Positions 1-64,000 of a stretch of 64,000 nucleotides of DNA are shown piece after piece (within the stretch, counting starts at the first letter, position 1; the number at the start of each line of letters is the position of its first letter). This DNA comes from an uncultured Erysipelotrichaceae bacterium (GTDB lineage: Bacteria > Bacillota_I > Bacilli_A > RF39 > UBA660). The DNA is taken from the NCBI GenBank assembly GCA_902794075.1, contig CADBGE010000001.1, forward strand, positions 140,603 through 204,602, given 5' to 3'. The notes under the pieces are model-generated. The model did not search any database and had not been told where the DNA came from. It saw only the letters and a program-made list of their open reading frames with translations. Position numbers and translations under genes: made by a program.

Positions 1-59
1 TATTCATTCAAAGAATGAAGATCTTTCATGTGTGAAATATATGTTGTTAATCTTTTCAT
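1..59 (-). CDS. N-terminal fragment of another MKxL-leader paralog (gene runs off the left edge)
   Basis: The ATG at 59..57 overlaps the stop of the 56..595 gene (ATGA). It translates MKRLTTYISHMKDLHSLNE, nearly identical to the start of the neighbouring DUF285-type protein. Confidence 0.5.
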   Translation of the reverse strand, partial: MKRLTTYISHMKDLHSLNE

Positions 60-595
60 CCTTTGTACCAACTCGGTATATTTGTTATTCCTGAATTATC
101 AAACATCCACGCCATTCCTTTAACATTTGAAACATCCCATTTTGATAAGTCTCCCACTGATTCTAATTTCTCAGAATTATCAAACATACTATACATATTT
201 TTAACACTTGAGACATTCCAATTTGATAAGTCACCAACAAATTTTAATTTTTTACATTTATGAAACATAAAACTCATATCTTTAACATTTGAAACATCCC
301 AATTCGATATATCAATGTATTCAAATTTTGTTATTTCAAATATTCCTATAGTTCCATCATAAAATGAATCAATATTACTTATATTAACATCATTAAAGTC
401 AATTGGTTTCTGTTCTGTTCCAGGTCCTAACTTATCATATCTATCTTCTATGATCTTTCTTAATTCTTTAAATGATTTTGGTGTATAAGTATATGGATCA
501 TTATAATTTTTATTTATAACTAACTTTTCATTCAAATATTCATTCAAAGAATAAAGATCTTTCATATGTGAAATATATGTCGTTAAACTTTTCAT
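56..595 (-). CDS. BspA/DUF285-type leucine-rich-repeat protein with CTS-like leader
   Basis: ORF track gives 56..607; I prefer the ATG at 595 (MKSLTTYISHM...). It carries about 24-aa repeats such as WDVSNVKDMSFMFxxCKKLKFVGDLSNWNVS, typical of DUF285/BspA-like LRRs. Confidence 0.75.
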   Translation of the reverse strand: MKSLTTYISHMKDLYSLNEYLNEKLVINKNYNDPYTYTPKSFKELRKIIEDRYDKLGPGTEQKPIDFNDVNISNIDSFYDGTIGIFEITKFEYIDISNWDVSNVKDMSFMFHKCKKLKFVGDLSNWNVSSVKNMYSMFDNSEKLESVGDLSKWDVSNVKGMAWMFDNSGITNIPSWYKG

Positions 596-1128
596 TCTTT
601 GTACCAATCGGGTATATTTTTTATTCCAGACTTTTTAAACATATTATACATATTTTTACATTCTGAAACATTCCATTTAGATAAATTTCCAACTGATTTT
701 AAATTATAACAGCTGTTAAACATCAAACTCATATCTTCAACATTTGAAACATCCCAATTAGATAAATCACCAACTGATTTTAAATTATAACATTCATTAA
801 ACAATTTATACATATCTTTAACCTTTGACACATTCCAATCTGATACGTCAATGTATTCAAAATCTGTTAAATCAAATATTCCTTCATTTATATTTGCATT
901 ATAAAATGAATTAATATTACTTATATCAACATCATTAAAGTCAATAGGATTCTGTTTTGTTCCAGGTCCCTGTTCTTCATATCGTTGTTCTATGATCTTT
1001 ACTAACTCTTTAAATGATTTTGGAGCACAAGTATATGGATCATTATAATCTTTGCTGATGACAAGTTTTTCGGATAATGAAATCAAAAATGATTTATCAG
1101 ATTTTATGTAATATGTTAATGACTTCAT
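592..1128 (-). CDS. BspA/DUF285-type leucine-rich-repeat protein with extended CTS-like leader
   Basis: Starts MKSLTYYIKSDKSFLISLSEKLVISKDY. It has the same NDPYT..PKSFKEL..GPGT..PIDFNDV module and WNVSKVKDMYKLF / WDVSNVEDMSLMF repeats as its neighbour. Its stop overlaps the next start (ATGA). Confidence 0.75.
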   Translation of the reverse strand: MKSLTYYIKSDKSFLISLSEKLVISKDYNDPYTCAPKSFKELVKIIEQRYEEQGPGTKQNPIDFNDVDISNINSFYNANINEGIFDLTDFEYIDVSDWNVSKVKDMYKLFNECYNLKSVGDLSNWDVSNVEDMSLMFNSCYNLKSVGNLSKWNVSECKNMYNMFKKSGIKNIPDWYKE

Positions 1129-1135
1129 AAATATT

Positions 1136-1747
1136 TTATATGGATTCCATATATTTTTTTAAATTTTTATATTCGTCTGTTTTATATAATGTAAATGAAT
1201 AGTTGCCATCATAATTTGTTCGTCTAATATTTTTACATTTTGAAATGTCAAGACCGAACATATCTTTCATATCATCACTATGTATTTTAAATATAGAATA
1301 ATGATCTGCATATTCAGTTATTTCATTCTCCTCATATAAATCAATGATTTCTTCTATTTTTTTATTATCAAATTCGTCATAATTAAATAAGATACATAAC
1401 TCATTCGTACCTCCAGCGTTTTTATTATATTCATATAAGAATGACTGATCATCAGCAACTGTCATTGTACCATCGAAAGAATTGACGTTATTTACATTAT
1501 AAGTATAATTGATATTACACTTATAATTTGTAAATGATATAGATTGTACCTTTACCGTGTCTATTTTTCCATATCTTATCCAGCCATCATTATCTTTAAT
1601 GTCTTTATTATTATATGTACCATTATCAGCATGCCAATATAAAATAAATCTTACTAAAGTTTTATCTGGACTAAGATTAAAATTAACATCAACATAGTTC
1701 TTGTTAATCACAAGTTTTTCAGATATGTAGTTTCTTAATGACTTCAT
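1136..1747 (-). CDS. hypothetical protein with CTS-like leader (MKSLRNYISEKLVINKNY)
   Basis: Intact 203-aa ORF. It has a shared leader with an I-S-E site, and the promoter-like motif lies 22 nt upstream. Confidence 0.6.
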   Translation of the reverse strand: MKSLRNYISEKLVINKNYVDVNFNLSPDKTLVRFILYWHADNGTYNNKDIKDNDGWIRYGKIDTVKVQSISFTNYKCNINYTYNVNNVNSFDGTMTVADDQSFLYEYNKNAGGTNELCILFNYDEFDNKKIEEIIDLYEENEITEYADHYSIFKIHSDDMKDMFGLDISKCKNIRRTNYDGNYSFTLYKTDEYKNLKKYMESI

Positions 1748-1768
1748 TGAAAAATATTAATATAAATT

Positions 1769-1782
1769 TATATATTAAAAAT
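1769..1782 (-). promoter_or_regulatory. conserved intergenic motif ATTTTTAAT(T)ATATA (sense), putative phage promoter
   Basis: Plus strand reads tatatattaaaaat, 22 nt upstream of the ATG at 1747. Confidence 0.4.
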
Positions 1783-1794
1783 AAAAATCATTTT

Positions 1795-2661
1795 ATGAAT
1801 ATCAGAGAAAGCTTATTAGAAAGAATTGAGAAAGTTAATGAAGAAGTAAAGAGCAACATGACAAAGTACCTCAGTATCTCACAAGTACTTGGAATGCTTG
1901 TTGAGCCATTTGATAGTAGGGGAGTTGCTCAGAAGACACATGATAAGCACTTCAACAATTCTGAGTCACAGTATTATCAGATGTCTGTTGAGCAGATCAT
2001 GGAAGCATGGTCAGCAAAGGGTGCAGAATCATGTAAGTACGGTAGCCTGCTTGATGACTACATTGGAATGTATCTTAATAAAGATAATGGTGCAAAGGTT
2101 GAAATGTGGAAGTTAGACAATAACTATGATTGGGATGAACGACTCAACGGACTTGTAAAGAGCTTTACAGACTTCATGGATTTTGTCAATAAGTCAGGTG
2201 ATATGGAGTTCATCACTCGTGAAAAGACATTGTACTATAAAGTTCCAAATACAGATTATTATATAAAAGGGCGATTTGATGCACTATTCTATAATAAAAG
2301 AACTAATAAATATGTTGTAGTAGACTGGAAGTCAAGTGGAAGTGTTGATAAGAAAAAGACACCATGGACAAAACAGTTGTTTGGACCAATGATGAAATAT
2401 CCAGCTCTTAATTGGTATACATATACTACACAAACTCATTTTTATAAACTGGCGCTTCTTAAATCAGGATATCTACCTGATGATATTACAGAAAACGACA
2501 TTGAAGTATTAATTGTTCAATTGCCTGGTCACATATGTGAAGACAATAAGATGTATGAGATTCATAAACAAGCATTTGATTTTGATGAGGATTTGTTAAA
2601 TAAGTTGTTTATGTTTGCAGCTCGTAAGAATGATCTTATGCATACATTAGAAACTGTTTAA
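1795..2661 (+). CDS. PD-(D/E)XK family nuclease (RecB/Cas4-like fold)
   Basis: GRFDALFYNKRTNKYVVVDWKSSG gives the D...D-x-K core. The start is moved to the ATG at 1795, because 1738 lies antisense to the start of the divergent minus-strand gene. Confidence 0.55.
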   Translation: MNIRESLLERIEKVNEEVKSNMTKYLSISQVLGMLVEPFDSRGVAQKTHDKHFNNSESQYYQMSVEQIMEAWSAKGAESCKYGSLLDDYIGMYLNKDNGAKVEMWKLDNNYDWDERLNGLVKSFTDFMDFVNKSGDMEFITREKTLYYKVPNTDYYIKGRFDALFYNKRTNKYVVVDWKSSGSVDKKKTPWTKQLFGPMMKYPALNWYTYTTQTHFYKLALLKSGYLPDDITENDIEVLIVQLPGHICEDNKMYEIHKQAFDFDEDLLNKLFMFAARKNDLMHTLETV

Positions 2662-2683
2662 AAAATATATTTATAATTAGATT

Positions 2684-3019
2684 ATGACAGGAAATGAATA
2701 TCAGATAAATGTTTTAGACTTCAATATTGATTATCCAGAATCATTAGGACCGTTTTGTACATTATTGAGAATGGTTGAGAAGATTGGTATAATGTCATCA
2801 ACGATGGTTGATATACTTAATAAGCCTGACGCATCAATAACAAATACGGAAAGAGATATTTTAAGAAATGAACTTGGAGAAATACTGATGTATCTTACTA
2901 GAACCATATATCATAGTGGATTAACGTTAGATGAAGTTATGCAGAGAAACATTGATAACTATAATGCAAAACAGAACTACGAAAATATAATAAATAGAGA
3001 CATCTTTAAAAGAAAATAA
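2684..3019 (+). CDS. MazG-like nucleotide pyrophosphohydrolase domain protein
   Basis: 111 aa and all-helical. LRMVEKIG... and RNELGEILMYLTRT...GLTLDEVMQRNIDN follow the MazG EExGE / EELaD pattern, though the acidic residues are only partly conserved. Confidence 0.45.
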   Translation: MTGNEYQINVLDFNIDYPESLGPFCTLLRMVEKIGIMSSTMVDILNKPDASITNTERDILRNELGEILMYLTRTIYHSGLTLDEVMQRNIDNYNAKQNYENIINRDIFKRK

Positions 3020-3136
3020 GTTCATAGATCATCATCCATGAACCTCAAAAATGGCAACTATATAATTTATTAAAATGATTATAAAAAGTTATTAGATGAT
3101 GATCTAGATATAGTCTAAGATGTTCTAAGATACATA
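3013..3136 (+). repeat. two-copy structured element, copy A
   Basis: aaataagtTcatagatcatcatc ... 58 nt ... gatgatgatctagatatagtctaagatgttctaagatacata. The 12-bp arms tagatcatcatc / gatgatgatcta form a long-range stem. Confidence 0.6.
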
Positions 3137-3160
3137 GTTAATGTTAAAAATTGTTAAAGA

Positions 3161-3190
3161 AAAAAGATCATACTTAAGTATGATCTTTTT
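3161..3190. terminator. bidirectional intrinsic terminator (perfect 30-nt palindrome)
   Basis: aaaaagatcatactt|aagtatgatcttttt lies between the convergent plus-strand island and the tail tube gene. Confidence 0.7.
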
Positions 3191-3206
3191 ATGTTTTATT
3201 ATATAT

Positions 3207-3282
3207 TTTGGGATAATATTATGCTAAATCATAATCCCAATCAAAAATTTGGGATAATATTATGCTAAATCATAATCCCAAT
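3207..3282 (-). repeat. 35-nt perfect direct repeat x2 (3207..3241 and 3248..3282) containing the tail tube stop codon
   Basis: tttgggataatattatgctaaatcataatcccaat occurs twice. Each copy folds as ttgggat / atcccaa. Confidence 0.8.
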
Positions 3283-3847
3283 AGTCTGCACGGAATGTAG
3301 TCTGAAGAGTAATAGCATCATTTGAACCATAATCCAAATCGTCCATACCAGTTACACCTGTTAACATGATATGATGGAAAATGAAACTTCTCCAAACCTG
3401 ACCATTACGATTAGCCTGAGCAACACGCATATTGTCAGAAATATATTGCTGCTTAATTGTTCGAGTACCATCACTTAAGTCATATGAAAGACGCTCCCAT
3501 GCCAAGAATACTTTAAGAACGAAGTTATCAGTTACATCACGTAAGTTAAGATTAAATGTGATTGTAAGATCTGCAGCAGTTGTATCGAGCATAGGATTTA
3601 AGAATGATGCAGTAACACCATAGAATTTTTGCTCACCAGCAGCAGTTGTCTTATGAAGTGCATCAAGACCGGCAACAGTTACAACTTGTTCAGTTAAAAG
3701 AGCCTCCTCAGTAGAGAAAGGTTGTCTTAGAGGTTCAGGTAAAGTAAAGTAAACCTCAAATAACGACTTATGTACTGGATCCCACTTATTTATACCTGAC
3801 TTAACATTTTTAAGATGAGGTAAATGATTTAAGTTAGTTTGTGCCAT
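3260..3847 (-). CDS. tail tube protein (T4 gp19-like)
   Basis: SLFEVYFTLP near the N-terminus and TLQTTFRADYWD at the C-terminus parallel T4 gp19 NLFQVEISYL and TLALDYWE. The gene lies directly downstream of the sheath gene. Confidence 0.75.
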   Translation of the reverse strand: MAQTNLNHLPHLKNVKSGINKWDPVHKSLFEVYFTLPEPLRQPFSTEEALLTEQVVTVAGLDALHKTTAAGEQKFYGVTASFLNPMLDTTAADLTITFNLNLRDVTDNFVLKVFLAWERLSYDLSDGTRTIKQQYISDNMRVAQANRNGQVWRSFIFHHIMLTGVTGMDDLDYGSNDAITLQTTFRADYWDYDLA

Positions 3848-3880
3848 GTACTATTATAATTTACGTAAATTTTTTATCTT

Positions 3881-3893
3881 TATAATTAAAAAT
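3881..3893 (-). promoter_or_regulatory. conserved intergenic motif, putative promoter of the tail tube gene
   Basis: tataattaaaaat lies directly after the sheath terminator hairpin, 34 nt upstream of the ATG at 3847. Confidence 0.4.
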
Positions 3894-3898
3894 AAATT

Positions 3899-3928
3899 CT
3901 GGGTAGATTTTTAGGTATTTCTACCCAG
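3899..3928 (-). terminator. intrinsic terminator after the sheath gene
   Basis: 9-bp stem ctgggtaga / tctacccag, followed on the minus strand by aatttattttt. Confidence 0.6.
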
Positions 3929-3943
3929 AACTATATTTTATAT

Positions 3944-6900
3944 TTAGTTTTCAGAAATAAATGATTTCATTTGTCCTGTTCTATACAGAGTTAATTCATG
4001 AACCATCTTACCGCAACCAAATCCGGGTTCAATATGAGTGCTTAATACAGCCATTTCATTATCAATGATTTCTGGAGTATTGTTAGACTCATCCATGATG
4101 TTTAGATAAGTCTGAATACCACCATTAGCCTTGATTAATGAGCAAACTTGGTTAGCTTTGTCAAGGATTGCGTTACGTGTTGTTGGATTATTGAATTCCC
4201 ACTGATAGCTTTGGAGAACCTTCTCAATCTCATCCTGTAAGTAGATAACCAACTCACGAACATTGATACGAGACAATGCACTAAGTGGTGTCTGTTTAGC
4301 AGTTTGGTTAGCATTGATGAATGTTCCAAATGTTGGACGATAAATCATACAGTTGAATCCAAATGGTTCAAGATCATATAATTCTTCACGTGTGAACTTA
4401 TAATCAGGACCAACAAGACCTGTTGCAGAAATATGACCATAATTAGGACCAGCAACAATGTAATATGGTTGACGACTCATGTACTTCTGGATGAATAAGT
4501 TAGATACTAAGCCAGCAGATGGAACAATTGTATCAACATAACCATCAGAGAACTTAAGTGGAGTATAGAATCCTATAAATGATGCGCCATTGTTTTCTGT
4601 TGGAAGTGAGAATACTTCGTTTGCAGGTTTCTTACGATTACGACCTTCAACAACATATTTAGAATTAAATACGTTCTTCTCATCAGTAAATGATGTGTAC
4701 GGACATTTAACAAATGTACGAATTGAAGGCAAGTTACCAATAGCGAACGCACTTTCTTTTTCTTTACATAGTAATGAAAGTTCAGATCTAAGTTCATTCT
4801 GTGGGAATGCCTCAAATGTATCAATGATATAACGGTAATCAATGTTAGCCTTATTCAAGAGACCTTTACGAAGACCGCTATAATCAGTTAATGCAGAAAG
4901 AATTTGTCTTTGCCATTGTAGTTTAGCCCACATATCTGTACCATTTGGACGAGCATTCTTATAAGTATAGCCTTCAAGATAGTGAGGAACCATCTCACCA
5001 ATTTCTTGGTTAAGAGCAGCATTTAAACGAATGATGAAATATTCTTTGGGTTCATTTTCATCAATGGTGAAATCAGTATCTTTCCAAGTGTAAGGATCAC
5101 CGGATTGTGTTTCATCGTTGCTAGCATCATATGACCATCCAATACCTTCACCAGTCATACCTTCAGAATTTGGATCGCAATTATATGGTGCGCCACTTAA
5201 TGTAATATAATGACACTTGAAGTTACCTTTTTCATCATATAATGTACCTTCTCCTGTTACATATACACAATCACAGTAGTAATCTTTATCAAGTTCATCA
5301 ATTACACGATCATCATTTCTATCAACGGTTTTATCATTTGCAAGAATACAATCACCAGGCTTAAGAATTAACTGAAGAGTAGTATTATATGCCTTATCTG
5401 TTACAAGAGCATTATATAATCCACCATTTATATTTAATGCAGATTCATATTCCCAATCGCCTACATTTATAAATGATATTGAAGATCCATATACAGATTC
5501 TTTTTCATTTCCAAAAGGAGTTGAAGAAGTAGATGTTAAAGAAACTGATTTAAAACCACAGATAAAGTTAGTGTCAATATCAGTATACTTATATTCAGTT
5601 GGAGCATCACCATCTGTTCTATTCTCAATACGACGAATTGTTGTAATGATTTTAGAAGGACCATAATATCCACCAGGATTTTTTACGTCTACAACTTCAT
5701 ATGGAGCAAATGATTTTTCACTTTCAGAACCATCATTATACCAGAATGTTCCACCCATTAGACCTTGTTTATATACATCATCCCAACTATCATTATATTT
5801 ATATTCTTCTATGGTAGAATCATAGAATAAAATGTGCCAATCATTTTCGGTGGCTAGGTTCTTATCTATTGAATAGTTTGTTACACCACAAGTCTTAAGA
5901 ACATAATCCAATCTATGTTCTTCACAAATGATAGTTACAGTATTTTCAGCATCACCAATCTGTCTCAATATTACATTGTAGTTATATGTCTTTGAAGTTT
6001 CAGTTCCTCCAGCATTGTCACCTGTTGGAGTTCCTTCAGTACCATCGCTTGCTGGCGTTTCTACATCACCTTCACCTGAAGTTTGTTCTACTTCTACCTG
6101 TTTAACGTCAGCAACATATAAAGATCCTGTTATTAATTGTGGATAAGATTCAAGTTTACCATTTATATTAAATTCTTTAAAGTTTTTAATAGAAGATGAG
6201 AACTCAATCTTATCTGCAATGACTGGAGCACTTAAGTTACCAAGTAGATTAGTTTTCGCAACACCTTGGAAGATAGTCTCAAGACTTAACGGATTATTGA
6301 ACGATGGTTCATTTACTCCATTTGTTTTGTCGTGATTTTCAAATGCTGAACTCTCAGGAATAACACCTTTACCGGATAAATCTATGATTCCTGCACCATC
6401 CTCATCAAGAAGATCAGTGTTGAAACTCATCATCATCTTATGTTCATCATTGTCACTATTAAATAATATATCAAGTGAACGATAATTTCCTTTCTTATCC
6501 TTGAAATATGGAATTAATGAACCAATCCAATGTCCAATAGCATTTGATGTAGAATCAGCATAAAGAGCATCAAGAGTATCAATAAGTTCTCCATAAGGAT
6601 TATGAAGATCAGTACGAAGTTTTAACTTATAACTTTTTCCATCAGCATCAAGTTCATCCGTTGTTACAAAATACTTCTTTAGTGTATCTGATGCAAGAGC
6701 TTGAGCAGCATTAAAACGTCCTTTAAATACATAAATTTCTGCAAAGAAATCACTCATTAAACGATGTTCAAATCCATGAAGATATTCAGGCATCTCTTCA
6801 TACTTATCAGAATACCAATCGCTGACTGTTAAATTAAATTCAGAAATTTTTGAGCCAGATGGTTTACGAATAAAATACGAAGCTGAACTATTATAAGTGT

Positions 6901-7384
6901 CAGTTATTGACAAATTAATATAGTTGTTAAGAGTTATGCCATCAACTGAGTTCAGATCATTCAGTTGTTCAGCAGAAATCTCCCAAAATCTTGTCTTATC
7001 AAAGATGTCCTCAATATTGATCTTAACGTCATCAATAGGATCGTAATTAACATTGAATTCTGTGTTAATTGTTGACGCACCTACAGTCTCACCACTAAAC
7101 TTCTTAAGGTTAAGACAGATAATAGGACTAACAGCCAACATTTGTAAGCACATACGGTGGAAGAAAATACCACGTTTTTCAAGTTTCTTTGAAATGTTTC
7201 CAAAATATTGAACGAATTCCTGCGGATCCTTTACATAAACTGGACAGTTAAACGGACCAACTTCTGAATATCCAACAACAAGACGAAGTGTCTCAGGCTC
7301 ATTGTTAAGCATAGTTGATTTGTCAAAAACTACGCGGTAAACACCAGCAGCCTTAAATTGTTGTAAATGTACAGGTATTGCCAT
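3944..7384 (-). CDS. contractile tail sheath protein (very large, 1146 aa)
   Basis: The N-terminus AAGVYRVVFDKS...VVGYSEVGPFNCPVYV and the C-terminus (LSRINVRELVIYLQDEIEKVL..WEFNNPTTRNAILDKANQVCSLIKANGGI) match conserved sheath termini. Gene order is sheath then tube. Confidence 0.85.
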   Translation of the reverse strand: MAIPVHLQQFKAAGVYRVVFDKSTMLNNEPETLRLVVGYSEVGPFNCPVYVKDPQEFVQYFGNISKKLEKRGIFFHRMCLQMLAVSPIICLNLKKFSGETVGASTINTEFNVNYDPIDDVKINIEDIFDKTRFWEISAEQLNDLNSVDGITLNNYINLSITDTYNSSASYFIRKPSGSKISEFNLTVSDWYSDKYEEMPEYLHGFEHRLMSDFFAEIYVFKGRFNAAQALASDTLKKYFVTTDELDADGKSYKLKLRTDLHNPYGELIDTLDALYADSTSNAIGHWIGSLIPYFKDKKGNYRSLDILFNSDNDEHKMMMSFNTDLLDEDGAGIIDLSGKGVIPESSAFENHDKTNGVNEPSFNNPLSLETIFQGVAKTNLLGNLSAPVIADKIEFSSSIKNFKEFNINGKLESYPQLITGSLYVADVKQVEVEQTSGEGDVETPASDGTEGTPTGDNAGGTETSKTYNYNVILRQIGDAENTVTIICEEHRLDYVLKTCGVTNYSIDKNLATENDWHILFYDSTIEEYKYNDSWDDVYKQGLMGGTFWYNDGSESEKSFAPYEVVDVKNPGGYYGPSKIITTIRRIENRTDGDAPTEYKYTDIDTNFICGFKSVSLTSTSSTPFGNEKESVYGSSISFINVGDWEYESALNINGGLYNALVTDKAYNTTLQLILKPGDCILANDKTVDRNDDRVIDELDKDYYCDCVYVTGEGTLYDEKGNFKCHYITLSGAPYNCDPNSEGMTGEGIGWSYDASNDETQSGDPYTWKDTDFTIDENEPKEYFIIRLNAALNQEIGEMVPHYLEGYTYKNARPNGTDMWAKLQWQRQILSALTDYSGLRKGLLNKANIDYRYIIDTFEAFPQNELRSELSLLCKEKESAFAIGNLPSIRTFVKCPYTSFTDEKNVFNSKYVVEGRNRKKPANEVFSLPTENNGASFIGFYTPLKFSDGYVDTIVPSAGLVSNLFIQKYMSRQPYYIVAGPNYGHISATGLVGPDYKFTREELYDLEPFGFNCMIYRPTFGTFINANQTAKQTPLSALSRINVRELVIYLQDEIEKVLQSYQWEFNNPTTRNAILDKANQVCSLIKANGGIQTYLNIMDESNNTPEIIDNEMAVLSTHIEPGFGCGKMVHELTLYRTGQMKSFISEN

Positions 7385-7454
7385 TATTTTACGTTAAATA
7401 TATTTTTTCTGTTTATTTTAATCTTTGTTTATATTGTAGATTATGAATAGTAAT

Positions 7455-7567
7455 TTTACTTTCATAATTTTATATTATTACTTTAGTAAATTTTTACTTT
7501 CATAATTTTTATATTATTACTTTAGTAATTTTTATTTTCATAATTTTTATATTATTACTTTCATAAT
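7455..7567. repeat. about 38-bp tandem repeat x3 in the sheath gene leader
   Basis: The unit is ttttactttcataatttttatattattactttagtaat. Each unit contains two TACTTT[CA][AG]TAA half-sites. Confidence 0.8.
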
Positions 7568-7582
7568 TATATATATAAAAAT
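7565..7582 (-). promoter_or_regulatory. conserved intergenic motif, putative promoter of the sheath gene
   Basis: aattatatatataaaaat. Between it and the ATG at 7384 lies a repeat-containing leader of about 180 nt. Confidence 0.4.
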
Positions 7583-7609
7583 AATTTTTTCATTCTGTGA
7601 TTTTCATCA

Positions 7610-8482
7610 TTATTTATAAAGTTGGTCAAGTTTAAAATTCATTATCTTATGAGAAACATCATAACCACATATTGACAATTTAAAATATATGTAATTATAT
7701 AATATATCATTGTCTCTATTTGCGTCAGAATTAAGATCGTCAACAATCATGCCAATGTATTCCGTATCCAAATATTCATTTTCGTCAATAGTTTTTTTAA
7801 TGAAACCTTTGTCATTTATGAATTTTCTTCCAGCTATATCAAGACTATACGAAACATTTATGTCTAATGAATCTATTTGTGCATCATTTATTATAATATA
7901 ATCTACAATATCATTTTCCATATTTTCCGTATTTATTGATGATGTACTCATTAATGTTACAAATTTAATTGGAAAATCACCTTCATCAGACAAATCCTCT
8001 AATAATTCGTCTATTGTAAAATAAATCTTATTGTTATTTTCTTTGTCATATGTTAAGTATGTTTCTATCTTATTGACATCATACATTCCTAAATCACAAT
8101 AATATGTAACTTCATGATTAGCAGTTTCTAATTGAAAATTTATTTCAAATTTTTTAATAAATTCATCAAATGTAGTCACAACAGAATCTTCATATAGATT
8201 TTCATATAATTGTTTTTGCATTTCATTTGATACTATCACCAATGTCTCATTAGTTACAGAATTAGATTTCTTTAATTTTTTTATATTGAATTCTGCTGTA
8301 GATAGTCTTGAACCTAATTCTTTATTATTTTTCTTTAGTTGTATAATCTCATTATATAAATTATTAGATATTATATTAGAATCATCATCTTTTCTATCGT
8401 GTGTAGCTTGTATAGACAATGCTTCATTGAATTTTTCCATTTCCCATTCCATCTTTACTTGGTTTGCAAATTCTTGATCCAT
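7610..8482 (-). CDS. hypothetical protein (coiled-coil N-terminus)
   Basis: Intact 290-aa ORF with the promoter-like motif and a terminator hairpin just upstream. No recognisable motif. Confidence 0.5.
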   Translation of the reverse strand: MDQEFANQVKMEWEMEKFNEALSIQATHDRKDDDSNIISNNLYNEIIQLKKNNKELGSRLSTAEFNIKKLKKSNSVTNETLVIVSNEMQKQLYENLYEDSVVTTFDEFIKKFEINFQLETANHEVTYYCDLGMYDVNKIETYLTYDKENNNKIYFTIDELLEDLSDEGDFPIKFVTLMSTSSINTENMENDIVDYIIINDAQIDSLDINVSYSLDIAGRKFINDKGFIKKTIDENEYLDTEYIGMIVDDLNSDANRDNDILYNYIYFKLSICGYDVSHKIMNFKLDQLYK

Positions 8483-8500
8483 AATCTAATGCTAATAAAA

Positions 8501-8516
8501 ATATATAATTAAAAAT
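8501..8516 (-). promoter_or_regulatory. conserved intergenic motif, putative promoter
   Basis: atatataattaaaaat lies immediately after terminator 8511..8548 and 19 nt upstream of the ATG at 8482. Confidence 0.45.
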
Positions 8517-8548
8517 CAAAAGTGAGATTGTAAAATCAACCTCACTTT
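8511..8548 (-). terminator. intrinsic terminator after the M15 peptidase gene
   Basis: 8-bp stem aaagtgag / ctcacttt, followed by tgattttt on the minus strand. Confidence 0.6.
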
Positions 8549-8575
8549 ATAATAAATTGTATCTTAAATCTTATC

Positions 8576-9043
8576 TTAAATCTTTATTCCGTTTATATAT
8601 GTTGTCCTACCAGCTATTTTCTTCATTGTCGTTCTTTTCTTTCTATTCTGTCTTGCACGAGTAAATGATATATGTATCCAATCAGGACGACCTTGTGAAT
8701 CTACATTTTCAGCAATGACTTGGTCAAATTCTATGCCTGAGTTCAATAAGCATCTTAAAAGTTTCATATTGTCCTCTCGTGAATCAGATAATGTTCTTAT
8801 GTCAGCAGCCTCACCCTTTGTATGTTGTGAACCAGATGAACCTCCAACAGCTCTATTAAGTGCAGGACATCTATAACCTGAAGTCACAATTATAGGAGCA
8901 CCCCATTTTTCTCGTAAAGGATCTAATACATTATCAATTAATGCCGTTAAAGAATTTACTATAATAGAATTTGGTGTGTTATTTATACCTTTTCTAACAG
9001 CCGTGCTAGATTTTGTTAATTCTCGTATTGTAAAATATTTCAT
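8576..9043 (-). CDS. peptidase M15 family peptidoglycan hydrolase (endolysin-type L-alanyl-D-glutamate / D-Ala-D-Ala peptidase)
   Basis: SGYRCPALNRAVGGSSGSQHTKGEAADI is the M15 zinc-binding signature (H..D...H). Confidence 0.85.
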   Translation of the reverse strand: MKYFTIRELTKSSTAVRKGINNTPNSIIVNSLTALIDNVLDPLREKWGAPIIVTSGYRCPALNRAVGGSSGSQHTKGEAADIRTLSDSREDNMKLLRCLLNSGIEFDQVIAENVDSQGRPDWIHISFTRARQNRKKRTTMKKIAGRTTYINGIKI

Positions 9044-9047
9044 AATT

Positions 9048-9467
9048 TTATATTTTGTAACCTTCTTTAGAAAGCAATTTTTTTATTTTTTCAGTAAGAG
9101 CATCAAACAATTCATCAATATTTCTAAAATTATATTGTTTTAAGACTATCCATTTCGACGGCATTCCATTAACTGTTCGTCTAATTATTATTTCATTTTC
9201 GTCTGGTGTTTTTACATATAAAGTAAATACACTGTTTACATATGACGAATCGGACTTTAGATTATTATCATTAAGTTTTATTTTTCCTAATTTAATGTTA
9301 CCTGTTTTTAATTCGTGTATATCATCAAATATATTATCCCAATTATCTTTACATTTATTTAAAAAATAACTATCAGGATCTTCATAATCTTTGCTAATGA
9401 TAAGTTTTTCGGATAATGAAATTAAAGATGATTTATCAGATTTTATGTAATGTGTTAATGACTTCAT
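9048..9467 (-). CDS. hypothetical protein with extended CTS-like leader
   Basis: Starts MKSLTHYIKSDKSSLISLSEKLIISKDYEDP. It lies between the two peptidoglycan hydrolase genes. Confidence 0.6.
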   Translation of the reverse strand: MKSLTHYIKSDKSSLISLSEKLIISKDYEDPDSYFLNKCKDNWDNIFDDIHELKTGNIKLGKIKLNDNNLKSDSSYVNSVFTLYVKTPDENEIIIRRTVNGMPSKWIVLKQYNFRNIDELFDALTEKIKKLLSKEGYKI

Positions 9468-9501
9468 AAAAAATATGCTAAAATATTTAAATTAAATGAA
9501 T

Positions 9502-9514
9502 TATAATTAAAAAT
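9502..9514 (-). promoter_or_regulatory. conserved intergenic motif, putative promoter
   Basis: tataattaaaaat lies 35 nt upstream of the ATG at 9467. Confidence 0.4.
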
Positions 9515-9547
9515 AAATTAGCATATTGTGAATATAATTTTTAAAAA

Positions 9548-10309
9548 TTATTTTCTTTTTTTATGTTTTCTGACTGTTCTATTTGAAGCAATATGTTTTC
9601 TTGTTATTGTATGATCATTCTGATATATATAAAATCCTATTAATGGTGTATGCGTTTCAAAATTAATTAGATGTTCTGGATTTATGCATTTACCATTATA
9701 TCTAAATTCAAAATGTAAATGTGGACCTGTACTTCTTCCGCTATTTCCGGCAAGTCCTATTGCATCACCTTCATTAACATATTGATTCTCCTTCACTAAA
9801 AATCTTGATAGATGTCCATATAATGTTTCAAGTTTGTTTTCATGTCTTATGACAACATAAAATCCATATCCACCTCTATCAAAATTAGTCAATCTTATTT
9901 TTCCTGAAAAGGCTGCATATATAGTATCTCCAGTACTTGCTTTAAGATCAACTCCATAATGTTGTCTTCCAAACTTTGACCTATACCCGTAACTGGAATT
10001 AACAACATTGGTATGCACGGGATTTACATAATTTCTAATGTCAATTTTTTCACCAATGTTTGGTTCAATAGTGTAGGGATTTAATTTTTTATTATCCCAA
10101 TTAAGTTCAAACAACTCAAGTTCAAACAACTCACTTTTATTTTCATATTTTTTTATTAATGACCAATCTATTCTTTCCGTAATTCTTGTTTGATTTGCTA
10201 ATAGCTTCTGATGTTGTTTTTGAAGTAACGAAACATTCTGTCCAAGTGTAGTGAGTAATGTAAAAGTCCAAATAATAATAGTTAATAGTAATTTATTAGT
10301 GTATTTCAT
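9548..10309 (-). CDS. M23 family metallopeptidase with N-terminal signal/anchor
   Basis: Signatures HYGVDLKASTGDTIYAAFSGKI and GNSGRSTGPHLHFEFRYNG. The N-terminus is hydrophobic (LLLTIIIWTFTLLTTLG). Confidence 0.85.
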   Translation of the reverse strand: MKYTNKLLLTIIIWTFTLLTTLGQNVSLLQKQHQKLLANQTRITERIDWSLIKKYENKSELFELELFELNWDNKKLNPYTIEPNIGEKIDIRNYVNPVHTNVVNSSYGYRSKFGRQHYGVDLKASTGDTIYAAFSGKIRLTNFDRGGYGFYVVIRHENKLETLYGHLSRFLVKENQYVNEGDAIGLAGNSGRSTGPHLHFEFRYNGKCINPEHLINFETHTPLIGFYIYQNDHTITRKHIASNRTVRKHKKRK

Positions 10310-10344
10310 AACTTATTAATATGACATACGAATGTCACTATAAA

Positions 10345-10512
10345 TCATTGCCTCTTAATGATTCTTCGTAGTCGGTTTTTCTTTTTCTTAAATATATTTG
10401 TTTTTGTTGGTATAGGATCTGAAGAAAGAGGCTCAACATTTCCCATACCAACAGTATTCATTGGTGAAGCAAAATCACCACATTCTTTTAAGTATTCTAT
10501 TAATGACTTCAT
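10345..10512 (-). CDS. small unannotated ORF (55 aa) with CTS-like leader
   Basis: Below the ORF-track size cut-off. It translates MKSLIEYLKECGDFASPMNTVGMGNVEPLSSDPIPTKTNIFKKKKNRLRRIIKRQ. The promoter-like motif sits at 10582..10595, and the ORF shares A[ST]P[ML]NT[VI]GMGN with the capsid protein. Confidence 0.45.
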   Translation of the reverse strand: MKSLIEYLKECGDFASPMNTVGMGNVEPLSSDPIPTKTNIFKKKKNRLRRIIKRQ

Positions 10513-10581
10513 ATATCTTTTCGTTAAAAATAATTAAAGGGCCCATGATTATGTATATTGTCACGAGCCCTTATATGTTTG

Positions 10582-10595
10582 TATATATTAAAAAT
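10582..10595 (-). promoter_or_regulatory. conserved intergenic motif, putative promoter of the 55-aa ORF
   Basis: tatatattaaaaat lies just downstream of the stop at 10605 and 70 nt upstream of the ATG at 10512. Confidence 0.4.
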
Positions 10596-10604
10596 ACAAT
10601 GTTT

Positions 10605-11195
10605 TCATATAATGTTAATATCTGGATAAACTTCAAGTGTATTCAAAATAATGTCCTGATTTACATTTGCCACACCATTTAGAAATACATAAATATTTTC
10701 ATTATTTAATTCTTTGCTCATGTCTACAAGTGTATCGTTAACCATTACATCACCAATCATACCGCATACAACAATATCATCAGTAAATACTTTGCAATTG
10801 TCCGTTGCTGTCTTGATGATAAATTTTCCGTCAATGAAACTTGAATATTTTGATGCTGATGACTCTAAAAAATCGGAAACTTCTCCATGATTTAGTTCAA
10901 CACACTTTACATCACACGAATTAAGAATGTTAATCAGTCTTTCATCAATCTTGTTACCGTAGGTATCAGCAACACAATTTTTATCATATGATCCACCATG
11001 TCCCTTGAATGTACAATAATCATTAGGGTGATTACTCTTTGCAAGAATCACTCTATTAATGAGATCTTTATTTTCTTTAACAAATTTACAAATATTATTT
11101 AAAGCATTTTCACTTGATGGCACATACAGTGAACCATCTTTCTTTGTAATGTCATTTTGACAATCAATAACAAATAATGTAAATTCCTTTGTCAT
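10605..11195 (-). CDS. isochorismatase / nicotinamidase (PncA-like) family hydrolase, divergent
   Basis: FVIDCQNDITKKDGSLYVP matches the VDxQNDF motif, and NHPNDYCTF...NCVADTYGNKI matches the DWHP..H.SF...HCV..T.GA region. The position of the catalytic Cys (GLATDYCV) reads GMIGDVMV. Confidence 0.55.
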   Translation of the reverse strand: MTKEFTLFVIDCQNDITKKDGSLYVPSSENALNNICKFVKENKDLINRVILAKSNHPNDYCTFKGHGGSYDKNCVADTYGNKIDERLINILNSCDVKCVELNHGEVSDFLESSASKYSSFIDGKFIIKTATDNCKVFTDDIVVCGMIGDVMVNDTLVDMSKELNNENIYVFLNGVANVNQDIILNTLEVYPDINII

Positions 11196-11207
11196 ATCTT
11201 TAAAAAA

Positions 11208-11558
11208 TTAATCAGTATAAAAATCAACAGGTTCACCATTCCAAAGTTTCGCAAGACATCCATTAAGCTTAACTCTATTCCTTGAAATTCGCCCCTTATA
11301 AATCTTTCCATTCTCTGGATCAGAATCTTCAACAGGAACACATGTACCGTTCTGTCCATATCCATCATCTGAAACAGTTTTTTGATTTAACCTAATTGTA
11401 AAAATCATTGAAGGTGTTCGACGGACTACTTTATAAAAATGTGGAATCTTTGCAGTATATTGGAATGATGCATCAAGAATGTCTCCAACCATAAAATCTT
11501 CAGCATTATATGGATCTCTCTCAACATCCTTAAAATCTTTATTAATCTTAATAGCCAT
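11208..11558 (-). CDS. hypothetical protein
   Basis: Intact 116-aa ORF in the operon between the transaldolase and the hydrolase. No motif recognised. Confidence 0.45.
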   Translation of the reverse strand: MAIKINKDFKDVERDPYNAEDFMVGDILDASFQYTAKIPHFYKVVRRTPSMIFTIRLNQKTVSDDGYGQNGTCVPVEDSDPENGKIYKGRISRNRVKLNGCLAKLWNGEPVDFYTD

Positions 11559-11640
11559 AATTTTTATTTTTTGATTTATAATTACGATTATAATATATAA
11601 AACATACTACAAAAATTAAAACTATATTTGTTAAAGATTA

Positions 11641-12279
11641 TTAATTATAGTCCTTCTTGAATTTTTCTATACCAATATCTGTAAGTGGATGTGCAATCAT
11701 TTGTTTGATTACTTTGTATGGAACTGTAATTACATCTGCTCCTGCAAGAGCACATTCTGTAACATGAAGAGGATTGCGTATACTTGCAGCAATAATGTTA
11801 GTAGAAATAGAATTCTGCTTAAAAATTTTAGATATAGATTTTATAAGATCCACACCAACTATATCAATGTCATCAAGTCGTCCAACAAATGGACTTACAT
11901 AACGTGCTCCAGATAATGCGCACAATAATGCTTGATTTGCTGAAAAGATAAGTGTCATATTAACTCCAATTCCTTCTCTTGTTAATGTCTTGCATGCCTT
12001 AAGACCTTCCTCAGTCATTGGAATTTTTATAATAATATTCGGGTGAATTTGTGCAATTACATGAGCTTCATTAATTATATCAATAGCTTTAGTTAGATTT
12101 GGATTTACCTCAGCACTAATTGGACCATTAACAATTTCTGCAATTCGTTTTACTGTTTCCTTAAAATCCTTTCCTTCCTTAGTAATTAATGATGGATTAG
12201 TTGTCACACCACTAATAATGCCCATATTATTTATTTCGCTAATTTCATTAATGTTTGCTGTGTCTAAAAATAATTCCAT
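11641..12279 (-). CDS. tal: transaldolase / fructose-6-phosphate aldolase family (TalC/Fsa type)
   Basis: 212 aa. [33 protein letters not shown] (Schiff-base Lys) and [13 protein letters not shown] are the short-type transaldolase signatures. Confidence 0.9.
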
Positions 12280-12330
12280 ATGCTTAAAGTTTATTAGTTT
12301 ATATAATTAATATATAAATATGTAAGTTCA

Positions 12331-14742
12331 TTATTTAAAGATTATTACAGTTTCATTATATTTGTTTTTAACTTCTGATTCTTTTTTATTATATAAATGG
12401 CTTTTTGAACTTTTTATAACAAATTCTGAATGTACTGTTAATTTTGTGTTTTCAAGAACTGTTTTTACAATATCCTCCTTTAAATCATTATTTATGACAA
12501 CAAAGAACACTCCACCACTTTTAAGTTTCTTATATGATTTTATTACTGTTTCTTTCCAATATTTTTCAATCCATAATTCATATTCATTATATTTATTATA
12601 ACATTGTGAATCATCTTCAGAATACTGTTCAAGTTTGAAATATGGTGGACATGATCCTATAATGTCTTGTTCTGTTAATATATCATATATTTCATCACTC
12701 TCACTACAGTATGAATATATATTTATATTTGTCATGAATTTATCAGCAAATGTTTTTAATTCATCATATGTTTTTGGATCTGTTCCATTATATATAATTC
12801 CTAAAGAATCAGCTGCAAGCATTCGCCCTCCCCATCCTGCGGAATAGTCATAGGTTGATTTTATTTCAGAATCAGTCTCGCAAATTGATAATGCATATGA
12901 ATATATCCATTTTGCAAGTGTTGGCTTGAAATTTGATACTGTTTTACTTATTCCAGAATTCACGAGTCCTTTTATGATCTGTGAATGATCTATCTGATAT
13001 ACTACACGCTTATTATTTTCAGTCTGATATAATATACGATTCTTTATTGCATTAAGAAGCATTTCGTTATTGTTATATGCATCATATGGAGATATTATAT
13101 TGTCAAATGCTGCTTGGTAGTATTTCACACCTGATATATGTTTGCATATATCATTGCATAATTTTCCAAAACTTGACAATGTATTTTCGTTAACTATCTT
13201 TGAGACATTAAACTTCTTTAACTTATTTAATTGCTCATATATGTAATCATCTGACAAATTAAGTACAGGAAATTCAAGATTGTTATAATATTTGAATATG
13301 TCATATATAAGCAAATATGTTTCATTTTCATCAAGTTGCGAAATATATTCAGCAGACAACAGTTGTCCATTAAGATTAAGTGGTTTTATAGTAGTATTAT
13401 ATATAACACAGTCATTTGTGAAGTTTACATTTTTTCTATCAAGTAATTTCATTATAAACATTATTGCTTCTTCAATGGACCAAAGTTCTATATAATTTAA
13501 ATTATTCTTTTTTGCGGTTTTTCTTTTCTGTACATCACGAATTGTCCATGTTTCTATAGCATTTTTATAATATTGAGATGTTTTAGATTTTTCTATCCAA
13601 ACACTTAACTGTTTTTTACATATATCATTATCTTCAATGTATGGCATTCCGCCATGTGTCCATGATCCTTGAAATTCAATATAAAGATCTAATGACTTAA
13701 TATAAAAATCACATGACCATGGATATAAATCATTTTTATATTGAGTTATTATGTCATCAAAAAATTCTGTAAATATTTCTTTTATTTGAGTTTCCTTTAT
13801 TGATATATTAAATGTTCCGTTTTCTTTTTTTGTTTTATATACTTTATCTCGTGTTTCAGTTATCCATTTTTCAGCCATTTGTTTTTTAAACATATCTGTT
13901 TTTGAATAACTATCTACTCCGTACTTTTTCAAAAGTGTTTCTTTATTTTTTTGAATATTGTTATAATGTGCATTTCCATATCGTTCAAATTTTGTTTGTT
14001 TTCCCTTTTCAATATTCCTATATCCTGGGTCACCATATTTGTCAATAAATGTCTGTCGAGTTCTTTCTTTTATTTCGTTTCGTTCTTTATCTGTTTTATT
14101 GGCCCACGTTTCTTTTATTTGTTCAACATTTCTATAATTTTCATCTCCATATCTTTCAAGTGTTGTCCGTTTTTTCTTTGCGTCAATTTCATCACCCTTT
14201 TCAGCATATGTCCTCTTAAATGATTCAACAATTCTATTATGAATTTCTTCATTACATGTAGGTGCAACGCCTCCATATCTTTCAATATTTGTTTTTACCG
14301 TTTGCTCATGATTATTATAATTTTCATCTCCATATTTTTCTAAACATGTCTGTTTACGTTTCTTTTCATTGTTTGATGAACCATATTTTTCAATCTTTGT
14401 TTTCTTTGCTTTTTCATAATTATGTTTATTTGCACATGATTTACAACAGAATGGTTTAAATAATTTATCTTCACCCTTGCCAAAAACTTTACCAGGTTGC
14501 CCAATATATTGAACATCATTTCCACAAACTACACATTTTGGTCGATCTTCAATATCATATTCCATTCTACGAAGCGTTTCCTGTGGAGATAATGAATCAG
14601 GATATCTATTCAATATATAATGTTTAATGCATGGGAATTTGTTCGTTGCCATTACATTATGAAAACAGTAACGAATACGATTGTTCTTTTCAAGAATAAA
14701 TAATTTAACTAATGTTTTATCGTGTATAAAATCAATATTCAT
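12331..14742 (-). CDS. fusion protein: Zn-ribbon + [KR]YG tandem repeats + Vsr/DUF559-like PD-(D/E)XK endonuclease + DNA (N6A/N4C-type) methyltransferase
   Basis: Zn-ribbon: CVVCGN...CCKSCANK. At least six repeats of the form EKYGDENYNNHEQ / ERYGDENYRNVEQ / DKYGDPGYRNIEK. Endonuclease core: CDFYIKSLDLYIEFQGSWTH. C-terminal methyltransferase motifs: DYSAGWGGRM (motif I) and GSCPPYF (motif IV). Confidence 0.55.
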   Translation of the reverse strand: MNIDFIHDKTLVKLFILEKNNRIRYCFHNVMATNKFPCIKHYILNRYPDSLSPQETLRRMEYDIEDRPKCVVCGNDVQYIGQPGKVFGKGEDKLFKPFCCKSCANKHNYEKAKKTKIEKYGSSNNEKKRKQTCLEKYGDENYNNHEQTVKTNIERYGGVAPTCNEEIHNRIVESFKRTYAEKGDEIDAKKKRTTLERYGDENYRNVEQIKETWANKTDKERNEIKERTRQTFIDKYGDPGYRNIEKGKQTKFERYGNAHYNNIQKNKETLLKKYGVDSYSKTDMFKKQMAEKWITETRDKVYKTKKENGTFNISIKETQIKEIFTEFFDDIITQYKNDLYPWSCDFYIKSLDLYIEFQGSWTHGGMPYIEDNDICKKQLSVWIEKSKTSQYYKNAIETWTIRDVQKRKTAKKNNLNYIELWSIEEAIMFIMKLLDRKNVNFTNDCVIYNTTIKPLNLNGQLLSAEYISQLDENETYLLIYDIFKYYNNLEFPVLNLSDDYIYEQLNKLKKFNVSKIVNENTLSSFGKLCNDICKHISGVKYYQAAFDNIISPYDAYNNNEMLLNAIKNRILYQTENNKRVVYQIDHSQIIKGLVNSGISKTVSNFKPTLAKWIYSYALSICETDSEIKSTYDYSAGWGGRMLAADSLGIIYNGTDPKTYDELKTFADKFMTNINIYSYCSESDEIYDILTEQDIIGSCPPYFKLEQYSEDDSQCYNKYNEYELWIEKYWKETVIKSYKKLKSGGVFFVVINNDLKEDIVKTVLENTKLTVHSEFVIKSSKSHLYNKKESEVKNKYNETVIIFK

Positions 14743-14812
14743 TCTATTATTATAAATATATTATATATTATAAAATATTAAATTATGTTAAAAAATTCAA
14801 AAATATAAAGAC

Positions 14813-14844
14813 AAAAAAGAACAGTACTATATAGTACTGTTCTT
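14813..14844 (-). terminator. strong intrinsic terminator after the major capsid gene
   Basis: Palindrome agaacagtactata|tagtactgttct, followed by a T-run on the minus strand. Two smaller hairpins precede it. Confidence 0.7.
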
Positions 14845-14916
14845 GAGTGTAGAATTAAATCTACGTATATAAAGGTAAGAACCTTTAATTTTCAATATAG
14901 AAGTTATTAACCTTTA

Positions 14917-16773
14917 TTAGATCAAACCAAATTCTGAACCAACACAGAATGTGTAATATTGAGTTTCAGGATAGAACCCGATTTCTGCAATAGCATAGCG
15001 GCTGTTAACTAACATCTTAGGAGCCATAGTACCTTCAGCAGTGATGCTTACTGTATCAGCAAGTATGTACGGCATAAATACAACACCAGGAGAGTTAGCG
15101 TCACCCTTACGACCAACGCAGATACGGCAGTCATCCCAGTTCATGTAAGGATCTACATAAACCTTCAAACCTGCAAGTGTACCGCCAAGATATAGATTCT
15201 GCGAACCATCTTGAGCCATATTGTTAACCATAGGAGCAACAACATAACCACTAACATCCTGAAGTGCAGTAGCAACCATTGTGTTAGTAACAATCCAAGT
15301 AGCACGGCCACGACGACCAACAGTTTGGATTAAGTTAGCAGCAGCAAGTACGCGAGAAGCGATACGACGTTGGCGAGTTGCAAGATTCTCAGCTGAAGTA
15401 TTGACTTCACTGTTAGTTACATTACCCCAGTTAGCAGCTTGGTCAACACCATAGATGTCAACATACTTACCAGCAGGAACAAAGTTAGAAAGAGCATTAT
15501 CACCTAAGCCCATCCAAAGGTTAAGGTCAACACCCTGATAAACCTTTTGCTGAGCAGCGTTAGTTACACCAAGTGCAAATACACGTTCAAGAATACGTTG
15601 ATTGATGTGTTGAGTAATCTCGTTCTGGAGAGCTTCCATAACCTTACCAACAGCGTCAACACCGTAAAGAGGAAGGTCTTGAAGTTGCTGACGAGTAACA
15701 GTACCAGTTACCTCATAAGCACCAACCTGTACCCACTTGCTGAACAAACGAAGACCGATAACATTACCTGTACCAGTTTCATTCTGAGCGCGGGTCATAG
15801 CCTCTTTCTTACCAGTTGCGAAGTTAGCGAAACCGTCAACTAGGTCAACTGAAGTCTGAACGAAGTCAGGACGAATTTTCTGACCTTCTTCAAGAGTAAT
15901 AGGTTCAGCATTACCAATTTTTACAGTTGCAGGATCATTAAGTTCAAAGATCTCACGAAGTGAAAGGTTCTTTGTTGGAGCTTCAACACCATAATACTTT
16001 TTAATGTCAGCCTTAGCATCTGCATTGAATTCATCCTTATTAAATAAGATATTGCCTTCAGCATCAACGTCCCAAACCTTTACAAGAGGAGCACCATCCA
16101 TACGACCGAAGTCTAGGAATGTACCAATTGCCTCACCGTTAACTTCAACGACCTGACCAGCCTTTGGTGCCTTTTCAGGATCTGGATTCTTTGCGTCACC
16201 ACCGGCACGCAAATCAGCAATCTTAGCAAGAGGAAGATTCTGAATCTTAACATAGATAGGCTTGTTATCATTGCCGCCGTCTTTGCTCTTACCGTCAAAT
16301 GCAGTTTCATTAACGCGGCCAAGCTTACCACCAGCATATGGGAAGTCCATGTAGCTTAACATTACCCAAGGACCCTTAGCAGGTACAACAGGAACAAGCT
16401 CAAGACCGATAGTCATAAGAGCAATGTTCAATGCCATAGGAAGTGTGCTTACAGGAATGTCGCCTGAACCAACAGTCTGGTTCCAAAGGTTACCGTCTGC
16501 AGCAGGAGCTGTGCTCATGGTATTAGGATTCTGGGGAGCCCAAGGATTACCCATACCAATAGTATTAAGAGGTGTAGCATAAAGAGGGTTAACACCGGTG
16601 CCAGGAACTGTACCCATTGCATGGCCAGCATTTACACCGAGTGCACTTTCGTGAATTTCATGAATAGCAGCATATTGTGAAACCCAGTTCAACTTTTCGT
16701 TATCCTTAACATCAAAGTTTTCCTTTAACATCTTGCTCCACATTTGTGCGCCGTTTTGTTCTGTTAAAAACAT
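14917..16773 (-). CDS. major capsid protein (T4 gp23-like)
   Basis: 618 aa and directly downstream of the protease/scaffold gene. It is Gly/Ala/Val-rich with a GC-richer coding bias. The N-terminal segment carries I-x-E sites (AAIHEIHES), and a strong terminator follows. Confidence 0.8.
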   Translation of the reverse strand: MFLTEQNGAQMWSKMLKENFDVKDNEKLNWVSQYAAIHEIHESALGVNAGHAMGTVPGTGVNPLYATPLNTIGMGNPWAPQNPNTMSTAPAADGNLWNQTVGSGDIPVSTLPMALNIALMTIGLELVPVVPAKGPWVMLSYMDFPYAGGKLGRVNETAFDGKSKDGGNDNKPIYVKIQNLPLAKIADLRAGGDAKNPDPEKAPKAGQVVEVNGEAIGTFLDFGRMDGAPLVKVWDVDAEGNILFNKDEFNADAKADIKKYYGVEAPTKNLSLREIFELNDPATVKIGNAEPITLEEGQKIRPDFVQTSVDLVDGFANFATGKKEAMTRAQNETGTGNVIGLRLFSKWVQVGAYEVTGTVTRQQLQDLPLYGVDAVGKVMEALQNEITQHINQRILERVFALGVTNAAQQKVYQGVDLNLWMGLGDNALSNFVPAGKYVDIYGVDQAANWGNVTNSEVNTSAENLATRQRRIASRVLAAANLIQTVGRRGRATWIVTNTMVATALQDVSGYVVAPMVNNMAQDGSQNLYLGGTLAGLKVYVDPYMNWDDCRICVGRKGDANSPGVVFMPYILADTVSITAEGTMAPKMLVNSRYAIAEIGFYPETQYYTFCVGSEFGLI

Positions 16774-16903
16774 AATTGTGTTTAAACTTTAAATGTATTT
16801 TTTATTATTTTAATATTTTATATTATTTACTTATTCTACACAAGATGATTTATCATATATTGAGTATTTCTCTTGTATGAACATTTTAAGATTACTTAAA
16901 GTA

Positions 16904-16919
16904 ATATATAATTAAAAAT
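16904..16919 (-). promoter_or_regulatory. conserved intergenic motif, putative promoter of the major capsid gene
   Basis: atatataattaaaaat lies about 130 nt upstream of the ATG at 16773. Confidence 0.45.
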
Positions 16920-16950
16920 ATACATTAATGAAAATGATTTTTCTGTAATA

Positions 16951-18624
16951 TTAATACTTACGTAATCTCATCATCTGAGCATATACGTTATTATGATAAT
17001 CATTAATGATATCTTTACTTTCCTTTACAGGTTCTTCTTTCTTCTCAAAATCAACTGAACCCCAGAATGATTCAAGAACACCTTCTTTAGTGAAATCATA
17101 CATCTTTGAAGAACGAACTATTTCTTCCTGACGAGATTCATTTAACATATTCCAAGAAGGAAGATATTCAGAAGGCATGTTCTGTACTGCATAAATATTT
17201 GCATATTTATCAGTTGCCTTGTTTTCCTTTACAATTTCTTTAACTGCACTGTTCTTATCATCAGAAAGAGTTTCAAGAAGTGAATCAATTTCATCAAGAC
17301 GAGCTGCATTATTCTCAGAAATGTACTGAGCAACATTTGCATTCACACTCTCATTAATCTTGTTTTCAAGTACTGGAGCATATTCATCTGTAATCCAATT
17401 TTCAACAACTGTTGAATATTCTTCAGCAATCCAGTTCTCAACAGTTCCTGCAAATTCTTCAGAAACCCAGTTATCAACTTGCTGTCCAAATTCCTCAACA
17501 ATCCAATTTTGTAGATTCTGTGCAAATTCTTCATTTACATACGCCTTAACATCATCACTAAACTTCTCATTAACTTCAGTGTTGATCCATTCATTTACTT
17601 CATTTGCAAAATCTTCACAAATCCAACCTTGTACAGCTTGTGCAAATTCTTCATTTACATATTTCTTAATGCTATCGAAAATATCTTTCTTGAATACAGG
17701 TGAAAATTCCTCTCTAATCCACATCTCAACGGCATTGTAATTTGGTTGAGCAGATTCTTGAGCAACATGAAGTTGAGCCTCAAGAGTTGTCACCTTATCA
17801 GCAAGAGCATCAATTGATTTTTTAAGTTCTTCCATAGTTACTTTACTATCTTTATCTTTGTTATCTTTTTTCTTTTTTTCTTCTTTTTCTGAATCATCTG
17901 ATTTTTCTTCAGATTTCTTTTCAGATTTTTCATCTGACTTTTCTTTTGGTTTTTCATCAGACTTTTTATCGTCTTTCTTTTCATCAGATTTATTATCATC
18001 AGATTTCTTATCGTCTGAATCAAGATCAAGAAGATCATCTGATGAATCATCCTTTTCCACGATAGCCCACATAATGTTGCCGTTATCAAGACTTTCATTA
18101 AGAGACTCAACAGTTTGATTTTCCTTAAGAGTTAGTTTTGCTTGTGAGAATCCAGGAGTTCCAACAAGATCATACGTCTTAAGCGATGTTAAATTGACAC
18201 GACCTTCGTTGGTAATTGTACCAGCACCACGTGAACTAATGTAAAGAGGAAGTCCTCCTTCAACAATAGCCTGAGCAATTTTGCCCTTTGGTGTGTTGAG
18301 TAATAAAATAGTACCAGTGATTGTGCCATCCTCATTCATTTCAATACTTTCAATCTTATGAGAAACATTCTCAAGATTGATATTGAAATTATTTGGATGT
18401 TCCAATTCACCAGGACAACCTTCAGTAGCAATTACTTTCTGTAATGACTCAACCATCGCAGCATAATTTGCTTTGTCATAAATACGATTGTTCTGATTTT
18501 TAACTCCACATACTCCAAAAACACCTGACAAGCGAACACCTTCATGAGGATTTTTGCTCTCTTGAACGGTAAGATCTGAAACCTTGCCTAATGTTTCAAA
18601 GAGCATACAATTTTTATTTGTCAT
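16951..18624 (-). CDS. prohead core protease (T4 gp21-like) fused to an acidic scaffold-like domain
   Basis: LSGVFGVCGVKNQNNRIYDKANY...GELEHP parallels T4 gp21 IEGIFMQAEVVNRNKRLYPKRIL...GELNHP. The C-terminal 350 aa are a K/D/E/S-rich tract plus tandem EEFAxxVxNWI repeats. Confidence 0.8.
   Translation of the reverse strand: MTNKNCMLFETLGKVSDLTVQESKNPHEGVRLSGVFGVCGVKNQNNRIYDKANYAAMVESLQKVIATEGCPGELEHPNNFNINLENVSHKIESIEMNEDGTITGTILLLNTPKGKIAQAIVEGGLPLYISSRGAGTITNEGRVNLTSLKTYDLVGTPGFSQAKLTLKENQTVESLNESLDNGNIMWAIVEKDDSSDDLLDLDSDDKKSDDNKSDEKKDDKKSDEKPKEKSDEKSEKKSEEKSDDSEKEEKKKKDNKDKDSKVTMEELKKSIDALADKVTTLEAQLHVAQESAQPNYNAVEMWIREEFSPVFKKDIFDSIKKYVNEEFAQAVQGWICEDFANEVNEWINTEVNEKFSDDVKAYVNEEFAQNLQNWIVEEFGQQVDNWVSEEFAGTVENWIAEEYSTVVENWITDEYAPVLENKINESVNANVAQYISENNAARLDEIDSLLETLSDDKNSAVKEIVKENKATDKYANIYAVQNMPSEYLPSWNMLNESRQEEIVRSSKMYDFTKEGVLESFWGSVDFEKKEEPVKESKDIINDYHNNVYAQMMRLRKY
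17349..17724 (-). repeat. in-frame coding repeat (about 12-aa EEFAxxVxNWI units) in the scaffold domain
   Basis: VNEEFAQAVQGWICEDFANEVNEWI...VNEEFAQNLQNWIVEEFGQQVDNWVSEEFAGTVENWIAEEYSTVVENWITDEY. Confidence 0.75.
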
Positions 18625-18694
18625 TTCTATTAAAAATTCACTTTAATGTTTTTCTTAGTGTTATAGTAATCTATTATACTTGTTTTTCCGTATA

Positions 18695-18709
18695 ATATAT
18701 ATTAAAAAT
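18695..18709 (-). promoter_or_regulatory. conserved intergenic motif, putative promoter of the protease/scaffold gene
   Basis: atatatattaaaaat lies about 70 nt upstream of the ATG at 18624. Confidence 0.45.
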
Positions 18710-18747
18710 AAATAAATTAAAAATTTAATGAAAAATATGATTTTGAC

Positions 18748-19308
18748 TTATGCAACTGTTTCTTTTGATAGTCTTCTCATCACCTTTTTTATTACAGTCG
18801 GACTATAAGTCATTTTTATAGTTTGCTTATTATTGTCGTTATTAGAAATTTTCATATATTTGCTATCAATGTTCAATTTATTTAGTATTTCATCAGCACT
18901 AAAAAATATATTGTCTACAATTGTACTATTTCTTTTTTCTAAACAAAACTCAATAAATTTGTAAATATGTTCGTCATCTTCATGAATCACAAATATATTT
19001 CTTTCTCGGTCTGAATTTTTTTCATAAGAATATAATACATTGTCATCAATATGTTCAAGTTCAACTTTTTCATCATCATTATATATTCCAAAAGACTTTA
19101 ATAATTTATTCTTTTTTACTACAAATTTGTTATTGTCGCATTCCTTTATTTTAGTTTTAAAGACATCAAACTCAAGTGCAATGTTATTATATCTTATAGA
19201 ATAATATTTTGTAATTAATATAACCACACCTTTATCAAATTTCTTTCCGTCTTTATAATCTTTGTTGATGATTAGTCTTTCTTGTATGTAGTTTATTAAT
19301 GACTTCAT
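18748..19308 (-). CDS. hypothetical protein with CTS-like leader (MKSLINYIQERLIINKDY)
   Basis: Intact 186-aa ORF immediately upstream of the protease gene. The leader carries an I-Q-E site. Confidence 0.6.
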   Translation of the reverse strand: MKSLINYIQERLIINKDYKDGKKFDKGVVILITKYYSIRYNNIALEFDVFKTKIKECDNNKFVVKKNKLLKSFGIYNDDEKVELEHIDDNVLYSYEKNSDRERNIFVIHEDDEHIYKFIEFCLEKRNSTIVDNIFFSADEILNKLNIDSKYMKISNNDNNKQTIKMTYSPTVIKKVMRRLSKETVA

Positions 19309-19922
19309 GAAATTTTTTCATTTATTTGATTTTCCTTAGAAAGTTTTGCACTAAGAGCTTTTTCCATTTCCTCAATAAATGCTCTTGAACCACGAACAGT
19401 AACAGTGCCGTCTGCGGCTGTCTCATGTTCTTTTTGTTCAAATGTCTTTTCGCATACAGCCTGCATTTCTTTAAATATATTCTCAAGATTTCCAGTTAAC
19501 TGATTAAGTTGCGACTGCATGCTTAACATTGAGTTCTGAAGGCTTGTTAAAGAACCATATAATGTACCTTTGCCTGAATTTGAAGTTATTGACATAATTA
19601 ATGTGTCTTGAGCCTTTTCATTTACAGCAAGCATCTTAAGTAATCGTCTAATATTGTCTACTTCCTGTGTTATTTTTGACTTAACATATTGATGCGTCTG
19701 TATATATTCTTCATCAAGAAAATAATATGCAAGACGTTCTGCAATAGTCTTTGCCTTTTCATATGTTTGTTTATCAAGAGCATCAAGATCTATTACAAGA
19801 ATTGGCGTCTCAAGAACTTCATCACTATCATCAATACGAGGTGTCGGAGTTTCAAGAAACAAGTTGTTCAATATATCAGTATTTTTGTCATCCGGAGTTC
19901 CATTCTTACCATCATATTTCAT
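19305..19922 (-). CDS. hypothetical protein (coiled-coil)
   Basis: Intact 205-aa ORF with an ATGA overlap to the next gene. The promoter-like motif lies 25 nt upstream. Confidence 0.5.
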   Translation of the reverse strand: MKYDGKNGTPDDKNTDILNNLFLETPTPRIDDSDEVLETPILVIDLDALDKQTYEKAKTIAERLAYYFLDEEYIQTHQYVKSKITQEVDNIRRLLKMLAVNEKAQDTLIMSITSNSGKGTLYGSLTSLQNSMLSMQSQLNQLTGNLENIFKEMQAVCEKTFEQKEHETAADGTVTVRGSRAFIEEMEKALSAKLSKENQINEKIS

Positions 19923-19946
19923 AATTATCTATTCAAATCATAATAA

Positions 19947-19962
19947 ATATATAATTAAAAAT
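19947..19962 (-). promoter_or_regulatory. conserved intergenic motif, putative promoter
   Basis: atatataattaaaaat lies 25 nt upstream of the ATG at 19922. Confidence 0.45.
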
Positions 19963-20069
19963 ATTTTTAGTCATTTAAACAATTTTAACTATAATTCATT
20001 TAATTTTCATATGACATTTAATATATTATAATCGTAAATAATTTATTGATTCTTTAATTTAATTAAATT

Positions 20070-20330
20070 ATGAACATTAAGATTAACGTCATAAATGACA
20101 GGTTCACTAAGATTTCGCCTATGGCTTTTGGTTCACTGTTCGCCAATCTTTCAGAATATGTCGAGGATGAAACTCCCGAAAAGACCTTTGAAAACATGGG
20201 AGTATTTGTAGGAAAAACTATTGTTGACTATGAAGGCACCGAATACAAAGTAATGTCAATTTCTAAAATGAATCAATATGAGAATCGTTCTAATGAAACA
20301 ACTTATAAGGTTGATGTAAGACGTTTATAA
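20070..20330 (+). CDS. hypothetical small protein
   Basis: Isolated 86-aa plus-strand ORF ending at a bidirectional terminator hairpin. Confidence 0.45.
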   Translation: MNIKINVINDRFTKISPMAFGSLFANLSEYVEDETPEKTFENMGVFVGKTIVDYEGTEYKVMSISKMNQYENRSNETTYKVDVRRL

Positions 20331-20353
20331 TTTTTTGTAAACATTAAAAAACT

Positions 20354-20381
20354 AAAGGTAGTGAGTTAACTCACTACCTTT
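20354..20381. terminator. bidirectional terminator hairpin
   Basis: 12-bp stem aaaggtagtgag / ctcactaccttt with the loop ttaa, between convergent genes. Confidence 0.65.
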
Positions 20382-20404
20382 CTTATTATAAATTTTATAA
20401 TTTT

Positions 20405-22684
20405 TTAGTTAATTTTGAAACTAGAATCGGCTTCAATAAAGAATAGTTTTGTATTTAATTCTTTTGCTAATTTCTCCATCTCTGGGAATTTTCTATTAAC
20501 TATATAAATAACTATTCCGTTGACATCATTAATGAATTTTTTAACCTCTGTATTATTTATGTCAAATTCACCATCGGTTATGACAACATTTATCATGAAA
20601 TCATTAGAATATTTCTTAATAGATTGTAATAAGTCAGTCATTGACATTGTTCCACCACCTAACGAACATTTTTTACCATATTTTATTTCAGTAATACTAG
20701 TATCAAAGGCAAGTATTTTAAATAAAATGTCTTCTACAACCTTTTCTTTACGATACCGTTTCTTTAGGGCTTCACATATGATATAACATGCTTTAAATAC
20801 AGTGTCCAAAGAAGTACCCATAGAACCAGATCTATCCAAATAAAATGCAACATTAATAATTAATGTATCGTCTTTTATTCTACGTCCTGGCTGAAGAACT
20901 TCTCCTTGTTTTACATATCCAGTACCACGTTTTATACGAGAATATGTTGATTGCCATTGACGTTTCTTTTGAAATACTTTTTGTTTTACATATTTATTTA
21001 TTCTTTGGTCAAGTTCATTATTCCATCCCTTTACACCTTTACTTACATTTGTGGCAAGTCCGTCTTTTTCGCCTCTTGCGGATGATTTGCATTTAGAAAT
21101 AAATTCTCCTAATTTTCCAGATAATTTATTCTTATATTCATTAATTATATCCTCAGCATTCTTTCTTATTTTTTCTATGTCTTCTTCAGATTCAACTGGA
21201 GCAATATGTCCTTTACCCCAACCTTTTGATTTGTTATTATTGTTTTTGCCGTTTTTACTGTCAGTAGAATCCGCATCTTTAGCGCTTTTTGCTGAATCTT
21301 TTGCATTATCTCCCTCTTTTTGTGCTTTTTCTCCGGCTTCCTGTGTAGCATCATCATCACTTTCTGATGCAGTTTCTCCAGCTTGTTTTGTAGCATCGCC
21401 TGCTTCATCAGCTGCTTCCTTAGCCTTATCAGCAGCATCAGCAGCATCTTGAGCGGCTTTAGCAGCACCTTCGCCATCACCGTCTTCTTCAGCTTCGGCA
21501 GCCTCTTTAGCAGCATCAGCAGCCTTATCTGCGCCATCCTGAGCACGTTCTGCAGCTTCCTTAGCCTTATCAGCGGCATCCTGAATATCAGAAGCATTTG
21601 GGTCACCGGCTTCATCTGCAGCATCAGCGGCATCCTGAGCAGCATCAGCAGCCTTTTTAGCCGCGTCAGCAGCATCTTGAGCTTCCTGTGCTGATTTGGC
21701 AGCATCAGAGGCTGATGATTTGTCTGATTCATCATTTGAATCATCTCCAGATTGAGCATCTCCAGATTGGTCGTTGTCATTATCCATATCCCATGGAATA
21801 TCTGGGAGATCTGAACCACCACTGCTATTATTATCTCCGCCGCTTGAAATGTCGATACCGTTTTCCAATCCTTCTTTCATTTGAGCTATGGCTGAATTAT
21901 AACCTTTGTCATATTCAGAATTCCCGGTATTTTTGGGTTTAAGATTATTGTCAGTTGGGTCTACTTTTTTATTAACAACATCCTTTATAGCGTCAACCCA
22001 TCCTCTTTTAAAATCCTCGCTATGTTTTCCTTGCGGAGGTGGTGGAGGAGTTGGCCCATCATTCTTATTGACCTGTTTAGGTTTTAACTTTTTGTCTGGG
22101 TCAACATAAAATGGGTCCTTCTTTATATTTTCTAATTCCTCAAGACACTTAAGATATAATGAATACTGAGTATCTATCTTATGATCATATTCAACCCCAT
22201 ATTTTTCTTTAAGATACTCAGGCGTTATTGTGTTAGGTGCCTGATCCTTTTTTCTAATACGAGACAAATAATCATTAATAATGCAGTCAGATACTATGTT
22301 CAAAAGTGTATGATCATATTTAATACCATTAGCTTTTATTTTGTCACCAACAGCAAATGTATCCCATAACTGGTGTAAGCATTCGTGGTCATAAATAAAA
22401 TCCCATAATCTATAATTTTTACCGACATGTTCACAAGGAGCATTTAAAAAAATTCTTTTATTTGGATCAGTATATGCAATTGAATCTGAACCAGGTCTTA
22501 AGAATCTGGTGCTAGTTAACATATCGTAAAAGAACATATCGTCATCATTATATGAAGTATCATTGATATATTCAATAAGTTTTACCTTAAAATCACCTTC
22601 TCCATCAATACTATCCGCATTAAGAATACTGTTTTTTACCCATTCAAAATCTTTGTCATTTAATAATGTACTTTTAATCTCCAT
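20405..22684 (-). CDS. putative metallopeptidase (DUF2201_N-like, HExxH) + VWA domain protein with long Ala/Asp/Lys-rich insert
   Basis: HECLHQLW lies in the N-terminal domain. The C-terminal MIDAS motif is AFYLDRSGSMG with downstream GGGTMSMTD and VVITDGE. Roughly residues 320-470 are low-complexity DAADAAKKAADAAQDAADAADEAGD. Confidence 0.7.
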   Translation of the reverse strand: MEIKSTLLNDKDFEWVKNSILNADSIDGEGDFKVKLIEYINDTSYNDDDMFFYDMLTSTRFLRPGSDSIAYTDPNKRIFLNAPCEHVGKNYRLWDFIYDHECLHQLWDTFAVGDKIKANGIKYDHTLLNIVSDCIINDYLSRIRKKDQAPNTITPEYLKEKYGVEYDHKIDTQYSLYLKCLEELENIKKDPFYVDPDKKLKPKQVNKNDGPTPPPPPQGKHSEDFKRGWVDAIKDVVNKKVDPTDNNLKPKNTGNSEYDKGYNSAIAQMKEGLENGIDISSGGDNNSSGGSDLPDIPWDMDNDNDQSGDAQSGDDSNDESDKSSASDAAKSAQEAQDAADAAKKAADAAQDAADAADEAGDPNASDIQDAADKAKEAAERAQDGADKAADAAKEAAEAEEDGDGEGAAKAAQDAADAADKAKEAADEAGDATKQAGETASESDDDATQEAGEKAQKEGDNAKDSAKSAKDADSTDSKNGKNNNNKSKGWGKGHIAPVESEEDIEKIRKNAEDIINEYKNKLSGKLGEFISKCKSSARGEKDGLATNVSKGVKGWNNELDQRINKYVKQKVFQKKRQWQSTYSRIKRGTGYVKQGEVLQPGRRIKDDTLIINVAFYLDRSGSMGTSLDTVFKACYIICEALKKRYRKEKVVEDILFKILAFDTSITEIKYGKKCSLGGGTMSMTDLLQSIKKYSNDFMINVVITDGEFDINNTEVKKFINDVNGIVIYIVNRKFPEMEKLAKELNTKLFFIEADSSFKIN
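21274..21724 (-). repeat. low-complexity Ala/Asp/Lys/Glu coding tract (locally GC-richer)
   Basis: DAAKSAQEAQDAADAAKKAADAAQDAADAADEAGD... lies inside the VWA protein and generates three spurious overlapping ORFs in other frames. Confidence 0.8.
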
Positions 22685-22952
22685 AATATTCTTCTAAATT
22701 TACGATAGGTTTTGTTATTGTTCTGTATGAGACAGCTTGATGTTTATATATCTGCGAATTTGGATCCTTTATTACAAATATTGTACCATTATCTACAGCA
22801 TTATTATATTCATGTGAAAGATTGAAATCCATACTTTGTCTAATGCTTCCGTCAATTTGAACACGGTCCTTTGGTACTATAACTGGAACAACACAGAATC
22901 TATAAAAATCATCATCATTGTCAAAATACATTTTGTTCGGAATTCTTAACAT
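22674..22952 (-). CDS. hypothetical protein
   Basis: 92-aa ORF between the ATPase and VWA genes. It overlaps the VWA gene start by 11 nt. Confidence 0.45.
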   Translation of the reverse strand: MLRIPNKMYFDNDDDFYRFCVVPVIVPKDRVQIDGSIRQSMDFNLSHEYNNAVDNGTIFVIKDPNSQIYKHQAVSYRTITKPIVNLEEYYGD

Positions 22953-23003
22953 AATTAAATTTTACTATTATGTATTTTTTATAATAGATGATAATAATTA
23001 ATT

Positions 23004-24260
23004 TTATTCATCATCATCTGCTAAAGGATCTTTATATCCTGCCTTTTTCCATTGAGAATCCTTTTCATATTTAAACTTTACACCATCAGCTTCAATTTTT
23101 GCAATAATTCTTTCAAGCATTTCACCATTGCACTCATCTGGGTCAACACATACATGAATGTTTTCACGAGAAATACCATAACGAACTACATGCTGATCCT
23201 TTCCTTCTCTTTGTTCAAGATATCCGTTCTTCATTGCCTTACGAATTGAGTTCTTAGTATTTTCCGATACCATATCCATTCCTTTTCCACGTGTTGAACG
23301 GCTTGCCTTTTCAGCCTTTTCTTGAAGTTTACCTGTAATGTAATCAAACATAAATTCAGCAAGCTTTTGAAGTTTTGCTTCATCGCTTCTTTCAAGATCT
23401 TCCTTAGCAACACCAATCAATCTATCAAAATAATCTTCTGCATCAAATTCTTCAAACTGATTAGATTTCTTTAGTTTGTCAACAAATTTGAAAATCTTAT
23501 GTTCAATCTCACGGGGATTATCGAACAAATCAGCACATTCTCCAAATTTTGAAACAAACTCTTTGCCTAAAACACTATCCCATTCTCCATGTAAATGTGA
23601 AAAAGCTGAATTCCAGTCTGTTTGCCACATGATAAGAGGTTTAAAACGAGAACGAAGAGGACCACTTAATTCATTAACTGCATCATTTTCATCCTCAAAG
23701 TTACCTGCAGCGCCAACAAAGAAGTTTTCAAATGGCACACGACAAATTTCATGTTCAAGAACAATAGGCATCAGTGCATTCATAACATCAGGAGCAGCTT
23801 GGTTCATCTCATCAAAGAACAATAAATAATCAACATCTTTGTTTTCATCCATTTCTGCAGCCCAATCAGGCATAAGCATCTCTTGTTTACCATGACCTTT
23901 TTTTGTTTTTCCTGGAGTAGGAATACCACCAAGGTCTGATGCTACAGCTTTATCAAGATATACTGTTTTAACTTCACGTCCAAACTTTTTAGCAAGATCT
24001 TTAATGATTGATGTCTTACCCCAACCTGCTCGACCAATAATAAAAAAGTCTTCTTCTGTTCTAAACTTCATAAGAAGTTTCTTCATGTTCTTATTAAGCT
24101 GTTCTTTTGGAATCTCAACTACAGCAGCATCATTTGTTGGCTCATTAAGCCCATAAAGACCATCAGAACCATTATTTTCTGCAGACTTACCATCAATTGG
24201 ATTCTTACGAGGACGTCCACGTTGTTCCTCAATCATTTGAACATATTCTTGTAAATTCAT
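23004..24260 (-). CDS. AAA+ ATPase, MoxR/AAA_5-like
   Basis: Walker A is IIGRAGWGKTS and Walker B is YLLFFDEMNQAAPDVMNAL. It is adjacent to a VWA protein, the classic MoxR-VWA pairing. Confidence 0.8.
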   Translation of the reverse strand: MNLQEYVQMIEEQRGRPRKNPIDGKSAENNGSDGLYGLNEPTNDAAVVEIPKEQLNKNMKKLLMKFRTEEDFFIIGRAGWGKTSIIKDLAKKFGREVKTVYLDKAVASDLGGIPTPGKTKKGHGKQEMLMPDWAAEMDENKDVDYLLFFDEMNQAAPDVMNALMPIVLEHEICRVPFENFFVGAAGNFEDENDAVNELSGPLRSRFKPLIMWQTDWNSAFSHLHGEWDSVLGKEFVSKFGECADLFDNPREIEHKIFKFVDKLKKSNQFEEFDAEDYFDRLIGVAKEDLERSDEAKLQKLAEFMFDYITGKLQEKAEKASRSTRGKGMDMVSENTKNSIRKAMKNGYLEQREGKDQHVVRYGISRENIHVCVDPDECNGEMLERIIAKIEADGVKFKYEKDSQWKKAGYKDPLADDDE

Positions 24261-24327
24261 TTTATTGTATTGTATAAAATTAATTTATTATATTTTTTCA
24301 TTTTTTATAATCGTTCATTAATAATTA

Positions 24328-24399
24328 ATCATTATGATATTTATAATCACTATGATATTTATAATCACTATGATATTTACAATCATTATGATATTTATG
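24328..24399. repeat. 18-bp tandem repeat x4
   Basis: atcattatgatatttata / atcactatgatatttata / atcactatgatatttaca / atcattatgatatttatg, upstream of the AAA+ ATPase gene. Confidence 0.85.
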
Positions 24400-24820
24400 A
24401 ATTATCGTTCTCAATATTAGTAATGATGTTTTTTAATGTATTGATAAGTTCATCTTTATTTATATGTTGTAATTGTTCATTACAGCATTCCATTAAAATA
24501 TTGTATGATTGTGCATTAGAATCTTCTACGATATTATCATCTGACATATCGCTAAAGCATTTTTTATATGATTCATATATATTTCTATATAATGGACCAA
24601 ATTTTTTAATGTTATATACTATTCTCTTGTCATCAATAGTAATGTTTTCATTGATAAATTTAGATGTATCAAGACCAAATGCTATATTCATAAGAGTATT
24701 GAAATTCTTATAATCTGACATCATTTCAAGAAATTTGTCATCAATGCTTTCAGATTCATTAATATCATAATTTACAAAGATATCATACATCTTTTTCAAT
24801 GTTTCTTCATTCTTATTCAT
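24395..24820 (-). CDS. hypothetical protein
   Basis: The ORF track starts at 24892, but that stretch runs through the terminator and promoter motif. I prefer the ATG at 24820 (MNKNEETLKK...). Confidence 0.45.
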   Translation of the reverse strand: MNKNEETLKKMYDIFVNYDINESESIDDKFLEMMSDYKNFNTLMNIAFGLDTSKFINENITIDDKRIVYNIKKFGPLYRNIYESYKKCFSDMSDDNIVEDSNAQSYNILMECCNEQLQHINKDELINTLKNIITNIENDNS

Positions 24821-24840
24821 ATATATAATTAAAATATTAA

Positions 24841-24856
24841 CATTATATATAAAAAT
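24841..24856 (-). promoter_or_regulatory. conserved intergenic motif, putative promoter
   Basis: cattatatataaaaat lies directly after terminator 24857..24889. The same 16-mer occurs at 34318..34333. Confidence 0.45.
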
Positions 24857-24889
24857 AAAAAAACAGTTCACAATTAATTGAGAACTGTT
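24857..24889 (-). terminator. intrinsic terminator
   Basis: Stem aacagttc / gaactgtt, followed by a run of seven T on the minus strand. Confidence 0.6.
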
Positions 24890-24920
24890 CATACAAACAA
24901 AAACATATTAAAAGTATTTT

Positions 24921-25397
24921 TTAAATATTAACTTTAGTTAAAGTTTTTTCTAATTTGTCAGTTAATTCAAGTTCGCCTCTTGAGAATATGCAAGGAATCA
25001 TGTTTGAACATTTGTGATTAAATAATTTTTTATCAACAATAATTGGCTCAATGGCTTTCAATATTTTGCTATAATCATTATCACCATCAAACACAAATGC
25101 AACAACACTATTTGCCTTATCATTATCGCAAATATTAGCAGCCCAATCAGGCATATATTTAGCACCGTCAATATCAACCGGTTTAAGATCATCTTCAGTC
25201 ATCTTATCAACGTATACTGTCAAGAACATGCAATTATTGTTTTGCGCAGCCTTAAAAACAGGTGTTTTTATTTTTTTAAAATTATCACCAGTAACAATAA
25301 ATGGTTTTCCTGATTTAATCAATTCATCTAAAGAATTATCAGATTCATAAATTCTTACATTTGAACTTGTTTGTAAATATTGTGTTAAACTTTTCAT
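24921..25397 (-). CDS. degenerate AAA-domain paralog of the MoxR-like ATPase, with CTS-like leader
   Basis: KPFIVTGDNFKKIKT...YMPDWAANICDNDKANSVVAFVFDGDND aligns with FFIIGRAGWGKTS...LMPDWAAEMDENKDVDYLLFFDEMNQ. Both Walker A (GKT) and Walker B (DE) are lost. Starts MKSLTQYLQ. Confidence 0.5.
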   Translation of the reverse strand: MKSLTQYLQTSSNVRIYESDNSLDELIKSGKPFIVTGDNFKKIKTPVFKAAQNNNCMFLTVYVDKMTEDDLKPVDIDGAKYMPDWAANICDNDKANSVVAFVFDGDNDYSKILKAIEPIIVDKKLFNHKCSNMIPCIFSRGELELTDKLEKTLTKVNI

Positions 25398-25428
25398 ATT
25401 TTTATTTTAATATTATTTATTTTTTTAT

Positions 25429-27378
25429 TTATTTCTCTTCTAAATCAAATCTTGCCCCTAATGCCTGATTCAGAGCAGCAAATGATCCTGTGAATTTCAT
25501 TCTTCTTCCTTTATACATTATCACAATGCCTTCTGCAACATTAAACTTATCATTAAATTTCTGTAATCTTTGAAGTGATTTCTGTAACTTATCTTTTGCC
25601 TTGTCTGAATTAGATTTCTCAACAGCTTCTACAGTGCTTTCAAGATCCTGTTTAAGAGTGCTTATGACCTTGTCCTTTGTTCCTGAATTAATGAAACCGT
25701 CCAATAAATCTATTAGTTCATTACCGATGCTTAAGAACAAGTTGTCCATAGGTTCCATGATGTTTCCAACTACTTCTTTCTTTATTGATTTTTCAAGTTC
25801 TACAATATCATCTTTATGTTCAGGATAACGCTTCTTAAGTTCTGTTGCCTTTACTGATTTGTCATCATTACAGATTCTATTGAAGATATCATCGTCATTC
25901 TTACACCAGTCTGGAGCAAACTTTTTGAATCTTACATGTTTCCAATCTTCTATTGATTTGTCAGTAGTCAGTCCTTCATCGCTCCACAACTTAGCAATCT
26001 CCTTATTGAACTGTTCAGCAAATTTTATGCCATCCTGTAAAGAACGAATAATTAAGTCTTGGCGAGGTTTTGCAGCATCAATTCCTTCAGCTGCTTTATA
26101 TATTTCATCAACATGTCCTTCTACATCTTCTTGAAGATTCCATTTACCGTTAACTAGTTCATATATCTGATAACCATGAAAAGCAACTTTATCTGTGGCA
26201 TACGGTAATATGTTTGTCTTTCCTGCGACTATACATTCACAGTTTATTACTTTACGGTGCGTACTATCAGGATTAAAGAATGATTTGCCAAGTTTGTTGA
26301 ATATTGTTGTTATGATATCTCCAGATTGCTTGAACACTTTTTTCTGATGTTCTTTTTCTGCCCATTTCTCCATCATATCATCTATTGACATACCGCCAGT
26401 TTCTGAATTAAGATTAGACTTATTTCTAATGAACACAACATCACCTCTGTCATTCATTGTTGCCATTATGTTAAATCCATCAAGTTTCTCTTTCATATGT
26501 TCAACCTTACCAGAGAACAGATCATCAACAAGTTGAATAAGATCATCGGCAGTAAAATCAGTATAGTCAAACGGATGAGCCATGTGTCCTGCCTGCCCGC
26601 CTTCCATAACATATACTTCTTTAGTTTTGTTTATAAGATGTTCAAACACATAATCTCTTAATGACATATGAGATTCTTTAATCAGATTAAGCAGTTTTCC
26701 CTTGAACTCATGAAACGCATCCACAAAGTCATCAAACATAGAATCCACACCCTTTGGCATAATTTTTGAGAAAGCTGCTTTGTCATTATTCAATATTGAC
26801 TTACGAACCGCTGTACCAGAAACTCCATCTGTGCGACCCTTGCCAATGTTTGTCTTAAGTTTACCTTTACATACATTTGGATATTCTTTGCCACCGCGTT
26901 CAACAGCAAGATTATCATACTTATTGATAAGTTCAGAATAATTATCTACTCTATCATCACCGCACATCCAATATTGCGGTTCATATTCATCTTGATGATC
27001 TAATATAAATTTATTGAATCTAGCAAAAGCCTCAAACATATTGACAACAGGAACAACTTCAATAATGTTTTTATTTGACTTCTTTACTATTTCTAATTCT
27101 TTATCAATAAGTTCATTTGTAAACGGACGCTTAAGTAATTCTTTTTGCTGTTCTGTGAGGTCTCCTTCAGGCTTGTCTATATAATCTGCAACTATCTGTA
27201 CTGAATCTTTCTTAATTACTCGTCCTGCTACTTTGAAACCTTTTAATGTATCTGGAACTTTATCGTTTGAGTTTATTCTATATACTATACATGGTGCTTC
27301 GCCTTCATTAATCATGTTAAGATGTCCTTGAGTCATAGGTTGAAATCTTCCAATTGTCATATTTAACTTTTGTTTCAT
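25429..27378 (-). CDS. fusion: NMNAT/cytidylyltransferase-like nucleotidyltransferase + KxDG (RNA/DNA ligase-like) nucleotidyltransferase domain
   Basis: The N-terminus has GRFQPMTQGH (HIGH-type motif of NMNAT/NadR/NadM) and GVSGTAVRKSI (SxTxxR). The middle region has EKLDGFNIMA, like ligase motif I. Confidence 0.55.
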   Translation of the reverse strand: MKQKLNMTIGRFQPMTQGHLNMINEGEAPCIVYRINSNDKVPDTLKGFKVAGRVIKKDSVQIVADYIDKPEGDLTEQQKELLKRPFTNELIDKELEIVKKSNKNIIEVVPVVNMFEAFARFNKFILDHQDEYEPQYWMCGDDRVDNYSELINKYDNLAVERGGKEYPNVCKGKLKTNIGKGRTDGVSGTAVRKSILNNDKAAFSKIMPKGVDSMFDDFVDAFHEFKGKLLNLIKESHMSLRDYVFEHLINKTKEVYVMEGGQAGHMAHPFDYTDFTADDLIQLVDDLFSGKVEHMKEKLDGFNIMATMNDRGDVVFIRNKSNLNSETGGMSIDDMMEKWAEKEHQKKVFKQSGDIITTIFNKLGKSFFNPDSTHRKVINCECIVAGKTNILPYATDKVAFHGYQIYELVNGKWNLQEDVEGHVDEIYKAAEGIDAAKPRQDLIIRSLQDGIKFAEQFNKEIAKLWSDEGLTTDKSIEDWKHVRFKKFAPDWCKNDDDIFNRICNDDKSVKATELKKRYPEHKDDIVELEKSIKKEVVGNIMEPMDNLFLSIGNELIDLLDGFINSGTKDKVISTLKQDLESTVEAVEKSNSDKAKDKLQKSLQRLQKFNDKFNVAEGIVIMYKGRRMKFTGSFAALNQALGARFDLEEK

Positions 27379-27389
27379 AAGTCATTATG

Positions 27390-28961
27390 TTAATGTATTA
27401 TTATAAACGGTAAACAGTTTGGACCACACTTGATAGCACTTGTTATCATATCATTTAGTATATTTGTTAATTCATTATTTGGTAAATCACACATTTTAGA
27501 AAAAGCACTCTTATAAATTTTAATATCTGATGAATTTGGTGAAATTTTATATTCTTTTTCATCTATAAATTGTTTTAAAATATCGTTCCATACTTTTACT
27601 GGGCATTTTCCAAGTGATGGACCGGTAGTATATGATTTGTTATCATTTCGTTTGCATTGTGCAACATCGCATGCAATTTTATTTCCATTAGTTCTTAAAC
27701 ATATTTTATATCTGTATAAAATATCTGTTTTTATTTCTTGTTGTTCATCAGGTATGTTCATGCTCTCACTTGCAATAATATGTGAATTATTCTCCTTATT
27801 TTCAATTTTACCCTTTACTATACAAAAAACGGTCTTGTCAGCTTCATGATATTTAAAGTTTCCTGCTTCTTCTAATGAATTAAAAATAAATTTTGTATTT
27901 TCTGTTATATTAAATTTATCGATCTTATAACCACCAGAAAGTTTTTTAAGTGAAATTCCTTTAAAGAATATATTGTTTATATGTTCATTATCTGTAACAT
28001 CAACATTATATAACTTTAAAAATTCTTTCTTAAAATTAGCATAATCAGCATTATGATTATCAGTATCTACAGGAGTATCTTTTATATGATTTAATGAATT
28101 TTTTAAAATATTACTAATATCATTTTCATTATCTATGTTAAACAATATAACATCAGTCGGGTCTAATGAATCCTTTTGCATATAAAGTTTTGAAGAATAT
28201 GAAGATATTACAGATGAATACAATTTTGATAAATTCCAATCATCATAATTTTTATCACCTCCATATCTTTCCATTTTTAATTTTTTAAAATTTGAAATGT
28301 TATTTTCTTCTTTTATAATATTAGATATTGCTTGCATTTGATACATAAATGATCTAACCCAAGAATTATCATATTTATTTGATATTAAAGATATTATTGA
28401 TTTTATTCTTGAAATATTTTCTTTATTATTAGTTTCATTTACTAAATTGTCAAATTCATCTAAAGATTTTAATTCTCCAACCAATGTATTAAACAAAACA
28501 CATGTCGTTACTTCTTGATCCCGTGTTGTTACTTTTACACCACTAAAAGGCAACTTATCTAATCTATAGAAAAATTTACCTGACAATTTTTTTAATTGTT
28601 CGTATTTATCGTTTAATGAATTTTTCAATATATTACTTATATCATCAATTGTGTATTTTGAAAAATCAATATCTAATGCGCTTTTAGGATTATTAAAAGC
28701 CTTTAAAATTTGTTCTTTATTAAAATCATTAGAAGTTAAAGTAATACTATTTTCTACTGTTGACCTTGCAATTTTTGCAGATTTATTACTCATATGTTCA
28801 AGCGTACATACATTTAAAGTTAAATCTTCAATTTCTCCCAATAAATATTGAAATAATTTTTTAACATATTTATAATCACCACGATGACTATAATCTTTTG
28901 CTTGAAAAAATCCTTCATTAATAAACAATTTTTTAAATGCGTAATCCTTTAAAGATATCAT
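27390..28961 (-). CDS. hypothetical protein, weak CTS-like leader (MISLKDYAFKKLFINEG)
   Basis: Intact 523-aa ORF with the promoter-like motif and a terminator upstream. No enzymatic motif recognised. Confidence 0.5.
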   Translation of the reverse strand: MISLKDYAFKKLFINEGFFQAKDYSHRGDYKYVKKLFQYLLGEIEDLTLNVCTLEHMSNKSAKIARSTVENSITLTSNDFNKEQILKAFNNPKSALDIDFSKYTIDDISNILKNSLNDKYEQLKKLSGKFFYRLDKLPFSGVKVTTRDQEVTTCVLFNTLVGELKSLDEFDNLVNETNNKENISRIKSIISLISNKYDNSWVRSFMYQMQAISNIIKEENNISNFKKLKMERYGGDKNYDDWNLSKLYSSVISSYSSKLYMQKDSLDPTDVILFNIDNENDISNILKNSLNHIKDTPVDTDNHNADYANFKKEFLKLYNVDVTDNEHINNIFFKGISLKKLSGGYKIDKFNITENTKFIFNSLEEAGNFKYHEADKTVFCIVKGKIENKENNSHIIASESMNIPDEQQEIKTDILYRYKICLRTNGNKIACDVAQCKRNDNKSYTTGPSLGKCPVKVWNDILKQFIDEKEYKISPNSSDIKIYKSAFSKMCDLPNNELTNILNDMITSAIKCGPNCLPFIIIH

Positions 28962-28977
28962 AAGTTTTCTTCAAAAA

Positions 28978-28993
28978 TTATATATATAAAAAT
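28978..28993 (-). promoter_or_regulatory. conserved intergenic motif, putative promoter
   Basis: ttatatatataaaaat lies 17 nt upstream of the ATG at 28961, with terminator hairpins just upstream. Confidence 0.4.
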
Positions 28994-29025
28994 AAATTTA
29001 TAGTTCATAACTATAAATGACAAAA

Positions 29026-29063
29026 TACAAAAATGAACTTAATACCATAGTACCAAGTTCATT
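29026..29063 (-). terminator. intrinsic terminator
   Basis: 9-bp stem aatgaactt / aagttcatt, followed by ttttgtatttt on the minus strand. Confidence 0.55.
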
Positions 29064-29088
29064 CATTATACTTATATAGAAAATCAAT

Positions 29089-29655
29089 TTATTTCACACC
29101 AACGATGACTTTACCTGATGTTTTAAGATTTTTAAATTTTCTAACAATAATGTCTTTTATCATTATATTATTCTTTGCGACACCAGCTTCAACAAGTATG
29201 AATAACGCATCAGGACCAATTTGTGATTTTTGATTTTTTGAAATATTAATTCCAGATGTTTCAAACTTATGGAATGATTTTATTTCAAAACACATGTCTC
29301 CCAATTCCCAATCATAGTTTTTATATGTTCCATTATCTAAATCATGGATATCATTAACAAACTGACCATCAGTCTCAAAATAATCTTCATTGTTTACTTT
29401 TGTTTCTAATAGATGAATTAAGTATTTTTCTAACAATATTCCTGCAGCAGAATAAATGTCATGTATTGATTCATTATCCTCTTCAGTATTTGTTAAGAAA
29501 TTGATCTCAGAATTATCAACAGAAACTGTTAATGTATTGTTTTTTCCAACTAATGTTAAAATTTTGTTAGTTAGCATTTTTTCTAAATCATCCATTTTAT
29601 CATGTAAATTATTTGTGAATGATTCATTTATCATGTATTCTTTTAAACTTTTCAT
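29089..29655 (-). CDS. hypothetical protein with CTS-like leader (MKSLKEYMINES); possible PD-(D/E)XK fold
   Basis: YDWELGDMCFEIKS could be a D...ExK core. This is weak. Confidence 0.4.
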   Translation of the reverse strand: MKSLKEYMINESFTNNLHDKMDDLEKMLTNKILTLVGKNNTLTVSVDNSEINFLTNTEEDNESIHDIYSAAGILLEKYLIHLLETKVNNEDYFETDGQFVNDIHDLDNGTYKNYDWELGDMCFEIKSFHKFETSGINISKNQKSQIGPDALFILVEAGVAKNNIMIKDIIVRKFKNLKTSGKVIVGVK

Positions 29656-29677
29656 ATCTTTTATTATTATTTTTTAA

Positions 29678-29866
29678 TTAATGTTTTACTTTTTCTAAAG
29701 CCTCCCTAACTTTAGCACAATAATCTTTTACATCCTGAGGAACACCAGGCTTATTGTCATATTTTCTTAATACATTTAAAATAGCATCATGCACATTCAT
29801 CCATGACATACGTGCTTCATCTATTTCATTGTTTTCGTTATTTATAAAATTTATTAAACTTTTCAT
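29678..29866 (-). CDS. hypothetical small protein with CTS-like leader (MKSLINFINNENNEIDEA)
   Basis: 62-aa ORF in an operon of leader-bearing genes. Confidence 0.5.
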   Translation of the reverse strand: MKSLINFINNENNEIDEARMSWMNVHDAILNVLRKYDNKPGVPQDVKDYCAKVREALEKVKH

Positions 29867-29892
29867 GATTTATTATATATTATTTTATTTTC

Positions 29893-30540
29893 TTATTCCT
29901 CCCATGCTTTTATTACTCTAAGATTAGGAATTCTTAAATTTCTTGCAGCAGTAACATTTTTTGTATCATCATCAACAAATACGACTTTATCATATTTTTT
30001 ACATAGATACTTAAGAACATTTGCTTTTCTTTCTGAATCACTTTTTCCAGGATAATTCTTTTGGTCATCATTTATTGCATGACTTAACGTTTTCTTAAAT
30101 GTGTCTCCAAGTTTTCTTAATGATTTATCGTTACGATTTCTAACTCTTAAGAAATCATCAAGAGCTGTCTTAATAGTTTCCTCACAACCTCGAGCAGTCA
30201 AGAAACAGAAATCATAGCCTGCTTCTATATAATCATCCATAATTCTTAAGTTCTTAATTAATGGTGTACCTGCCATTATACTTTGATAAACCTTTATTGG
30301 ATCTCTGAAGTCTCTAAAATCAAACCATGATTTTTTATTTGGATCTGCTGCATCAGGATCTTTAGCAAATTCTTCTGTTGACAATACTTTTTCTGATTTG
30401 CCTGGTTCATTCTTATATACAGACATTAACTTTGGATCAACTTTAAGAATAGTATCATCAATATCAAATACAATTAATCCTGTTGTATTATTTGGTAATG
30501 GCCTTATTCGCTCTAAAATATATTGAACTAAACTTTTCAT
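29893..30540 (-). CDS. HAD-superfamily phosphatase with CTS-like leader
   Basis: Motif I is LIVFDIDDTIL (DxDxT), motif II is CFLTARG, and motif IV is VVFVDDD. Starts MKSLVQYILER. Confidence 0.7.
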   Translation of the reverse strand: MKSLVQYILERIRPLPNNTTGLIVFDIDDTILKVDPKLMSVYKNEPGKSEKVLSTEEFAKDPDAADPNKKSWFDFRDFRDPIKVYQSIMAGTPLIKNLRIMDDYIEAGYDFCFLTARGCEETIKTALDDFLRVRNRNDKSLRKLGDTFKKTLSHAINDDQKNYPGKSDSERKANVLKYLCKKYDKVVFVDDDTKNVTAARNLRIPNLRVIKAWEE

Positions 30541-33500
30541 CTATTTCTATTTTCTAATATATATTGAGATAGTGACTTTGGTTTTATTAGCAGTACAACA
30601 TCATTATCATCATATGATTCTTTTATTTTTCTATCTTTCTTTACTTTATTGTAAATCAAATTTGCTATTTTTTCTAATTCTTTTTCTGTATATTTATGTT
30701 TTGCGGATACATAATCCTTACTAGTACTAAAGAAATTCTTTATTGCGCTCCAAATTTTTCCAAAGAATCCTTTATGAGATTTTTCCTTATGTTTACTTAA
30801 TTGATATTCTGATAACATATCATTTGTTCTATTCCATTCTTTCTCATTAAGATTTCCATTGTCATCAATAAGATCTGGATTTATTTGTTCTAATTCATCT
30901 TGGAGTTCTTTATCATTCTTAACTGTATCTGAATTTGTTTTTTGTAATTGTTCTAATTGTTTCTTTTCATCAGGTGTTTCAGCTGCAGAAACTTTGGTGC
31001 CATTTTTTATCATTTTTACAGCATTTTTATCATTTTTCAATATATCTGCTGCTTCCGCATTAGTTAAGTTTGCAAGCTCTGGACGTTCTTTATCATTTTC
31101 AGCATTATCATCCAATTCATTCTTTTCATTGCATGGTTTATATGACAATACATTATATAATTCAATAATTTGTTCACTAAATATTTTTCCAAACATTTTT
31201 GAAAGATTATCTTCTGATGTTCCTCCTTCAATTGTAATTATTTCACATGTATTAAATAATCCTTTCATTGAGTATGGATCTTTACGTGGACCTGATTTAT
31301 CAGCATTTGCAAGATCTTTCCCATAACCATATATTAAAAGCATTATTGGTTTTACTTTTCCATCATCTTCTGATTCTTTTCCATTATCATCATTTTTATC
31401 GTTTGAATTATCTGACGAATTGCCGTTATCTTTACCCTCTATTTTATCATCAGAAGTTTGTTCTTCTGTTTCTACATCATTAGCGACTGGCTTAATAAGT
31501 AACATTTCTTTATCTTCGTCAGATATATTACTTTGTTTTATTTTATTTTCAAGATCTTTTTCTGATGATTCTTCAGGTTTCTTTTCGTCTGTTTTCTTAA
31601 CAAAATCTTCTTTGTCTTTATCGGTTATTTTGAATTTCTTTCTAAGTTTAAGATCTTTTATAATGCCAGTATGTTCAAAATAACTATCTATTTTTTCAAG
31701 TAAATCAATGATTTTGTTATATTCTGCCTTACAATAATTATCTACATCATTTTTATTTAATGCATCACTATTTTCAGCGTTTTTCTTTTTATCCTTTAAT
31801 GCACCTACTAAATCATTGATATAAAAGAATAAATTATATACATCTTCATAAACACCAGATTTTTTAGATATTTTTCCATCCCATACAACATTATAATAAA
31901 ATCTTGATATTAATTCAATAGCTGTTATTGGATACTTTTTATCTTCTTCATTTCTATCCTTATTCAGCATTTTTAATTCTTTATTTGCAGCTGCATCACC
32001 GGAAAATATTTTATTAAATGCATCAACATAAAAATGAATTCTATTGGAATCCCAATCTTTTAATTTTTTAGACTGTCCAGAGCCGTTCTTACCACCTAAT
32101 CCATACGGGCCCGCCTCTTTTTGTACCCAATGATATATTTTATTTATTTCTTCTGCTAAATTATCAAATGTTACACCTTCCATGATTAAATAATCATGAA
32201 GACTTGTATATGATTCATTAGTTTCTTCATCAACCTTCTTACCATATATTAATATGCATTCACCATTATCGATTTCTTTTTCAAAATGTTCTTTAAATTC
32301 TTTTAATTTATCTTTAATTTCTTTTTCATCTATATTGTCATCTTTCTTTGAACCTTCAAGAATTTGTTTCATGTATTCAACATTATTATCAACAATCGTC
32401 TTTTTAATATTTTCATAATCTTTAGTATGATCAGATTTTTTAACGACTCTTACATCATCTTTGCCCACATCATATACATAATTTTTCGAACCCTTTTCAC
32501 CAAGACGTATTCTGAAGCCACCATTATTTTCTGGAGCAAGCTCGACACTTGGAATTGTGACCAACATTGATGTTGCTGCTTGAGCTATATCTTGAATAAC
32601 CGTTGTTTGTGATACGTTATTAATAACAGATCCAACTATACCAAACATATTTTTATTTCCTAAACAACCAGCATCAGACAGTGCTTTTAATAGTTTTCCT
32701 GGCATTCTAAAACCAGTTACAGAACCCTGACCACTAAATATTGCATTAAGTCCCTTATTAAGTCCACGTTCTGGATTTAAGTATTTTTCCATACCCATTT
32801 CTTTTGCAATGGCAATTGCTTTATCGCTCCATGCGTTTCCTCCAGAACCCCCCTTTAAGAAGCCATCAGCAACAACATCATACACGCCGTCATCCGATAC
32901 TTCACTTGGATCCATAAACATTGATTTTGCTTTGTTCCAAAAATCTATAGGCCTTTTGAATTGTCCTTTCTCAAAATTGTTTTTAATGAATTCTGCACCC
33001 TCCTGTCCTTTTTTGACAGTATTTGTTACTGTTTTTGTTACCTTTTCAAATACGTGTTGATTAAATGATTCAGAAATTGCATCATATGAAGCTTTGAAAT
33101 CATCCATACTGAATTTACCTTCCTTAAGCATAGTTATTACAGCAGCAAATCCTCGTTGAAGAGCATCTGGTTGTATACCTAAATTTGCCTTCGATAATAC
33201 ATCAAAACCTGATTTTTGTAATCCTTCAAGTACTGGTCCAAGATTATCGAATAATGATTTAAAGTTAAAGAATAAAGCAACAAGTGAACCAACCATACTA
33301 AGAACAGTAATCCATTTTTGTAATTTACCGTATGTCTTCCATTCAGATTTGACCTTTTTAAATTGTTTCCAAAGTTTTACAATTTTATATCCATTCCATG
33401 CTAATTTGCATACAAGCGGAACAAGTAATGCAATAAATGTTCCAGGAAATGCTGCAATTACAACACCAGGAATTGCTACACATACGGTTGCCCATATTGC

Positions 33501-34292
33501 TAATTGTTTGAACGCATCCCAAAGTGCTTTTTTCCACCCCCCTTTATCTTTTTCTGTTTGATTTACTGCAGTTCCTTCTTTATTTTCTTCGTCCTCAACA
33601 ATTAAATCATTATTTTTAAGATCATTTGCCCATGATTCATATATTTTAAATTTTTCAATTGGTTTCGGATTTTTCTTTATTATTTCAGCTACTTTTATAG
33701 AAGTATCATTCCATGATGTCTCTAATTTATCAATGTTAAATATTCCTATTTTTTCAAACAATCCTTTAATGGTACAATCAAATTTTTCAAGTAATGACAT
33801 TAATTTTTCTGTCATATCTTTTACTGATTTAATTGCATCATTTGCCAATTGAGATAAAAATTCCTTTATTTCTTTAATTTTTATCTTTAATGAATCAATC
33901 TGTTTAGCAACCCAAGATTTACCTTTATCTAAGGCTGTATTAATTACTTCTTTAGATTTTTTAAATATATCTCCAAGGCCCTCATTTATGTATTCGTCTA
34001 AAGTATCATTATAAAAATGCTCATATATAGTTAATTCATTTGTTAATGAATCAATGTATTCTTCACAAACAAATTGTAATAAATTATTTGCTGAAACTTG
34101 TTCAGATAACGAAAATGATTCATCATATATACTTTCATTTACTAATTTATTATTTATATTACTTGTATATAATGAATATTTATATAAAATACTATCTATA
34201 TCAGATGCATGTTCCAATAAAAAATTACTAGCATCTATTTTTTGAGATTTTTGCGATAACGTATTTATTTTTATGTATTCTGAAAGATTCAT
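30537..34292 (-). CDS. very large (1251 aa) hypothetical protein with internal transmembrane helices and K/E/D-rich tracts
   Basis: Hydrophobic segments are LAIWATVCVAIPGVVIAAFPGTFIALLVPLVC and WITVLSMVGSLVALFFNF. The N-terminus MNLSEYIKI weakly resembles the leader. Possibly a virion internal or ejected protein, or a tape-measure-like protein. Confidence 0.4.
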   Translation of the reverse strand: MNLSEYIKINTLSQKSQKIDASNFLLEHASDIDSILYKYSLYTSNINNKLVNESIYDESFSLSEQVSANNLLQFVCEEYIDSLTNELTIYEHFYNDTLDEYINEGLGDIFKKSKEVINTALDKGKSWVAKQIDSLKIKIKEIKEFLSQLANDAIKSVKDMTEKLMSLLEKFDCTIKGLFEKIGIFNIDKLETSWNDTSIKVAEIIKKNPKPIEKFKIYESWANDLKNNDLIVEDEENKEGTAVNQTEKDKGGWKKALWDAFKQLAIWATVCVAIPGVVIAAFPGTFIALLVPLVCKLAWNGYKIVKLWKQFKKVKSEWKTYGKLQKWITVLSMVGSLVALFFNFKSLFDNLGPVLEGLQKSGFDVLSKANLGIQPDALQRGFAAVITMLKEGKFSMDDFKASYDAISESFNQHVFEKVTKTVTNTVKKGQEGAEFIKNNFEKGQFKRPIDFWNKAKSMFMDPSEVSDDGVYDVVADGFLKGGSGGNAWSDKAIAIAKEMGMEKYLNPERGLNKGLNAIFSGQGSVTGFRMPGKLLKALSDAGCLGNKNMFGIVGSVINNVSQTTVIQDIAQAATSMLVTIPSVELAPENNGGFRIRLGEKGSKNYVYDVGKDDVRVVKKSDHTKDYENIKKTIVDNNVEYMKQILEGSKKDDNIDEKEIKDKLKEFKEHFEKEIDNGECILIYGKKVDEETNESYTSLHDYLIMEGVTFDNLAEEINKIYHWVQKEAGPYGLGGKNGSGQSKKLKDWDSNRIHFYVDAFNKIFSGDAAANKELKMLNKDRNEEDKKYPITAIELISRFYYNVVWDGKISKKSGVYEDVYNLFFYINDLVGALKDKKKNAENSDALNKNDVDNYCKAEYNKIIDLLEKIDSYFEHTGIIKDLKLRKKFKITDKDKEDFVKKTDEKKPEESSEKDLENKIKQSNISDEDKEMLLIKPVANDVETEEQTSDDKIEGKDNGNSSDNSNDKNDDNGKESEDDGKVKPIMLLIYGYGKDLANADKSGPRKDPYSMKGLFNTCEIITIEGGTSEDNLSKMFGKIFSEQIIELYNVLSYKPCNEKNELDDNAENDKERPELANLTNAEAADILKNDKNAVKMIKNGTKVSAAETPDEKKQLEQLQKTNSDTVKNDKELQDELEQINPDLIDDNGNLNEKEWNRTNDMLSEYQLSKHKEKSHKGFFGKIWSAIKNFFSTSKDYVSAKHKYTEKELEKIANLIYNKVKKDRKIKESYDDNDVVLLIKPKSLSQYILENRNR

Positions 34293-34317
34293 ACTTTTCT
34301 GTTTGTTTTTTTAATTA

Positions 34318-34333
34318 CATTATATATAAAAAT
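34318..34333 (-). promoter_or_regulatory. conserved intergenic motif, putative promoter of the 1251-aa gene
   Basis: cattatatataaaaat follows terminator 34347..34381. Confidence 0.45.
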
Positions 34334-34346
34334 ATTTTTCTATTTA

Positions 34347-34381
34347 CGAAAAAATATGCAATCGTTTCACAACGACTGCAT
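34347..34381 (-). terminator. intrinsic terminator
   Basis: 11-bp stem atgcaatcgtt / aacgactgcat (one mismatch), followed by attttttcg on the minus strand. Confidence 0.6.
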
Positions 34382-34404
34382 ACGCAAAATTATTTTTTAT
34401 CTTT

Positions 34405-34929
34405 TTACACTACGTTTTCAAAAAACCCATTTATATCAAATTTTCCCTTATGTAAATTCATATCAGCAAATTTTTCTAAAATGTTCTTTTTTCCTACAAT
34501 AAACTTTGACAAATTTCGTCCCGAAATTGGTTTTTCGCATTCTTTTAAATATTCATTAATCAATTCTGCGGTTTCTACACTATCATTAGTTCCACTTATA
34601 TAATAATTACCCCAACTTTTACAAATAATGTCTCCTGATTCGTCAATTGCAATGCTTGCCTTATTTCTGGGTTTTCTTAATATCTTTACCTTTTCGTCAT
34701 TCGTTAGTTCATTTATGATAGTTTTTGTTACATCAACAATTTTTACTTCTTCCTTTTTAATTACTTCTAAAAGTGGATCTACCGCGTCTTCATTATCTTT
34801 ATTCTTTTCGCCTTTTTCTTCCTTTTTTACGTATCCTGTAATATCCGACAATTCTTCATTTATTGCGTCCAAAAATTCCTTTGAAGAAAGATCTTCATCA
34901 GTAAATATGTTGTCAAGATATTCGGCCAT
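34405..34929 (-). CDS. hypothetical protein
   Basis: Intact 174-aa ORF with an acidic N-terminal half. A terminator lies downstream. Confidence 0.45.
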   Translation of the reverse strand: MAEYLDNIFTDEDLSSKEFLDAINEELSDITGYVKKEEKGEKNKDNEDAVDPLLEVIKKEEVKIVDVTKTIINELTNDEKVKILRKPRNKASIAIDESGDIICKSWGNYYISGTNDSVETAELINEYLKECEKPISGRNLSKFIVGKKNILEKFADMNLHKGKFDINGFFENVV

Positions 34930-34960
34930 TGTTTATTTTTTATTCAACAATAATAATATA

Positions 34961-35893
34961 TTACTTTACATAAATATTTTCAAAAATGTTAATTGTTTTT
35001 TCATCAATAGAATACTTTTTATTATAATCAACATATAACATTCCGTCATCATCAATTACAAGTTCAGGACCAATTACATATTTAAGAATACTTTCGACTC
35101 CTTTAAGAATTCGTGTTTCATAACCATTTCGTTTGTCCTTGATGATTTTTGTCGTCAATGCATTCACTGAATTAAGTGATTCCTCTTCAATATGAATGTC
35201 ATACAGTATTTTATCAATCCAAGGATCATTTGAATAGAAATTTGACCTCATTCGAACATCTTTGAAACCAAGGTCTTTTGCCCAGAATGTAAAATTGTCA
35301 AAGAACTTCCTGAAATCATTATCGTATTCTTTATAGAGAACCGTAACTGCTGTTACTGTAATGTTATTGTCATTCAAATTGTTTACAAGAGTTTTTAATT
35401 CATCATTGTTTGGAATGAGACGAGTACCAAATATATCCATTCTTTCATCATAATCATAATGATGAATAGAAATATTAACAATATCAATGACATCCTTCAT
35501 ATAAGGAACAAGTTCTTTAAGGTGAAATCCATTTGTCGTCATCACAACTTTATTGAAATATTTCTTATATGGAGCAATGATATTTAAAAATTTTTTGAAT
35601 ATTTCAATATCAAACGTTGGCTCATTTCCAGTAATGTCCAACGAAATATTTCTTTTGTCAGTAAGATTTTCAACAATGAGATCTAACGATTTTACTAAAT
35701 TATTGAAGAACTCTTCATAATTATGCTGCTGTGTTGCTTGCGTAAGTTTATTGAAACAGAATTTACATTTAGCCTGACAATAGCAAGGAATTACAACTTT
35801 TACCGATAAACTATCACCGTGACCAATTCCTCTTGTCTCCTGAATGTTAATTAACTTATAATCTTTTAATAAACCTGTAATGTTCATAATCAT
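34961..35893 (-). CDS. radical SAM domain protein
   Basis: VVIPCYCQAKCKFCFNK contains the CxxxCxxC cluster motif, followed by ISLDITGNEPT (a GGEP-like SAM motif). Confidence 0.7.
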   Translation of the reverse strand: MIMNITGLLKDYKLINIQETRGIGHGDSLSVKVVIPCYCQAKCKFCFNKLTQATQQHNYEEFFNNLVKSLDLIVENLTDKRNISLDITGNEPTFDIEIFKKFLNIIAPYKKYFNKVVMTTNGFHLKELVPYMKDVIDIVNISIHHYDYDERMDIFGTRLIPNNDELKTLVNNLNDNNITVTAVTVLYKEYDNDFRKFFDNFTFWAKDLGFKDVRMRSNFYSNDPWIDKILYDIHIEEESLNSVNALTTKIIKDKRNGYETRILKGVESILKYVIGPELVIDDDGMLYVDYNKKYSIDEKTINIFENIYVK

Positions 35894-35943
35894 ATTGTTT
35901 TAATTACATTTATAATATATAAACATTGTACGAAAAATTCAAA

Positions 35944-36411
35944 TTAACCATCATTTATACTTACATTAACTATATTTGTCATTTTTAATGTCTGTATAAT
36001 ACTTATGATAATGTTCATCATGAACATAAATACTATAAATAATATAGCAATGATATATGTTAAAGGATTCCACCAATTCCAATGCCAATATGATGTATAT
36101 GTTGAACCTTGGCATGTCTGCAAAAACGGTTCGTTATTTATCAAATGGCCAGTCTGCTTAATTGGAAGATCTTTGTATAATACAATTATCCAAAGATAAT
36201 AAAGAATCTTATTGAACCAATTCATTTGTTTAACATAATCCTTTTTTGTCTTCCAGTTAACTCCAAAATTTGTGCTTGTTGATGTAAACACACTACCATC
36301 ATTATACTCTACATAGTGCACACCATCCTTGTCATATTCATTAATCTTTTCAATAGTCTTTGATGGTTCATCCTTTACTATTGCAGAATATTTATTTTCA
36401 ATCACCTTCAT
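35944..36411 (-). CDS. hypothetical membrane protein
   Basis: Two hydrophobic helices (ILYYLWIIVLY, LTYIIAILFIVFMFMMNIIISII). The ORF overlaps the upstream ExoIII-like gene by 14 nt. Confidence 0.45.
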   Translation of the reverse strand: MKVIENKYSAIVKDEPSKTIEKINEYDKDGVHYVEYNDGSVFTSTSTNFGVNWKTKKDYVKQMNWFNKILYYLWIIVLYKDLPIKQTGHLINNEPFLQTCQGSTYTSYWHWNWWNPLTYIIAILFIVFMFMMNIIISIIQTLKMTNIVNVSINDG

Positions 36412-37210
36412 AATTAATATTGAGTTCTATTGGCATATGATCCCACTTTTGCCAATTGTTATATATTTTTACATCATTTACTTTACTAAACAAATTTCTA
36501 CTACATATGAAATAATCTAATCTCCAGCCATGTGTCAAATTTCTTGTTCCCATGCAAACATATGAATAATCTCTTCCTTCAGGATGCATCATTCTATATA
36601 TATCTACTGAGTCTGTTTCATCAATTATCTTCTTAAAACCATCTATTTCAAAATGCATAAGTCCTGGTGAAGTATCAATAGACCGTTCATAATTTCCCCA
36701 GTAATCCTTATATGTTGAGCACACATTCATATCACCACATAAAATGAATGGCTTATTAAGTGAGTTTAGATAATTAATTAAATTTCTATCCCAAACATAT
36801 CTATCTTCAATTTTTCCGGCCGAATTAATGACATATACATTAACTAAATAAAAATCATTAAACTCAGTTGTTACTATTCTTCCTGAACCATATCCAGAAA
36901 TGTTCTCAAGAATTAAGCTTGACTTCTCAGGATAATGTTCATTAATTATCCTGTTAAATATAGACTTCATCACTATTGTTGCAACACCTGCATAACCTTT
37001 TTTAAATTCACTAAATGATGCATACAACTTATAATCTACTTCGTATACTAATCCACATTTATTTAATGCGTCTATAATTTTGTTAATGTCATTAGTTTTT
37101 ACTTCTTGAAGACAGTATACATCAGCATTCATCTCAAGAAGTCGTGATAACTTTCCATTATTTAAAAATGCATTAATTCCATTAATGTTATGCGATATAA
37201 TCTTCATCAT
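36398..37210 (-). CDS. xth: exodeoxyribonuclease III / AP endonuclease (EEP family)
   Basis: MMKIISHNINGINAF...DVYCLQEVK parallels E. coli Xth FNINGLRA...DVIGLQETK. CGDMNV and GWRLDYF are also present. Confidence 0.85.
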   Translation of the reverse strand: MMKIISHNINGINAFLNNGKLSRLLEMNADVYCLQEVKTNDINKIIDALNKCGLVYEVDYKLYASFSEFKKGYAGVATIVMKSIFNRIINEHYPEKSSLILENISGYGSGRIVTTEFNDFYLVNVYVINSAGKIEDRYVWDRNLINYLNSLNKPFILCGDMNVCSTYKDYWGNYERSIDTSPGLMHFEIDGFKKIIDETDSVDIYRMMHPEGRDYSYVCMGTRNLTHGWRLDYFICSRNLFSKVNDVKIYNNWQKWDHMPIELNINYEGD

Positions 37211-37873
37211 TTAATAACTATTATATGAACCATTATTAAAGCTATCTAATATTAATTGCCAATCGTTATTTTTATGCCAATAATACTCAAGCCCGTCGTC
37301 TTCATCAAGAATTGCTTTTGCTCTAAAGAATAATGAATCAAATGGTGAATCATTGTCCTCATTTTTTATACGATTATCTGGTGAAGCTCCGACATATGTC
37401 ATGAGTTCATTAGTTAAATTATTAATAATTTTGTTGTTTGTTTGTATTTCTTCCTCGCATTCGTATATTGATTCAACATATACTCCAGGTATGAATAATG
37501 ATGGTTTCCATTTCTGTTGAGTATCTTCGTCTATAGTATCATTAAGATTATGCTCTTTACCATATTCAATGTCTTCTGTATATTGATTTATTTTATATAG
37601 AAGCCATTGTTTGTTTATAAAGAATTTATAATCAGCAATAAGTTGAGTAAAAACATTTGTTATATAATCTAGAGGATCATCATTTTCATTGCATATATCT
37701 CGTGGAGTAGCCCCAACAAGTGTAAAAATTTTTAATTTGATTTTTGAAATTTCATCATTAATTCTCGATAATTCTTTTTCTATACTTCCTGAATTTATAG
37801 GATATTTCATAACATACCCATCCCATGTAAAATCAATTGGATTTACTGGAAAAATTATTCGTTCTCGTCCCAT
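37211..37873 (-). CDS. hypothetical protein with internal duplication
   Basis: Two copies of a helix-VGA[TS]P-x4-NE[ND]-D-[PS] module (FTLVGATPRDICNENDDPLD and MTYVGASPDNRIKNEDNDSPFD). Confidence 0.45.
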   Translation of the reverse strand: MGRERIIFPVNPIDFTWDGYVMKYPINSGSIEKELSRINDEISKIKLKIFTLVGATPRDICNENDDPLDYITNVFTQLIADYKFFINKQWLLYKINQYTEDIEYGKEHNLNDTIDEDTQQKWKPSLFIPGVYVESIYECEEEIQTNNKIINNLTNELMTYVGASPDNRIKNEDNDSPFDSLFFRAKAILDEDDGLEYYWHKNNDWQLILDSFNNGSYNSY

Positions 37874-37943
37874 GTTATTTATACTTTTTCGTTATTCTTA
37901 TATAAATAAAATATACAAATCTATATGAATTATTCAACTTTTG

Positions 37944-37959
37944 ATTTTTAATTATATAT
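37944..37959 (+). promoter_or_regulatory. conserved intergenic motif in plus orientation, putative promoter of the plus-strand 549-aa gene
   Basis: atttttaattatatat is on the plus strand 28 nt upstream of the ATG at 37987. This fixes the sense orientation of the motif. Confidence 0.45.
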
Positions 37960-37986
37960 AAAAGATATATCATTAATAAACGCATA

Positions 37987-39636
37987 ATGAATAACTGTAT
38001 GTCATATTTGCCTGGATGTACACCACCTCAGGATCTTTCAATAACTTATGCAATAAAGAACATTGAATCATTACATGTATTTAACAAATCATGTGAATAC
38101 GATCGTAACTTATTGCAATATGCATACTCACTTGATGGAGTATGTTGGTCGTGTTTCATGAGTTATGACAATATATTGCTTACGACATCAGGACTTAAAC
38201 AGGACTTCTATGTGAATGTAAGAGTTCCTGGTGAAATAGCTGGAGTCAAATATGATGACATACCTATAACTGATTATTCAACAGCACTTACATCAGGATT
38301 TAACTTTTCATATATGGATCCAACGTCAAGTACGAATCTATATAATCCTTATACTAATATGTCTGATGCAATTGCACTTCAGCAACAACTTAATGAAGCC
38401 GTATCAGCAGTTACTGGAGTGCCAATATATTATTTTAGATTAAGTCCTGACACTGGTTCAGCCGATTTGACCTTTAAAGAATATACTCTAATGAATGTTG
38501 AATCCGTAAAGCAGATTAAGCTTATCATTGCTGACGGGCAAATGCCAAGCTCGCGTCCTGAATTTTCAGACTGGGGTTTAGACTTCCAAGCAGATTGGGA
38601 ATGCGAGATTAGTAAGATATCGTTTGCTACAGCATTCGGAAACACTGCTCAGCCAATGTCTGGTGACTTGATATATATTCCAATGATGAAACGTATGTGG
38701 ATGGTCAATGAAGCATATGATGAGAAGAATGGTAGCCTTATGTGGACATCAAGTACATTCAAGGTTATGCTTGTGAAGTATCAAGAAAAAGGTTCAGTAG
38801 ATCTTGGAAATGCTGAAGATCTTGTAAGTTCATTCGTTAAAAACAAATATGATGACTTATTTGGTGCTGATGATGACAACACTCAAGACTCTGGATTTGA
38901 CGGAGCAAATACTGAGACATATGCTGCAAATAATTTATATTCTGTATATGAATCAGATGCTACTCGTAAATATGTGACATGTGACACTATTAACATAACT
39001 GGAGATACACAACTATATTATAGAGGAATACTTGTTGCTGATTCACGTTATGTATTCCAATATCCATCTATGCCAACGCATATTATATATCAGAAACAAT
39101 ATTGTGGAGATGAAGGAACAGCTTCTATTATAATAAATTTAAATGTAATCACTGATGAAGAAACTCATCATATTTTAAAAATTGGTGGAATGTATCTTGA
39201 TTGTACTCAAAATAGAAACAATGCTGTATTATATTTAAATTATGATAGAAACGTAAAAATAAAGATAAAGCTTAACACTACATATCTTGTAGTTGTTCAG
39301 TGGAGCAGACGAATGAATCTTATTAGACTTGTTGCATATGAATATACTCATAATGAAAATATTCCTATGTATAAATTAAATAATGCTCATTATTATTTTG
39401 ATGTTGATAATGTAACTGCTGATTATGTCTCAAAATATAATCCAAATTTTTCGCAAGATAGAAAGGAATCTATTGAAATATTTGGATTTAATGGATGGAC
39501 CACAAACATAAAAGTTTATGATGCATATGTCGATAATGTTTCAGAGCTTATACAAATGTATCCTACAAATCAGCATCTTGTTGTAAATGATACAGCTAGA
39601 AAGTTAATAGGAAATCAAGGTGTAGCATTAAGATAA
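37987..39636 (+). CDS. hypothetical protein, possibly virion/baseplate structural
   Basis: Intact 549-aa plus-strand ORF with the sense-oriented promoter-like motif 28 nt upstream. It lies among large structural-looking genes, but no motif was recognised. Confidence 0.35.
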   Translation: MNNCMSYLPGCTPPQDLSITYAIKNIESLHVFNKSCEYDRNLLQYAYSLDGVCWSCFMSYDNILLTTSGLKQDFYVNVRVPGEIAGVKYDDIPITDYSTALTSGFNFSYMDPTSSTNLYNPYTNMSDAIALQQQLNEAVSAVTGVPIYYFRLSPDTGSADLTFKEYTLMNVESVKQIKLIIADGQMPSSRPEFSDWGLDFQADWECEISKISFATAFGNTAQPMSGDLIYIPMMKRMWMVNEAYDEKNGSLMWTSSTFKVMLVKYQEKGSVDLGNAEDLVSSFVKNKYDDLFGADDDNTQDSGFDGANTETYAANNLYSVYESDATRKYVTCDTINITGDTQLYYRGILVADSRYVFQYPSMPTHIIYQKQYCGDEGTASIIINLNVITDEETHHILKIGGMYLDCTQNRNNAVLYLNYDRNVKIKIKLNTTYLVVVQWSRRMNLIRLVAYEYTHNENIPMYKLNNAHYYFDVDNVTADYVSKYNPNFSQDRKESIEIFGFNGWTTNIKVYDAYVDNVSELIQMYPTNQHLVVNDTARKLIGNQGVALR

Positions 39637-40668
39637 CAGTATGTAATTTCCTGTCTGAATGTCAAAGTCAATATTATTTACATATATATGTTCAGCACAA
39701 TCAAGTTCAGAATCAACCTTTACTATTGGTCCTCCTATTGGTGACAGCATATATATCCTTCCTCCATCATATTGAATGTTTTGTATGCCGTATTCAACAC
39801 ATAACTGCCAACTATTGTCAGATATCTTTCGTACATAATTATTTACATTCTCATGAACATCTAATTCTACTATTACATTTGAGAATATAATATTATTATG
39901 AATCATATCCCATACCTGTTCAAACAATTCATCATATGTTCCTGAGTTATCAATGACAAAATCGTAATTAGTAAAATCATCAAGATCATGCTCGGCTATA
40001 TTGTCAAGTTGTATAACTGATTCACGAGTAACATCAATGACTATTCCGTTCTTTTTCTTTATATAATCATACTCATGCTCAAATCTTACATCAGTACAAA
40101 TTACATAATTAAGTTCTTTATTTGAACGAATCTCATTTTTTATTATATTATTTACAACATTGACAAATATGTTTTGATTAATGTTATGCTGTAAAACGTA
40201 TGTTCCAATATACACAAGTAATTCTCTAAGTGACATATAATATCCTATTTCACTATTATTTGTGTATTCAAAATAATTGTCATAATATTCCTCAGCAGTA
40301 ACAATTTCACAATTATTTCCAGAAGGTTCTATTTCAGTATATTTAAAATCATGGTTCATACAGATCCAAGCTGTATTCTTGTTCATATAAAATCTTGATG
40401 TCGGTACTCCAAAAATAGATGAACATATAGTTTTTAACTGATCTGCAAACGCAATACAAAAAACATTTGATGTATGCATAGTATCTTCAATATCATATGT
40501 GGCAGATATTGTTGGATCTTTATATATACTTTTATAATGAGATTTGCATTCATCAATGTTTGTCCAATTTCTAGACAATATTGTACGAATCATTTTTGTC
40601 ACCGTATCTTTTCCAGAGCCAGCAAACCCATGTATTCCAATGTATAGTGGCTTATTTCTATTTATCAT
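39628..40668 (-). CDS. deoxynucleoside monophosphate kinase (T4 gp1-like) with C-terminal extension
   Basis: The P-loop is GIHGFAGSGKDT. SLRELLVYIGTYVLQ, YVICTDVRFEHEYDYIKKKNGIVIDVTR and DFVIDNSGTYDELF are collinear with T4 gp1 SVRRLMQALGTDLIV, YYIVPDTRQDHEMD..ATVIHVVR and VITNDGSLEELF. Confidence 0.7.
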   Translation of the reverse strand: MINRNKPLYIGIHGFAGSGKDTVTKMIRTILSRNWTNIDECKSHYKSIYKDPTISATYDIEDTMHTSNVFCIAFADQLKTICSSIFGVPTSRFYMNKNTAWICMNHDFKYTEIEPSGNNCEIVTAEEYYDNYFEYTNNSEIGYYMSLRELLVYIGTYVLQHNINQNIFVNVVNNIIKNEIRSNKELNYVICTDVRFEHEYDYIKKKNGIVIDVTRESVIQLDNIAEHDLDDFTNYDFVIDNSGTYDELFEQVWDMIHNNIIFSNVIVELDVHENVNNYVRKISDNSWQLCVEYGIQNIQYDGGRIYMLSPIGGPIVKVDSELDCAEHIYVNNIDFDIQTGNYILLS

Positions 40669-40675
40669 AAAAAAT

Positions 40676-40714
40676 GAACTATATTTATATAATTATAAAA
40701 TATAAATATAGTTC
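40676..40714 (-). terminator. long AT hairpin between the 1073-aa gene and the dNMP kinase gene
   Basis: 14-bp stem gaactatatttata / tataaatatagttc, followed by attttttATG on the minus strand. Confidence 0.45.
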
Positions 40715-40762
40715 AAAATAGTTAAAAAATATTAAATAATATTTAATGAATTAGATTGTTAA

Positions 40763-43700
40763 TTATGCATTTTCATCAATTAGTATACGGCCTTCTGTAT
40801 CAAGATCCTGTCCAAGTGTTTCATATCTTAATCCCCAGTGGTCTCTTATGAAATGACCTCTACGATAATAATCAGGATCAGTAATCTGATTATAATCTGT
40901 ATATAATTTTTCTACGTCATTTATCATTTCCTTTGGATTTTTTCTATAAGTGCCAAGGTCTTGTGTAAACTTATTCATATCTCCATATATTGAAGAATAA
41001 TTATTTTTTACATATTTATTAATATTATCATTCGACAATTGTGCATATGCTTTTTGTCTATTTGTAGTCAATTTACTTAATTGATTTTGATATTCTTCTT
41101 TACGTTTTCTATGTTCTTCAATTTCCTTTTGTTTTGATTCAGTATCTGAACTACTATTTGATGATTGAGTTGATTGAACAGGTTTTGGTTGTTCATCCTT
41201 TTTTGTGTCTTCACTAGTTATTTCCGTAGATTCCTGTTCTTTTGTTTTTTCTTGTTCTGTCTTTTTTATTTCAGTGATTTCTTTATTCGCTTTGTCAATA
41301 GCTGCATTTTCTGCTGATATTTTTGCAGTTAAGTCTGCAACCTGAGCATCAATTGTTTCTAATTGTTCTGCAAGTCCTTGTGCATAATTTGCCTTTAATA
41401 GTTCAGATTCTACTTCTCTTCCAGATGTAGTATTGGAAACAGTAAAGAATTCAGATAGCTTGTTCTTATCTAATGTGTTATAGAATGCGCCAACACCCTT
41501 TGTATACATACGAGCAACTTCAGATAAGTCTCGTGAACGTCCATGCTTAAGTGTACATGAAACCTTTAGTTCAGTTGGAAAATCATCAAATCCAAGTGGG
41601 CCACTATGTGTTATCTTAGTATTAGTAAGTATAAGATTACCAAATGCTGCAATTGGATTTTTAGGATTACCGATTGTTACATGCCATAAGCCAACTGGAG
41701 AACCATCCAAAAGTGAGTTCATTACATATACAGCAGGTCTACCTAATTGATTCTTAAGTTGTCCAAGTAATGCTTTAGAAGCACCTGAAGAAACAAATTT
41801 TCCTGCTAATTTTTTAGCACCACTAACAAATAGATTTGCAAATCCTCCCTTACCTTCTGCAGCTCCTTTGATTGCCTGTACTGCACTATTTACTGCATCT
41901 GACAATGAACCAAGAATACCTTTCCAGTCAAGAGTACCATTTGCGAATCCAGCAACGAAACCTTCTAGCTTATCCCATTGACTATCTATAAAGGCGTTTG
42001 CTGTTGCTACTGTTGACGCATTTCTTGGCGGACCAATGATTCGTCTTTCACCACCCCAGAAATGGCCTCTATTATAAGTTACTTCCAAAATATTGCCCAA
42101 CAAGTCAAGCATAACTGTTTTTGGATTCATTACATCAAGTGCACGCAATCTATATGAAAAGTTTAATGTGAATTCATGAGACAGTTCAAGTCTACCTTCA
42201 TACTTATGTGTTGCTTGTATTGTGTTCTGTGGAGTATATATCTTATTCTTATCTGCACTCATTCGCATAAGCTCCCACTTCCTCATCGAATTTGAATTTA
42301 CTCCATCTGCTCCAGCATTTGAACCACCAAATATTCCTGTTGCTCCATCTATAGTTCCACCAAACAATCTAGATCCTAATTTATTCCATAATGAATTTGA
42401 ACCAGCCATTCCTTGTGCTACACGTGAATTATATGCAGGATTAAATGAATTGGCAAACATTCCAATTAATCCGCCGCTCGGATTATCTTCCTCTGATTGT
42501 ATGTCTTCACGTTCCGCAGTTAATTCTTTCCATGTACTTTTTACACTATAATTTAATATATCTTCCAATTTATTGTCATCTGTGCCAAACCATGTTATAA
42601 GTGTTCCTATTGGCGCATTTTCTTGATATCCATGATACCCAGGCATTTTATCATTAAGATAACCTTTTCCAGAAAATCTAAATATGTTATCTCCAACAGG
42701 ATGCGCAAATCTTCTTAATGTTATCATATGATTATTAGAAACCTTGCCTATGTTTTTACAAAATAGAAAATCAGCATACTTATACTTTGACATACCTAAT
42801 TGTCCATTTGGTGTATGACTTAATCTAACAAGTTCTCTAATAGTACAATTTCCAGAATTGTCAATAAGTTTTGAATTAAATGGATCCCAATTTATTTTTA
42901 CCTTTACATCAGTTCCATCTCGCATCCATGATCCACTTTTACCACCATCTGTACTTTCTTGACCCAATAATCCTGTTATAAATTCTTTACTACTTTTTGT
43001 TTCTGAAAAATATTCTCGTTTTGTTTTAGCATCTTTTCCAGAACCTGTAGTTATATCAGTATATATTAATTTAGATGATGGATCATACTTCCATTTAGCA
43101 CCATTATTCTGACTATTTAATGCACTTGTTAATCCATTTGGTCCTTTAACATATCCATTATCATCCAATATTACTTCCCATGAATTATATGATATTGGTG
43201 TACTAACGCCATTTTTATTACTTTCATCATTGAGACCTAAATACGCAGAATCACCAATATATATCCAATCATCATTGTTTGAAGATGACATCATATTCAT
43301 CAACGGTAAATTGTCAAGAAGACCATTTACTTGAATAACATGAGTAGGGTTAAATACTGATGATACAACTTTTGTCATTAAACCAGTAACCTGTACTGAT
43401 TCTGGAGTAGTTCTTTTATTTGTTGTTTGTTCAGCTGATGAATTTTCTGTTCCTGTCTGAGTACCTTGTACATTACTTGCTTGAGTATTTTGTTCACCAT
43501 TAGCATTTGAAGTATTTGTTGTAGTAGATTCAGGTAAATCAGTATTTTCTGCTCCAGCATTCATTAAGTTTTTTACTGGAGTTTTATATATACGATTATA
43601 TCTATTAACAGTAGATAATATAGATGCAGGAATCATATAGGGGTTTTCTGGTGCAACTAGATTTTGATTATCTTTGCTTGCTGATGTAATAGATGTCGTA

Positions 43701-43984
43701 CCATCATTATTAACAGTCTCAAAGGGTTCTCCAGTAAATATTGTGAAATTTTGTCCAAGTATAGGACGTGGCTTTGTTCTAAATGAATTTCTAGATATGT
43801 CAAGATTATAATCATTTAACATTTCTTTTTTAAATGTTGCATTTAAGTTCATATTAAATGATTTAATTCTTGATACATCAAACTGTTGCAATGGTTCATC
43901 TGTCTGATAAACTCTGTTCCCAGAATCATCATATAGATTATTAAATTTTCCACCTTGATTAGTAGTATTTGGAAATGATATCAT
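40763..43984 (-). CDS. large (1073 aa) hypothetical protein, probably virion-associated
   Basis: Intact ORF with an S/T/N/Q-rich linker and a C-terminal coiled coil (QVADLTAKISAENAAIDKANKEITEIKK). Terminators and the promoter motif flank it. Confidence 0.35.
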   Translation of the reverse strand: MISFPNTTNQGGKFNNLYDDSGNRVYQTDEPLQQFDVSRIKSFNMNLNATFKKEMLNDYNLDISRNSFRTKPRPILGQNFTIFTGEPFETVNNDGTTSITSASKDNQNLVAPENPYMIPASILSTVNRYNRIYKTPVKNLMNAGAENTDLPESTTTNTSNANGEQNTQASNVQGTQTGTENSSAEQTTNKRTTPESVQVTGLMTKVVSSVFNPTHVIQVNGLLDNLPLMNMMSSSNNDDWIYIGDSAYLGLNDESNKNGVSTPISYNSWEVILDDNGYVKGPNGLTSALNSQNNGAKWKYDPSSKLIYTDITTGSGKDAKTKREYFSETKSSKEFITGLLGQESTDGGKSGSWMRDGTDVKVKINWDPFNSKLIDNSGNCTIRELVRLSHTPNGQLGMSKYKYADFLFCKNIGKVSNNHMITLRRFAHPVGDNIFRFSGKGYLNDKMPGYHGYQENAPIGTLITWFGTDDNKLEDILNYSVKSTWKELTAEREDIQSEEDNPSGGLIGMFANSFNPAYNSRVAQGMAGSNSLWNKLGSRLFGGTIDGATGIFGGSNAGADGVNSNSMRKWELMRMSADKNKIYTPQNTIQATHKYEGRLELSHEFTLNFSYRLRALDVMNPKTVMLDLLGNILEVTYNRGHFWGGERRIIGPPRNASTVATANAFIDSQWDKLEGFVAGFANGTLDWKGILGSLSDAVNSAVQAIKGAAEGKGGFANLFVSGAKKLAGKFVSSGASKALLGQLKNQLGRPAVYVMNSLLDGSPVGLWHVTIGNPKNPIAAFGNLILTNTKITHSGPLGFDDFPTELKVSCTLKHGRSRDLSEVARMYTKGVGAFYNTLDKNKLSEFFTVSNTTSGREVESELLKANYAQGLAEQLETIDAQVADLTAKISAENAAIDKANKEITEIKKTEQEKTKEQESTEITSEDTKKDEQPKPVQSTQSSNSSSDTESKQKEIEEHRKRKEEYQNQLSKLTTNRQKAYAQLSNDNINKYVKNNYSSIYGDMNKFTQDLGTYRKNPKEMINDVEKLYTDYNQITDPDYYRRGHFIRDHWGLRYETLGQDLDTEGRILIDENA

Positions 43985-44006
43985 AATTATAATTTTGTAT
44001 ATCTGG

Positions 44007-44019
44007 TATAATTAAAAAT
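44007..44019 (-). promoter_or_regulatory. conserved intergenic motif, putative promoter of the 1073-aa gene
   Basis: tataattaaaaat follows terminator 44030..44057 and lies 23 nt upstream of the ATG at 43984. Confidence 0.45.
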
Positions 44020-44029
44020 ATTTTCATAT

Positions 44030-44057
44030 AAAAAATGGCCACAAAATGTAGCCATTT
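44030..44057 (-). terminator. intrinsic terminator
   Basis: Stem aaatggc / gccattt, followed by a T-run on the minus strand. Confidence 0.55.
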
Positions 44058-44084
44058 ATAATAAATTACATTATTCAAATTTAA

Positions 44085-44729
44085 TTAAAATTCAATATCA
44101 TGCATATCTGGAATATTTGGAACATCACAAGAATCAGATGGACACTTAAGTTCACAATCGCGTGCATCAGTATCTCCACAGTCACAGCAGCCACAACCAC
44201 ATGATCCATGAATGCCAACATCACATAAGAAGTCTTCAATCTCTTGTAGATGTTCTTCTTCATCAGCAAGTATAGCCTTTACTTTTCTATTTGTGACTGG
44301 GTCAACATTACGAGTAATTTCCTCAAGATCTTTATAGGTCTCAATAGCACCCATCTCCATTTGTTTGCAGTCCTCAAGTGACGATTGTATCATAATGTTT
44401 CCGTCAACTACAATTGGGTTTACATAAGGATGTGCTATAGATGATAATGCAGAAAATACTGTAACAAACGAAGGATTTCCTCCAAGCTGAGCAATACGTT
44501 CAAGAATCCATTTTGCATGGTCTTCAAATTCATCCTTTGCGGCATCTTCGTAGAATTCCTCGATATCCTTACGTGACGGTCCACATAAGAATTCTGAAAC
44601 TGATATATAATAATACCATGCTGCAATTTCTTCTCTATATGCATTATATAACTTGTCAAGAATTAAGTTCTTAACTGTTGGTTCAATGTAACCAACACTT
44701 TCGTTTATTTTTTGCGTAAAAGTTTTCAT
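44085..44729 (-). CDS. ferritin-like (bacterioferritin/Dps superfamily) protein with Cys-rich tail and CTS-like leader
   Basis: EIAAWYYY...EDAAKDEFEDHAKWILERIAQLGG and EMGAIETY...ILADEEEHLQEIEDFL give the paired ExxH di-iron motifs. The C-terminus is GSCGCGCCDCGDTDARDCELKCPSDSCD. Starts MKTFTQKINES. Confidence 0.65.
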   Translation of the reverse strand: MKTFTQKINESVGYIEPTVKNLILDKLYNAYREEIAAWYYYISVSEFLCGPSRKDIEEFYEDAAKDEFEDHAKWILERIAQLGGNPSFVTVFSALSSIAHPYVNPIVVDGNIMIQSSLEDCKQMEMGAIETYKDLEEITRNVDPVTNRKVKAILADEEEHLQEIEDFLCDVGIHGSCGCGCCDCGDTDARDCELKCPSDSCDVPNIPDMHDIEF

Positions 44730-44758
44730 ATATTATTTATTATATTAATTATATCTTA

Positions 44759-45400
44759 TTATTCTGCCCAGTCAGGTACTTGTATATTCGGGCATCTATA
44801 AAATGCATCCCTCGATGAAATATCTCCTAAATAATCTGACCATTTTGATATATCTACATTTTTAAGAACTTTACATCCATTAAATGCATTGTCAAATATT
44901 TCTAAATTTTCTGGTTCCCATTCCGAAACATCACCTATCGTTTCAAGTGAATTACAGTAATAGAATATTTTTTCCATATCTTTTACTTTGTTGACTTTCC
45001 AATTTGTCAAATCAAGTTTTTTAAGAGATTTACAGAATCTGAACATACATTCCATGTCTGTAACATTAGACACATCAAAATTCGATACATCAACATTTTC
45101 TAATTCTAAACATGCCTGAAACATACCACCCATGTACTTTGCATTTTCAGTGTTCCATTCTTCAATATGTATTTTCTTTGTTTTTCTTAATTCAGAAAAT
45201 ATATATGAACTAAATATATCTGAAAAATCCTTTATAGAAGATACATCAATATCATTTAAATATAATTCCTCTGGGTTTTTAGTCAAACGTTTAGATATTA
45301 TGCCACGTAATTGTTGTTTAGATACGACATCTATTGTGTTATTTTTAAATGACTTGTTGATTATTAGTCTTTCATCTATATATGTCTTTAATGATTTCAT
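44759..45400 (-). CDS. BspA/DUF285-type leucine-rich-repeat protein with CTS-like leader
   Basis: Starts MKSLKTYIDERLIINKSF. Repeats include FDVSNVTDMECMFRFCKSLKKLDLTNWKVNKVKDMEKIFYYCNSLETIGDVSEW. Confidence 0.75.
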   Translation of the reverse strand: MKSLKTYIDERLIINKSFKNNTIDVVSKQQLRGIISKRLTKNPEELYLNDIDVSSIKDFSDIFSSYIFSELRKTKKIHIEEWNTENAKYMGGMFQACLELENVDVSNFDVSNVTDMECMFRFCKSLKKLDLTNWKVNKVKDMEKIFYYCNSLETIGDVSEWEPENLEIFDNAFNGCKVLKNVDISKWSDYLGDISSRDAFYRCPNIQVPDWAE

Positions 45401-45669
45401 TTTATTCTACACCAAATTGTTTGACCCCATTTGACTGCATCACCAATTTCTGCCTGCCAAATCTTTGCAGTAACACGGTCAGTTGTACGTTCATCATCAC
45501 CAGTTATATCATCTTCTGAATCATACGATACTACATCAACAATCATATCATTCCCGTAATATATCATAAATACACGTGTATCTGCACCTGACTGCTTAAT
45601 AAGTTCTGATACATCAATATCGTTCTTAATATGATTATATTCTGTAATATACTTTACTAAGTTCTTCAT
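45397..45669 (-). CDS. hypothetical small protein with CTS-like leader (MKNLVKYITEY)
   Basis: 90-aa ORF with an ATGA overlap to the downstream LRR gene. Confidence 0.5.
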   Translation of the reverse strand: MKNLVKYITEYNHIKNDIDVSELIKQSGADTRVFMIYYGNDMIVDVVSYDSEDDITGDDERTTDRVTAKIWQAEIGDAVKWGQTIWCRIK

Positions 45670-45717
45670 TATATATTATTTAATATTTTATTTAAGATAT
45701 TTAATTAAAAATATTTT

Positions 45718-46122
45718 TCAGAACACAATCTTTGATTCACGTTCAACATTCTTTAAGCTGTCTGAACTATGCATTGCGTTTTTCATCTCTGACTTACCCC
45801 ATACATCTCTGGCCTTGTCCTTGAGTTTCTTCATTTCTTTAATAGGGTCTCCACAGTCTTTATGACAAGTGCAGCATATGCAATCATCGCTAGACATATA
45901 GTTGCACAGGTCCTTATAAAAGTCTTTGTCCTTGTGCATTTTATAAAGTTCTTCTGCTTGTTCATGTGTTAGTTTTAATTTCTTTTTCTGAACGATCTGC
46001 CAATCGTTGTTCTTTAGCATATCAAGCCATTGCTGTTCATATTTTAAGAATTCTGGCTTAAGAATTACAAATGCGTTAAGTTCTGCATTTTGCTCTTTTA
46101 TGAATTGGGTAAATGTTTTCAT
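45718..46122 (-). CDS. ndk: nucleoside diphosphate kinase-like protein with CTS-like leader
   Basis: FVILKPE, KLKLTHEQAEELYKMHKDKDFYKDLCNYMSS and NAMHSSDSLKNVERESKIVF are collinear with E. coli Ndk IIKPN, [31 protein letters not shown] and [20 protein letters not shown]. Starts MKTFTQFIKEQ. Confidence 0.75.
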   Translation of the reverse strand: MKTFTQFIKEQNAELNAFVILKPEFLKYEQQWLDMLKNNDWQIVQKKKLKLTHEQAEELYKMHKDKDFYKDLCNYMSSDDCICCTCHKDCGDPIKEMKKLKDKARDVWGKSEMKNAMHSSDSLKNVERESKIVF

Positions 46123-49100
46123 CCTATTCTTATTATACCGTATTTCTTATATTGTTGAGTTGAGATTCTGTCAAGACTATATCTATAAGTCACATCATAG
46201 TATCCTTTAACATATTCATCATTATACATAGGAACATCAAATATGCACATATCTATATTAGATTTTGACGTATGCATATTTTTGTCAATAGCAAAGCTAA
46301 CAGGAGTCAGTTCCCATTTACTGCTCTTGAATATGTCTATTGGCAGCCTTTCATTATTAATTACCTTACCAACTATTATATCATCAGTATTAAAATGATA
46401 CTTGCCATTCTTTGATGAATATACATATCTATTTACTAAGAATTTCTTTGTAGATGCAACTTTGACTAATTTATATTGATTATTGTTTTTAGAAGTAAAC
46501 ACAATATCATCATCAGCAGAATAATCATATAATGTCATTGACTTATCACATGTATCCTTAGAAATATATATAATATACCAATGCTTAATGTCATGCATTA
46601 GATACATATCATATTCAATTAAGTTTTTATCAATGTTTAAATCACTAATTGCATCAATACTGTTTATATTATATTCACTTAATTCTAGTATTGTGTTTTT
46701 CTCAAAGAATTCATTATATAAATCTATTACTGATTGTGAACGTCTACAGTCTCCATATTTATACGTAGTATCACCAATTGTATAATCAACAAATTCATCT
46801 GTTTCATACGAATCATTATTAAATGAATCTAATGGATATTCCAATTTATCATAATCCTTATAAGTTAATCTTATTGTTGGATTTATGTCAATTTCAAATT
46901 TTTCAGAATTTTCAGTCGTTTTAGATATTGGTATTGCTACAAAAAATGCTATGAATTCATCATATGTTCTAATGATTGGTTCATTATTTTCATTATTATA
47001 TATATGATTTATAGTATTATTTACTAAATCACAATCAATATAGCATTTTGTGTTTTCATTATGTTTTAATATTCCTTTAATAGTAAATATGTCATCATAA
47101 TATTCATATCCTGAATTTCCGTCATAGGTCCATCTTGCTCGTAAAACTGTCTTTATTTTGACATTTGCGTTTTCTGAAGAATCATTTGTCTGATTACTAT
47201 CTATTTTAAAGTTTATGTCAATTTTGTTATTATTATGATCTTCTATATATTTATCAGAATAATCGTCAAAAACATTAGTATTTTCATAATTCTTTATAGA
47301 ATTAATTAATCTTGATGTTACATTTAAAATCAATAATTTTCTATATGACAATATATGTTTAATATCCTCATCATTATTTGAATCGATATTTGGTTCAATT
47401 AGTTCTATAAAATCATTATCATTATTATAAGTTATGTATTGTATAGTATCATCCACGTCTTTAATGTCAACCCAATCAAATCCTGGTTGATTAATTAATG
47501 TAGGATGATTAAATAGTCTATCAAAGTTTTTATCTATATCTGAATAGAATGGTGTAAGAATTACATTTTTATTATTTATTAAAGCAGTATACACACCATT
47601 TGATAATGTTGCCTCACCTGTGTATATATGCTGAATGTTATTCACAAGTTTATTTATTATTGAGAAAAATCTTATTCTAATTTCATATACATATTCATCA
47701 TTATTAACAGATAGATCATTTCTAAAATATTTACTTATAGTGTTAACATATTTTGAATATGATGGATTCTCAACCGTTTCTTCATTTGTAATACGAGACT
47801 TCTTTATTATTTCAGCTTTATAAATTACTGGTGTTTCATTAGAATCAACATTATCACGTTCAATATATAATGAACCTTCTTTATTCTTTAATTTATATTG
47901 TATTCCATCTCCATTTTCTGACATATCAGATATGATAGTATTTTCTGATGTAAGTATATAATTTAATTCATCAAAAGTTTTAACATCTATATAATATGAA
48001 TACACTGGTCTAGATTCCTCGTCTAAACCTACATATGAAAATTGTTTTTCATTTCCAATTATACTTATGCTATCTGATGAAAATACTCCAGTTGGCATAC
48101 CGTCTTGTATCTTTTCATAATATACATATCCTGTTGGCATTATAGACATTTCTTCATTATTTCCATAATCGATCCAATCACCTTCATATGCAGAATATAT
48201 AGTTAGATCATCATGTGTATTGACATAACTATTATATACATTAGTATCTTCTAATCCTGAAACAAATGACTTATTGTCTGTAGTTCTTTCATCTGAATTT
48301 GTTAATAAATTATAAGTATATCCAGTTATATGTATAAGATTTCCGCTTAAGAAATTTTCATGCTTAAATCTTACACCATGATACATCATATCTATATTGT
48401 TCTGTAAATATAATATGTTGTCACCAGTATGTTCATTTAATCTATATAAATCATAAACATGAATCTGATTTAGATATTTATATTTATTAGTTATGTTATG
48501 TGTTTCAATATACTGTTGAGCTAAAGTGGATGCGTCACTTCTTAATGATTCTTTTACTGAAAATTTCAATTTTCCTGTAGGCGTATCAACCTCATATGTA
48601 TTAGTATCAGAATCATATTTAAATAACTTATAATTATTAGGATCATTTTTTATAGAAACTGTGTCAGTCACATCGTTTTCAAATATTAATGTTTCTGTAT
48701 CAGTTCCAAGTATTTCATATGTATTATTATTACCGAGTTCAGCAAATACATATAGCATATTTGGATCTATGAATAAGTAGAACAATACATCGTAATTAAA
48801 ATATTTTCTTGGTATCACCAAATCTTTACCAACGTTTTCATTACTTATATATATTCTTTGTGAATATGTTTCATTTGTATTGTCATCTTTTATTTTTACA
48901 TCAATGTACTGACAAAATTCTCCTGCAGGAATTAAACTGCCATCTATATATCTTGCTGAACTAATATTTATATATTTTAAAAAGTTCTCTAAGAAGTTTA
49001 TATCATTAACTCGTGCAAGTCTTGGTTCATGCATAAATGAATTAAATGATAAAGATGTATAGTCTAATTTATTTAATTGATTAAATCTTGTAGAATATTT

Positions 49101-51440
49101 TAATTCATCATCATAGTATTTATATATTAATCTACCAAAATCAATATTGATGTCTGGCATTCTTATGGTAAATTCATAAGAATGCCATGTATTGTTCACA
49201 AGCATTCTAAGTCTGAATTTACTATTGATGAAATAAGTAATGTCAATGTTTTTATTCGTTAGTTTGTTTCCATGAACATTTGTCAATATGTCGGTTGAAA
49301 CATTGTTAAACATTTTAGGATATATGACAAAATCATTATATTCATTATGCTTAGGATTAAATGTAAAATCAGATTCATAAAATATGTTTGATGATGGAGA
49401 ATATCTTATATTGATGTCTGATGTTATATCATATAATGAATTATTACTATCTTCTATTATGCACTTACTTATTTTGTCATTCGGTATTCTAAATCGCAAT
49501 AAAAGATTACTATATTCAACAATTTTGCATTCTGCTGAATTATTTAAAATATCTTCATTAATTTCATCTAAACCTGGTATATATAATGTTACTTTTCCAA
49601 TATTTATATATCGAGATTTATCAGTTATGTCATATTCTTGGTCATTATGAGTAAATTTATACTTATTTTTAGAACCATCCCATTTTAAATCTACTCTATA
49701 TGTTTTGTCATTTGTTAATATTTCTTTAAGTGAATTTAATCCATGAAAATATGTTGAATAAGTTTTTCCATCATCAACTGAATATGAAACTCTAATGTTG
49801 TTTAAATCAATTTCGTGATTAGTAATATCATATATATGAAGTGTGTCATCATAAAGATTTATTTCTTTATTAACATATAATACATTATCTGTTTCTGATG
49901 TTAGTTTTTCAAGAATTAAATGAACTTTATACTGCTCATCATTATATATTGGATTATTAAATTCATCAACACCATACTTCAGAAACTTTATTGGAATATT
50001 AGCACACGTGTCATGAATATAATATATATCTCTATCTTGTGAATATTCATTTAAGGAATCGTATTTCCATTCATTAAATAATTCATCAACATAATGGACT
50101 TGTTCAGTTAGCCATATTTCATTATTCATTGGAAATTCAACATAAGGATCATTCCAAAGACCCATTTTAACAATAGGCTCAGTGATATGTTCAGACGAAC
50201 TACATATCATTTTAATGTCATTTGCATATACCTTATGATGCAATGATGCATTATGAATTGACAAATGAACAGGTAAGAAAAAATGCTCGTAATAATATTT
50301 TAATGTAGCTAATTTATAAAGAAGTTCAGTAATGATAAAATCATAATATGATCTATAATAATATGTTTCTTCACCAACACCACCATATTTTACTGGTATT
50401 TGCTTATCAAATAGGTTTTCAAGCTCTGGCTGATTTTCACCTATAAAATCTTTACTAAGATCATAATCATTATATTTTCCTGTTTCTTTATTTTCCCATA
50501 CAATAAGTGACAGCATTGTTGAATTAATGAAATGCTTAAATGAATCCAATATGTCAGAACTTGTGTCAAAATAGTCTCTCACAAACTGTATCATAAACTG
50601 ATTGTCTGTTTCAAGAAGAGATACTAATTCAATCTTATCACCCCAGCCAAACCATTTTAACGATTGTATTGCAGAGTTATAATTACCTATCTCACCACGA
50701 ATCTGCATATACTCAAGAAGATACTCTTTTAGTTTTTCATTATATAATACTTCATCAAATTCTCCATTAAAATATGAACCATTATATACAGCTCTAAGTA
50801 TTTCATGCGGAAGACGAACTCCCATGTTTTGTCCGTTTATATATAATATTTCACTTTCATCATTAAATTCTGCACCAACAGTTATATAGCAATATTCATA
50901 TGAAATATAATAATTATCAGTGATGTCATCATTTTCATTGTCATTTTTCTCTACAATAGAATGACTAGCTTTTATAAGAATGTTTGTAGCAAATGATCCA
51001 ACTTCAGATGAAGTGCCCATTACATAAAATGGGTATATGTATTTTTCTATAAATTTTGAATTTGATGTTTTATGAGATGATTTTACTTTTAATTCAATAA
51101 TATCATTAATACCATTATTACCATTATTAGAATCATATGATAGAACATTTTTAAAATCAGTTTCATCTATGGTTAATACACCATTTTTAAACTTGTCAAC
51201 AGCGTCTTTAGAACTCAACAAAGCAAATACACGTGATTCTAAAGATATTTCAAGTGTAGATATTTTTTCATCAAAAATTATATATATTGGTCTAATGTAA
51301 AAATTATTTACAGAACAATAAGAATGATCTTTGTTATCTATCCAAAACACATACTTATTCTTATAATATTCATATCCAATTGGTCTATAATTAAATGACT
51401 GTTGATAAAATGTATGTCCTGATGAATCTACAAAATACAT
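46119..51440 (-). CDS. giant (1773 aa) hypothetical protein, probably baseplate/tail-fibre structural
   Basis: Uninterrupted 5.3-kb ORF with N/Y/D/I-rich composition. No catalytic motif recognised. The structural assignment rests on size and context only. Confidence 0.35.
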   Translation of the reverse strand: MYFVDSSGHTFYQQSFNYRPIGYEYYKNKYVFWIDNKDHSYCSVNNFYIRPIYIIFDEKISTLEISLESRVFALLSSKDAVDKFKNGVLTIDETDFKNVLSYDSNNGNNGINDIIELKVKSSHKTSNSKFIEKYIYPFYVMGTSSEVGSFATNILIKASHSIVEKNDNENDDITDNYYISYEYCYITVGAEFNDESEILYINGQNMGVRLPHEILRAVYNGSYFNGEFDEVLYNEKLKEYLLEYMQIRGEIGNYNSAIQSLKWFGWGDKIELVSLLETDNQFMIQFVRDYFDTSSDILDSFKHFINSTMLSLIVWENKETGKYNDYDLSKDFIGENQPELENLFDKQIPVKYGGVGEETYYYRSYYDFIITELLYKLATLKYYYEHFFLPVHLSIHNASLHHKVYANDIKMICSSSEHITEPIVKMGLWNDPYVEFPMNNEIWLTEQVHYVDELFNEWKYDSLNEYSQDRDIYYIHDTCANIPIKFLKYGVDEFNNPIYNDEQYKVHLILEKLTSETDNVLYVNKEINLYDDTLHIYDITNHEIDLNNIRVSYSVDDGKTYSTYFHGLNSLKEILTNDKTYRVDLKWDGSKNKYKFTHNDQEYDITDKSRYINIGKVTLYIPGLDEINEDILNNSAECKIVEYSNLLLRFRIPNDKISKCIIEDSNNSLYDITSDINIRYSPSSNIFYESDFTFNPKHNEYNDFVIYPKMFNNVSTDILTNVHGNKLTNKNIDITYFINSKFRLRMLVNNTWHSYEFTIRMPDINIDFGRLIYKYYDDELKYSTRFNQLNKLDYTSLSFNSFMHEPRLARVNDINFLENFLKYINISSARYIDGSLIPAGEFCQYIDVKIKDDNTNETYSQRIYISNENVGKDLVIPRKYFNYDVLFYLFIDPNMLYVFAELGNNNTYEILGTDTETLIFENDVTDTVSIKNDPNNYKLFKYDSDTNTYEVDTPTGKLKFSVKESLRSDASTLAQQYIETHNITNKYKYLNQIHVYDLYRLNEHTGDNILYLQNNIDMMYHGVRFKHENFLSGNLIHITGYTYNLLTNSDERTTDNKSFVSGLEDTNVYNSYVNTHDDLTIYSAYEGDWIDYGNNEEMSIMPTGYVYYEKIQDGMPTGVFSSDSISIIGNEKQFSYVGLDEESRPVYSYYIDVKTFDELNYILTSENTIISDMSENGDGIQYKLKNKEGSLYIERDNVDSNETPVIYKAEIIKKSRITNEETVENPSYSKYVNTISKYFRNDLSVNNDEYVYEIRIRFFSIINKLVNNIQHIYTGEATLSNGVYTALINNKNVILTPFYSDIDKNFDRLFNHPTLINQPGFDWVDIKDVDDTIQYITYNNDNDFIELIEPNIDSNNDEDIKHILSYRKLLILNVTSRLINSIKNYENTNVFDDYSDKYIEDHNNNKIDINFKIDSNQTNDSSENANVKIKTVLRARWTYDGNSGYEYYDDIFTIKGILKHNENTKCYIDCDLVNNTINHIYNNENNEPIIRTYDEFIAFFVAIPISKTTENSEKFEIDINPTIRLTYKDYDKLEYPLDSFNNDSYETDEFVDYTIGDTTYKYGDCRRSQSVIDLYNEFFEKNTILELSEYNINSIDAISDLNIDKNLIEYDMYLMHDIKHWYIIYISKDTCDKSMTLYDYSADDDIVFTSKNNNQYKLVKVASTKKFLVNRYVYSSKNGKYHFNTDDIIVGKVINNERLPIDIFKSSKWELTPVSFAIDKNMHTSKSNIDMCIFDVPMYNDEYVKGYYDVTYRYSLDRISTQQYKKYGIIRIG

Positions 51441-51460
51441 ATGTAAAAGTTAATATAAAA

Positions 51461-51700
51461 TTAATAAATTTCGGTGATGTTTTTAAAATTCTTTAACTTA
51501 TCTATATACTTAAATAACATAATTATACGCATATCTATAAATTGCAAAAATGTCACAAGTATAGAATTACCTTTAAAGAATATCTTAGGCAATGTTTTAG
51601 TCAATATACCGTTCTTCTCATAATCATATTTATTGTCATTTAAAAAAATGAAATTTTTTCTATAATTATGTCGTACATCAAGTTCAGATTTAAAGTCCAT
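51461..51700 (-). CDS. hypothetical small protein
   Basis: 79-aa ORF with the promoter-like motif 30 nt upstream. It is directly followed by the 1773-aa gene. Confidence 0.35.
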   Translation of the reverse strand: MDFKSELDVRHNYRKNFIFLNDNKYDYEKNGILTKTLPKIFFKGNSILVTFLQFIDMRIIMLFKYIDKLKNFKNITEIY

Positions 51701-51729
51701 AATAAAATAAAAAAGAAATACTTTTAACC

Positions 51730-51742
51730 TATAATTAAAAAT
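51730..51742 (-). promoter_or_regulatory. conserved intergenic motif, putative promoter
   Basis: tataattaaaaat lies 30 nt upstream of the ATG at 51700. Confidence 0.4.
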
Positions 51743-51865
51743 ATTTCTTTAAACAGAAAACAAAATATTTCTTTAAACAGAAAATTCATTTTTTTTAAAA
51801 TGATATTTCTTTTGTTGTATTGAAAAGAAAACAAAATATTTCTTTAAACAGAAAATTCATTTTTT
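51738..51865. repeat. 40-nt perfect direct repeat (51755..51794, 51826..51865) plus a third 23-nt partial copy
   Basis: agaaaacaaaatatttctttaaacagaaaattcatttttt occurs twice. The second copy spans the stop codon of the 171-aa gene. Confidence 0.8.
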
Positions 51866-52372
51866 CTGTATTACGATATTACTTGAACTATAATTTGTAT
51901 CTTGAAAATTATCACCCCAAATTATAATGTAATAGTTATAAGTATTTAATACATATACACTGTTATGTCCATCATTTTTATAATTATAATAACATAGCCA
52001 TTTATCACTTATATGTTGTTCACAATATTCAGACATTTTTAAAAACAATTTATAATAAAAAGAATTGACATTAACAAATCCTATGGCCATAAATATTTTG
52101 TTTTTACTATTAAATAAGTTTTCTTCTTTTATTACATTTAAAACAGCTAATCTCTGCTTTCTTTCATTAAATATGTCTTCTATTATATTTTCAATATGTT
52201 TTTCTTTTTTTATTGTAGCGTCTTTGTTTGTTAAAATATATTCAATGTCATCTTCAAATTTATCACAAAAATCATCACTTAAATTTTTATAATCTTTGTT
52301 GATGACAAGTTTTTCAGATAATGAAATCAAAGATGATTTATTATCTTTTATATGTTTAACAAGTGATTTCAT
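51857..52372 (-). CDS. hypothetical protein with extended CTS-like leader (paralog group)
   Basis: Starts MKSLVKHIKDNKSSLISLSEKLVINKDYKN and ends ..NIVIQKK, like its neighbour (..HIVIQYK). Confidence 0.6.
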   Translation of the reverse strand: MKSLVKHIKDNKSSLISLSEKLVINKDYKNLSDDFCDKFEDDIEYILTNKDATIKKEKHIENIIEDIFNERKQRLAVLNVIKEENLFNSKNKIFMAIGFVNVNSFYYKLFLKMSEYCEQHISDKWLCYYNYKNDGHNSVYVLNTYNYYIIIWGDNFQDTNYSSSNIVIQKK

Positions 52373-52429
52373 AATTTAATTACTTATATTGAATTATTAC
52401 ATAATTTAATTATTTATATTGAATTACTA
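52370..52429. repeat. 30-nt tandem duplication at the junction of two paralogous genes
   Basis: cataatttaattacttatattgaattatta / cataatttaattatttatattgaattacta. Confidence 0.75.
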
Positions 52430-52931
52430 TATGACCATCGGAAAATTTAGAATAATGGATATCTGTATTTCCATCTAAAAAAATTAATGCTTTATTACTA
52501 TTTATTACATATGTACATGTAAAGCCCTCCTTACATATTAATATATCATCTGCTGCATAAAGTTCATCTTTATTGTCTTTTATATATTCTATGAATTTTT
52601 CCCAAACCTTACATGCTTCTGTATTTGCAGGATTAGAAACACTATGCCAAGCAACACCTTTATAACACGGATTATTTTTTGTTCCATATCTGTTAAATAC
52701 ATAAATAATGTCACGTCTTAATCCATCCGACCATCTTGACTTTGGATACAAACATAAATCTATACTGTCTAATTCCTTAAAGAAATTATCTTTAAATAAT
52801 GAGTCTATGTCTTCTTTAAAGTTATTATAAAAATCTAAATCATACTTATAATCTTTATTTATGACAAGTTTTTCAGATAATGAAATCAAAGATGATTTAT
52901 TATTTTTTATGTGTTCTGTTAATGTTTTCAT
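52410..52931 (-). CDS. hypothetical protein with extended CTS-like leader (paralog group)
   Basis: Starts MKTLTEHIKNNKSSLISLSEKLVINKDYKY. A tandem 30-nt duplication lies at the junction with the next gene. Confidence 0.6.
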   Translation of the reverse strand: MKTLTEHIKNNKSSLISLSEKLVINKDYKYDLDFYNNFKEDIDSLFKDNFFKELDSIDLCLYPKSRWSDGLRRDIIYVFNRYGTKNNPCYKGVAWHSVSNPANTEACKVWEKFIEYIKDNKDELYAADDILICKEGFTCTYVINSNKALIFLDGNTDIHYSKFSDGHIVIQYK

Positions 52932-53479
52932 ATTGCGTTTTCTTTAATCTTTTCAAATGCATAATTTATTAATCTGAAATCTTCATCCGTTATACTATAG
53001 CACTCATCATATTTAAGATAAGATTTTAATGATCGTATTGAAGCACCATTACTATTAAAGAAACCTTCAAATCTTATATTGTTTTTGTTTGTTACATTTA
53101 TCCAATACTGTTCAAGATCATTATTTGCATCTGCTCCAAGTATTAAGAAAACACCAAATGTTCCCTTTGAATGAACAATCAGTGTTGGCTTAAAACGATT
53201 CTTTTCTGGGTTATATCGACGAATAGCTGTAGATGATCCTATCTTTTTAGCCTTATCAAGTATTGGTGAAATAATAGTATCAAAGAATACGTCACAATCT
53301 TTTGATATATAAATTTCTTGACCACTGTCAACAAGGCCAGTTCCTTTACCAACTGGTTCCATCGTCCAATCATAATTATTAATAATTTTGTTAACTATTG
53401 GATCATATTTACTACTAGGGTTAGTATAATCTTTGTTGATGATTAATTTTTCTGATATGTATTCAATTAATGATTTCAT
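52928..53479 (-). CDS. hypothetical protein with CTS-like leader
   Basis: Starts MKSLIEYISEKLIINKDYTNP. It has an ATGA overlap with the downstream paralog. Confidence 0.6.
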   Translation of the reverse strand: MKSLIEYISEKLIINKDYTNPSSKYDPIVNKIINNYDWTMEPVGKGTGLVDSGQEIYISKDCDVFFDTIISPILDKAKKIGSSTAIRRYNPEKNRFKPTLIVHSKGTFGVFLILGADANNDLEQYWINVTNKNNIRFEGFFNSNGASIRSLKSYLKYDECYSITDEDFRLINYAFEKIKENAI

Positions 53480-53498
53480 ATTATAATTTTTGTTAATT

Positions 53499-54350
53499 TT
53501 AAATAGTATTGGTGTTAAAGAAGTAATCTGCAGAATGATTCATCTTAATTCTCTCATCAATCTTATCCATTTCTGTTTCTGCCATATCACGGAATACCTG
53601 ATAATTCAATGTTACATTACCTGCAAGTTTGAACTCAAATGTACCCATGATGACTGCCATGCTTCTTAACCCAAGACATACACAATATCTAAAGAAGTCA
53701 TAGTTCTTATACATATCCTGTATTTTACATCTAATATATACTTGAAGAATTAAATCAGAATGTCCAAGTGCTCCAAGAACAACTAACTTGTTGGACATAT
53801 AATTGTAGTTAAATGTCAAGGGCGACTCAAACATACTTTTATAAGTTGACACCTCATAAAGTGCTGCTGTAACATCCGTAAGATTATAGCCTGTACCGCT
53901 GCCGAATACATCAGATAATGTTCCACCTGCACCGGACGCAAGTGCTGAATTGTTCAATATCATTCTTTCAAGTGAGAAATCACCCATGACTCCATAATTA
54001 AATGTATCAGTTGTCTTATATACTCCAAATACAGATATTACACGAGGTGGAAGAGTTACAATGTTATTTGGCCCACATTTCATGAATTCCTTATATGGAA
54101 GACATAAATATCTTTCCTCGATGCAAACATCATCTGTGTCCCAAAAGTGCTGAGCAGCCTGTATAATCAACGGAGGTATAGCTGACGCGGGTACAGGAAT
54201 TGGAAGTGCACATGATTGAGTTAATTCTTGAACTATACGCTGAACAAATGCATAATCAGCTTGGTCCTCCATCTGATTTTTCATCTTAATATATTCCTGC
54301 ATTGACACGTCAGATGCTTGGGTTCCATTATTTTGTGTTATACATGCCAT
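53499..54350 (-). CDS. hypothetical protein, possibly virion (neck/head-completion type)
   Basis: Intact 283-aa ORF with the promoter-like motif upstream. It has a less AT-biased, structural-protein-like composition. No motif recognised. Confidence 0.3.
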   Translation of the reverse strand: MACITQNNGTQASDVSMQEYIKMKNQMEDQADYAFVQRIVQELTQSCALPIPVPASAIPPLIIQAAQHFWDTDDVCIEERYLCLPYKEFMKCGPNNIVTLPPRVISVFGVYKTTDTFNYGVMGDFSLERMILNNSALASGAGGTLSDVFGSGTGYNLTDVTAALYEVSTYKSMFESPLTFNYNYMSNKLVVLGALGHSDLILQVYIRCKIQDMYKNYDFFRYCVCLGLRSMAVIMGTFEFKLAGNVTLNYQVFRDMAETEMDKIDERIKMNHSADYFFNTNTI

Positions 54351-54393
54351 TTTTTGAATTTTTTAACAAATATTTATATTTTATATAATTAAC

Positions 54394-54407
54394 TATATAT
54401 TAAAAAT
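54394..54407 (-). promoter_or_regulatory. conserved intergenic motif, putative promoter
   Basis: tatatattaaaaat lies in a divergent intergenic region, 44 nt upstream of the ATG at 54350. Confidence 0.4.
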
Positions 54408-54422
54408 ATTTTAACATTTACA

Positions 54423-55463
54423 ATGATTGATGACGAATATATTATAAGATATTTTTATGGGAAGAAATCATTTATTTCAAGTAGGCTTAATAAAATTCCA
54501 TCTGATATTGAAGAATATTTAAAAAATAGATATGCAAATTTTAAGTCATTTAAAGAAACAATTTATAGGATAAAAAATAAACTTGATGAAGAACCAAAAT
54601 GCCTGACATGTGGCAAAAATCTAGAATTCCATAAAAGAGGTATGTTTTACCGAAAATTTTGCAACGTCAAATGTTCAAATCTTAATAAAGAAAAAATACA
54701 AAAAGAAAAAATAACAAAATTAAATAAATACAATAATCCCAATTATAATAACAGATTGAAATGTAACGAAACAAAAAATATAAGATATGGAAATACATGG
54801 AAATATCATTTAAGAAATTATTTTAACAATTTATCTGATTTAGAAAAACATGAATTTTATGAAAAAATAAAAAATTCAGTTCAATTAAGATATAATGTAA
54901 ATAATGTATCACAATTACAAGAAATAAAAGATAAAAAGAAACAAACATGTTTAATAAAATATGGAATTACAACAAATTTACAAGCTGAAAAAACAAAAAA
55001 TAAGTTAAAAAGTTTAAGGAAAGATCATAATTGGTTACACATGGTTAATGAAAAAATAAATGAAACTAAACGCAGAAACGGCACGTTCAATACATCAAGA
55101 CCAGAAGAATACATCTATGAAAGACTTTGTGAGATATTTACAACAGATAATGTAATTAGACAACATCATACAGATGAATACCCATTTGATTGTGACTTTT
55201 ATATAATACCACTTAACTTGTACATTGAATATCAAGGTATGTGGACACACAATGATCATCCATTTGATGAAACTAATGAAAATGATTTAAAAATTGTGGA
55301 ATCATGGAGTCAAAAAAATTCTACATTTTACAATGGAGCAATAGACGTTTGGACCAAAAAAGATGTTTTAAAAAGAAATACAGCAAAGAAAAATAATTTA
55401 AATTGGATTGAATTCTTTAATTTATCACAATTTAATGATTGGGTTAATCAGCTAATTAAATAA
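54423..55463 (+). CDS. Zn-ribbon + [KR]YG repeats + Vsr/DUF559-like PD-(D/E)XK endonuclease (homing-endonuclease-like)
   Basis: CLTCGKN...CNVKCSN, RYGNTW / IKYGITTN repeats, RNGTFNTS, CDFYIIPLNLYIEYQGMWTH and KRNTAKKNNLNWIEF are collinear with the N-terminal 430 aa of the 12331..14742 protein. Confidence 0.55.
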   Translation: MIDDEYIIRYFYGKKSFISSRLNKIPSDIEEYLKNRYANFKSFKETIYRIKNKLDEEPKCLTCGKNLEFHKRGMFYRKFCNVKCSNLNKEKIQKEKITKLNKYNNPNYNNRLKCNETKNIRYGNTWKYHLRNYFNNLSDLEKHEFYEKIKNSVQLRYNVNNVSQLQEIKDKKKQTCLIKYGITTNLQAEKTKNKLKSLRKDHNWLHMVNEKINETKRRNGTFNTSRPEEYIYERLCEIFTTDNVIRQHHTDEYPFDCDFYIIPLNLYIEYQGMWTHNDHPFDETNENDLKIVESWSQKNSTFYNGAIDVWTKKDVLKRNTAKKNNLNWIEFFNLSQFNDWVNQLIK

Positions 55464-55482
55464 ATATTTTTAACTATATTTA

Positions 55483-55603
55483 AATAAGTGCATAGATCAT
55501 CATCTAATATCATCAAAAATCATAATAACAAATTATTCAAAAAGAACGCAAAATGTTACTAGATGATGATCCAGATATAGTCTGAGATGTTCTAAGATAC
55601 ATA
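55483..55603 (+). repeat. two-copy structured element, copy B
   Basis: Same ends and same length as copy A. The interior is about two-thirds identical, and the 3' tail agatatagtctgagatgttctaagatacata is conserved. Confidence 0.6.
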
Positions 55604-55649
55604 TTATACTTTAAAATATTTTAAAACATTTTAACATTTTTTAATTATT

Positions 55650-55874
55650 ATGCTTGTAAAAAAATTAACATATAATGAATTATTAAAATACCAATCTATG
55701 CGATGTAGATTAACAAGTGATTGTGAATTCTTTCCGAATTTTAATGTAACAGGAATAGTAGATAGTATAAATATACAAAGTAATGAATATGTAATAAATA
55801 TAAAAACAGAACCAACCGGAAAAATTATACCAGTTGGTTCCAATATGCGAAATTTAAAAATAACTACGCTTTAG
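55650..55874 (+). CDS. hypothetical small protein
   Basis: 74-aa plus-strand ORF completing the plus-strand island. Its composition is more protein-like than the overlapping minus-strand ORF 55631..55843. Confidence 0.35.
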   Translation: MLVKKLTYNELLKYQSMRCRLTSDCEFFPNFNVTGIVDSINIQSNEYVINIKTEPTGKIIPVGSNMRNLKITTL

Positions 55875-55875
55875 C

Positions 55876-56847
55876 TCATTTCTTTGTATGTCTTTCTTCG
55901 TAAATACCCCATAAGTAATTAATTACATTAGATATTATTTCATTATCAAACTTTTGATGTGTGTTATAATATTCAACTATCATATTATGAACATTCTCAT
56001 CATATGCGTTCTTAAATGATGGCATTTTATTTGCATTAAAGTATTTTTCAAACTTAATTCTACGGTGAAGCACTTTGCGTTTGTCAATACTTATTGGAAT
56101 GTTATATTTATAATTATCTCCAAACATTGTCTTATAACGATCCCACATGTTTTCAAATGCCGCAGAAGTATCATTCTTATTGTCTCTGAAGAAATTGTCA
56201 TTGCATAATTCATATGACATATAGTTTATTGCCATACAGTTAATTCCACTTATAAGACAGTCAAGAAGAAGTGAAATGTCTTCAGTAGAAAAGAATGTAA
56301 TATCATAATGAATATTGTTTTCAACTATTTGTTTTATGTCAAGCAAAATGAACTGCCCTGCATTAAGTGACTTATTTTTAACAATTTCATTAGGTTTTTT
56401 AAAACCAATATAAAATGGTAAAGTAAATGAAACATGTCCTGCATTATTCTCTTCAGCAAGTTTTACTGCTTCTTTAAATAAAATATCAATATCCGTTCTA
56501 TATGATCTATATGAATTTGATGTCTCACGTTTAGTTTCTTCAGATATATACTTAGCACTATATTTAACATCATCATCAATCATGAACATATAGTCATAAT
56601 TATTATTTATGCAAAAATCTAATATTGCTTGCCGTTTGCTTGGAAGATTATTAGCATCAACATATATTACACTAACATTATCTGATTTATATGATTCATA
56701 TTCTAACTTTGTTTCATCATTGTTTGAAACAAATATATACTTATCATATTGATGTTGATCATCATTGATATTAATATTATGTAAATTAGATATAAGTTCT
56801 TTATATCTATGTCCATAGCTAGGAACACATATTGCAATTCGTTTCAT
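55876..56847 (-). CDS. GT-A-fold glycosyltransferase-like protein (paralog 2)
   Basis: RIAICVPSYGHRY (Rossmann start), NNYDYMFMIDDDV (DxD) and NKSLNAGQFI...FSTEDIS. A clear paralog of the upstream gene. Confidence 0.5.
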   Translation of the reverse strand: MKRIAICVPSYGHRYKELISNLHNININDDQHQYDKYIFVSNNDETKLEYESYKSDNVSVIYVDANNLPSKRQAILDFCINNNYDYMFMIDDDVKYSAKYISEETKRETSNSYRSYRTDIDILFKEAVKLAEENNAGHVSFTLPFYIGFKKPNEIVKNKSLNAGQFILLDIKQIVENNIHYDITFFSTEDISLLLDCLISGINCMAINYMSYELCNDNFFRDNKNDTSAAFENMWDRYKTMFGDNYKYNIPISIDKRKVLHRRIKFEKYFNANKMPSFKNAYDENVHNMIVEYYNTHQKFDNEIISNVINYLWGIYEERHTKK

Positions 56848-56851
56848 TTTG

Positions 56852-57751
56852 TTAATTCTTTTTAAGTATTTCTGTTTTTAAATAATTTAATAAGTTTTCA
56901 TATGATTCTCCAGCATCAAACATATTAAATAATGTTCGATATTTGTCTTCAACGTTTTTCTTATATGGTGGTAGTTTGTCAATATTAAAGTATTTATTAA
57001 ATTTTATTACTGGACGTATTATACCTTGAGCATCAATGGTTAAAGGACAATTGTACATCTTTGCGAAAAGAATATGTATCATGCTTCTATCAATAGTATC
57101 AGAAAAAATAACTGACTTGTTTGATGAATTCTCTATATACGTATAATCAGCTACGCATATGCAAGTTAGTCCTTTCATTAATATGTCCATACAAAATTTT
57201 ACGTCTTCTGGAAAAAGAACATCAGTGTAAATAGAAATATTATTGTTTTTTATGTCATTTACATTATAGCATATAAACTGACCACAGTTTAACGATTTAT
57301 TGACTTTTACATTTCCAGGATGAGAAAAACCTAAAAAGGCATTTCTTATTAAACTTGAAAATGTTGCATTATATTCAATTGTTCTATTATATAATACGTC
57401 TATAGCCTCTTTAATTGGAACTCGTATCCTTTTATATGTTTTTGATGTTGGACGTTTAGTTTCCGATGTGATCTTATATCCGTATGATTTCACATCGTCC
57501 TCAATTATAAAAGCATAATCATAATTATTTTCAATAGTCCAATCAACTATAAACTTACGTTTTTCAGCAATATTCTTTGCTGATGTGTTAATTATATCAA
57601 TTCCTAATGATTTATAGTCATTTATTCTATCATCATCATTTGAAATAAATATTTTAATATCATATTCAGTTATTTCTTTTAATGCATCAAATAATTCAAC
57701 ATATCTAAATCCATAACTTGGAATGCAAATAACTGTTTTATTGTTCTTCAT
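56852..57751 (-). CDS. GT-A-fold glycosyltransferase-like protein (paralog 1)
   Basis: TVICIPSYGFRY, NNYDYAFIIEDDV and NKSLNCGQFI...LFPEDVK. Its start overlaps the 3' end of the upstream methyltransferase gene by 14 nt. Confidence 0.5.
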   Translation of the reverse strand: MKNNKTVICIPSYGFRYVELFDALKEITEYDIKIFISNDDDRINDYKSLGIDIINTSAKNIAEKRKFIVDWTIENNYDYAFIIEDDVKSYGYKITSETKRPTSKTYKRIRVPIKEAIDVLYNRTIEYNATFSSLIRNAFLGFSHPGNVKVNKSLNCGQFICYNVNDIKNNNISIYTDVLFPEDVKFCMDILMKGLTCICVADYTYIENSSNKSVIFSDTIDRSMIHILFAKMYNCPLTIDAQGIIRPVIKFNKYFNIDKLPPYKKNVEDKYRTLFNMFDAGESYENLLNYLKTEILKKN

Positions 57752-59027
57752 ACGTCTGTTTTATGTTATTAGCGTACAATATGTTTGTACTTCGTTTGTT
57801 GAACTTGTCTGGATTGATTATAATGTCAACAGCATTTCTTACTACCCATTCAGCAGTCTTAACAGGAACATTTTGTCCAATTAAGTTAAAGTCTCTCTGT
57901 TCATGACCGCATAATGAAAAATCATAAGGCATACCCATTAATGCAAGTGCCTCTTCTATCGTTATGAATCTATCTTCTGATGGGTGAATTATGTGAGGTA
58001 TAGTTTTAAATATAATTGCTGGAGTGTATTCATTTCTTGGAAGAATTGGAGAATCACAGTAATAACCTAGTCCAATAGACACTTTATATTTAACATGGTC
58101 AACCGCCTTCTTAAATCCAATAATGTCTTTTTCATTTGTTACATTTTTATCAACATACGATTTCCAATCTTCATAAAGATCTCTATTAATTATATTGCAA
58201 ATTCCTGTTTTATTCTCATCAAATGTTTTTCTCCAATTGTCACCCCACATGTCCATAAAATATTTCAGCATTAATCTAGAAAATGCATATCCATTAATCA
58301 TTGTCTGAGATGTAATGTGCTTATCAATTTCATTAAAATAATCTAATGTTTCAATATGCTTATTTTCGAACATTATTTCTGGACATGAGTTTGTTCTCCC
58401 TTTCACAAACATAACAAATGTTCTTGGACGTCGTTGACAATTATTATGTAATTGTGTATCGGTCTTTATATATATAATAGAATAACCTGTTCGTTCAGCA
58501 AGATCATTAAAATATGTTCTCATTGTAGTGCCAGTATTAGTATACAACTGAGGAGCATTTTCCATTATAAATATAGTAGGTTTAATAACGGACAACGCAT
58601 ATTTTGTAATGAACTTCATATTACAGTTTTTTGAATTCTTTGTGTCAGATGGCGCAATAGTTGCACTTGATAAACCAGAGCATACTGGAACAGCAACAAC
58701 TAAATCTATATTGTCAAAAGTTAAACTTACTTCATCATTATTCTCATCTTCTAATATTACACTATCTATAATGTCATCCTGAAACATTTTACGGTTTCTA
58801 AATACATAATAATTTGGCATACGATTGTGCTGCTTAAGATAATTTGTAAGATACCATTCATTAGCACAAGAAATTACTTCTTCGGTTGCTTTATTCTTTT
58901 TCTCAGCAGTTAACCCAGGAAATGAAATTATGCATTCTGCTGGATGTCCAATTATATTTTCTGTTCCTAGATACATTCCACCAGTTAATGGTTGTATTGC
59001 TATCCATTTTATGTTTTCTTTTGTCAT
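57738..59027 (-). CDS. DNA (cytosine-5)-methyltransferase-like protein
   Basis: Motif I-like is IQPLTGGMYLG, motif IV is VPVCSGLS (Pro-Cys), motif VI is IMENAPQL (ENV), motif VIII is QRRPRTFV (QxRxR) and motif X is GQNVPV (GNxVP). Confidence 0.7.
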   Translation of the reverse strand: MTKENIKWIAIQPLTGGMYLGTENIIGHPAECIISFPGLTAEKKNKATEEVISCANEWYLTNYLKQHNRMPNYYVFRNRKMFQDDIIDSVILEDENNDEVSLTFDNIDLVVAVPVCSGLSSATIAPSDTKNSKNCNMKFITKYALSVIKPTIFIMENAPQLYTNTGTTMRTYFNDLAERTGYSIIYIKTDTQLHNNCQRRPRTFVMFVKGRTNSCPEIMFENKHIETLDYFNEIDKHITSQTMINGYAFSRLMLKYFMDMWGDNWRKTFDENKTGICNIINRDLYEDWKSYVDKNVTNEKDIIGFKKAVDHVKYKVSIGLGYYCDSPILPRNEYTPAIIFKTIPHIIHPSEDRFITIEEALALMGMPYDFSLCGHEQRDFNLIGQNVPVKTAEWVVRNAVDIIINPDKFNKRSTNILYANNIKQTYEEQ

Positions 59028-59044
59028 ATATATTATGTATATTT

Positions 59045-59836
59045 TTAAGCTTTTCTAATAATAAATTCTTTAGTGTCTAATTCATATGCTTTACAGTTAT
59101 CGAGCATCTTGTTGTTCATTACTTCAATAGCATCACCATATCCGATACTTCTGTCAGGTTTATAAAATGCCTGAAGAGTATGTCCAAACACTTGCTTAAT
59201 CTGCATAATCTGAAGAGCTGTTTCAGAAATGTCTAACTCCGGATCTTTCAACATTTCTTGATGCCACATTGTGTCTGAAGCATCTGCCCAAATACATGAC
59301 GCATACTTATCTAATCCACCTCTATCTGAAGAAACCATAAACAAATACTGAAGTCCCTTATCAGTGTTAAGCAAATTGTTCAATGAAAATGCAAGATCTT
59401 CAAGTGACGTTAACTTATATTGTTCTGTAAATACTGTCATAATCCATCCGGGTGTGCATCCTGCATGAGTGAAGAGAACATCATCAGCGACATCAGCAAT
59501 CTTGAAGAGCTCTTTATATTCTTCAAACCGCTGACGGATGTCGTTACAATATTGATTTGAATGACGTGAATGATACCATGTGAATGACTTATACTTCTCA
59601 CTAAAATATGGCATATCATGATTGCCAAGAAGAAGTGTCACCTTATCCTTATGTGCATCAGCAAATGCTAATATATTCTCAAAGTTCTCAAGTGCTTCAG
59701 AAACAGTGATATTCTCAAAATCATACGGATCCATATAGTCACCTAAGAAAATGATCTTGTCATAATCTTCTATATGCTTACACGGTTCTTCCCAAAACTT
59801 TCTACCGTGAATGTCGGGCAGTACTAATATCTTCAT
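59045..59836 (-). CDS. calcineurin-like metallophosphoesterase
   Basis: ILVLPDIHGR, IIFLGDYMDP, LLGNHD and a downstream GHT form the canonical DxH / GDxxD / GNH(D/E) series. Confidence 0.85.
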   Translation of the reverse strand: MKILVLPDIHGRKFWEEPCKHIEDYDKIIFLGDYMDPYDFENITVSEALENFENILAFADAHKDKVTLLLGNHDMPYFSEKYKSFTWYHSRHSNQYCNDIRQRFEEYKELFKIADVADDVLFTHAGCTPGWIMTVFTEQYKLTSLEDLAFSLNNLLNTDKGLQYLFMVSSDRGGLDKYASCIWADASDTMWHQEMLKDPELDISETALQIMQIKQVFGHTLQAFYKPDRSIGYGDAIEVMNNKMLDNCKAYELDTKEFIIRKA

Positions 59837-60345
59837 CTTTCTTCAACGGTTAATAAATAATCTTCAATATAATCCTTTGGTAACATATATTCTGTTTTAT
59901 TTCTATCTTGTTGTGGGGTAAAACCCATGACAGAAATTAATTTAGGAATAAGAACAATCCAATCGTTTATAATTTTTTTCTTTTGTTCTTCTGATACTTC
60001 AATATTTTCAGTAATAAATTTATCATCAAATAGGAATTCAATATTTTCATATTTATTGAATTCTAATTTTTTGATAATGACCTCTCTTACAAGTGTTGTC
60101 TTATCGTAACCTGTTGTTACAGCAGCATGAATTTTTGTTATATATGATTTTACTTCATTACACCAATGGTTCTTATTAATATTAGCAAAATCATACAATA
60201 CACAATATCTAACAAGACACCAATGCTGAAATAATGTTATAGAAATATTATCAATGTCTTCTCCTAATTGAGATCGCTTTTTTGCCATCTCAAATATTTT
60301 TGTATTTTCAAGTGTTCTTATTAAATATTCTTTCAAAGATGTCAT
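59833..60345 (-). CDS. hypothetical protein, weak CTS-like leader (MTSLKEYLIRTLE)
   Basis: 170-aa ORF with an ATGA overlap to the phosphoesterase gene. It is helical and distantly DUF29-like in pattern (unverified). Confidence 0.4.
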   Translation of the reverse strand: MTSLKEYLIRTLENTKIFEMAKKRSQLGEDIDNISITLFQHWCLVRYCVLYDFANINKNHWCNEVKSYITKIHAAVTTGYDKTTLVREVIIKKLEFNKYENIEFLFDDKFITENIEVSEEQKKKIINDWIVLIPKLISVMGFTPQQDRNKTEYMLPKDYIEDYLLTVEER

Positions 60346-60349
60346 AATC

Positions 60350-60577
60350 TTATTGAATCTTTAGTCGTTTAACAATTCGTCCTTTAGTCAGATCATACGG
60401 AGACATCTCAACCTCTACCTTGTCGCCTGGCATAATTTTAATATAATTCTGTCGCATCTTACCTGAAATATGACATATAATTGTATTGTCAACATTGTCA
60501 AGTTCAACACGAAAAATAGAATTACCAAGTGCCTCAGTAATTAATCCAGTGACTTTTATTGCATCCTGTTTTGCCAT
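60350..60577 (-). CDS. infA: translation initiation factor IF-1
   Basis: [28 protein letters not shown]...[36 protein letters not shown] is collinear and highly similar to E. coli InfA ([65 protein letters not shown]). Confidence 0.95.
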
Positions 60578-60610
60578 TTATAATTAGTATGTTTATATAT
60601 AAAATATAAA

Positions 60611-60853
60611 TTATTTTGTCATTTTTTCAACCGTATTCTTAACTTTTTCCAAAGTATCAACTGATTCTTCAAAGAACGGGTCAATGACTTCCGGTGTGAG
60701 CTTAGTCCTATCGTACTCAATGATGTTAAGATTTGCAAGCGCTTGACCAAATCTAACATCAGGATGTGATAAGAAATAGTTACGTAATTTGTTAAGAATT
60801 TGCAAATTTGAATTCTGACGTTCGTCAATCTTCTTTTTGATGTTTTCAGTCAT
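60611..60853 (-). CDS. hypothetical small protein
   Basis: 80-aa helical ORF. The overlapping same-strand ORF 60619..60828 is rejected. Confidence 0.45.
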   Translation of the reverse strand: MTENIKKKIDERQNSNLQILNKLRNYFLSHPDVRFGQALANLNIIEYDRTKLTPEVIDPFFEESVDTLEKVKNTVEKMTK

Positions 60854-60869
60854 AATTTTTTTAATTTGT

Positions 60870-60927
60870 TGTAATTATAATATAAAAAAGTCCTATGAAA
60901 AATTCAAAGGACTTGAGAAAATATATT
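60870..60927. repeat. 58-bp perfect direct repeat, copy 1 (terminator + promoter-like cassette)
   Basis: tgtaattataatataaaaaagtcctatgaaaaattcaaaggacttgagaaaatatatt. Confidence 0.85.
60884..60914 (-). terminator. terminator hairpin inside repeated cassette (copy 1)
   Basis: Stem aagtcct / aggactt, followed by tttttt on the minus strand. Confidence 0.55.
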
Positions 60928-60942
60928 TTAAATGAATTTTTA

Positions 60943-61290
60943 CTATATAAGAAATATGTCTTTTATTTTTCCTGTGTATTTACATTGTTTTAGAATTTCT
61001 TTATTTTTTGCAATCTCATCTTTATTGGGATTTCTATATTTTTTGAGTTTAAAATCAAACGGCCTTTCATCAATATTATATCTTAATTCCTTTTCATGCT
61101 TAAGTGCTTTAAATTCCTCATGAGTTTCAGGAACTACGTTAATTGCTGCACGTATGTGAATTTGTTTTTCATGCACATCAATATTCTTATTAACAACACT
61201 AAGAATTTTTATTGCTTCATCAACATTATTTGTTTCATAGCAACAATTAATTTGTGAACCCATACATGTTTTAACAACTAAATATTTCAT
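60943..61290 (-). CDS. hypothetical protein flanked by identical 58-bp cassettes
   Basis: 115-aa ORF. Perfect 58-bp direct repeats lie at 60870..60927 and 61318..61375. Confidence 0.45.
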   Translation of the reverse strand: MKYLVVKTCMGSQINCCYETNNVDEAIKILSVVNKNIDVHEKQIHIRAAINVVPETHEEFKALKHEKELRYNIDERPFDFKLKKYRNPNKDEIAKNKEILKQCKYTGKIKDIFLI

Positions 61291-61317
61291 AATCTTAAAA
61301 TTTAAAAATTAATAATG

Positions 61318-61375
61318 TAATTATAATATAAAAAAGTCCTATGAAAAATTCAAAGGACTTGAGAAAATATATTGA
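61318..61375. repeat. 58-bp perfect direct repeat, copy 2
   Basis: Identical to 60870..60927, offset by 448 bp. Together the copies bracket the 115-aa gene. Confidence 0.85.
61332..61362 (-). terminator. terminator hairpin inside repeated cassette (copy 2)
   Basis: Identical sequence to 60884..60914. Confidence 0.55.
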
Positions 61376-61400
61376 GTTTATAAATGTACAATTCTTAAGT

Positions 61401-62210
61401 TTAGTTAAGATATTTATATCTTACATTAATTAAGCTTGTCAATTCTGCAGCCTGTATATGCAACTGACCAATATTTAATTTGTTCATTCCATTACCGATA
61501 AATTCAAGAATAAGTGCGCCAATCAATATATTATCCCTATCATACATTGCGGTACATACAATACTGTCACAAGGATATTTAGTGAACAAGTCTCTCAATG
61601 CTGGGCAATCAGTAAGTAGATCTTCAAGTTTTTCATATATTAAATGTTGTTCATGTAAATTATATAATTTGCTGACAGCTCCAGACAATCCGCTGAATGG
61701 AAGATCTTTTACAGCAAACTGAACTGATGCAATATTCTTATCACACCATTCATATGTACATGACCACTTTGCAAATGGTGTTCCTGACAAATTCTGGTTT
61801 GAATTATGGAACTCAACAATAAACACACGCTGTGCTCCATGAATATGACCAATATCCTTAAGACCATCCTTAATCTCTTCGGTAAGTGCCATGCGTTCTC
61901 CAAGCATATTATTGTGATTCTTCTGCTCAGCATGACGATTGTCGAGTATGTGATTAAGTATCTTATCTTGTTGACTGATGATAGTATGAACTAACTGTTC
62001 GTTCTGTGTTGTCAATTGGTCAGCTAACTTATCATTCTGCTCGGCCATCTTGTCTGTAAGTTTATCTCCTACATCCTCAAGACCAGTTTTCATGTTTGAT
62101 GTAAGTTTCTTTATTATATACTTACCTCCATAAAACAATACTATGCATGTGATGACTGCATTTATGCCTGCCCAACCATATTGTTCAAAAATACTAATGA
62201 TTGAATTCAT
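61401..62210 (-). CDS. membrane-anchored hypothetical protein (TM + coiled coil + possible GAF-like domain)
   Basis: The N-terminal helix is GWAGINAVITCIVLFYGGKYII, followed by a heptad-like LTDKMAEQNDKLADQLTTQNEQL. The C-terminal domain ends NILIGALILEF, reminiscent of GAF domains (unverified). Confidence 0.3.
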   Translation of the reverse strand: MNSIISIFEQYGWAGINAVITCIVLFYGGKYIIKKLTSNMKTGLEDVGDKLTDKMAEQNDKLADQLTTQNEQLVHTIISQQDKILNHILDNRHAEQKNHNNMLGERMALTEEIKDGLKDIGHIHGAQRVFIVEFHNSNQNLSGTPFAKWSCTYEWCDKNIASVQFAVKDLPFSGLSGAVSKLYNLHEQHLIYEKLEDLLTDCPALRDLFTKYPCDSIVCTAMYDRDNILIGALILEFIGNGMNKLNIGQLHIQAAELTSLINVRYKYLN

Positions 62211-62923
62211 TTCTTGTCTAATTCTTTTTCTACTTCTTTAATTTTTTCTATGGTGTCAGCGGCATCATAGTATTTATATATATCATCTATATTGAATATA
62301 TCAGTATATAATGAATTGTTCTTGAAATATTTTATCTTACCGTTCCAAAAATGTTTAGCAGGATCGTCATATTTCATACATTCAAATGCAAATGATGACT
62401 TGACTGCATATATAGCAGAATCAACCATCTTTACACGATGATGAACACTTGACAATAAATTAGATTTATCTTGCTCTTTATTATTAAGTGCCTCATCAAC
62501 AAACAAATGCGACTTGTTTGATATTCCAGTATATGATGCTATAACGTCATACTTATCATCAATATTACTGATACAGTCTCTCAATAAAGAAACCTTCTTA
62601 AATATTTGATTTATATTTAATAATATTATCCAATCAGGGTGATAATCATGTTCAACGCCATAACGGTATGTTGCACGATACTCAAGATAATCTAATTCTT
62701 TTTCATTTCCACAAGGATAATGAATGTTGTTCTCCTTCTTAAATCCTAATGCTGCTGCATAATCAAGTATATCCTTATTATCAGATATGATATATGTCTG
62801 ATTGAAAAGATCAAGATTCTTAATGAATAGATATGAGAACTTGAGTGATTCTTTATTTATTTGTCTGACATTATCATTGTTACCGCGAACAGTGATAAAG
62901 ATGGGTATTTTTGAGATAATCAT
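62207..62923 (-). CDS. hypothetical protein, possibly cytidylyltransferase-like (CMP-sugar synthetase fold)
   Basis: The pattern IPIFITVRGNN..INKESL / YIISDNKDILDYAAALGF / DWIILLNINQIF loosely follows IIPARGGSK..KN / VSTDD..I...A...G / D.vvlLqpTsP. Key residues are diverged. Confidence 0.3.
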   Translation of the reverse strand: MIISKIPIFITVRGNNDNVRQINKESLKFSYLFIKNLDLFNQTYIISDNKDILDYAAALGFKKENNIHYPCGNEKELDYLEYRATYRYGVEHDYHPDWIILLNINQIFKKVSLLRDCISNIDDKYDVIASYTGISNKSHLFVDEALNNKEQDKSNLLSSVHHRVKMVDSAIYAVKSSFAFECMKYDDPAKHFWNGKIKYFKNNSLYTDIFNIDDIYKYYDAADTIEKIKEVEKELDKK

Positions 62924-62980
62924 AGCGGTATGTTTGTTATGTTTAATTGTAGTAATTAATACATATGATAAATTACTAAT

Positions 62981-62995
62981 AATATATTTAAAAAT
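62981..62995 (-). promoter_or_regulatory. conserved intergenic motif variant, putative promoter
   Basis: aatatatttaaaaat lies directly after terminator 62996..63022. Confidence 0.35.
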
Positions 62996-63022
62996 AAAAA
63001 GAGGGAATCACGCGGTTCCCTC
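62996..63022 (-). terminator. intrinsic terminator
   Basis: Stem gagggaa / ttccctc around a GC-rich loop, followed by tttttatttttaaa on the minus strand. Confidence 0.6.
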
Positions 63023-63050
63023 ATTATATATTATAAATAAAAATTGAAAT

Positions 63051-63293
63051 TTACATAAGCTCTACAAACTGTTCCCAACGGAATGAACGCCATCCATCCT
63101 TATCCAAATCCCAATACTTGACAATATCTTCAGGATCTTCCCAGGTCTGAGTTCCTTTAGGAATTGCTTCATCAGGAATCATATTAAAGTTAAGTGTTCC
63201 ACGAGCTTCTCGTTCAGTTCCGTCCTTCTTTTGGAATTTAAACTTGGTTAATAAATTCCTGCGAAGCGTCTGTGTAAATTCTTTCTGTGTCAT
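63051..63293 (-). CDS. DUF2693 / WYL_2-like SH3 beta-barrel protein
   Basis: FKFQKKDGTEREARGTLNFNMIP....KGT...WDLDKDGWRSFRWEQF matches the pattern of this small phage-associated family as I remember it. Confidence 0.5.
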   Translation of the reverse strand: MTQKEFTQTLRRNLLTKFKFQKKDGTEREARGTLNFNMIPDEAIPKGTQTWEDPEDIVKYWDLDKDGWRSFRWEQFVELM

Positions 63294-63325
63294 TGTATAA
63301 AATATTTAAAAGTTATTTAATGAAG

Positions 63326-63568
63326 TTATCTAATCGAATCATTCTTAAAGCAAGGACAGTTTCCTGAATGAGTAATACCTCCAATTCTGCTCGCATGACT
63401 GATGCCTTCTCTATAAATAAGATATTCATGACCTTCATAATTTATTTTTTCAATTGTACATCTTTTTAAAACTGATGTGATGACAATAGTTTGATCTTTT
63501 GGAGTGCCATTGTCACATGATGTAAAAACTACGCTCAATAAGCAAAGGATTAAAAATATCTTTTTCAT
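63326..63568 (-). CDS. small lipoprotein
   Basis: MKKIFLILCLLSVVFTSCDNG is a signal peptide ending in a lipobox Cys. Confidence 0.7.
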   Translation of the reverse strand: MKKIFLILCLLSVVFTSCDNGTPKDQTIVITSVLKRCTIEKINYEGHEYLIYREGISHASRIGGITHSGNCPCFKNDSIR

Positions 63569-63652
63569 TATAGTAAATTATAATTGTAAATAATTTATAA
63601 CAATATAGTAATGAATTATAAAAAATTCAAATCTTTAACATTCTTTAATACT

Positions 63653-64000
63653 TTATCCGAACAATGACATCTGCTGCGCCTCACTTGGCAACAATTTTGG
63701 AATGTTCATTACTTCAAGAAAACGATTGATAGGTCCAATGACAGTCTTTTCCCATTGAACTATCTTATTCATTGGTGGAGCCCATTCAGGAAGTTGTCCA
63801 CTTGGATAACCAAAAAATCCACTATTTTTTCCAATTTGTATATTATAATACTTAATCTTTCCTGAACGGACAATAAGATCATCATGACCATTCTTATGTG
63901 CTAAATAATTATATCTTGCGATAGCATGTACAGAAGTTGGACATCCCTTTTCAAATTCCAAAACATTCTTATCGTCTTTTACGAACTTCTTATAATTGCC
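63653..64000 (-). CDS. family B DNA polymerase (T4/RB69 gp43-like), C-terminal end; gene continues beyond the right edge
   Basis: The frame is open to position 64000; the track start at 63961 is a TTG. CPTSVHAIARYNYLA...GKIKYYNI...FFGYPSG...WEKTVIGPINRFLE...QQMSLFG parallels RB69 CPFHIRGILTYNRAI...GEKVYVLP...CIAWPSG...LEKTFIKPLEGF...ASLFDMFDF, including the C-terminal clamp-binding-type tail. Confidence 0.7.
   Translation of the reverse strand, partial: GNYKKFVKDDKNVLEFEKGCPTSVHAIARYNYLAHKNGHDDLIVRSGKIKYYNIQIGKNSGFFGYPSGQLPEWAPPMNKIVQWEKTVIGPINRFLEVMNIPKLLPSEAQQMSLFG

Follow-up and report, generated by a model that had tools for sequence, protein, structure and literature searches.

A leader resembling the T4 capsid targeting sequence on many otherwise unrelated proteins of a gut megaphage

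What is the purpose of an N-terminal peptide that recurs, with little change, at the start of about 20 genes whose products are otherwise largely unrelated? The question is raised by a 64,000-nucleotide stretch of DNA, hereafter the window, which is part of an uncultured T4-like gut megaphage of ~400 kb. A first-pass annotation of the window read these genes as a cargo packaged into the capsid and injected, headed by a leader like the capsid targeting sequence (CTS) of T4. That reading is partly supported by the present analysis, in which packaging, cleavage after Glu and injection are predicted steps. Bipartite leaders, the spread of the leader beyond the window and metabolic-enzyme cargo elsewhere are points absent from the annotation.

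The leader and its carriers

All 21 listed gene starts, on the minus strand like every feature described below, translate to the N-termini given for them, the gene at 1..59 (MKRLTTYISHMKDLHSLNE...) being cut by the window edge and visible only to residue 19. Among the 64 genes of a non-overlapping set, the loose pattern MK[STN][LF]xx[YFKH][ILM] heads 17 and the strict pattern MK[ST][LF]..[YF][IL].E fits seven (starts 1747, 10512, 19308, 30540, 45400, 46122 and 53479), and four listed genes are weak: 24921..25397 (158 aa, MKSLTQYLQT with IYE at residue 18) and the three degenerate variants 27390..28961 (523 aa, MISLKDYAF, MISLKDYAFKKLFINE), 30537..34292 (1251 aa, MNLSEYIKIN) and 59833..60345 (170 aa, MTSLKEYLIR). 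A similar variant, MNLQEYVQMIEE, heads an AAA_5-type ATPase (23004..24260) absent from the original list. The chance rate by composition is only ~1e-6 to 1e-4 per gene, with a binomial P of ~1e-28 to 1e-54, and in six-frame translation of the window the motif is almost confined to these gene starts. The leader is further carried by proteins of 55 aa (10345..10512, MKSLIEYLKE), 188 aa (29089..29655, MKSLKEYMINE), 62 aa (29678..29866, MKSLINFINNE...IDE) and 90 aa (45397..45669, MKNLVKYITE).

It is conceivable that such conservation acts on mRNA or translation initiation, by way of 5' coding ends that are rich in A/T and unstructured, in a host without Shine-Dalgarno sites; MK starts are common in this genome of 29% GC, and Lys occupies position 2 in 27 of the 64 genes. 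However, the Ser codon of the leader is AGT in five genes and TCA in eight, a split noticed in the first-pass annotation that synonymous changes do not connect, and the codons for Leu4, Tyr7, Ile8 and Glu10 likewise vary synonymously. Moreover, conservation tracks amino-acid class at positions 4, 7, 8 and 10, and the motif is missing from capsid, sheath and tube, the major structural genes that were examined. Because of the codon data, this explanation is effectively refuted.

The bodies behind the leader differ widely. When residues 1–30 were removed, BLASTP gave mutual matches only among the genes starting at 595, 1128 and 45400, in all three of which Pfam finds DUF285 (56..595, 179 aa, and 44759..45400, 213 aa, both with leucine-rich repeats (LRR); 592..1128, 178 aa). 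Pfam further identifies a ferritin-like protein (44085..44729, 214 aa, MKTFTQKINE, domain from residue 25), a HAD hydrolase (29893..30540, 215 aa, MKSLVQYILE, domain from residue 22), which has a leader-bearing orthologue in L028, and an NDK fold (45718..46122, 134 aa, MKTFTQFIKE, fold from residue 17), so that these domains begin at residues 17–25, past the leader. The diversity ascribed to the bodies is thereby upheld, except that three are mutually related and that the degenerate AAA domain said to be among them was not found in any listed gene. In AlphaFold2 models, bodies reach pLDDT values of ~85–95, and leaders, at 45–55, are modelled as a detached helix, as is the low-confidence leader of the NDK-like protein. 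In marine contigs, the leader is also present on NadR-like cytidylyltransferases and on a DUF6267 protein whose S-PM2 homologue has no leader.

Could these genes nevertheless form one fast-evolving paralogous family, of which the leader is the best-kept remnant? Tandem arrays and local turnover are seen, the three DUF285 genes are true paralogues, and a continuation of the leader, EKLxINKDY, suggests shared descent of the subgroup that bears it. Yet the same decapeptide precedes NDK, HAD, ferritin-like, DUF285, DUF6267 and cytidylyltransferase folds, the Pfam domain begins past the leader where checked, the S-PM2 homologue lacks it, and in homologue series the pattern holds while intervening residues vary freely, making common ancestry of the whole set very improbable. 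The leader is supported as a peptide-level feature and a modular N-terminal add-on. Tandem duplications and insertions are found inside leaders, a tolerance expected of a part that gets removed. Fixed loci show gain and loss of leader genes, like the internal protein (IP) genes of T4; at 52928..53479, leader-gene content varies among relatives (L050).

Correspondence with the T4 capsid targeting sequence

The T4 record confirms MKTYQEFIAE at the start of IPII and IPIII; IPI, to which the annotation had assigned the same sequence, begins with the related MKTFKEF. Across six frames of 154 kb of T4, three genes and no others begin with the strict motif, namely IPII, IPIII and the uncharacterised gp61.1. 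The NDK-like protein (MKTFTQFIKE) is identical to the T4 sequence at six of ten residues, with Y/F and E/Q exchanges in addition, and all but a few of its 120 homologues keep the leader pattern. Among 36 distinct N-termini of these homologues that are in register, positions 1, 2, 8 and 10 show the lowest entropy, positions 3, 4 and 7 are limited in their residues, and entropy is high at positions 5, 9 and 11–13. Suppressor genetics in T4 has assigned CTS residues 4 and 7 to targeting, and 8 and 10 to processing (PMC9026906). All four fall among the constrained leader positions 1, 2, 4, 7, 8 and 10, and the sequences therefore support a match between leader and CTS at the residues that T4 genetics found important. 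Nearly every leader had been said to contain an [IL]-x-E site, and 19 of the 20 complete leader genes indeed have one whose Glu lies within residues 8–24, compared with 11 of 44 other genes; internal [IL]xE sites are not significantly depleted in leader proteins (P=0.3).

Approximately half of the leaders are bipartite, the CTS-like decapeptide being followed by the conserved EKLxINKDY. Examples are a 203-aa protein without known domain (1136..1747, MKSLRNYISEKLVINKNY), the DUF285 protein at 44759..45400 (MKSLKTYIDERLIINKSF) and a 183-aa protein (52928..53479, MKSLIEYISEKLIINKDY). Extended versions are MKSLTTYIS-HMKDLYSLNEYLN-EKLVINKNY (56..595), MKSLTYYIK-SDKSFLISLS-EKLVISKDY (592..1128) and MKSLVKHIKD-NKSSLISLS-EKLVINKDY (51857..52372, 171 aa), and extended leaders are also carried by 52410..52931 (173 aa) and, in bipartite form, 9048..9467 (139 aa), a gene preceded by the promoter-like motif ATTTTTAATTATA. 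Variants with insertions of 1–13 residues rebuild L-S-E or L-N-E, and the residue three before the Glu of E-K-L (P3) is I, L or V in 115 of 115 unique proteins. An amphipathic helix alone would also keep a hydrophobic P3 and position 12. In the bipartite form, K11, L12, [IL]14 and K16, past the proposed cut, are as conserved as the residues before it, and a simple T4-style propeptide is therefore insufficient as an explanation. Since T4 CTSs show no conservation past the cut, cleavage may occur elsewhere here, or the second module may serve another role.

The leader family is not peculiar to this window. The bipartite leader heads at least 185 clusters of metagenomic proteins, and the short form MKT[FY]xxFIxE stands at many gene starts in environmental viral contigs; no leader family was seen in the 50 kb scanned of PTm1, a distant cultured relative.

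Protease, capsid protein and head module

The gp21-like protease proposed at 16951..18624 (557 aa) is confirmed as a Peptidase_S77 (E=1.5e-10; aa 28–140, nt 18205..18543). Its match to 5JBL, a structure of T4 gp21, brings GELEHP and SSRG into alignment, and the catalytic His and Ser are kept. An acidic, Lys-rich linker leads to a C-terminal domain (~aa 296–445, 17290..17739) of 8–9 copies of (W/Y)-[IV]-x-[ED]-E-[FY], mostly spaced by 12 residues. These W-[IV]-x-E-E-[FY] repeats are kept in relatives and mirror the Y-I-x-E-[KR]-L of the leader: the window proteome contains the pattern [WYF][IV]xE[EKRD][FLYIMV] 15 times where 1.9 would be expected, with seven instances in the protease repeats, five at leader residue 7 and three elsewhere. 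In T4, a parallel exists between the CTS (FIAE, cut before A) and the MLKEQLIAEA, KIAEK and KIAEQ of gp22. By this resemblance, the repeat domain may be a gp22-like scaffold, serving as a target for docking and cleavage.

The major capsid protein (14917..16773, 618 aa) belongs to Pfam Gp23 (E=1e-31), and its N-terminal conserved block ends in ...YAAIHEIHE followed by S (aa 38–43, nt 16645..16662), where maturation may involve a cut at [IV]-x-E. An acidic protein of 205 aa (19305..19922), which relatives also keep upstream of the protease, stands where T4 encodes gp67/gp68, and the promoter-like motif precedes its gene. Between it and the protease, within the head module and downstream of a promoter-like motif common to the tube and capsid genes, lies a leader gene of 186 aa (18748..19308, MKSLINYIQERLIINKDY), whose orthologue in a wolf-gut contig is placed identically.

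Two further explanations have to be weighed at this point. The leader may be a general tag for protein-protein docking or localisation that leads somewhere other than the capsid interior, for instance to a phage assembly factory, to a patch of membrane, to a chaperone, or to a protease that activates or degrades proteins at a set time. Its resemblance to the T4 CTS would then be convergent or due to a shared helix type. This would accommodate a leader that is moderately amphipathic, is carried by ~30% of window genes (~1–2% in T4) and by metabolic enzymes, and has a strongly conserved EKLxINKDY beyond the putative cleavage site. Capsid targeting, however, is the sole experimentally defined function of the motif, the constrained positions coincide with the functional ones of T4, and outside the leaders the motif is nearly restricted to the scaffold-like repeats of the head protease. 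A hydrophobic core is also absent, the longest hydrophobic run being five residues. A destination outside the capsid interior is considered unlikely, though less so than the other alternatives.

Alternatively, an uncleaved leader could anchor small variable domains of the DUF285/BspA-type LRR kind to a structure of the virion, be it head fibres, whiskers or the surface of the capsid. LRR binding domains make up several of the bodies, the distant relatives PTm1 and PAU bear head or tail appendages (PMC7824862), and PMNTxGMGN is common to the 55-aa leader protein (PMNTVGMGN, residues 17–25, nt 10438..10464) and the N-arm of the capsid protein (TPLNTIGMGNP, residues 67–77). NDK, HAD phosphatase and ferritin-like cargo is implausible at a surface, however, most bodies are orphans without known relatives, and the conserved [ILV]-x-E together with the match to the protease-scaffold repeats suggests the head interior; a surface anchor is thus quite improbable.

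A putative packaging route

On balance, the shared N-terminus is somewhat more probably than not a signal of the T4 CTS type, for targeting to the prohead core and for processing. Residues 1–10, M-K-[ST]-[LF]-x-x-[YF]-I-x-E, would form a short amphipathic helix that docks the cargo on the scaffolding core during prohead assembly, probably on the tandem W-[IV]-x-E-E-[FY] repeats at the C-terminus of the protease. Once activated, the protease would cut after the Glu of [ILV]-x-E in both scaffold repeats and leaders, so that the scaffold would be degraded and the cargo freed inside the head. Leader proteins would consequently be present in the virion, where the cargo would remain with the DNA and could be delivered at infection. 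E-K-L-x-I-N-K-D-Y may be a further element for docking or recognition, peculiar to this phage clade.

We read the system from its sequences as a very large bipartite expansion of the capsid-targeting system of T4. Both have an N-terminal tag of ~10 residues (M-K-T/S-aromatic/Leu-x-x-aromatic-I-x-E) with an [IL]-x-E processing site, carriers that are otherwise unrelated and turn over fast, a Peptidase_S77 protease with a Gp23-family capsid protein, and a tag resembling sites in the scaffold protein. In contrast to T4, which has 3–4 carriers in its entire genome, ~20 are found here in 64 kb, recognisable enzymes and LRR proteins among them; the second module follows the putative cut in about half, at times tandem-duplicated or separated by an insert; and the scaffold, in the form of repeats of 12 residues, is apparently part of the protease polypeptide. 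The phage, moreover, belongs to a gut megaphage lineage of Bacteroidota type, and the packaging role of its leader is a predicted one.

Other phages offer partial likenesses. In phiKZ, 201phi2-1 and SPN3US, a gp21-homologue protease cuts propeptides of head or ejection proteins after Glu, and phiKZ-type giant phages package dozens of proteins, with N-terminal propeptides thought to target them (PMC5694885). These giant phages share the gp21-type protease and putative N-terminal targeting peptides, but their cleavage motif is S/A/G-x-E, most of their propeptides exceed 100 residues, and no decapeptide runs through the cargo, whereas the tag here comprises 10–28 residues with I, L or V at P3. 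In P1, a 30-residue N-terminal peptide of DarB is all that a heterologous protein needs to enter the capsid and be carried there for delivery (PMC9024508). The leader may likewise be a short capsid-loading signal, but the P1 peptide is unrelated in sequence, serves a single cargo in a stepwise Dar assembly and does not recur across many proteins. Polymorphic-toxin architectures, such as MuF-domain proteins in phage heads, join a conserved N-terminal trafficking module to a variable C-terminal effector. They too have one conserved address and many interchangeable bodies, but their trafficking modules are folded domains of at least 100 residues, whereas the address here is a peptide of 10–20 residues.

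Packaging of so many different proteins would be unprecedented, and NDK, HAD, ferritin-like and NadR-like enzymes would derive no evident benefit from it. Such metabolic enzymes also make for a poorer fit with an injected arsenal. If capsid targeting by the leader is true, the head of this phage may hold an unusually large protein cargo.

A leader peptide on unrelated bodies

The window has a GC content of 29%, and its minus strand holds almost all of its genes. The first-pass annotation had proposed that 21 of these genes share an N-terminal leader like the capsid targeting sequence (CTS) of phage T4, and all 21 starts translate as it stated. Four of the listed genes (25397, 28961, 34292 and 60345, named by their minus-strand starts) carry weak variants, the gene at 59 is truncated by the window edge, and an AAA_5 ATPase gene that had not been listed (23004..24260, minus strand) begins with a similar variant. 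In a non-overlapping set of 64 genes, the loose motif MK[STN][LF]xx[YFKH][ILM] begins 17 and the strict motif MK[ST][LF]..[YF][IL].E fits 7. With a per-gene chance from amino-acid composition of ~1e-4 and ~1e-6, respectively, the binomial P is ~1e-28 or lower, also when Lys at position 2 is given its actual frequency. In six-frame translation of the window the motif is almost exclusive to these gene starts, and ~30% of the window genes are tagged in this way.

Conservation acts at the peptide level, because Ser3 is encoded by AGT in five genes and by TCA in eight, as had been claimed, and alternative codons are also used at Leu4, Tyr7, Ile8 and Glu10. On the same codon variation, a role of the leader in translation initiation was rejected. 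Rfam and tRNA scans of the window returned no matches. The bodies are indeed largely unrelated: when residues 1-30 are removed, only three DUF285 proteins match each other, and Pfam confirms the DUF285, ferritin-like, HAD hydrolase and NDK folds that had been named among them, each domain beginning at residues 17-25, downstream of the leader. The cargo is diverse and evolutionarily labile, with conservation confined to the leader. DUF285 (PF03382, above the gathering score) is found by Pfam in three window genes only (56..595, 592..1128 and 44759..45400), and the DUF285/BspA-like LRR label covers some bodies, not the leader. That the leader serves as an anchor for surface display is considered improbable.

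The leader is modelled outside the fold in both AlphaFold2 predictions. In the NDK-like protein, residues 1-10 form a separate helix (pLDDT 55) ahead of a body with pLDDT >90, and in the protein of gene 19308 an 18-residue leader helix (pLDDT 45-55) is followed by a linker and then by a confident body; for this model Foldseek found nothing in the PDB at E<=0.001. Classical export signals were also considered, taking either a lipobox Cys or a hydrophobic core of at least ~10 residues as the mark of a signal peptide; a Sec or lipoprotein signal was rejected, as the longest hydrophobic run in residues 1-30 is 5 and there is no lipobox Cys.

The leader family in metagenomes

Approximately half of the window leaders continue beyond the decapeptide as E-[KR]-L-x-I-N-K-[DN]-[YF], in some of them after an insert of 10-13 residues that immediately precedes this Glu. 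In IMG/VR there were 0 matches to the DNA pattern exactly as in the window (Ser3, I-N-K), and a looser one was needed; MKx[LI]xxYIxE[KR]Lx[LI]xK, searched as degenerate DNA, gave 80 matches in 43 IMG/VR stretches, which correspond to 72 distinct proteins with lengths of 29-348 aa (some few clipped at locus ends), with up to 18 leader copies on a single 29.5-kb contig. A Pfam domain was present in 4 of 54 tested proteins, DUF285 in every case, and PHROGs matches of the 54 were to families without assigned function, apart from one single-member endolysin-family match. Moreover, a profile built from four window leaders and run against 1.84 billion representative proteins at E<=0.001 retrieved 185 clusters, nearly all of which match at residue 1 and have diverse bodies; eight that were looked up have metagenome sources only and no names. 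In some of these leaders (clusters P0123, P0196, P0217, P0247 and P0122) the unit EKLVI(N/F)xxx occurs in tandem 2-4 times, for example MRTLNNYIQEKLAIFPSQVNEKLVIFPSQVNEKLVRFPSQVNEKLVINKSYK, the NK[DN][YF] ending being retained by the final copy alone. Two other searches were blank: a tblastn search of the phage collection with a 20-aa leader consensus, a query too short for a database of that size, gave no match, and a homologue search with residues 1-45 of the gene 53479 product gave no candidates.

A shorter form of the leader persists on orthologues. All but a few of 120 homologues of the NDK-like protein (58-99% identical) keep it, and among 36 distinct in-register N-termini the entropy is approximately zero at positions 1, 2, 8 and 10, positions 3, 4 and 7 are limited to T/S, L/F and F/Y, and positions 5, 9 and 11-13 are free. 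The related form MKT[FY]xxFIxE occurs in at least 120 environmental viral stretches in IMG/VR (GC 23-44%) and heads a real gene in 73 of the 80 readable loci (L061-L140), one of which, L130, has five such genes within 14 kb. Its cargo bodies include cytidylyltransferase/NadR-like proteins (NadR-like cytidylyltransferase-kinase fusions among them), DUF5661 and DUF6267. The last is a family of T4-like cyanophages whose S-PM2 member has no leader, and the leader is therefore a modular add-on. This leaderless homologue, together with the unrelated bodies, the domain starts, the codons and the position profile of the NDK-like proteins, contradicts two rival accounts: that the leader genes are plain paralogues, which is very improbable, and that leader conservation reflects an effect at the mRNA level, which is scarcely credible.

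A T4-type head module and its protease repeats

The capsid protein (14917..16773) is also encoded on a 400,026-bp metagenomic contig. It shares 47-67% identity with its counterparts on uncultured IMG/VR contigs, which reach 435 kb, and ~33% with the capsid proteins of Tenacibaculum phages PTm1 and pT24, Sphingomonas phage PAU and the Lak megaphages. A 25-kb Megablast query had no match among 50,697 phage records, so that none of these is a close annotated relative; one close relative came from a wolf-gut sample. In size, GC content and resemblance to T4, and by its NrdG-like gene, the phage is consistent with the 'Jug' megaphages that infect Bacteroides/Phocaeicola in the gut, or with relatives of these from animal guts; the paper that describes the Jug phages (PMC12880540) mentions no N-terminal motif. 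In the first 50 kb of PTm1, a distant cultured relative, the leader family was not seen, and the PTm1 annotation has no proteomics labels.

By homology, the head module is of the T4 type. Pfam assigns the capsid protein to Gp23 (E=1e-31), BLASTP aligns it with T4 gp23 (7e-6), and the prohead protease that had been proposed at 16951..18624 is borne out: this 557-aa protein is a Peptidase_S77 (PF03420, E=1.5e-10, above the gathering score) and matches the structure of T4 gp21 (5JBL, E=0.002), with GELEHP and SSRG, which contain the catalytic His and Ser, aligned. A tail tube, a neck protein and a tail sheath are also encoded; the sheath (3944..7384, minus strand) has 1146 aa, ~2x the usual length, and sheath profiles match its C-terminal ~320 residues only. 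A leader gene (18748..19308) lies between the gene in the gp67/68 position and the protease; the wolf-gut relative keeps it in this position, and rumen relatives lack it.

Several further genes stand out in the window. Leaderless auxiliary metabolic genes (isochorismatase-like, transaldolase of the TAL_FSA type, NrdG-like radical SAM activase and dNMP kinase) are interleaved with the structural genes at 10605..12279, 34961..35893 and 39628..40668 (minus strand). Two paralogues (12331..14742, minus strand, and 54423..55463, plus strand; 30% identical over ~400 aa) have DUF7487 and homing-endonuclease-like matches, one of them wedged between the capsid gene and a gene for a transaldolase; both probably represent mobile endonuclease genes, consistent with the introns and inteins reported for Jug phages. 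A 75-aa ORF (60350..60577, minus strand) looks, by its sequence, like a gene for translation initiation factor IF-1; the Jug core genes include one (PMC12880540). In addition, ATTTTTAATTATA has 8 exact occurrences, at 3881-3893, 8504-8516, 9502-9514, 16907-16919, 19950-19962, 44007-44019 and 51730-51742 on the minus strand and at 37944-37956 on the plus strand, and a degenerate pattern finds 10 sites versus 0.5 expected. It lies upstream of the genes for the tail tube and the capsid protein, of the one ahead of the protease, and of a leader gene and a neck-like gene, among others. The motif is thus a candidate late promoter of the phage, unlike TATAAATA of T4.

Behind its S77 domain and an acidic, Lys-rich linker, the protease carries a repeat domain (17290..17739, minus strand; aa ~296-445) with eight to nine copies of (W/Y)-[IV]-x-[ED]-E-[FY], mostly spaced by 12 residues, and relatives (L001-L006) have 6-11 copies. 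There is no separate gp22-like gene between the protease and the capsid gene, and no gp22 homology was found; because such a gene is absent there, we infer that the repeat domain is probably a fused scaffold. The pattern [WYF][IV]xE[EKRD][FLYIMV] occurs 15 times in the 19,921 window residues versus 1.9 expected, 7 copies lying in the protease repeats, 5 at leader residue 7 and 3 elsewhere. This resemblance between leader and putative scaffold has a parallel in T4, in which the CTS ends FIAE/A (the slash marking the cut) and gp22 has MLKEQLIAEA as its N-terminus, with KIAEK and KIAEQ also present.

In the T4 record, the internal proteins IPII and IPIII begin MKTYQEFIAE, and IPI begins MKTFKEFTST...ITE. 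Six-frame translation of 154 of T4's 169 kb places the strict motif at the start of just three proteins: IPII, IPIII and gp61.1, an uncharacterised protein of 54 aa. In T4, the motif therefore marks packaged proteins specifically. Gene 61.1 (NC_000866, 18966..19130, minus strand) encodes a hypothetical protein that begins MKTFKEFIKE, a perfect CTS-type decapeptide; as the sole strict match besides IPII and IPIII, gp61.1 may be an unrecognised packaged T4 protein. T4 genetics assigns CTS residues 4 and 7 to targeting and residues 8 and 10 to processing (PMC9026906). The window leaders have L/F at 4, Y/F at 7, I/L at 8 and E at 10, and all four T4 functional positions are among those constrained here.

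A capsid-targeting reading and its rivals

We lean, somewhat beyond an even balance, towards reading the leader as a T4-type signal for capsid targeting and processing that has been greatly expanded and has become bipartite in this clade. The leader would dock on the repeats of the protease-fused scaffold and would then be cut after the Glu of [ILV]-x-E. The residue three before the Glu of E-K-L is I/L/V in all 115 distinct leader proteins, and where leaders bear an insert, the insert restores L-S-E or L-N-E. The I/L/V residue and the domain starts at residues 17-25 distinguish them from the head propeptides of phiKZ and SPN3US, which have an S/A/G-x-E cleavage motif and are mostly >100 residues long.

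Several observations weaken the capsid-targeting reading, however. A tagged share of ~30% of window genes is one, and ordinary metabolic enzymes occur among the cargo. Conservation past the putative cut equals that before it, internal [IL]xE sites in the cargo bodies are not significantly depleted (P=0.3), and the hydrophobic residue three before the Glu could be explained by helix geometry alone. The leader might instead be a docking tag for a destination other than the capsid, an account we hold to be unlikely.

The invariant N-terminal block of the capsid protein ends AAIHEIHE/S (aa 38-43; 16645..16662, minus strand) and is followed by a variable stretch, with VYE/G in the distant relative L010. 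IHEIHE/S is only a candidate maturation cleavage site, because the T4 gp23 site could not be mapped here: BLASTP covers only the C-terminal half, and a PDB sequence search was blank. The capsid protein starts MFLTE, the same tetrapeptide as in the T4 gp23 cleavage site FLTE/A. Furthermore, a 55-aa leader protein contains SPMNTVGMGNVEP (10438..10464, minus strand), a near-match of TPLNTIGMGNPWAP in the capsid N-terminal arm (aa 67-77, ~16543..16575), and the relative L018 has TPMNTTGMGNVSP behind its leader; the likeness of SPMNTVGMGNVEP and TPLNTIGMGNPWAP may mark a common peptide that binds the capsid interior.

A wider proposal is more tentative and, taken whole, rather doubtful: that the prevalent Jug-like megaphages of gut and rumen (~400 kb) fill their capsids with around a hundred different proteins, NDK, HAD phosphatase and ferritin/Dps-like proteins included, via a bipartite tag, the first half of which would be a CTS code of the whole T4 superfamily, MK[TS]-phi-x-x-aromatic-I-x-E, with docking by mimicry of the 12-residue repeats of the protease-fused scaffold. 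A CTS with diverse cargo is already known, and the T4 literature suggests the CTS as an evolutionary device (PMC9026906). In the searched literature, no description was found of the scale of the leader expansion, its bipartite form with a duplicable second module, its match to protease-fused scaffold repeats, the enzymatic cargo, or its occurrence both in prevalent gut megaphages and in a range of environmental viral contigs.

The selection of proteins for the phage head core is still termed 'mysterious', even in T4 (PMC9958956). Hundreds of tagged proteins constitute a natural data set, and with the W[IV]xEE[FY] repeats as a candidate docking partner, a recognition code becomes testable. If the tag does not denote packaging, a very widespread N-terminal address of T4-like phages still calls for explanation.

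Two paralogous TET-associated glycosyltransferases (55876..56847, Pfam TAGT, and 56852..57751; 34% identical) adjoin a C5 cytosine DNA methylase (57738..59027) and a metallophosphatase (59045..59836) on the minus strand (55876..59027 for the first three), and the cluster looks like a DNA hypermodification module. In T4, the injected protein IPI* protects modified DNA, and the window methylase and glycosyltransferases represent the kind of DNA modification that IPI* protects. If the wider proposal is true, the injected proteome of uncultured T4-like phages could be readable directly from sequence, and the tag could be used for protein delivery into Bacteroides. If the tag denotes packaging, it would provide a delivery tag for gut bacteria, and the tagged genes would list, from sequence alone, the proteins of uncultured gut megaphages that enter Bacteroidota cells, a list likely to yield anti-defence and takeover factors.

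What the first reader, a model, noticed from the sequence alone, without database searches (positions are those of the whole stretch)
44085..46122. Four consecutive leader-bearing genes include ferritin-like and NDK-like proteins predicted to be delivered with the DNA
The block runs NDK-like (MKTFTQFIKE), a 90-aa protein (MKNLVKYITE), a DUF285 LRR protein (MKSLKTYIDE) and a ferritin-like protein (MKTFTQKINE). All are tightly packed on the minus strand.

The NDK-like leader is identical to the T4 CTS MKTYQEFIAE at 6 of 10 positions, with a conservative Y/F change at a seventh. The HAD phosphatase at 29893..30540 carries the same leader (MKSLVQYILE).

Capsid-targeted nucleotide-metabolism, iron-handling and phosphatase enzymes are not part of the classical T4 internal-protein set. 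If injected, they would act before any phage transcription.
Basis: partly seen in the sequence, partly recalled or inferred. Interest (0 to 1): 0.7.

Follow-up and report, generated by a model that had tools for sequence, protein, structure and literature searches.

The report
Capsid-targeting-like leader on many phage proteins
A roughly 400-kb gut phage puts the same 10-residue N-terminal tag, which resembles phage T4's capsid-targeting signal, on at least 16 unrelated protein families including three apparently intact enzymes, so it probably loads them into its head for delivery with the DNA, though nothing here shows that directly.

Summary
Four tightly packed minus-strand genes at 44085-46122 encode an NDK, a 90-aa orphan, a DUF285 repeat protein and a Dps-like ferritin. 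Each starts with MK[STN][LF]xx[YFK]IxE, as does the HAD phosphatase at 29893-30540. All the fold assignments hold, and the catalytic residues are present.

Eighteen ORFs in the window carry the tag, against 0.56 motif matches expected by chance. They fall into 16 BLAST-unrelated groups. Selection acts on the peptide, not the DNA. Three related AT-rich huge phages have none.

The window is probably a 'Jug'-type Bacteroides phage with a T4-type head module (Gp23 capsid protein, S77 protease-scaffold). The tag's conserved positions (4, 7, 8, 10) are the ones that drive targeting and cleavage in the T4 CTS. The scaffold is enriched in aromatic-I-x-E sites.

The best reading is a CTS-like propeptide that loads diverse cargo into the prohead and is clipped after I-x-E. 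This is a new variant of a known kind. Packaging and injection remain inferred (confidence about 0.55), and sequence similarity to the T4 CTS is only marginal.

The parts
45718..46122 (-). NDK-like protein (134 aa) with leader MKTFTQFIKE. The NDK domain starts at about residue 17.
   Evidence: Pfam NDK 2.3e-19. A PDB profile search gives NDKs at 1e-22 to 1e-7. AF2 pLDDT is 87.4, with the leader as a low-confidence helix at residues 4-10 outside the fold. The top Foldseek match is Mimivirus NDK, TM 0.81 and rmsd 1.5 A. K22, Y60, R105, N115 and H118 are invariant in 21 orthologues.
45397..45669 (-). 90-aa orphan protein with leader MKNLVKYITE
   Evidence: No Pfam or PHROG family. The exhaustive search found only two real homologues. 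The leader and its position next to NDK are conserved in a relative.
44759..45400 (-). DUF285 / BspA-type LRR protein (213 aa) with leader plus junction, MKSLKTYIDE-RLIINKSF
   Evidence: Pfam DUF285 7e-41 and LRR_5 2e-8. It is paralogous to 56-595 and 592-1128.
44085..44729 (-). Dps-like (DPSL / 'thioferritin'-type) ferritin-fold protein (214 aa) with leader MKTFTQKINE and a Cys-rich C-terminal tail
   Evidence: Pfam Ferritin 4.5e-15 and Rubrerythrin 1.5e-6. Best PDB matches are 2vzb, the B. fragilis bacterioferritin-related protein, at 1.3e-11, and 2clb, a DPS-like protein. The di-iron ligand pattern E33/E34, D66-E67..D70-H71, E125, E157-x-x-H160 is invariant. AF2 predicts a four-helix bundle with the leader as a separate helix at 4-12 and a disordered tail at 175-214.
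29893..30540 (-). HAD-superfamily phosphatase (215 aa) with leader MKSLVQYILE
   Evidence: Pfam Hydrolase 1.6e-7, 32.4 bits against cutoff 26.4. PHROG 415, 'polynucleotide kinase' (phosphatase-like), 2.5e-10. Motif I FDIDDT and motif IV FVDDD are visible in the translation.
29089..29866 (-). Two more leader-bearing genes next to the HAD gene: 29678-29866 (62 aa, MKSLINFINN) and 29089-29655 (188 aa, MKSLKEYMINE)
   Evidence: No family found.
16951..18624 (-). Prohead protease-scaffold fusion (557 aa), the predicted enzyme that removes the leader
   Evidence: Pfam Peptidase_S77 1.5e-10. PHROG 207, head maturation protease, 2e-37. The scaffold half has 5 [WYF]-I-x-E sites in 200 aa against 0.2 expected.
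14917..16773 (-). Major capsid protein, T4 Gp23 family (618 aa)
   Evidence: Pfam Gp23 1.1e-31. A conserved [I/L]-x-E site at residues ~39-45 aligns with PTm1 and LR756500.1.
56..1747 (-). Three leader-bearing genes: 56-595 and 592-1128 (both DUF285), and 1136-1747
9048..9467 (-). Leader-bearing gene with the long leader MKSLTHYIKSDKSSLISLSE-KLIISKDY
10345..10512 (-). Small leader-bearing ORF (55 aa, MKSLIEYLKE)
18748..19308 (-). Leader-bearing gene (186 aa, MKSLINYIQE-RLIINKDY) immediately upstream of the protease-scaffold gene
24921..25397 (-). Leader-bearing gene (158 aa, MKSLTQYLQT)
51857..53479 (-). Three consecutive leader-bearing genes: 51857-52372, 52410-52931 and 52928-53479
   Evidence: BLAST finds no relationship between them once the first 30 aa are removed.
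59833..60345 (-). Weaker leader-bearing gene (170 aa, MTSLKEYLIR)
30552..30581 (-). C-terminal copy of the leader (PKSLSQYILE, then NRNR and the stop codon) at the end of the 1251-aa protein (30537-34292). It lies directly upstream of the HAD gene's own leader.
   Evidence: Matrix score 18.9, the only strong non-N-terminal hit in 19,925 residues. It uses different codons from the HAD leader.
46119..51440 (-). Giant 1773-aa protein bounding the cassette block upstream
   Evidence: no family. The synteny is conserved in a 397-kb relative.
40763..43984 (-). 1073-aa protein bounding the cassette block downstream
   Evidence: The synteny is conserved.

Best explanation
The shared N-terminal decapeptide MK[ST][LF]xx[YF]IxE is most likely a T4-type capsid targeting sequence, that is, a cleavable propeptide.

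Inferred mechanism:
- The tag forms a short amphipathic helix with a hydrophobic face made of L/F4, Y/F7 and I8.
- This helix docks the tagged protein onto the scaffolding core of the assembling prohead.
- After shell assembly, the phage's S77 (gp21-like) protease-scaffold protein cuts after the (aromatic)-I/L-x-E site. The mature protein is then left inside the head and leaves with the DNA at infection.

The phage appears to have grafted this tag onto at least 16 unrelated protein families. These include three apparently intact enzymes (a short NDK, a Dps-like di-iron ferritin and a HAD phosphatase) and a greatly expanded set of DUF285/LRR and orphan proteins. The block at 44085-46122 is one variable cassette locus of such cargo genes. 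It sits between two giant proteins inside the neck/head gene region.

Shown: the tag, its modularity, peptide-level selection, its restriction to this clade, the folds and catalytic residues, and the presence of T4-type head machinery.

Inferred: docking, cleavage, packaging, injection, and any role for the enzymes early in infection.
For: 1. The tag is real and modular. There are 20 motif hits against 0.56 expected. The 18 tagged proteins fall into 16 BLAST-unrelated groups once the first 30 aa are removed.

2. It lies outside the folds. The NDK domain starts at residue ~17. AF2 places the leader as a separate low-confidence helix in NDK and in ferritin.

3. Selection is on the peptide. Nucleotide identity is 0.64 in the first 30 nt only, against 0.30-0.40 in flanking DNA. 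Third codon positions are least conserved (0.49, against 0.61 and 0.70). Ser3 uses both TCA/TCT (9) and AGT (5).

4. Conserved positions are 1-4, 7, 8 and 10; variable positions are 5, 6 and 9. In the T4 CTS, residues 4 and 7 drive targeting and residues 8 and 10 drive processing (PMC9026906).

5. The tag ends in I/L-x-E, the gp21 cleavage motif (PMC9026906). All 17 leader ORFs have [ILM]-x-E in the first 25 aa, against 17 of 47 other ORFs.

6. The phage encodes a Peptidase_S77 protease-scaffold and a Gp23 capsid protein. The scaffold half carries 5 aromatic-I-x-E sites against 0.2 expected. The capsid protein has a conserved I/L-x-E at residues ~39-45.

7. The tag is kept on NDK, ferritin and 90-aa orthologues down to about 55-60% identity.

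8. In a 397-kb relative, all six genes of the syntenic block carry the tag, but the gene content differs. This resembles the diverse T-even internal proteins, which share 'only a conserved CTS' (PMC3012670).

9. The tag is selective. IF-1, transaldolase, isochorismatase, dNMP kinase, methylase, glycosyltransferase and two phosphoesterases in the same window lack it.

10. Long leaders and tandem junction repeats recreate hydrophobic-x-E|KL sites. This parallels the redundant cleavage sites in giant-phage propeptides (PMC9026906).

11. CTS fusions are known to package foreign enzymes in T4.
Against: - There are no proteomic, N-terminal-sequence or structural data for this phage clade. Cleavage and packaging are inferred only.
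- The T4 CTS scores only 5.0 on the window matrix, against a background maximum of 4.7 and a weakest true leader of 5.8. Common ancestry with the T4 CTS is therefore not established.
- Only 9 of 18 leaders have E exactly at position 10. Some NDK orthologues have degenerate leaders, for example MKKFSDLISKKE.
- About a quarter of the genes in this region carry the tag, and arrays of nine occur elsewhere. That is far more cargo species than T4 packages.
- The mature proteins are mostly acidic, pI 4.3-6, unlike the basic T4 IPs.
- Solved NDKs are oligomeric and Dps-like proteins form dodecameric cages (my own knowledge). Such assemblies would have to be packed and ejected unassembled or unfolded.
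- The W-I-x-E-E-F sites in the scaffold could simply be an internal repeat.
- The closest cultured relatives sampled (PTm1) lack the tag, so no experimental system supports it.
Confidence: 0.55

Rival explanations
1. The tag, especially with the EKL(V/I)INK junction, is an N-terminal anchor. It would dock many interchangeable proteins onto an external virion structure such as head fibres, the neck or the baseplate, as conserved N-terminal adaptor segments do for multiple receptor-binding proteins in other phages. The cargo would be displayed rather than injected.
For: - The largest tagged class is DUF285/BspA-type LRR proteins, which are typical binding modules, in long diversified arrays.
- Tagged genes sit among tail-sheath, neck and head genes.
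- One tagged protein has a faint baseplate-hub PHROG hit, E 0.003.
Against: - It does not explain tagging of NDK, a di-iron ferritin and a HAD phosphatase.
- The tag is only 10 residues, ends in a protease-type I-x-E site, and is predicted to be a flexible appended helix.
- No adaptor partner is identified.
Confidence: 0.13
2. The tag directs proteins to some other fate inside the infected cell. Examples are a phage-built compartment or complex, timed degradation (an N-terminal degron), or zymogen-like control by proteolysis without packaging.
For: - A modular, peptide-level-selected N-terminal signal on unrelated proteins fits any sorting or degradation signal.
- The very large number of tagged genes is easier to accommodate if they are not all packed into one capsid.
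Against: - No compartment or import machinery was seen in the window.
- The motif's conserved positions and its I-x-E end match the specificity of the protease the phage demonstrably encodes.
- The nearest precedent for such an N-terminal decapeptide in a T4-type phage is the CTS.
Confidence: 0.15
3. The conservation is at the nucleic-acid level. The shared 5' gene end would be a translation-initiation or regulatory element, or a recombination boundary that lets gene cassettes be shuffled, and the peptide would be incidental.
For: - Cassette content differs between relatives while the gene starts stay alike.
- Tandem duplications of the junction segment occur.
- A leader copy sits at the 3' end of the upstream gene next to the HAD start.
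Against: - Upstream DNA is not conserved (identity 0.30-0.40).
- Third codon positions are the least conserved.
- Ser3 is encoded by the TCA and AGT codon families, which cannot interconvert by a single synonymous change. Tyr7 is TAC 7 / TAT 6.
- The duplicated leader at 30552-30581 uses different codons from its neighbour but gives the same peptide.
- No Rfam family matches.
Confidence: 0.07
4. The similarity is a by-product of paralogy or of AT-rich composition, with MK... starts simply being common.
For: - The three DUF285 proteins are true paralogues.
- ATG-AAA starts are common in AT-rich genomes.
Against: - There are 16 unrelated groups.
- Shuffles give 0.56 hits against 20 observed.
- Three other genomes of 25-31% GC give 0 hits in 229 ORFs.
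Confidence: 0.02

Closest known systems
Phage T4 capsid targeting sequence (CTS, MKTYQEFIAE) and the internal proteins IPI/IPII/IPIII and Alt, processed by the gp21 prohead protease
   Same: - An N-terminal tag of about 10 residues on otherwise unrelated proteins.
- A hydrophobic or aromatic residue at positions 4 and 7, and I at 8 with E at 10 forming an L/I-x-E protease site.
- The phage has an S77 protease, a scaffold and a Gp23-family capsid protein.
- Cargo genes sit in variable loci.
- The T4 CTS is known to carry foreign enzymes into heads.
   Different: - The host is Bacteroidota and the genome is about 400 kb. The capsid protein is related only at Pfam level.
- There are many more tagged genes (at least 18 in 64 kb).
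- Cargo includes metabolic or protective enzymes and LRR proteins rather than small basic proteins; the mature pI is mostly acidic.
- Many tags have an extra EKL(V/I)INK junction or long or duplicated leaders.
- Sequence similarity to the T4 CTS is marginal.
- There is no experimental evidence.
Inner-body / ejection proteins of phiKZ-like giant phages (phiKZ, 201phi2-1, SPN3US), processed by gp175/gp245
   Same: These are giant phages that pack many different proteins with the DNA. The proteins have propeptides removed C-terminal to Glu by a diverged gp21 homologue, with redundant cleavage sites (PMC9026906).
   Different: Their cleavage motif is S/A-x-E, and their propeptides are long and not a common decapeptide. 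Here the motif is aromatic-I/L-x-E and the tag is a shared short leader. No virion RNA polymerase or inner-body genes were identified in this window.
Encapsulin cargo-loading peptides, including ferritin-like cargo (my own knowledge, not tested here)
   Same: A short terminal peptide targets enzymes, notably ferritin-like proteins, into an HK97-fold protein shell.
   Different: In the classic encapsulin systems the loading peptide is C-terminal. It is not removed by a protease, the shell holds no DNA, and nothing is injected.
Bacteroides fragilis bacterioferritin-related Dps-like protein (PDB 2vzb) and archaeal DPSL (2clb); Mimivirus NDK (PDB 2b8q/3b6b)
   Same: These are the closest solved relatives of the two enzymes by sequence and by fold. 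The catalytic ligand patterns are retained.
   Different: The phage versions carry the leader. The ferritin also has a clade-specific Cys-rich C-terminal tail.

Membership tests
T4-type CTS / internal-protein system | A short (~10 aa) N-terminal propeptide shared by proteins that are otherwise unrelated | tested here: met
   18 tagged ORFs fall into 16 BLAST-unrelated groups after trimming 30 aa.
T4-type CTS / internal-protein system | The propeptide ends in the gp21 cleavage motif L/I-x-E | tested here: met
   9 of 18 have E at position 10 after I/L/M at position 8. All 17 leader ORFs have [ILM]-x-E within the first 25 aa, against 17 of 47 non-leader ORFs.
T4-type CTS / internal-protein system | Conservation at the functionally mapped positions: 4 and 7 for targeting, 8 and 10 for processing | tested here: met
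   Position profile, compared with the mutational map quoted in PMC9026906.
T4-type CTS / internal-protein system | The phage encodes a gp21-family (Peptidase_S77) prohead protease, a scaffolding core and a gp23-family capsid protein | tested here: met
   PF03420 1.5e-10, PHROG 207 2e-37 and PF07068 1.1e-31.
T4-type CTS / internal-protein system | Recognisable sequence similarity to the T4 CTS MKTYQEFIAE | tested here: inconclusive
   6 of 10 identities with the NDK leader. Matrix score is 5.0, against a background maximum of 4.7 (0 of 276 reach it) and a weakest true leader of 5.8.
T4-type CTS / internal-protein system | The propeptide is removed by the prohead protease, and the mature protein is present inside virions and ejected | not testable with these tools
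   Needs virion mass spectrometry and protease assays. No proteomic data were found for this clade.
T4-type CTS / internal-protein system | Cargo consists of small basic DNA-associated proteins (typical of IPI-III; not strictly defining) | tested here: not met
   Mature pI is 4.3-6.8 for most cargo. Only a few are basic.
Nucleoside diphosphate kinase (PF00334) | Significant family match, NDK fold, and the catalytic His in the N-x-x-H-[GS]-S-D motif | tested here: met
   Pfam 70 bits against cutoff 27. H118 in NAMHSSDS is invariant, as are K22, Y60, R105 and N115. Foldseek TM is 0.81 to NDKs. Enzyme activity was not tested.
Ferritin-like superfamily, Dps-like (DPSL) branch | A four-helix bundle with di-iron (E / E-x-x-H type) ligands | tested here: met
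   Pfam 56 bits against cutoff 24.5. Best PDB matches are 2vzb and 2clb. The acidic and His ligand columns are invariant. AF2 predicts four long helices. The dodecameric state and ferroxidase activity were not tested.
HAD-superfamily phosphatase (PF00702) | A family match above the cutoff, with motif I DxDxT and motif IV acidic residues | tested here: met
   32.4 bits against cutoff 26.4. FDIDDT and FVDDD are present in the translation. No close solved homologue was found by sequence.
'Jug' jumbo gut phages (Sci Adv 2026, PMC12880540) | 360-402 kb genome, 27-30% GC, T4-like, core genes including IF-1 | tested here: inconclusive
   Window GC is 29.3%. The identical ferritin sits on a 400,076-bp contig. 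An IF-1 gene is at 60350-60577. No Jug reference sequence was available for direct comparison.

The most novel reading that the evidence does not exclude
A T4-type capsid-targeting tag has been expanded in abundant ~400-kb human- and animal-gut Bacteroides phages into a general cargo-loading system. It would pack dozens of unrelated proteins into the head for co-injection with the DNA, giving an 'injected proteome' that can be read directly from the sequence. The cargo would include active NDK, a Dps-like ferritin, a HAD phosphatase and large arrays of diversified LRR effectors. If so, the CTS-scaffold recognition code would be ancient and shared from coliphage T4 to Bacteroidota megaphages.
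Probability: 0.4. Interest if true: 0.8.

Novelty: new variant of a known kind. Interest (0 to 1): 0.6.

Why it matters
If the tag is a capsid-loading signal, it gives a sequence-only way to list the proteins that an uncultured and very abundant gut phage delivers into Bacteroides at the moment of infection. That is normally knowable only from virion proteomics of cultured phages.

It would extend the T4 CTS principle to a distant lineage. It would also extend it to enzyme cargo for nucleotide-pool balancing, iron or peroxide protection, and phosphatase activity, and to a large diversifying family of LRR proteins that are candidate anti-defence effectors.

It also suggests a portable tag for loading foreign proteins into Bacteroides phage particles.

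The paper describing the likely source clade does not mention the tag or these proteins.

Tried and rejected
- Chance or composition: rejected.
- Paralogy: rejected except for the three DUF285 proteins.
- DNA- or RNA-level element: disfavoured by codon analysis, and there are no Rfam hits.
- Leader in cultured relatives with possible virion data: PTm1 has none in 100 kb, so no experimental bridge exists. The head regions of Lak-A1 and LR756500.1 also have none.
- Census of tagged families with a leader-module profile against the 5.8-billion-protein database: failed. The word index returned only 2 candidates (after format errors).
- tblastn of the 26-aa leader module against deposited phages: no match.
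- IMG/VR pattern scan: 0 hits. The single metagenome scan gave 8 contigs.
- The 90-aa protein: the exhaustive search gave 2 real homologues plus spurious repeat-protein hits (ankyrin, Ig-like). Its function remains unknown.
- PHROG and Pfam on the other tagged orphans: nothing informative.
- PDB sequence search for the HAD protein: only a spurious RNase HII hit.
- Supplementary tables of the Jug paper: not held.
- The NAR 2026 paper that mentions the CTS only cites the T4 work.
Full report
**1. The observation**

- 45718-46122, 134 aa, MKTFTQFIKE
- 45397-45669, 90 aa, MKNLVKYITE
- 44759-45400, 213 aa, MKSLKTYIDE
- 44085-44729, 214 aa, MKTFTQKINE

They are separated by 29- and 48-nt gaps and two ATGA overlaps. 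The HAD gene at 29893-30540 starts MKSLVQYILE.

Pfam supports every assignment above its curated cutoff: NDK 2.3e-19, DUF285 7e-41, Ferritin 4.5e-15, HAD 1.6e-7. The 90-aa protein has no family.

The T4 CTS really is MKTYQEFIAE (PMC8442874). The NDK leader shares 6 of 10 residues with it, plus F/Y at position 4.

**2. Scale and significance of the leader**

The pattern M[KT][STN][LF]xx[YFHK][ILM] occurs 20 times in the six-frame translation against 0.56 in shuffles. Eighteen of these sit at the start of minus-strand ORFs, roughly a quarter of the genes.

Three other AT-rich huge-phage regions give zero hits among 229 ORFs. These are PTm1 (100 kb), the LR756500.1 head region and the Lak-A1 head region. 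Composition therefore does not explain the motif.

With the first 30 residues removed, the 18 proteins fall into 16 BLAST-unrelated groups. Only the three DUF285 proteins cluster.

Conservation is confined to the first 30 nt:
- Mean pairwise identity there is 0.64, against 0.30-0.40 in flanking DNA.
- It is lowest at third codon positions (0.49, against 0.61 and 0.70).
- Ser3 is encoded by TCA/TCT (9) and AGT (5), and Tyr7 by TAC (7) and TAT (6).

The selected object is therefore a peptide. It is a modular tag on unrelated proteins.

**3. The proteins behind the tag**

*NDK.*
- A profile of 21 orthologues hits solved NDKs at 1e-22 to 1e-7, with the domain starting at about residue 17.
- The AF2 model has pLDDT 87.4. 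The leader is a low-confidence helix (residues 4-10), followed by a linker before strand 17-21.
- Foldseek gives Mimivirus NDK first (TM 0.81, rmsd 1.5 A), then bacterial NDKs.
- K22, Y60, R105, N115 and the catalytic H118 (NAMHSSDS) are invariant.

*Ferritin-like protein.*
- It is closest to the Bacteroides fragilis bacterioferritin-related Dps-like protein 2vzb (1.3e-11) and to archaeal DPSL 2clb.
- The di-iron ligand columns are invariant.
- AF2 gives four long helices, a separate leader helix and a disordered Cys-rich tail that is specific to this clade.

*HAD protein.* It has motif I (FDIDDT) and motif IV (FVDDD), and it resembles the phosphatase-type PHROG 415.

*Selectivity of the tag.* IF-1, transaldolase, isochorismatase, dNMP kinase, C5-methylase, a TAGT glycosyltransferase, a metallophosphatase and an EEP nuclease/phosphatase in the same window all lack it.

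**4. What genome this is**

- The capsid protein is Gp23-family. The adjacent 557-aa gene is a Peptidase_S77 protease fused to a scaffold.
- By capsid protein, the nearest deposited genomes are LR756500.1, Tenacibaculum PTm1/pT24, Sphingomonas PAU and the Lak megaphages, at 30-34% identity.
- The window's ferritin is identical to a protein on a 400,076-bp contig. NDK orthologues lie on 376-399 kb contigs.
- GC content is 29.3%, and an IF-1 gene is present.
- This fits the 'Jug' gut phages: 360-402 kb, 27-30% GC, T4-like, Bacteroides/Phocaeicola hosts, with IF-1 among the core genes (PMC12880540).
- That paper mentions neither the leader nor ferritin or nucleoside diphosphate kinase. I could not compare directly with a Jug reference sequence.

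**5. Comparison with the T4 CTS mechanism**

In T4, the first 10 residues of IPIII suffice for head incorporation. Residues 4 and 7 matter for targeting, and residues 8 and 10 for processing. gp21 cuts after L/I-x-E, and CTS fusions load foreign enzymes (PMC9026906).

| Leader position | Residues seen (n = 18) |
|---|---|
| 1 | M |
| 2 | K |
| 3 | S/T |
| 4 | L/F |
| 5, 6, 9 | variable |
| 7 | Y/F/H |
| 8 | I/L/M |
| 10 | E (9 of 18) |

The conserved positions match the functionally mapped T4 positions. The i, i+3, i+4 spacing of L4, Y7 and I8 is what an amphipathic docking helix needs.

Further points consistent with this mechanism:
- All 17 leader ORFs have an [ILM]-x-E within the first 25 residues, against 17 of 47 others.
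- Long leaders (MKSL..YIKSDKSSLISLSE|KLVINKDY) and tandem junction repeats (…QVDE|KLVIFPSQVDE|KLVI…) each recreate a hydrophobic-x-E|KL site. Giant-phage propeptides likewise carry redundant cleavage sites.
- The scaffold half of the protease-scaffold protein has five aromatic-I-x-E sites (WIRE, WICE, WIVE, WIAE, YISE) in 200 residues. Composition predicts 0.2, and the proteome average is 0.13 per 100 aa. This fits a scaffold that is chopped at the same consensus, although it could also reflect an internal repeat.
- The capsid protein has a conserved I/L-x-E at residues ~39-45, aligned with PTm1 and LR756500.1.

**6. Evolutionary behaviour**

- The tag is retained on NDK, ferritin and 90-aa orthologues down to about 55-60% identity.
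- In a 397-kb relative the same locus holds six genes, all tagged, with partly different content. The locus runs: gp13-like neck gene, 79-aa gene, giant protein, cassette block, ~1056-aa protein, dNMP kinase, gp14-like neck gene.
- Just beyond the window's left edge, 9 of 15 genes are tagged.
- A metagenome pattern scan found eight AT-rich contigs. One has nine consecutive tagged genes.

**7. Weak points**

- Nothing shows cleavage, packaging or ejection.
- The T4 CTS scores 5.0 on the window-derived matrix. That exceeds all 276 background N-termini (maximum 4.7) but is below the weakest true leader (5.8, leave-one-out). The resemblance to T4 is suggestive rather than proof of homology.
- Half the leaders lack E at position 10, and some NDK orthologues have degenerate leaders.
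- The number of tagged genes is very large for a capsid cargo set.
- The mature proteins are mostly acidic, unlike the basic T4 IPs.
- Solved NDKs and Dps-like proteins are oligomers (my own knowledge). They would have to travel unassembled or unfolded.
- The cultured relative I sampled (PTm1) lacks the tag, so no proteome can be borrowed.

**8. Rivals**

- *External virion anchor for interchangeable LRR proteins.* This fits the DUF285 arrays but not the enzymes.
- *A different intracellular sorting or degradation signal.* This cannot be excluded. It ignores the match to the specificity of the protease the phage encodes.
- *A DNA-level or recombination element.* The codon data disfavour it. 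However, cassette turnover and duplicated junctions suggest that recombination at these conserved gene starts does occur as a secondary effect.
- *Chance and paralogy.* Both are refuted.

**9. Verdict**

The best explanation is a T4-type capsid-targeting propeptide system, expanded and carrying enzyme and LRR cargo in a Jug-type Bacteroides huge phage. My confidence is about 0.55.

This is a new variant of a known kind, with interest 0.6. The claim is directly testable by virion mass spectrometry looking for N-termini at residue 11.

Noticed in passing
window 30552-30581 (-), the C-terminus of the 1251-aa protein at 30537-34292: A full-strength copy of the leader (PKSLSQYILE, then NRNR and the stop codon) sits at the C-terminus of a giant protein, 14 residues before the HAD gene's own MKSLVQYILE. 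It is encoded with different codons. The same protein also begins with a leader-like MNLSEYIKI. This could be a C-terminal processing site, as in T4 Alt, or a duplication scar.
   Followed up: partly
L009 10537-20540 (DNA just beyond the window's left edge): Nine of 15 genes carry the leader. Several have tandem repeats of the junction module, for example MKSLNKYIHEKLVIFPSQVDEKLVIFPSQVDEKLVIFPSQVDEK. Each repeat recreates a V-D-E|KL site.
   Followed up: partly
L018 52-5383 (JGI contig Ga0247610_10009228, 24% GC): Nine consecutive genes all start with a variant of the tag plus junction (M.NL..YI.EKLRINKDT). This shows a massively expanded tagged gene family in related metagenomic phages.
   Followed up: no
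window 44085-44210 (-), ferritin residues ~174-214: A clade-specific Cys-rich C-terminal tail (GSCGCGCCDCGD..DC..C..C) is appended to the Dps-like protein. It is predicted to be disordered and may bind metal. More distant homologues lack it.
   Followed up: partly
window 60350-60577 (-): A phage-encoded translation initiation factor IF-1 (PF01176, 6.4e-25). This is consistent with the Jug core gene set.
   Followed up: partly
window 55876-59027 (-): A likely DNA-modification module: two adjacent TAGT-like glycosyltransferase candidates (the TAGT match was scanned only for 55876-56847, 1e-8) and a C5 cytosine methylase-family protein (57738-59027). A dNMP kinase lies at 39628-40668.
   Followed up: no
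window 10605-12279 (-) and 25429-27378 (-): Auxiliary metabolic genes without the leader: an isochorismatase-family protein, a transaldolase/FSA (5.6e-63), and a 649-aa protein with a weak cytidylyltransferase-like N-terminus (0.0013, below the Pfam cutoff).
   Followed up: no
window 20405-22684 (-): A 759-aa protein upstream of the head module has a long acidic Ala/Asp/Lys-rich low-complexity middle section and a C-terminal region with a DRSGSMG motif that looks like a vWA MIDAS site. No Pfam hit was found. Its role in the head module is unknown.
   Followed up: no
window 29089-29655 (-): A leader-bearing 188-aa orphan has a D...E-I-K arrangement (DWELGDMCFEIKSF) reminiscent of a PD-(D/E)xK nuclease motif. 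This was not confirmed by any search.
   Followed up: no
window 16951-18624 (-): The protease and scaffold are fused in one 557-aa protein, as in PTm1's 'prohead core scaffolding protein and protease'. A highly charged KSD/E-rich linker (~residues 195-260) is followed by repeats of the form N-W-I-x-E-E-F.
   Followed up: partly
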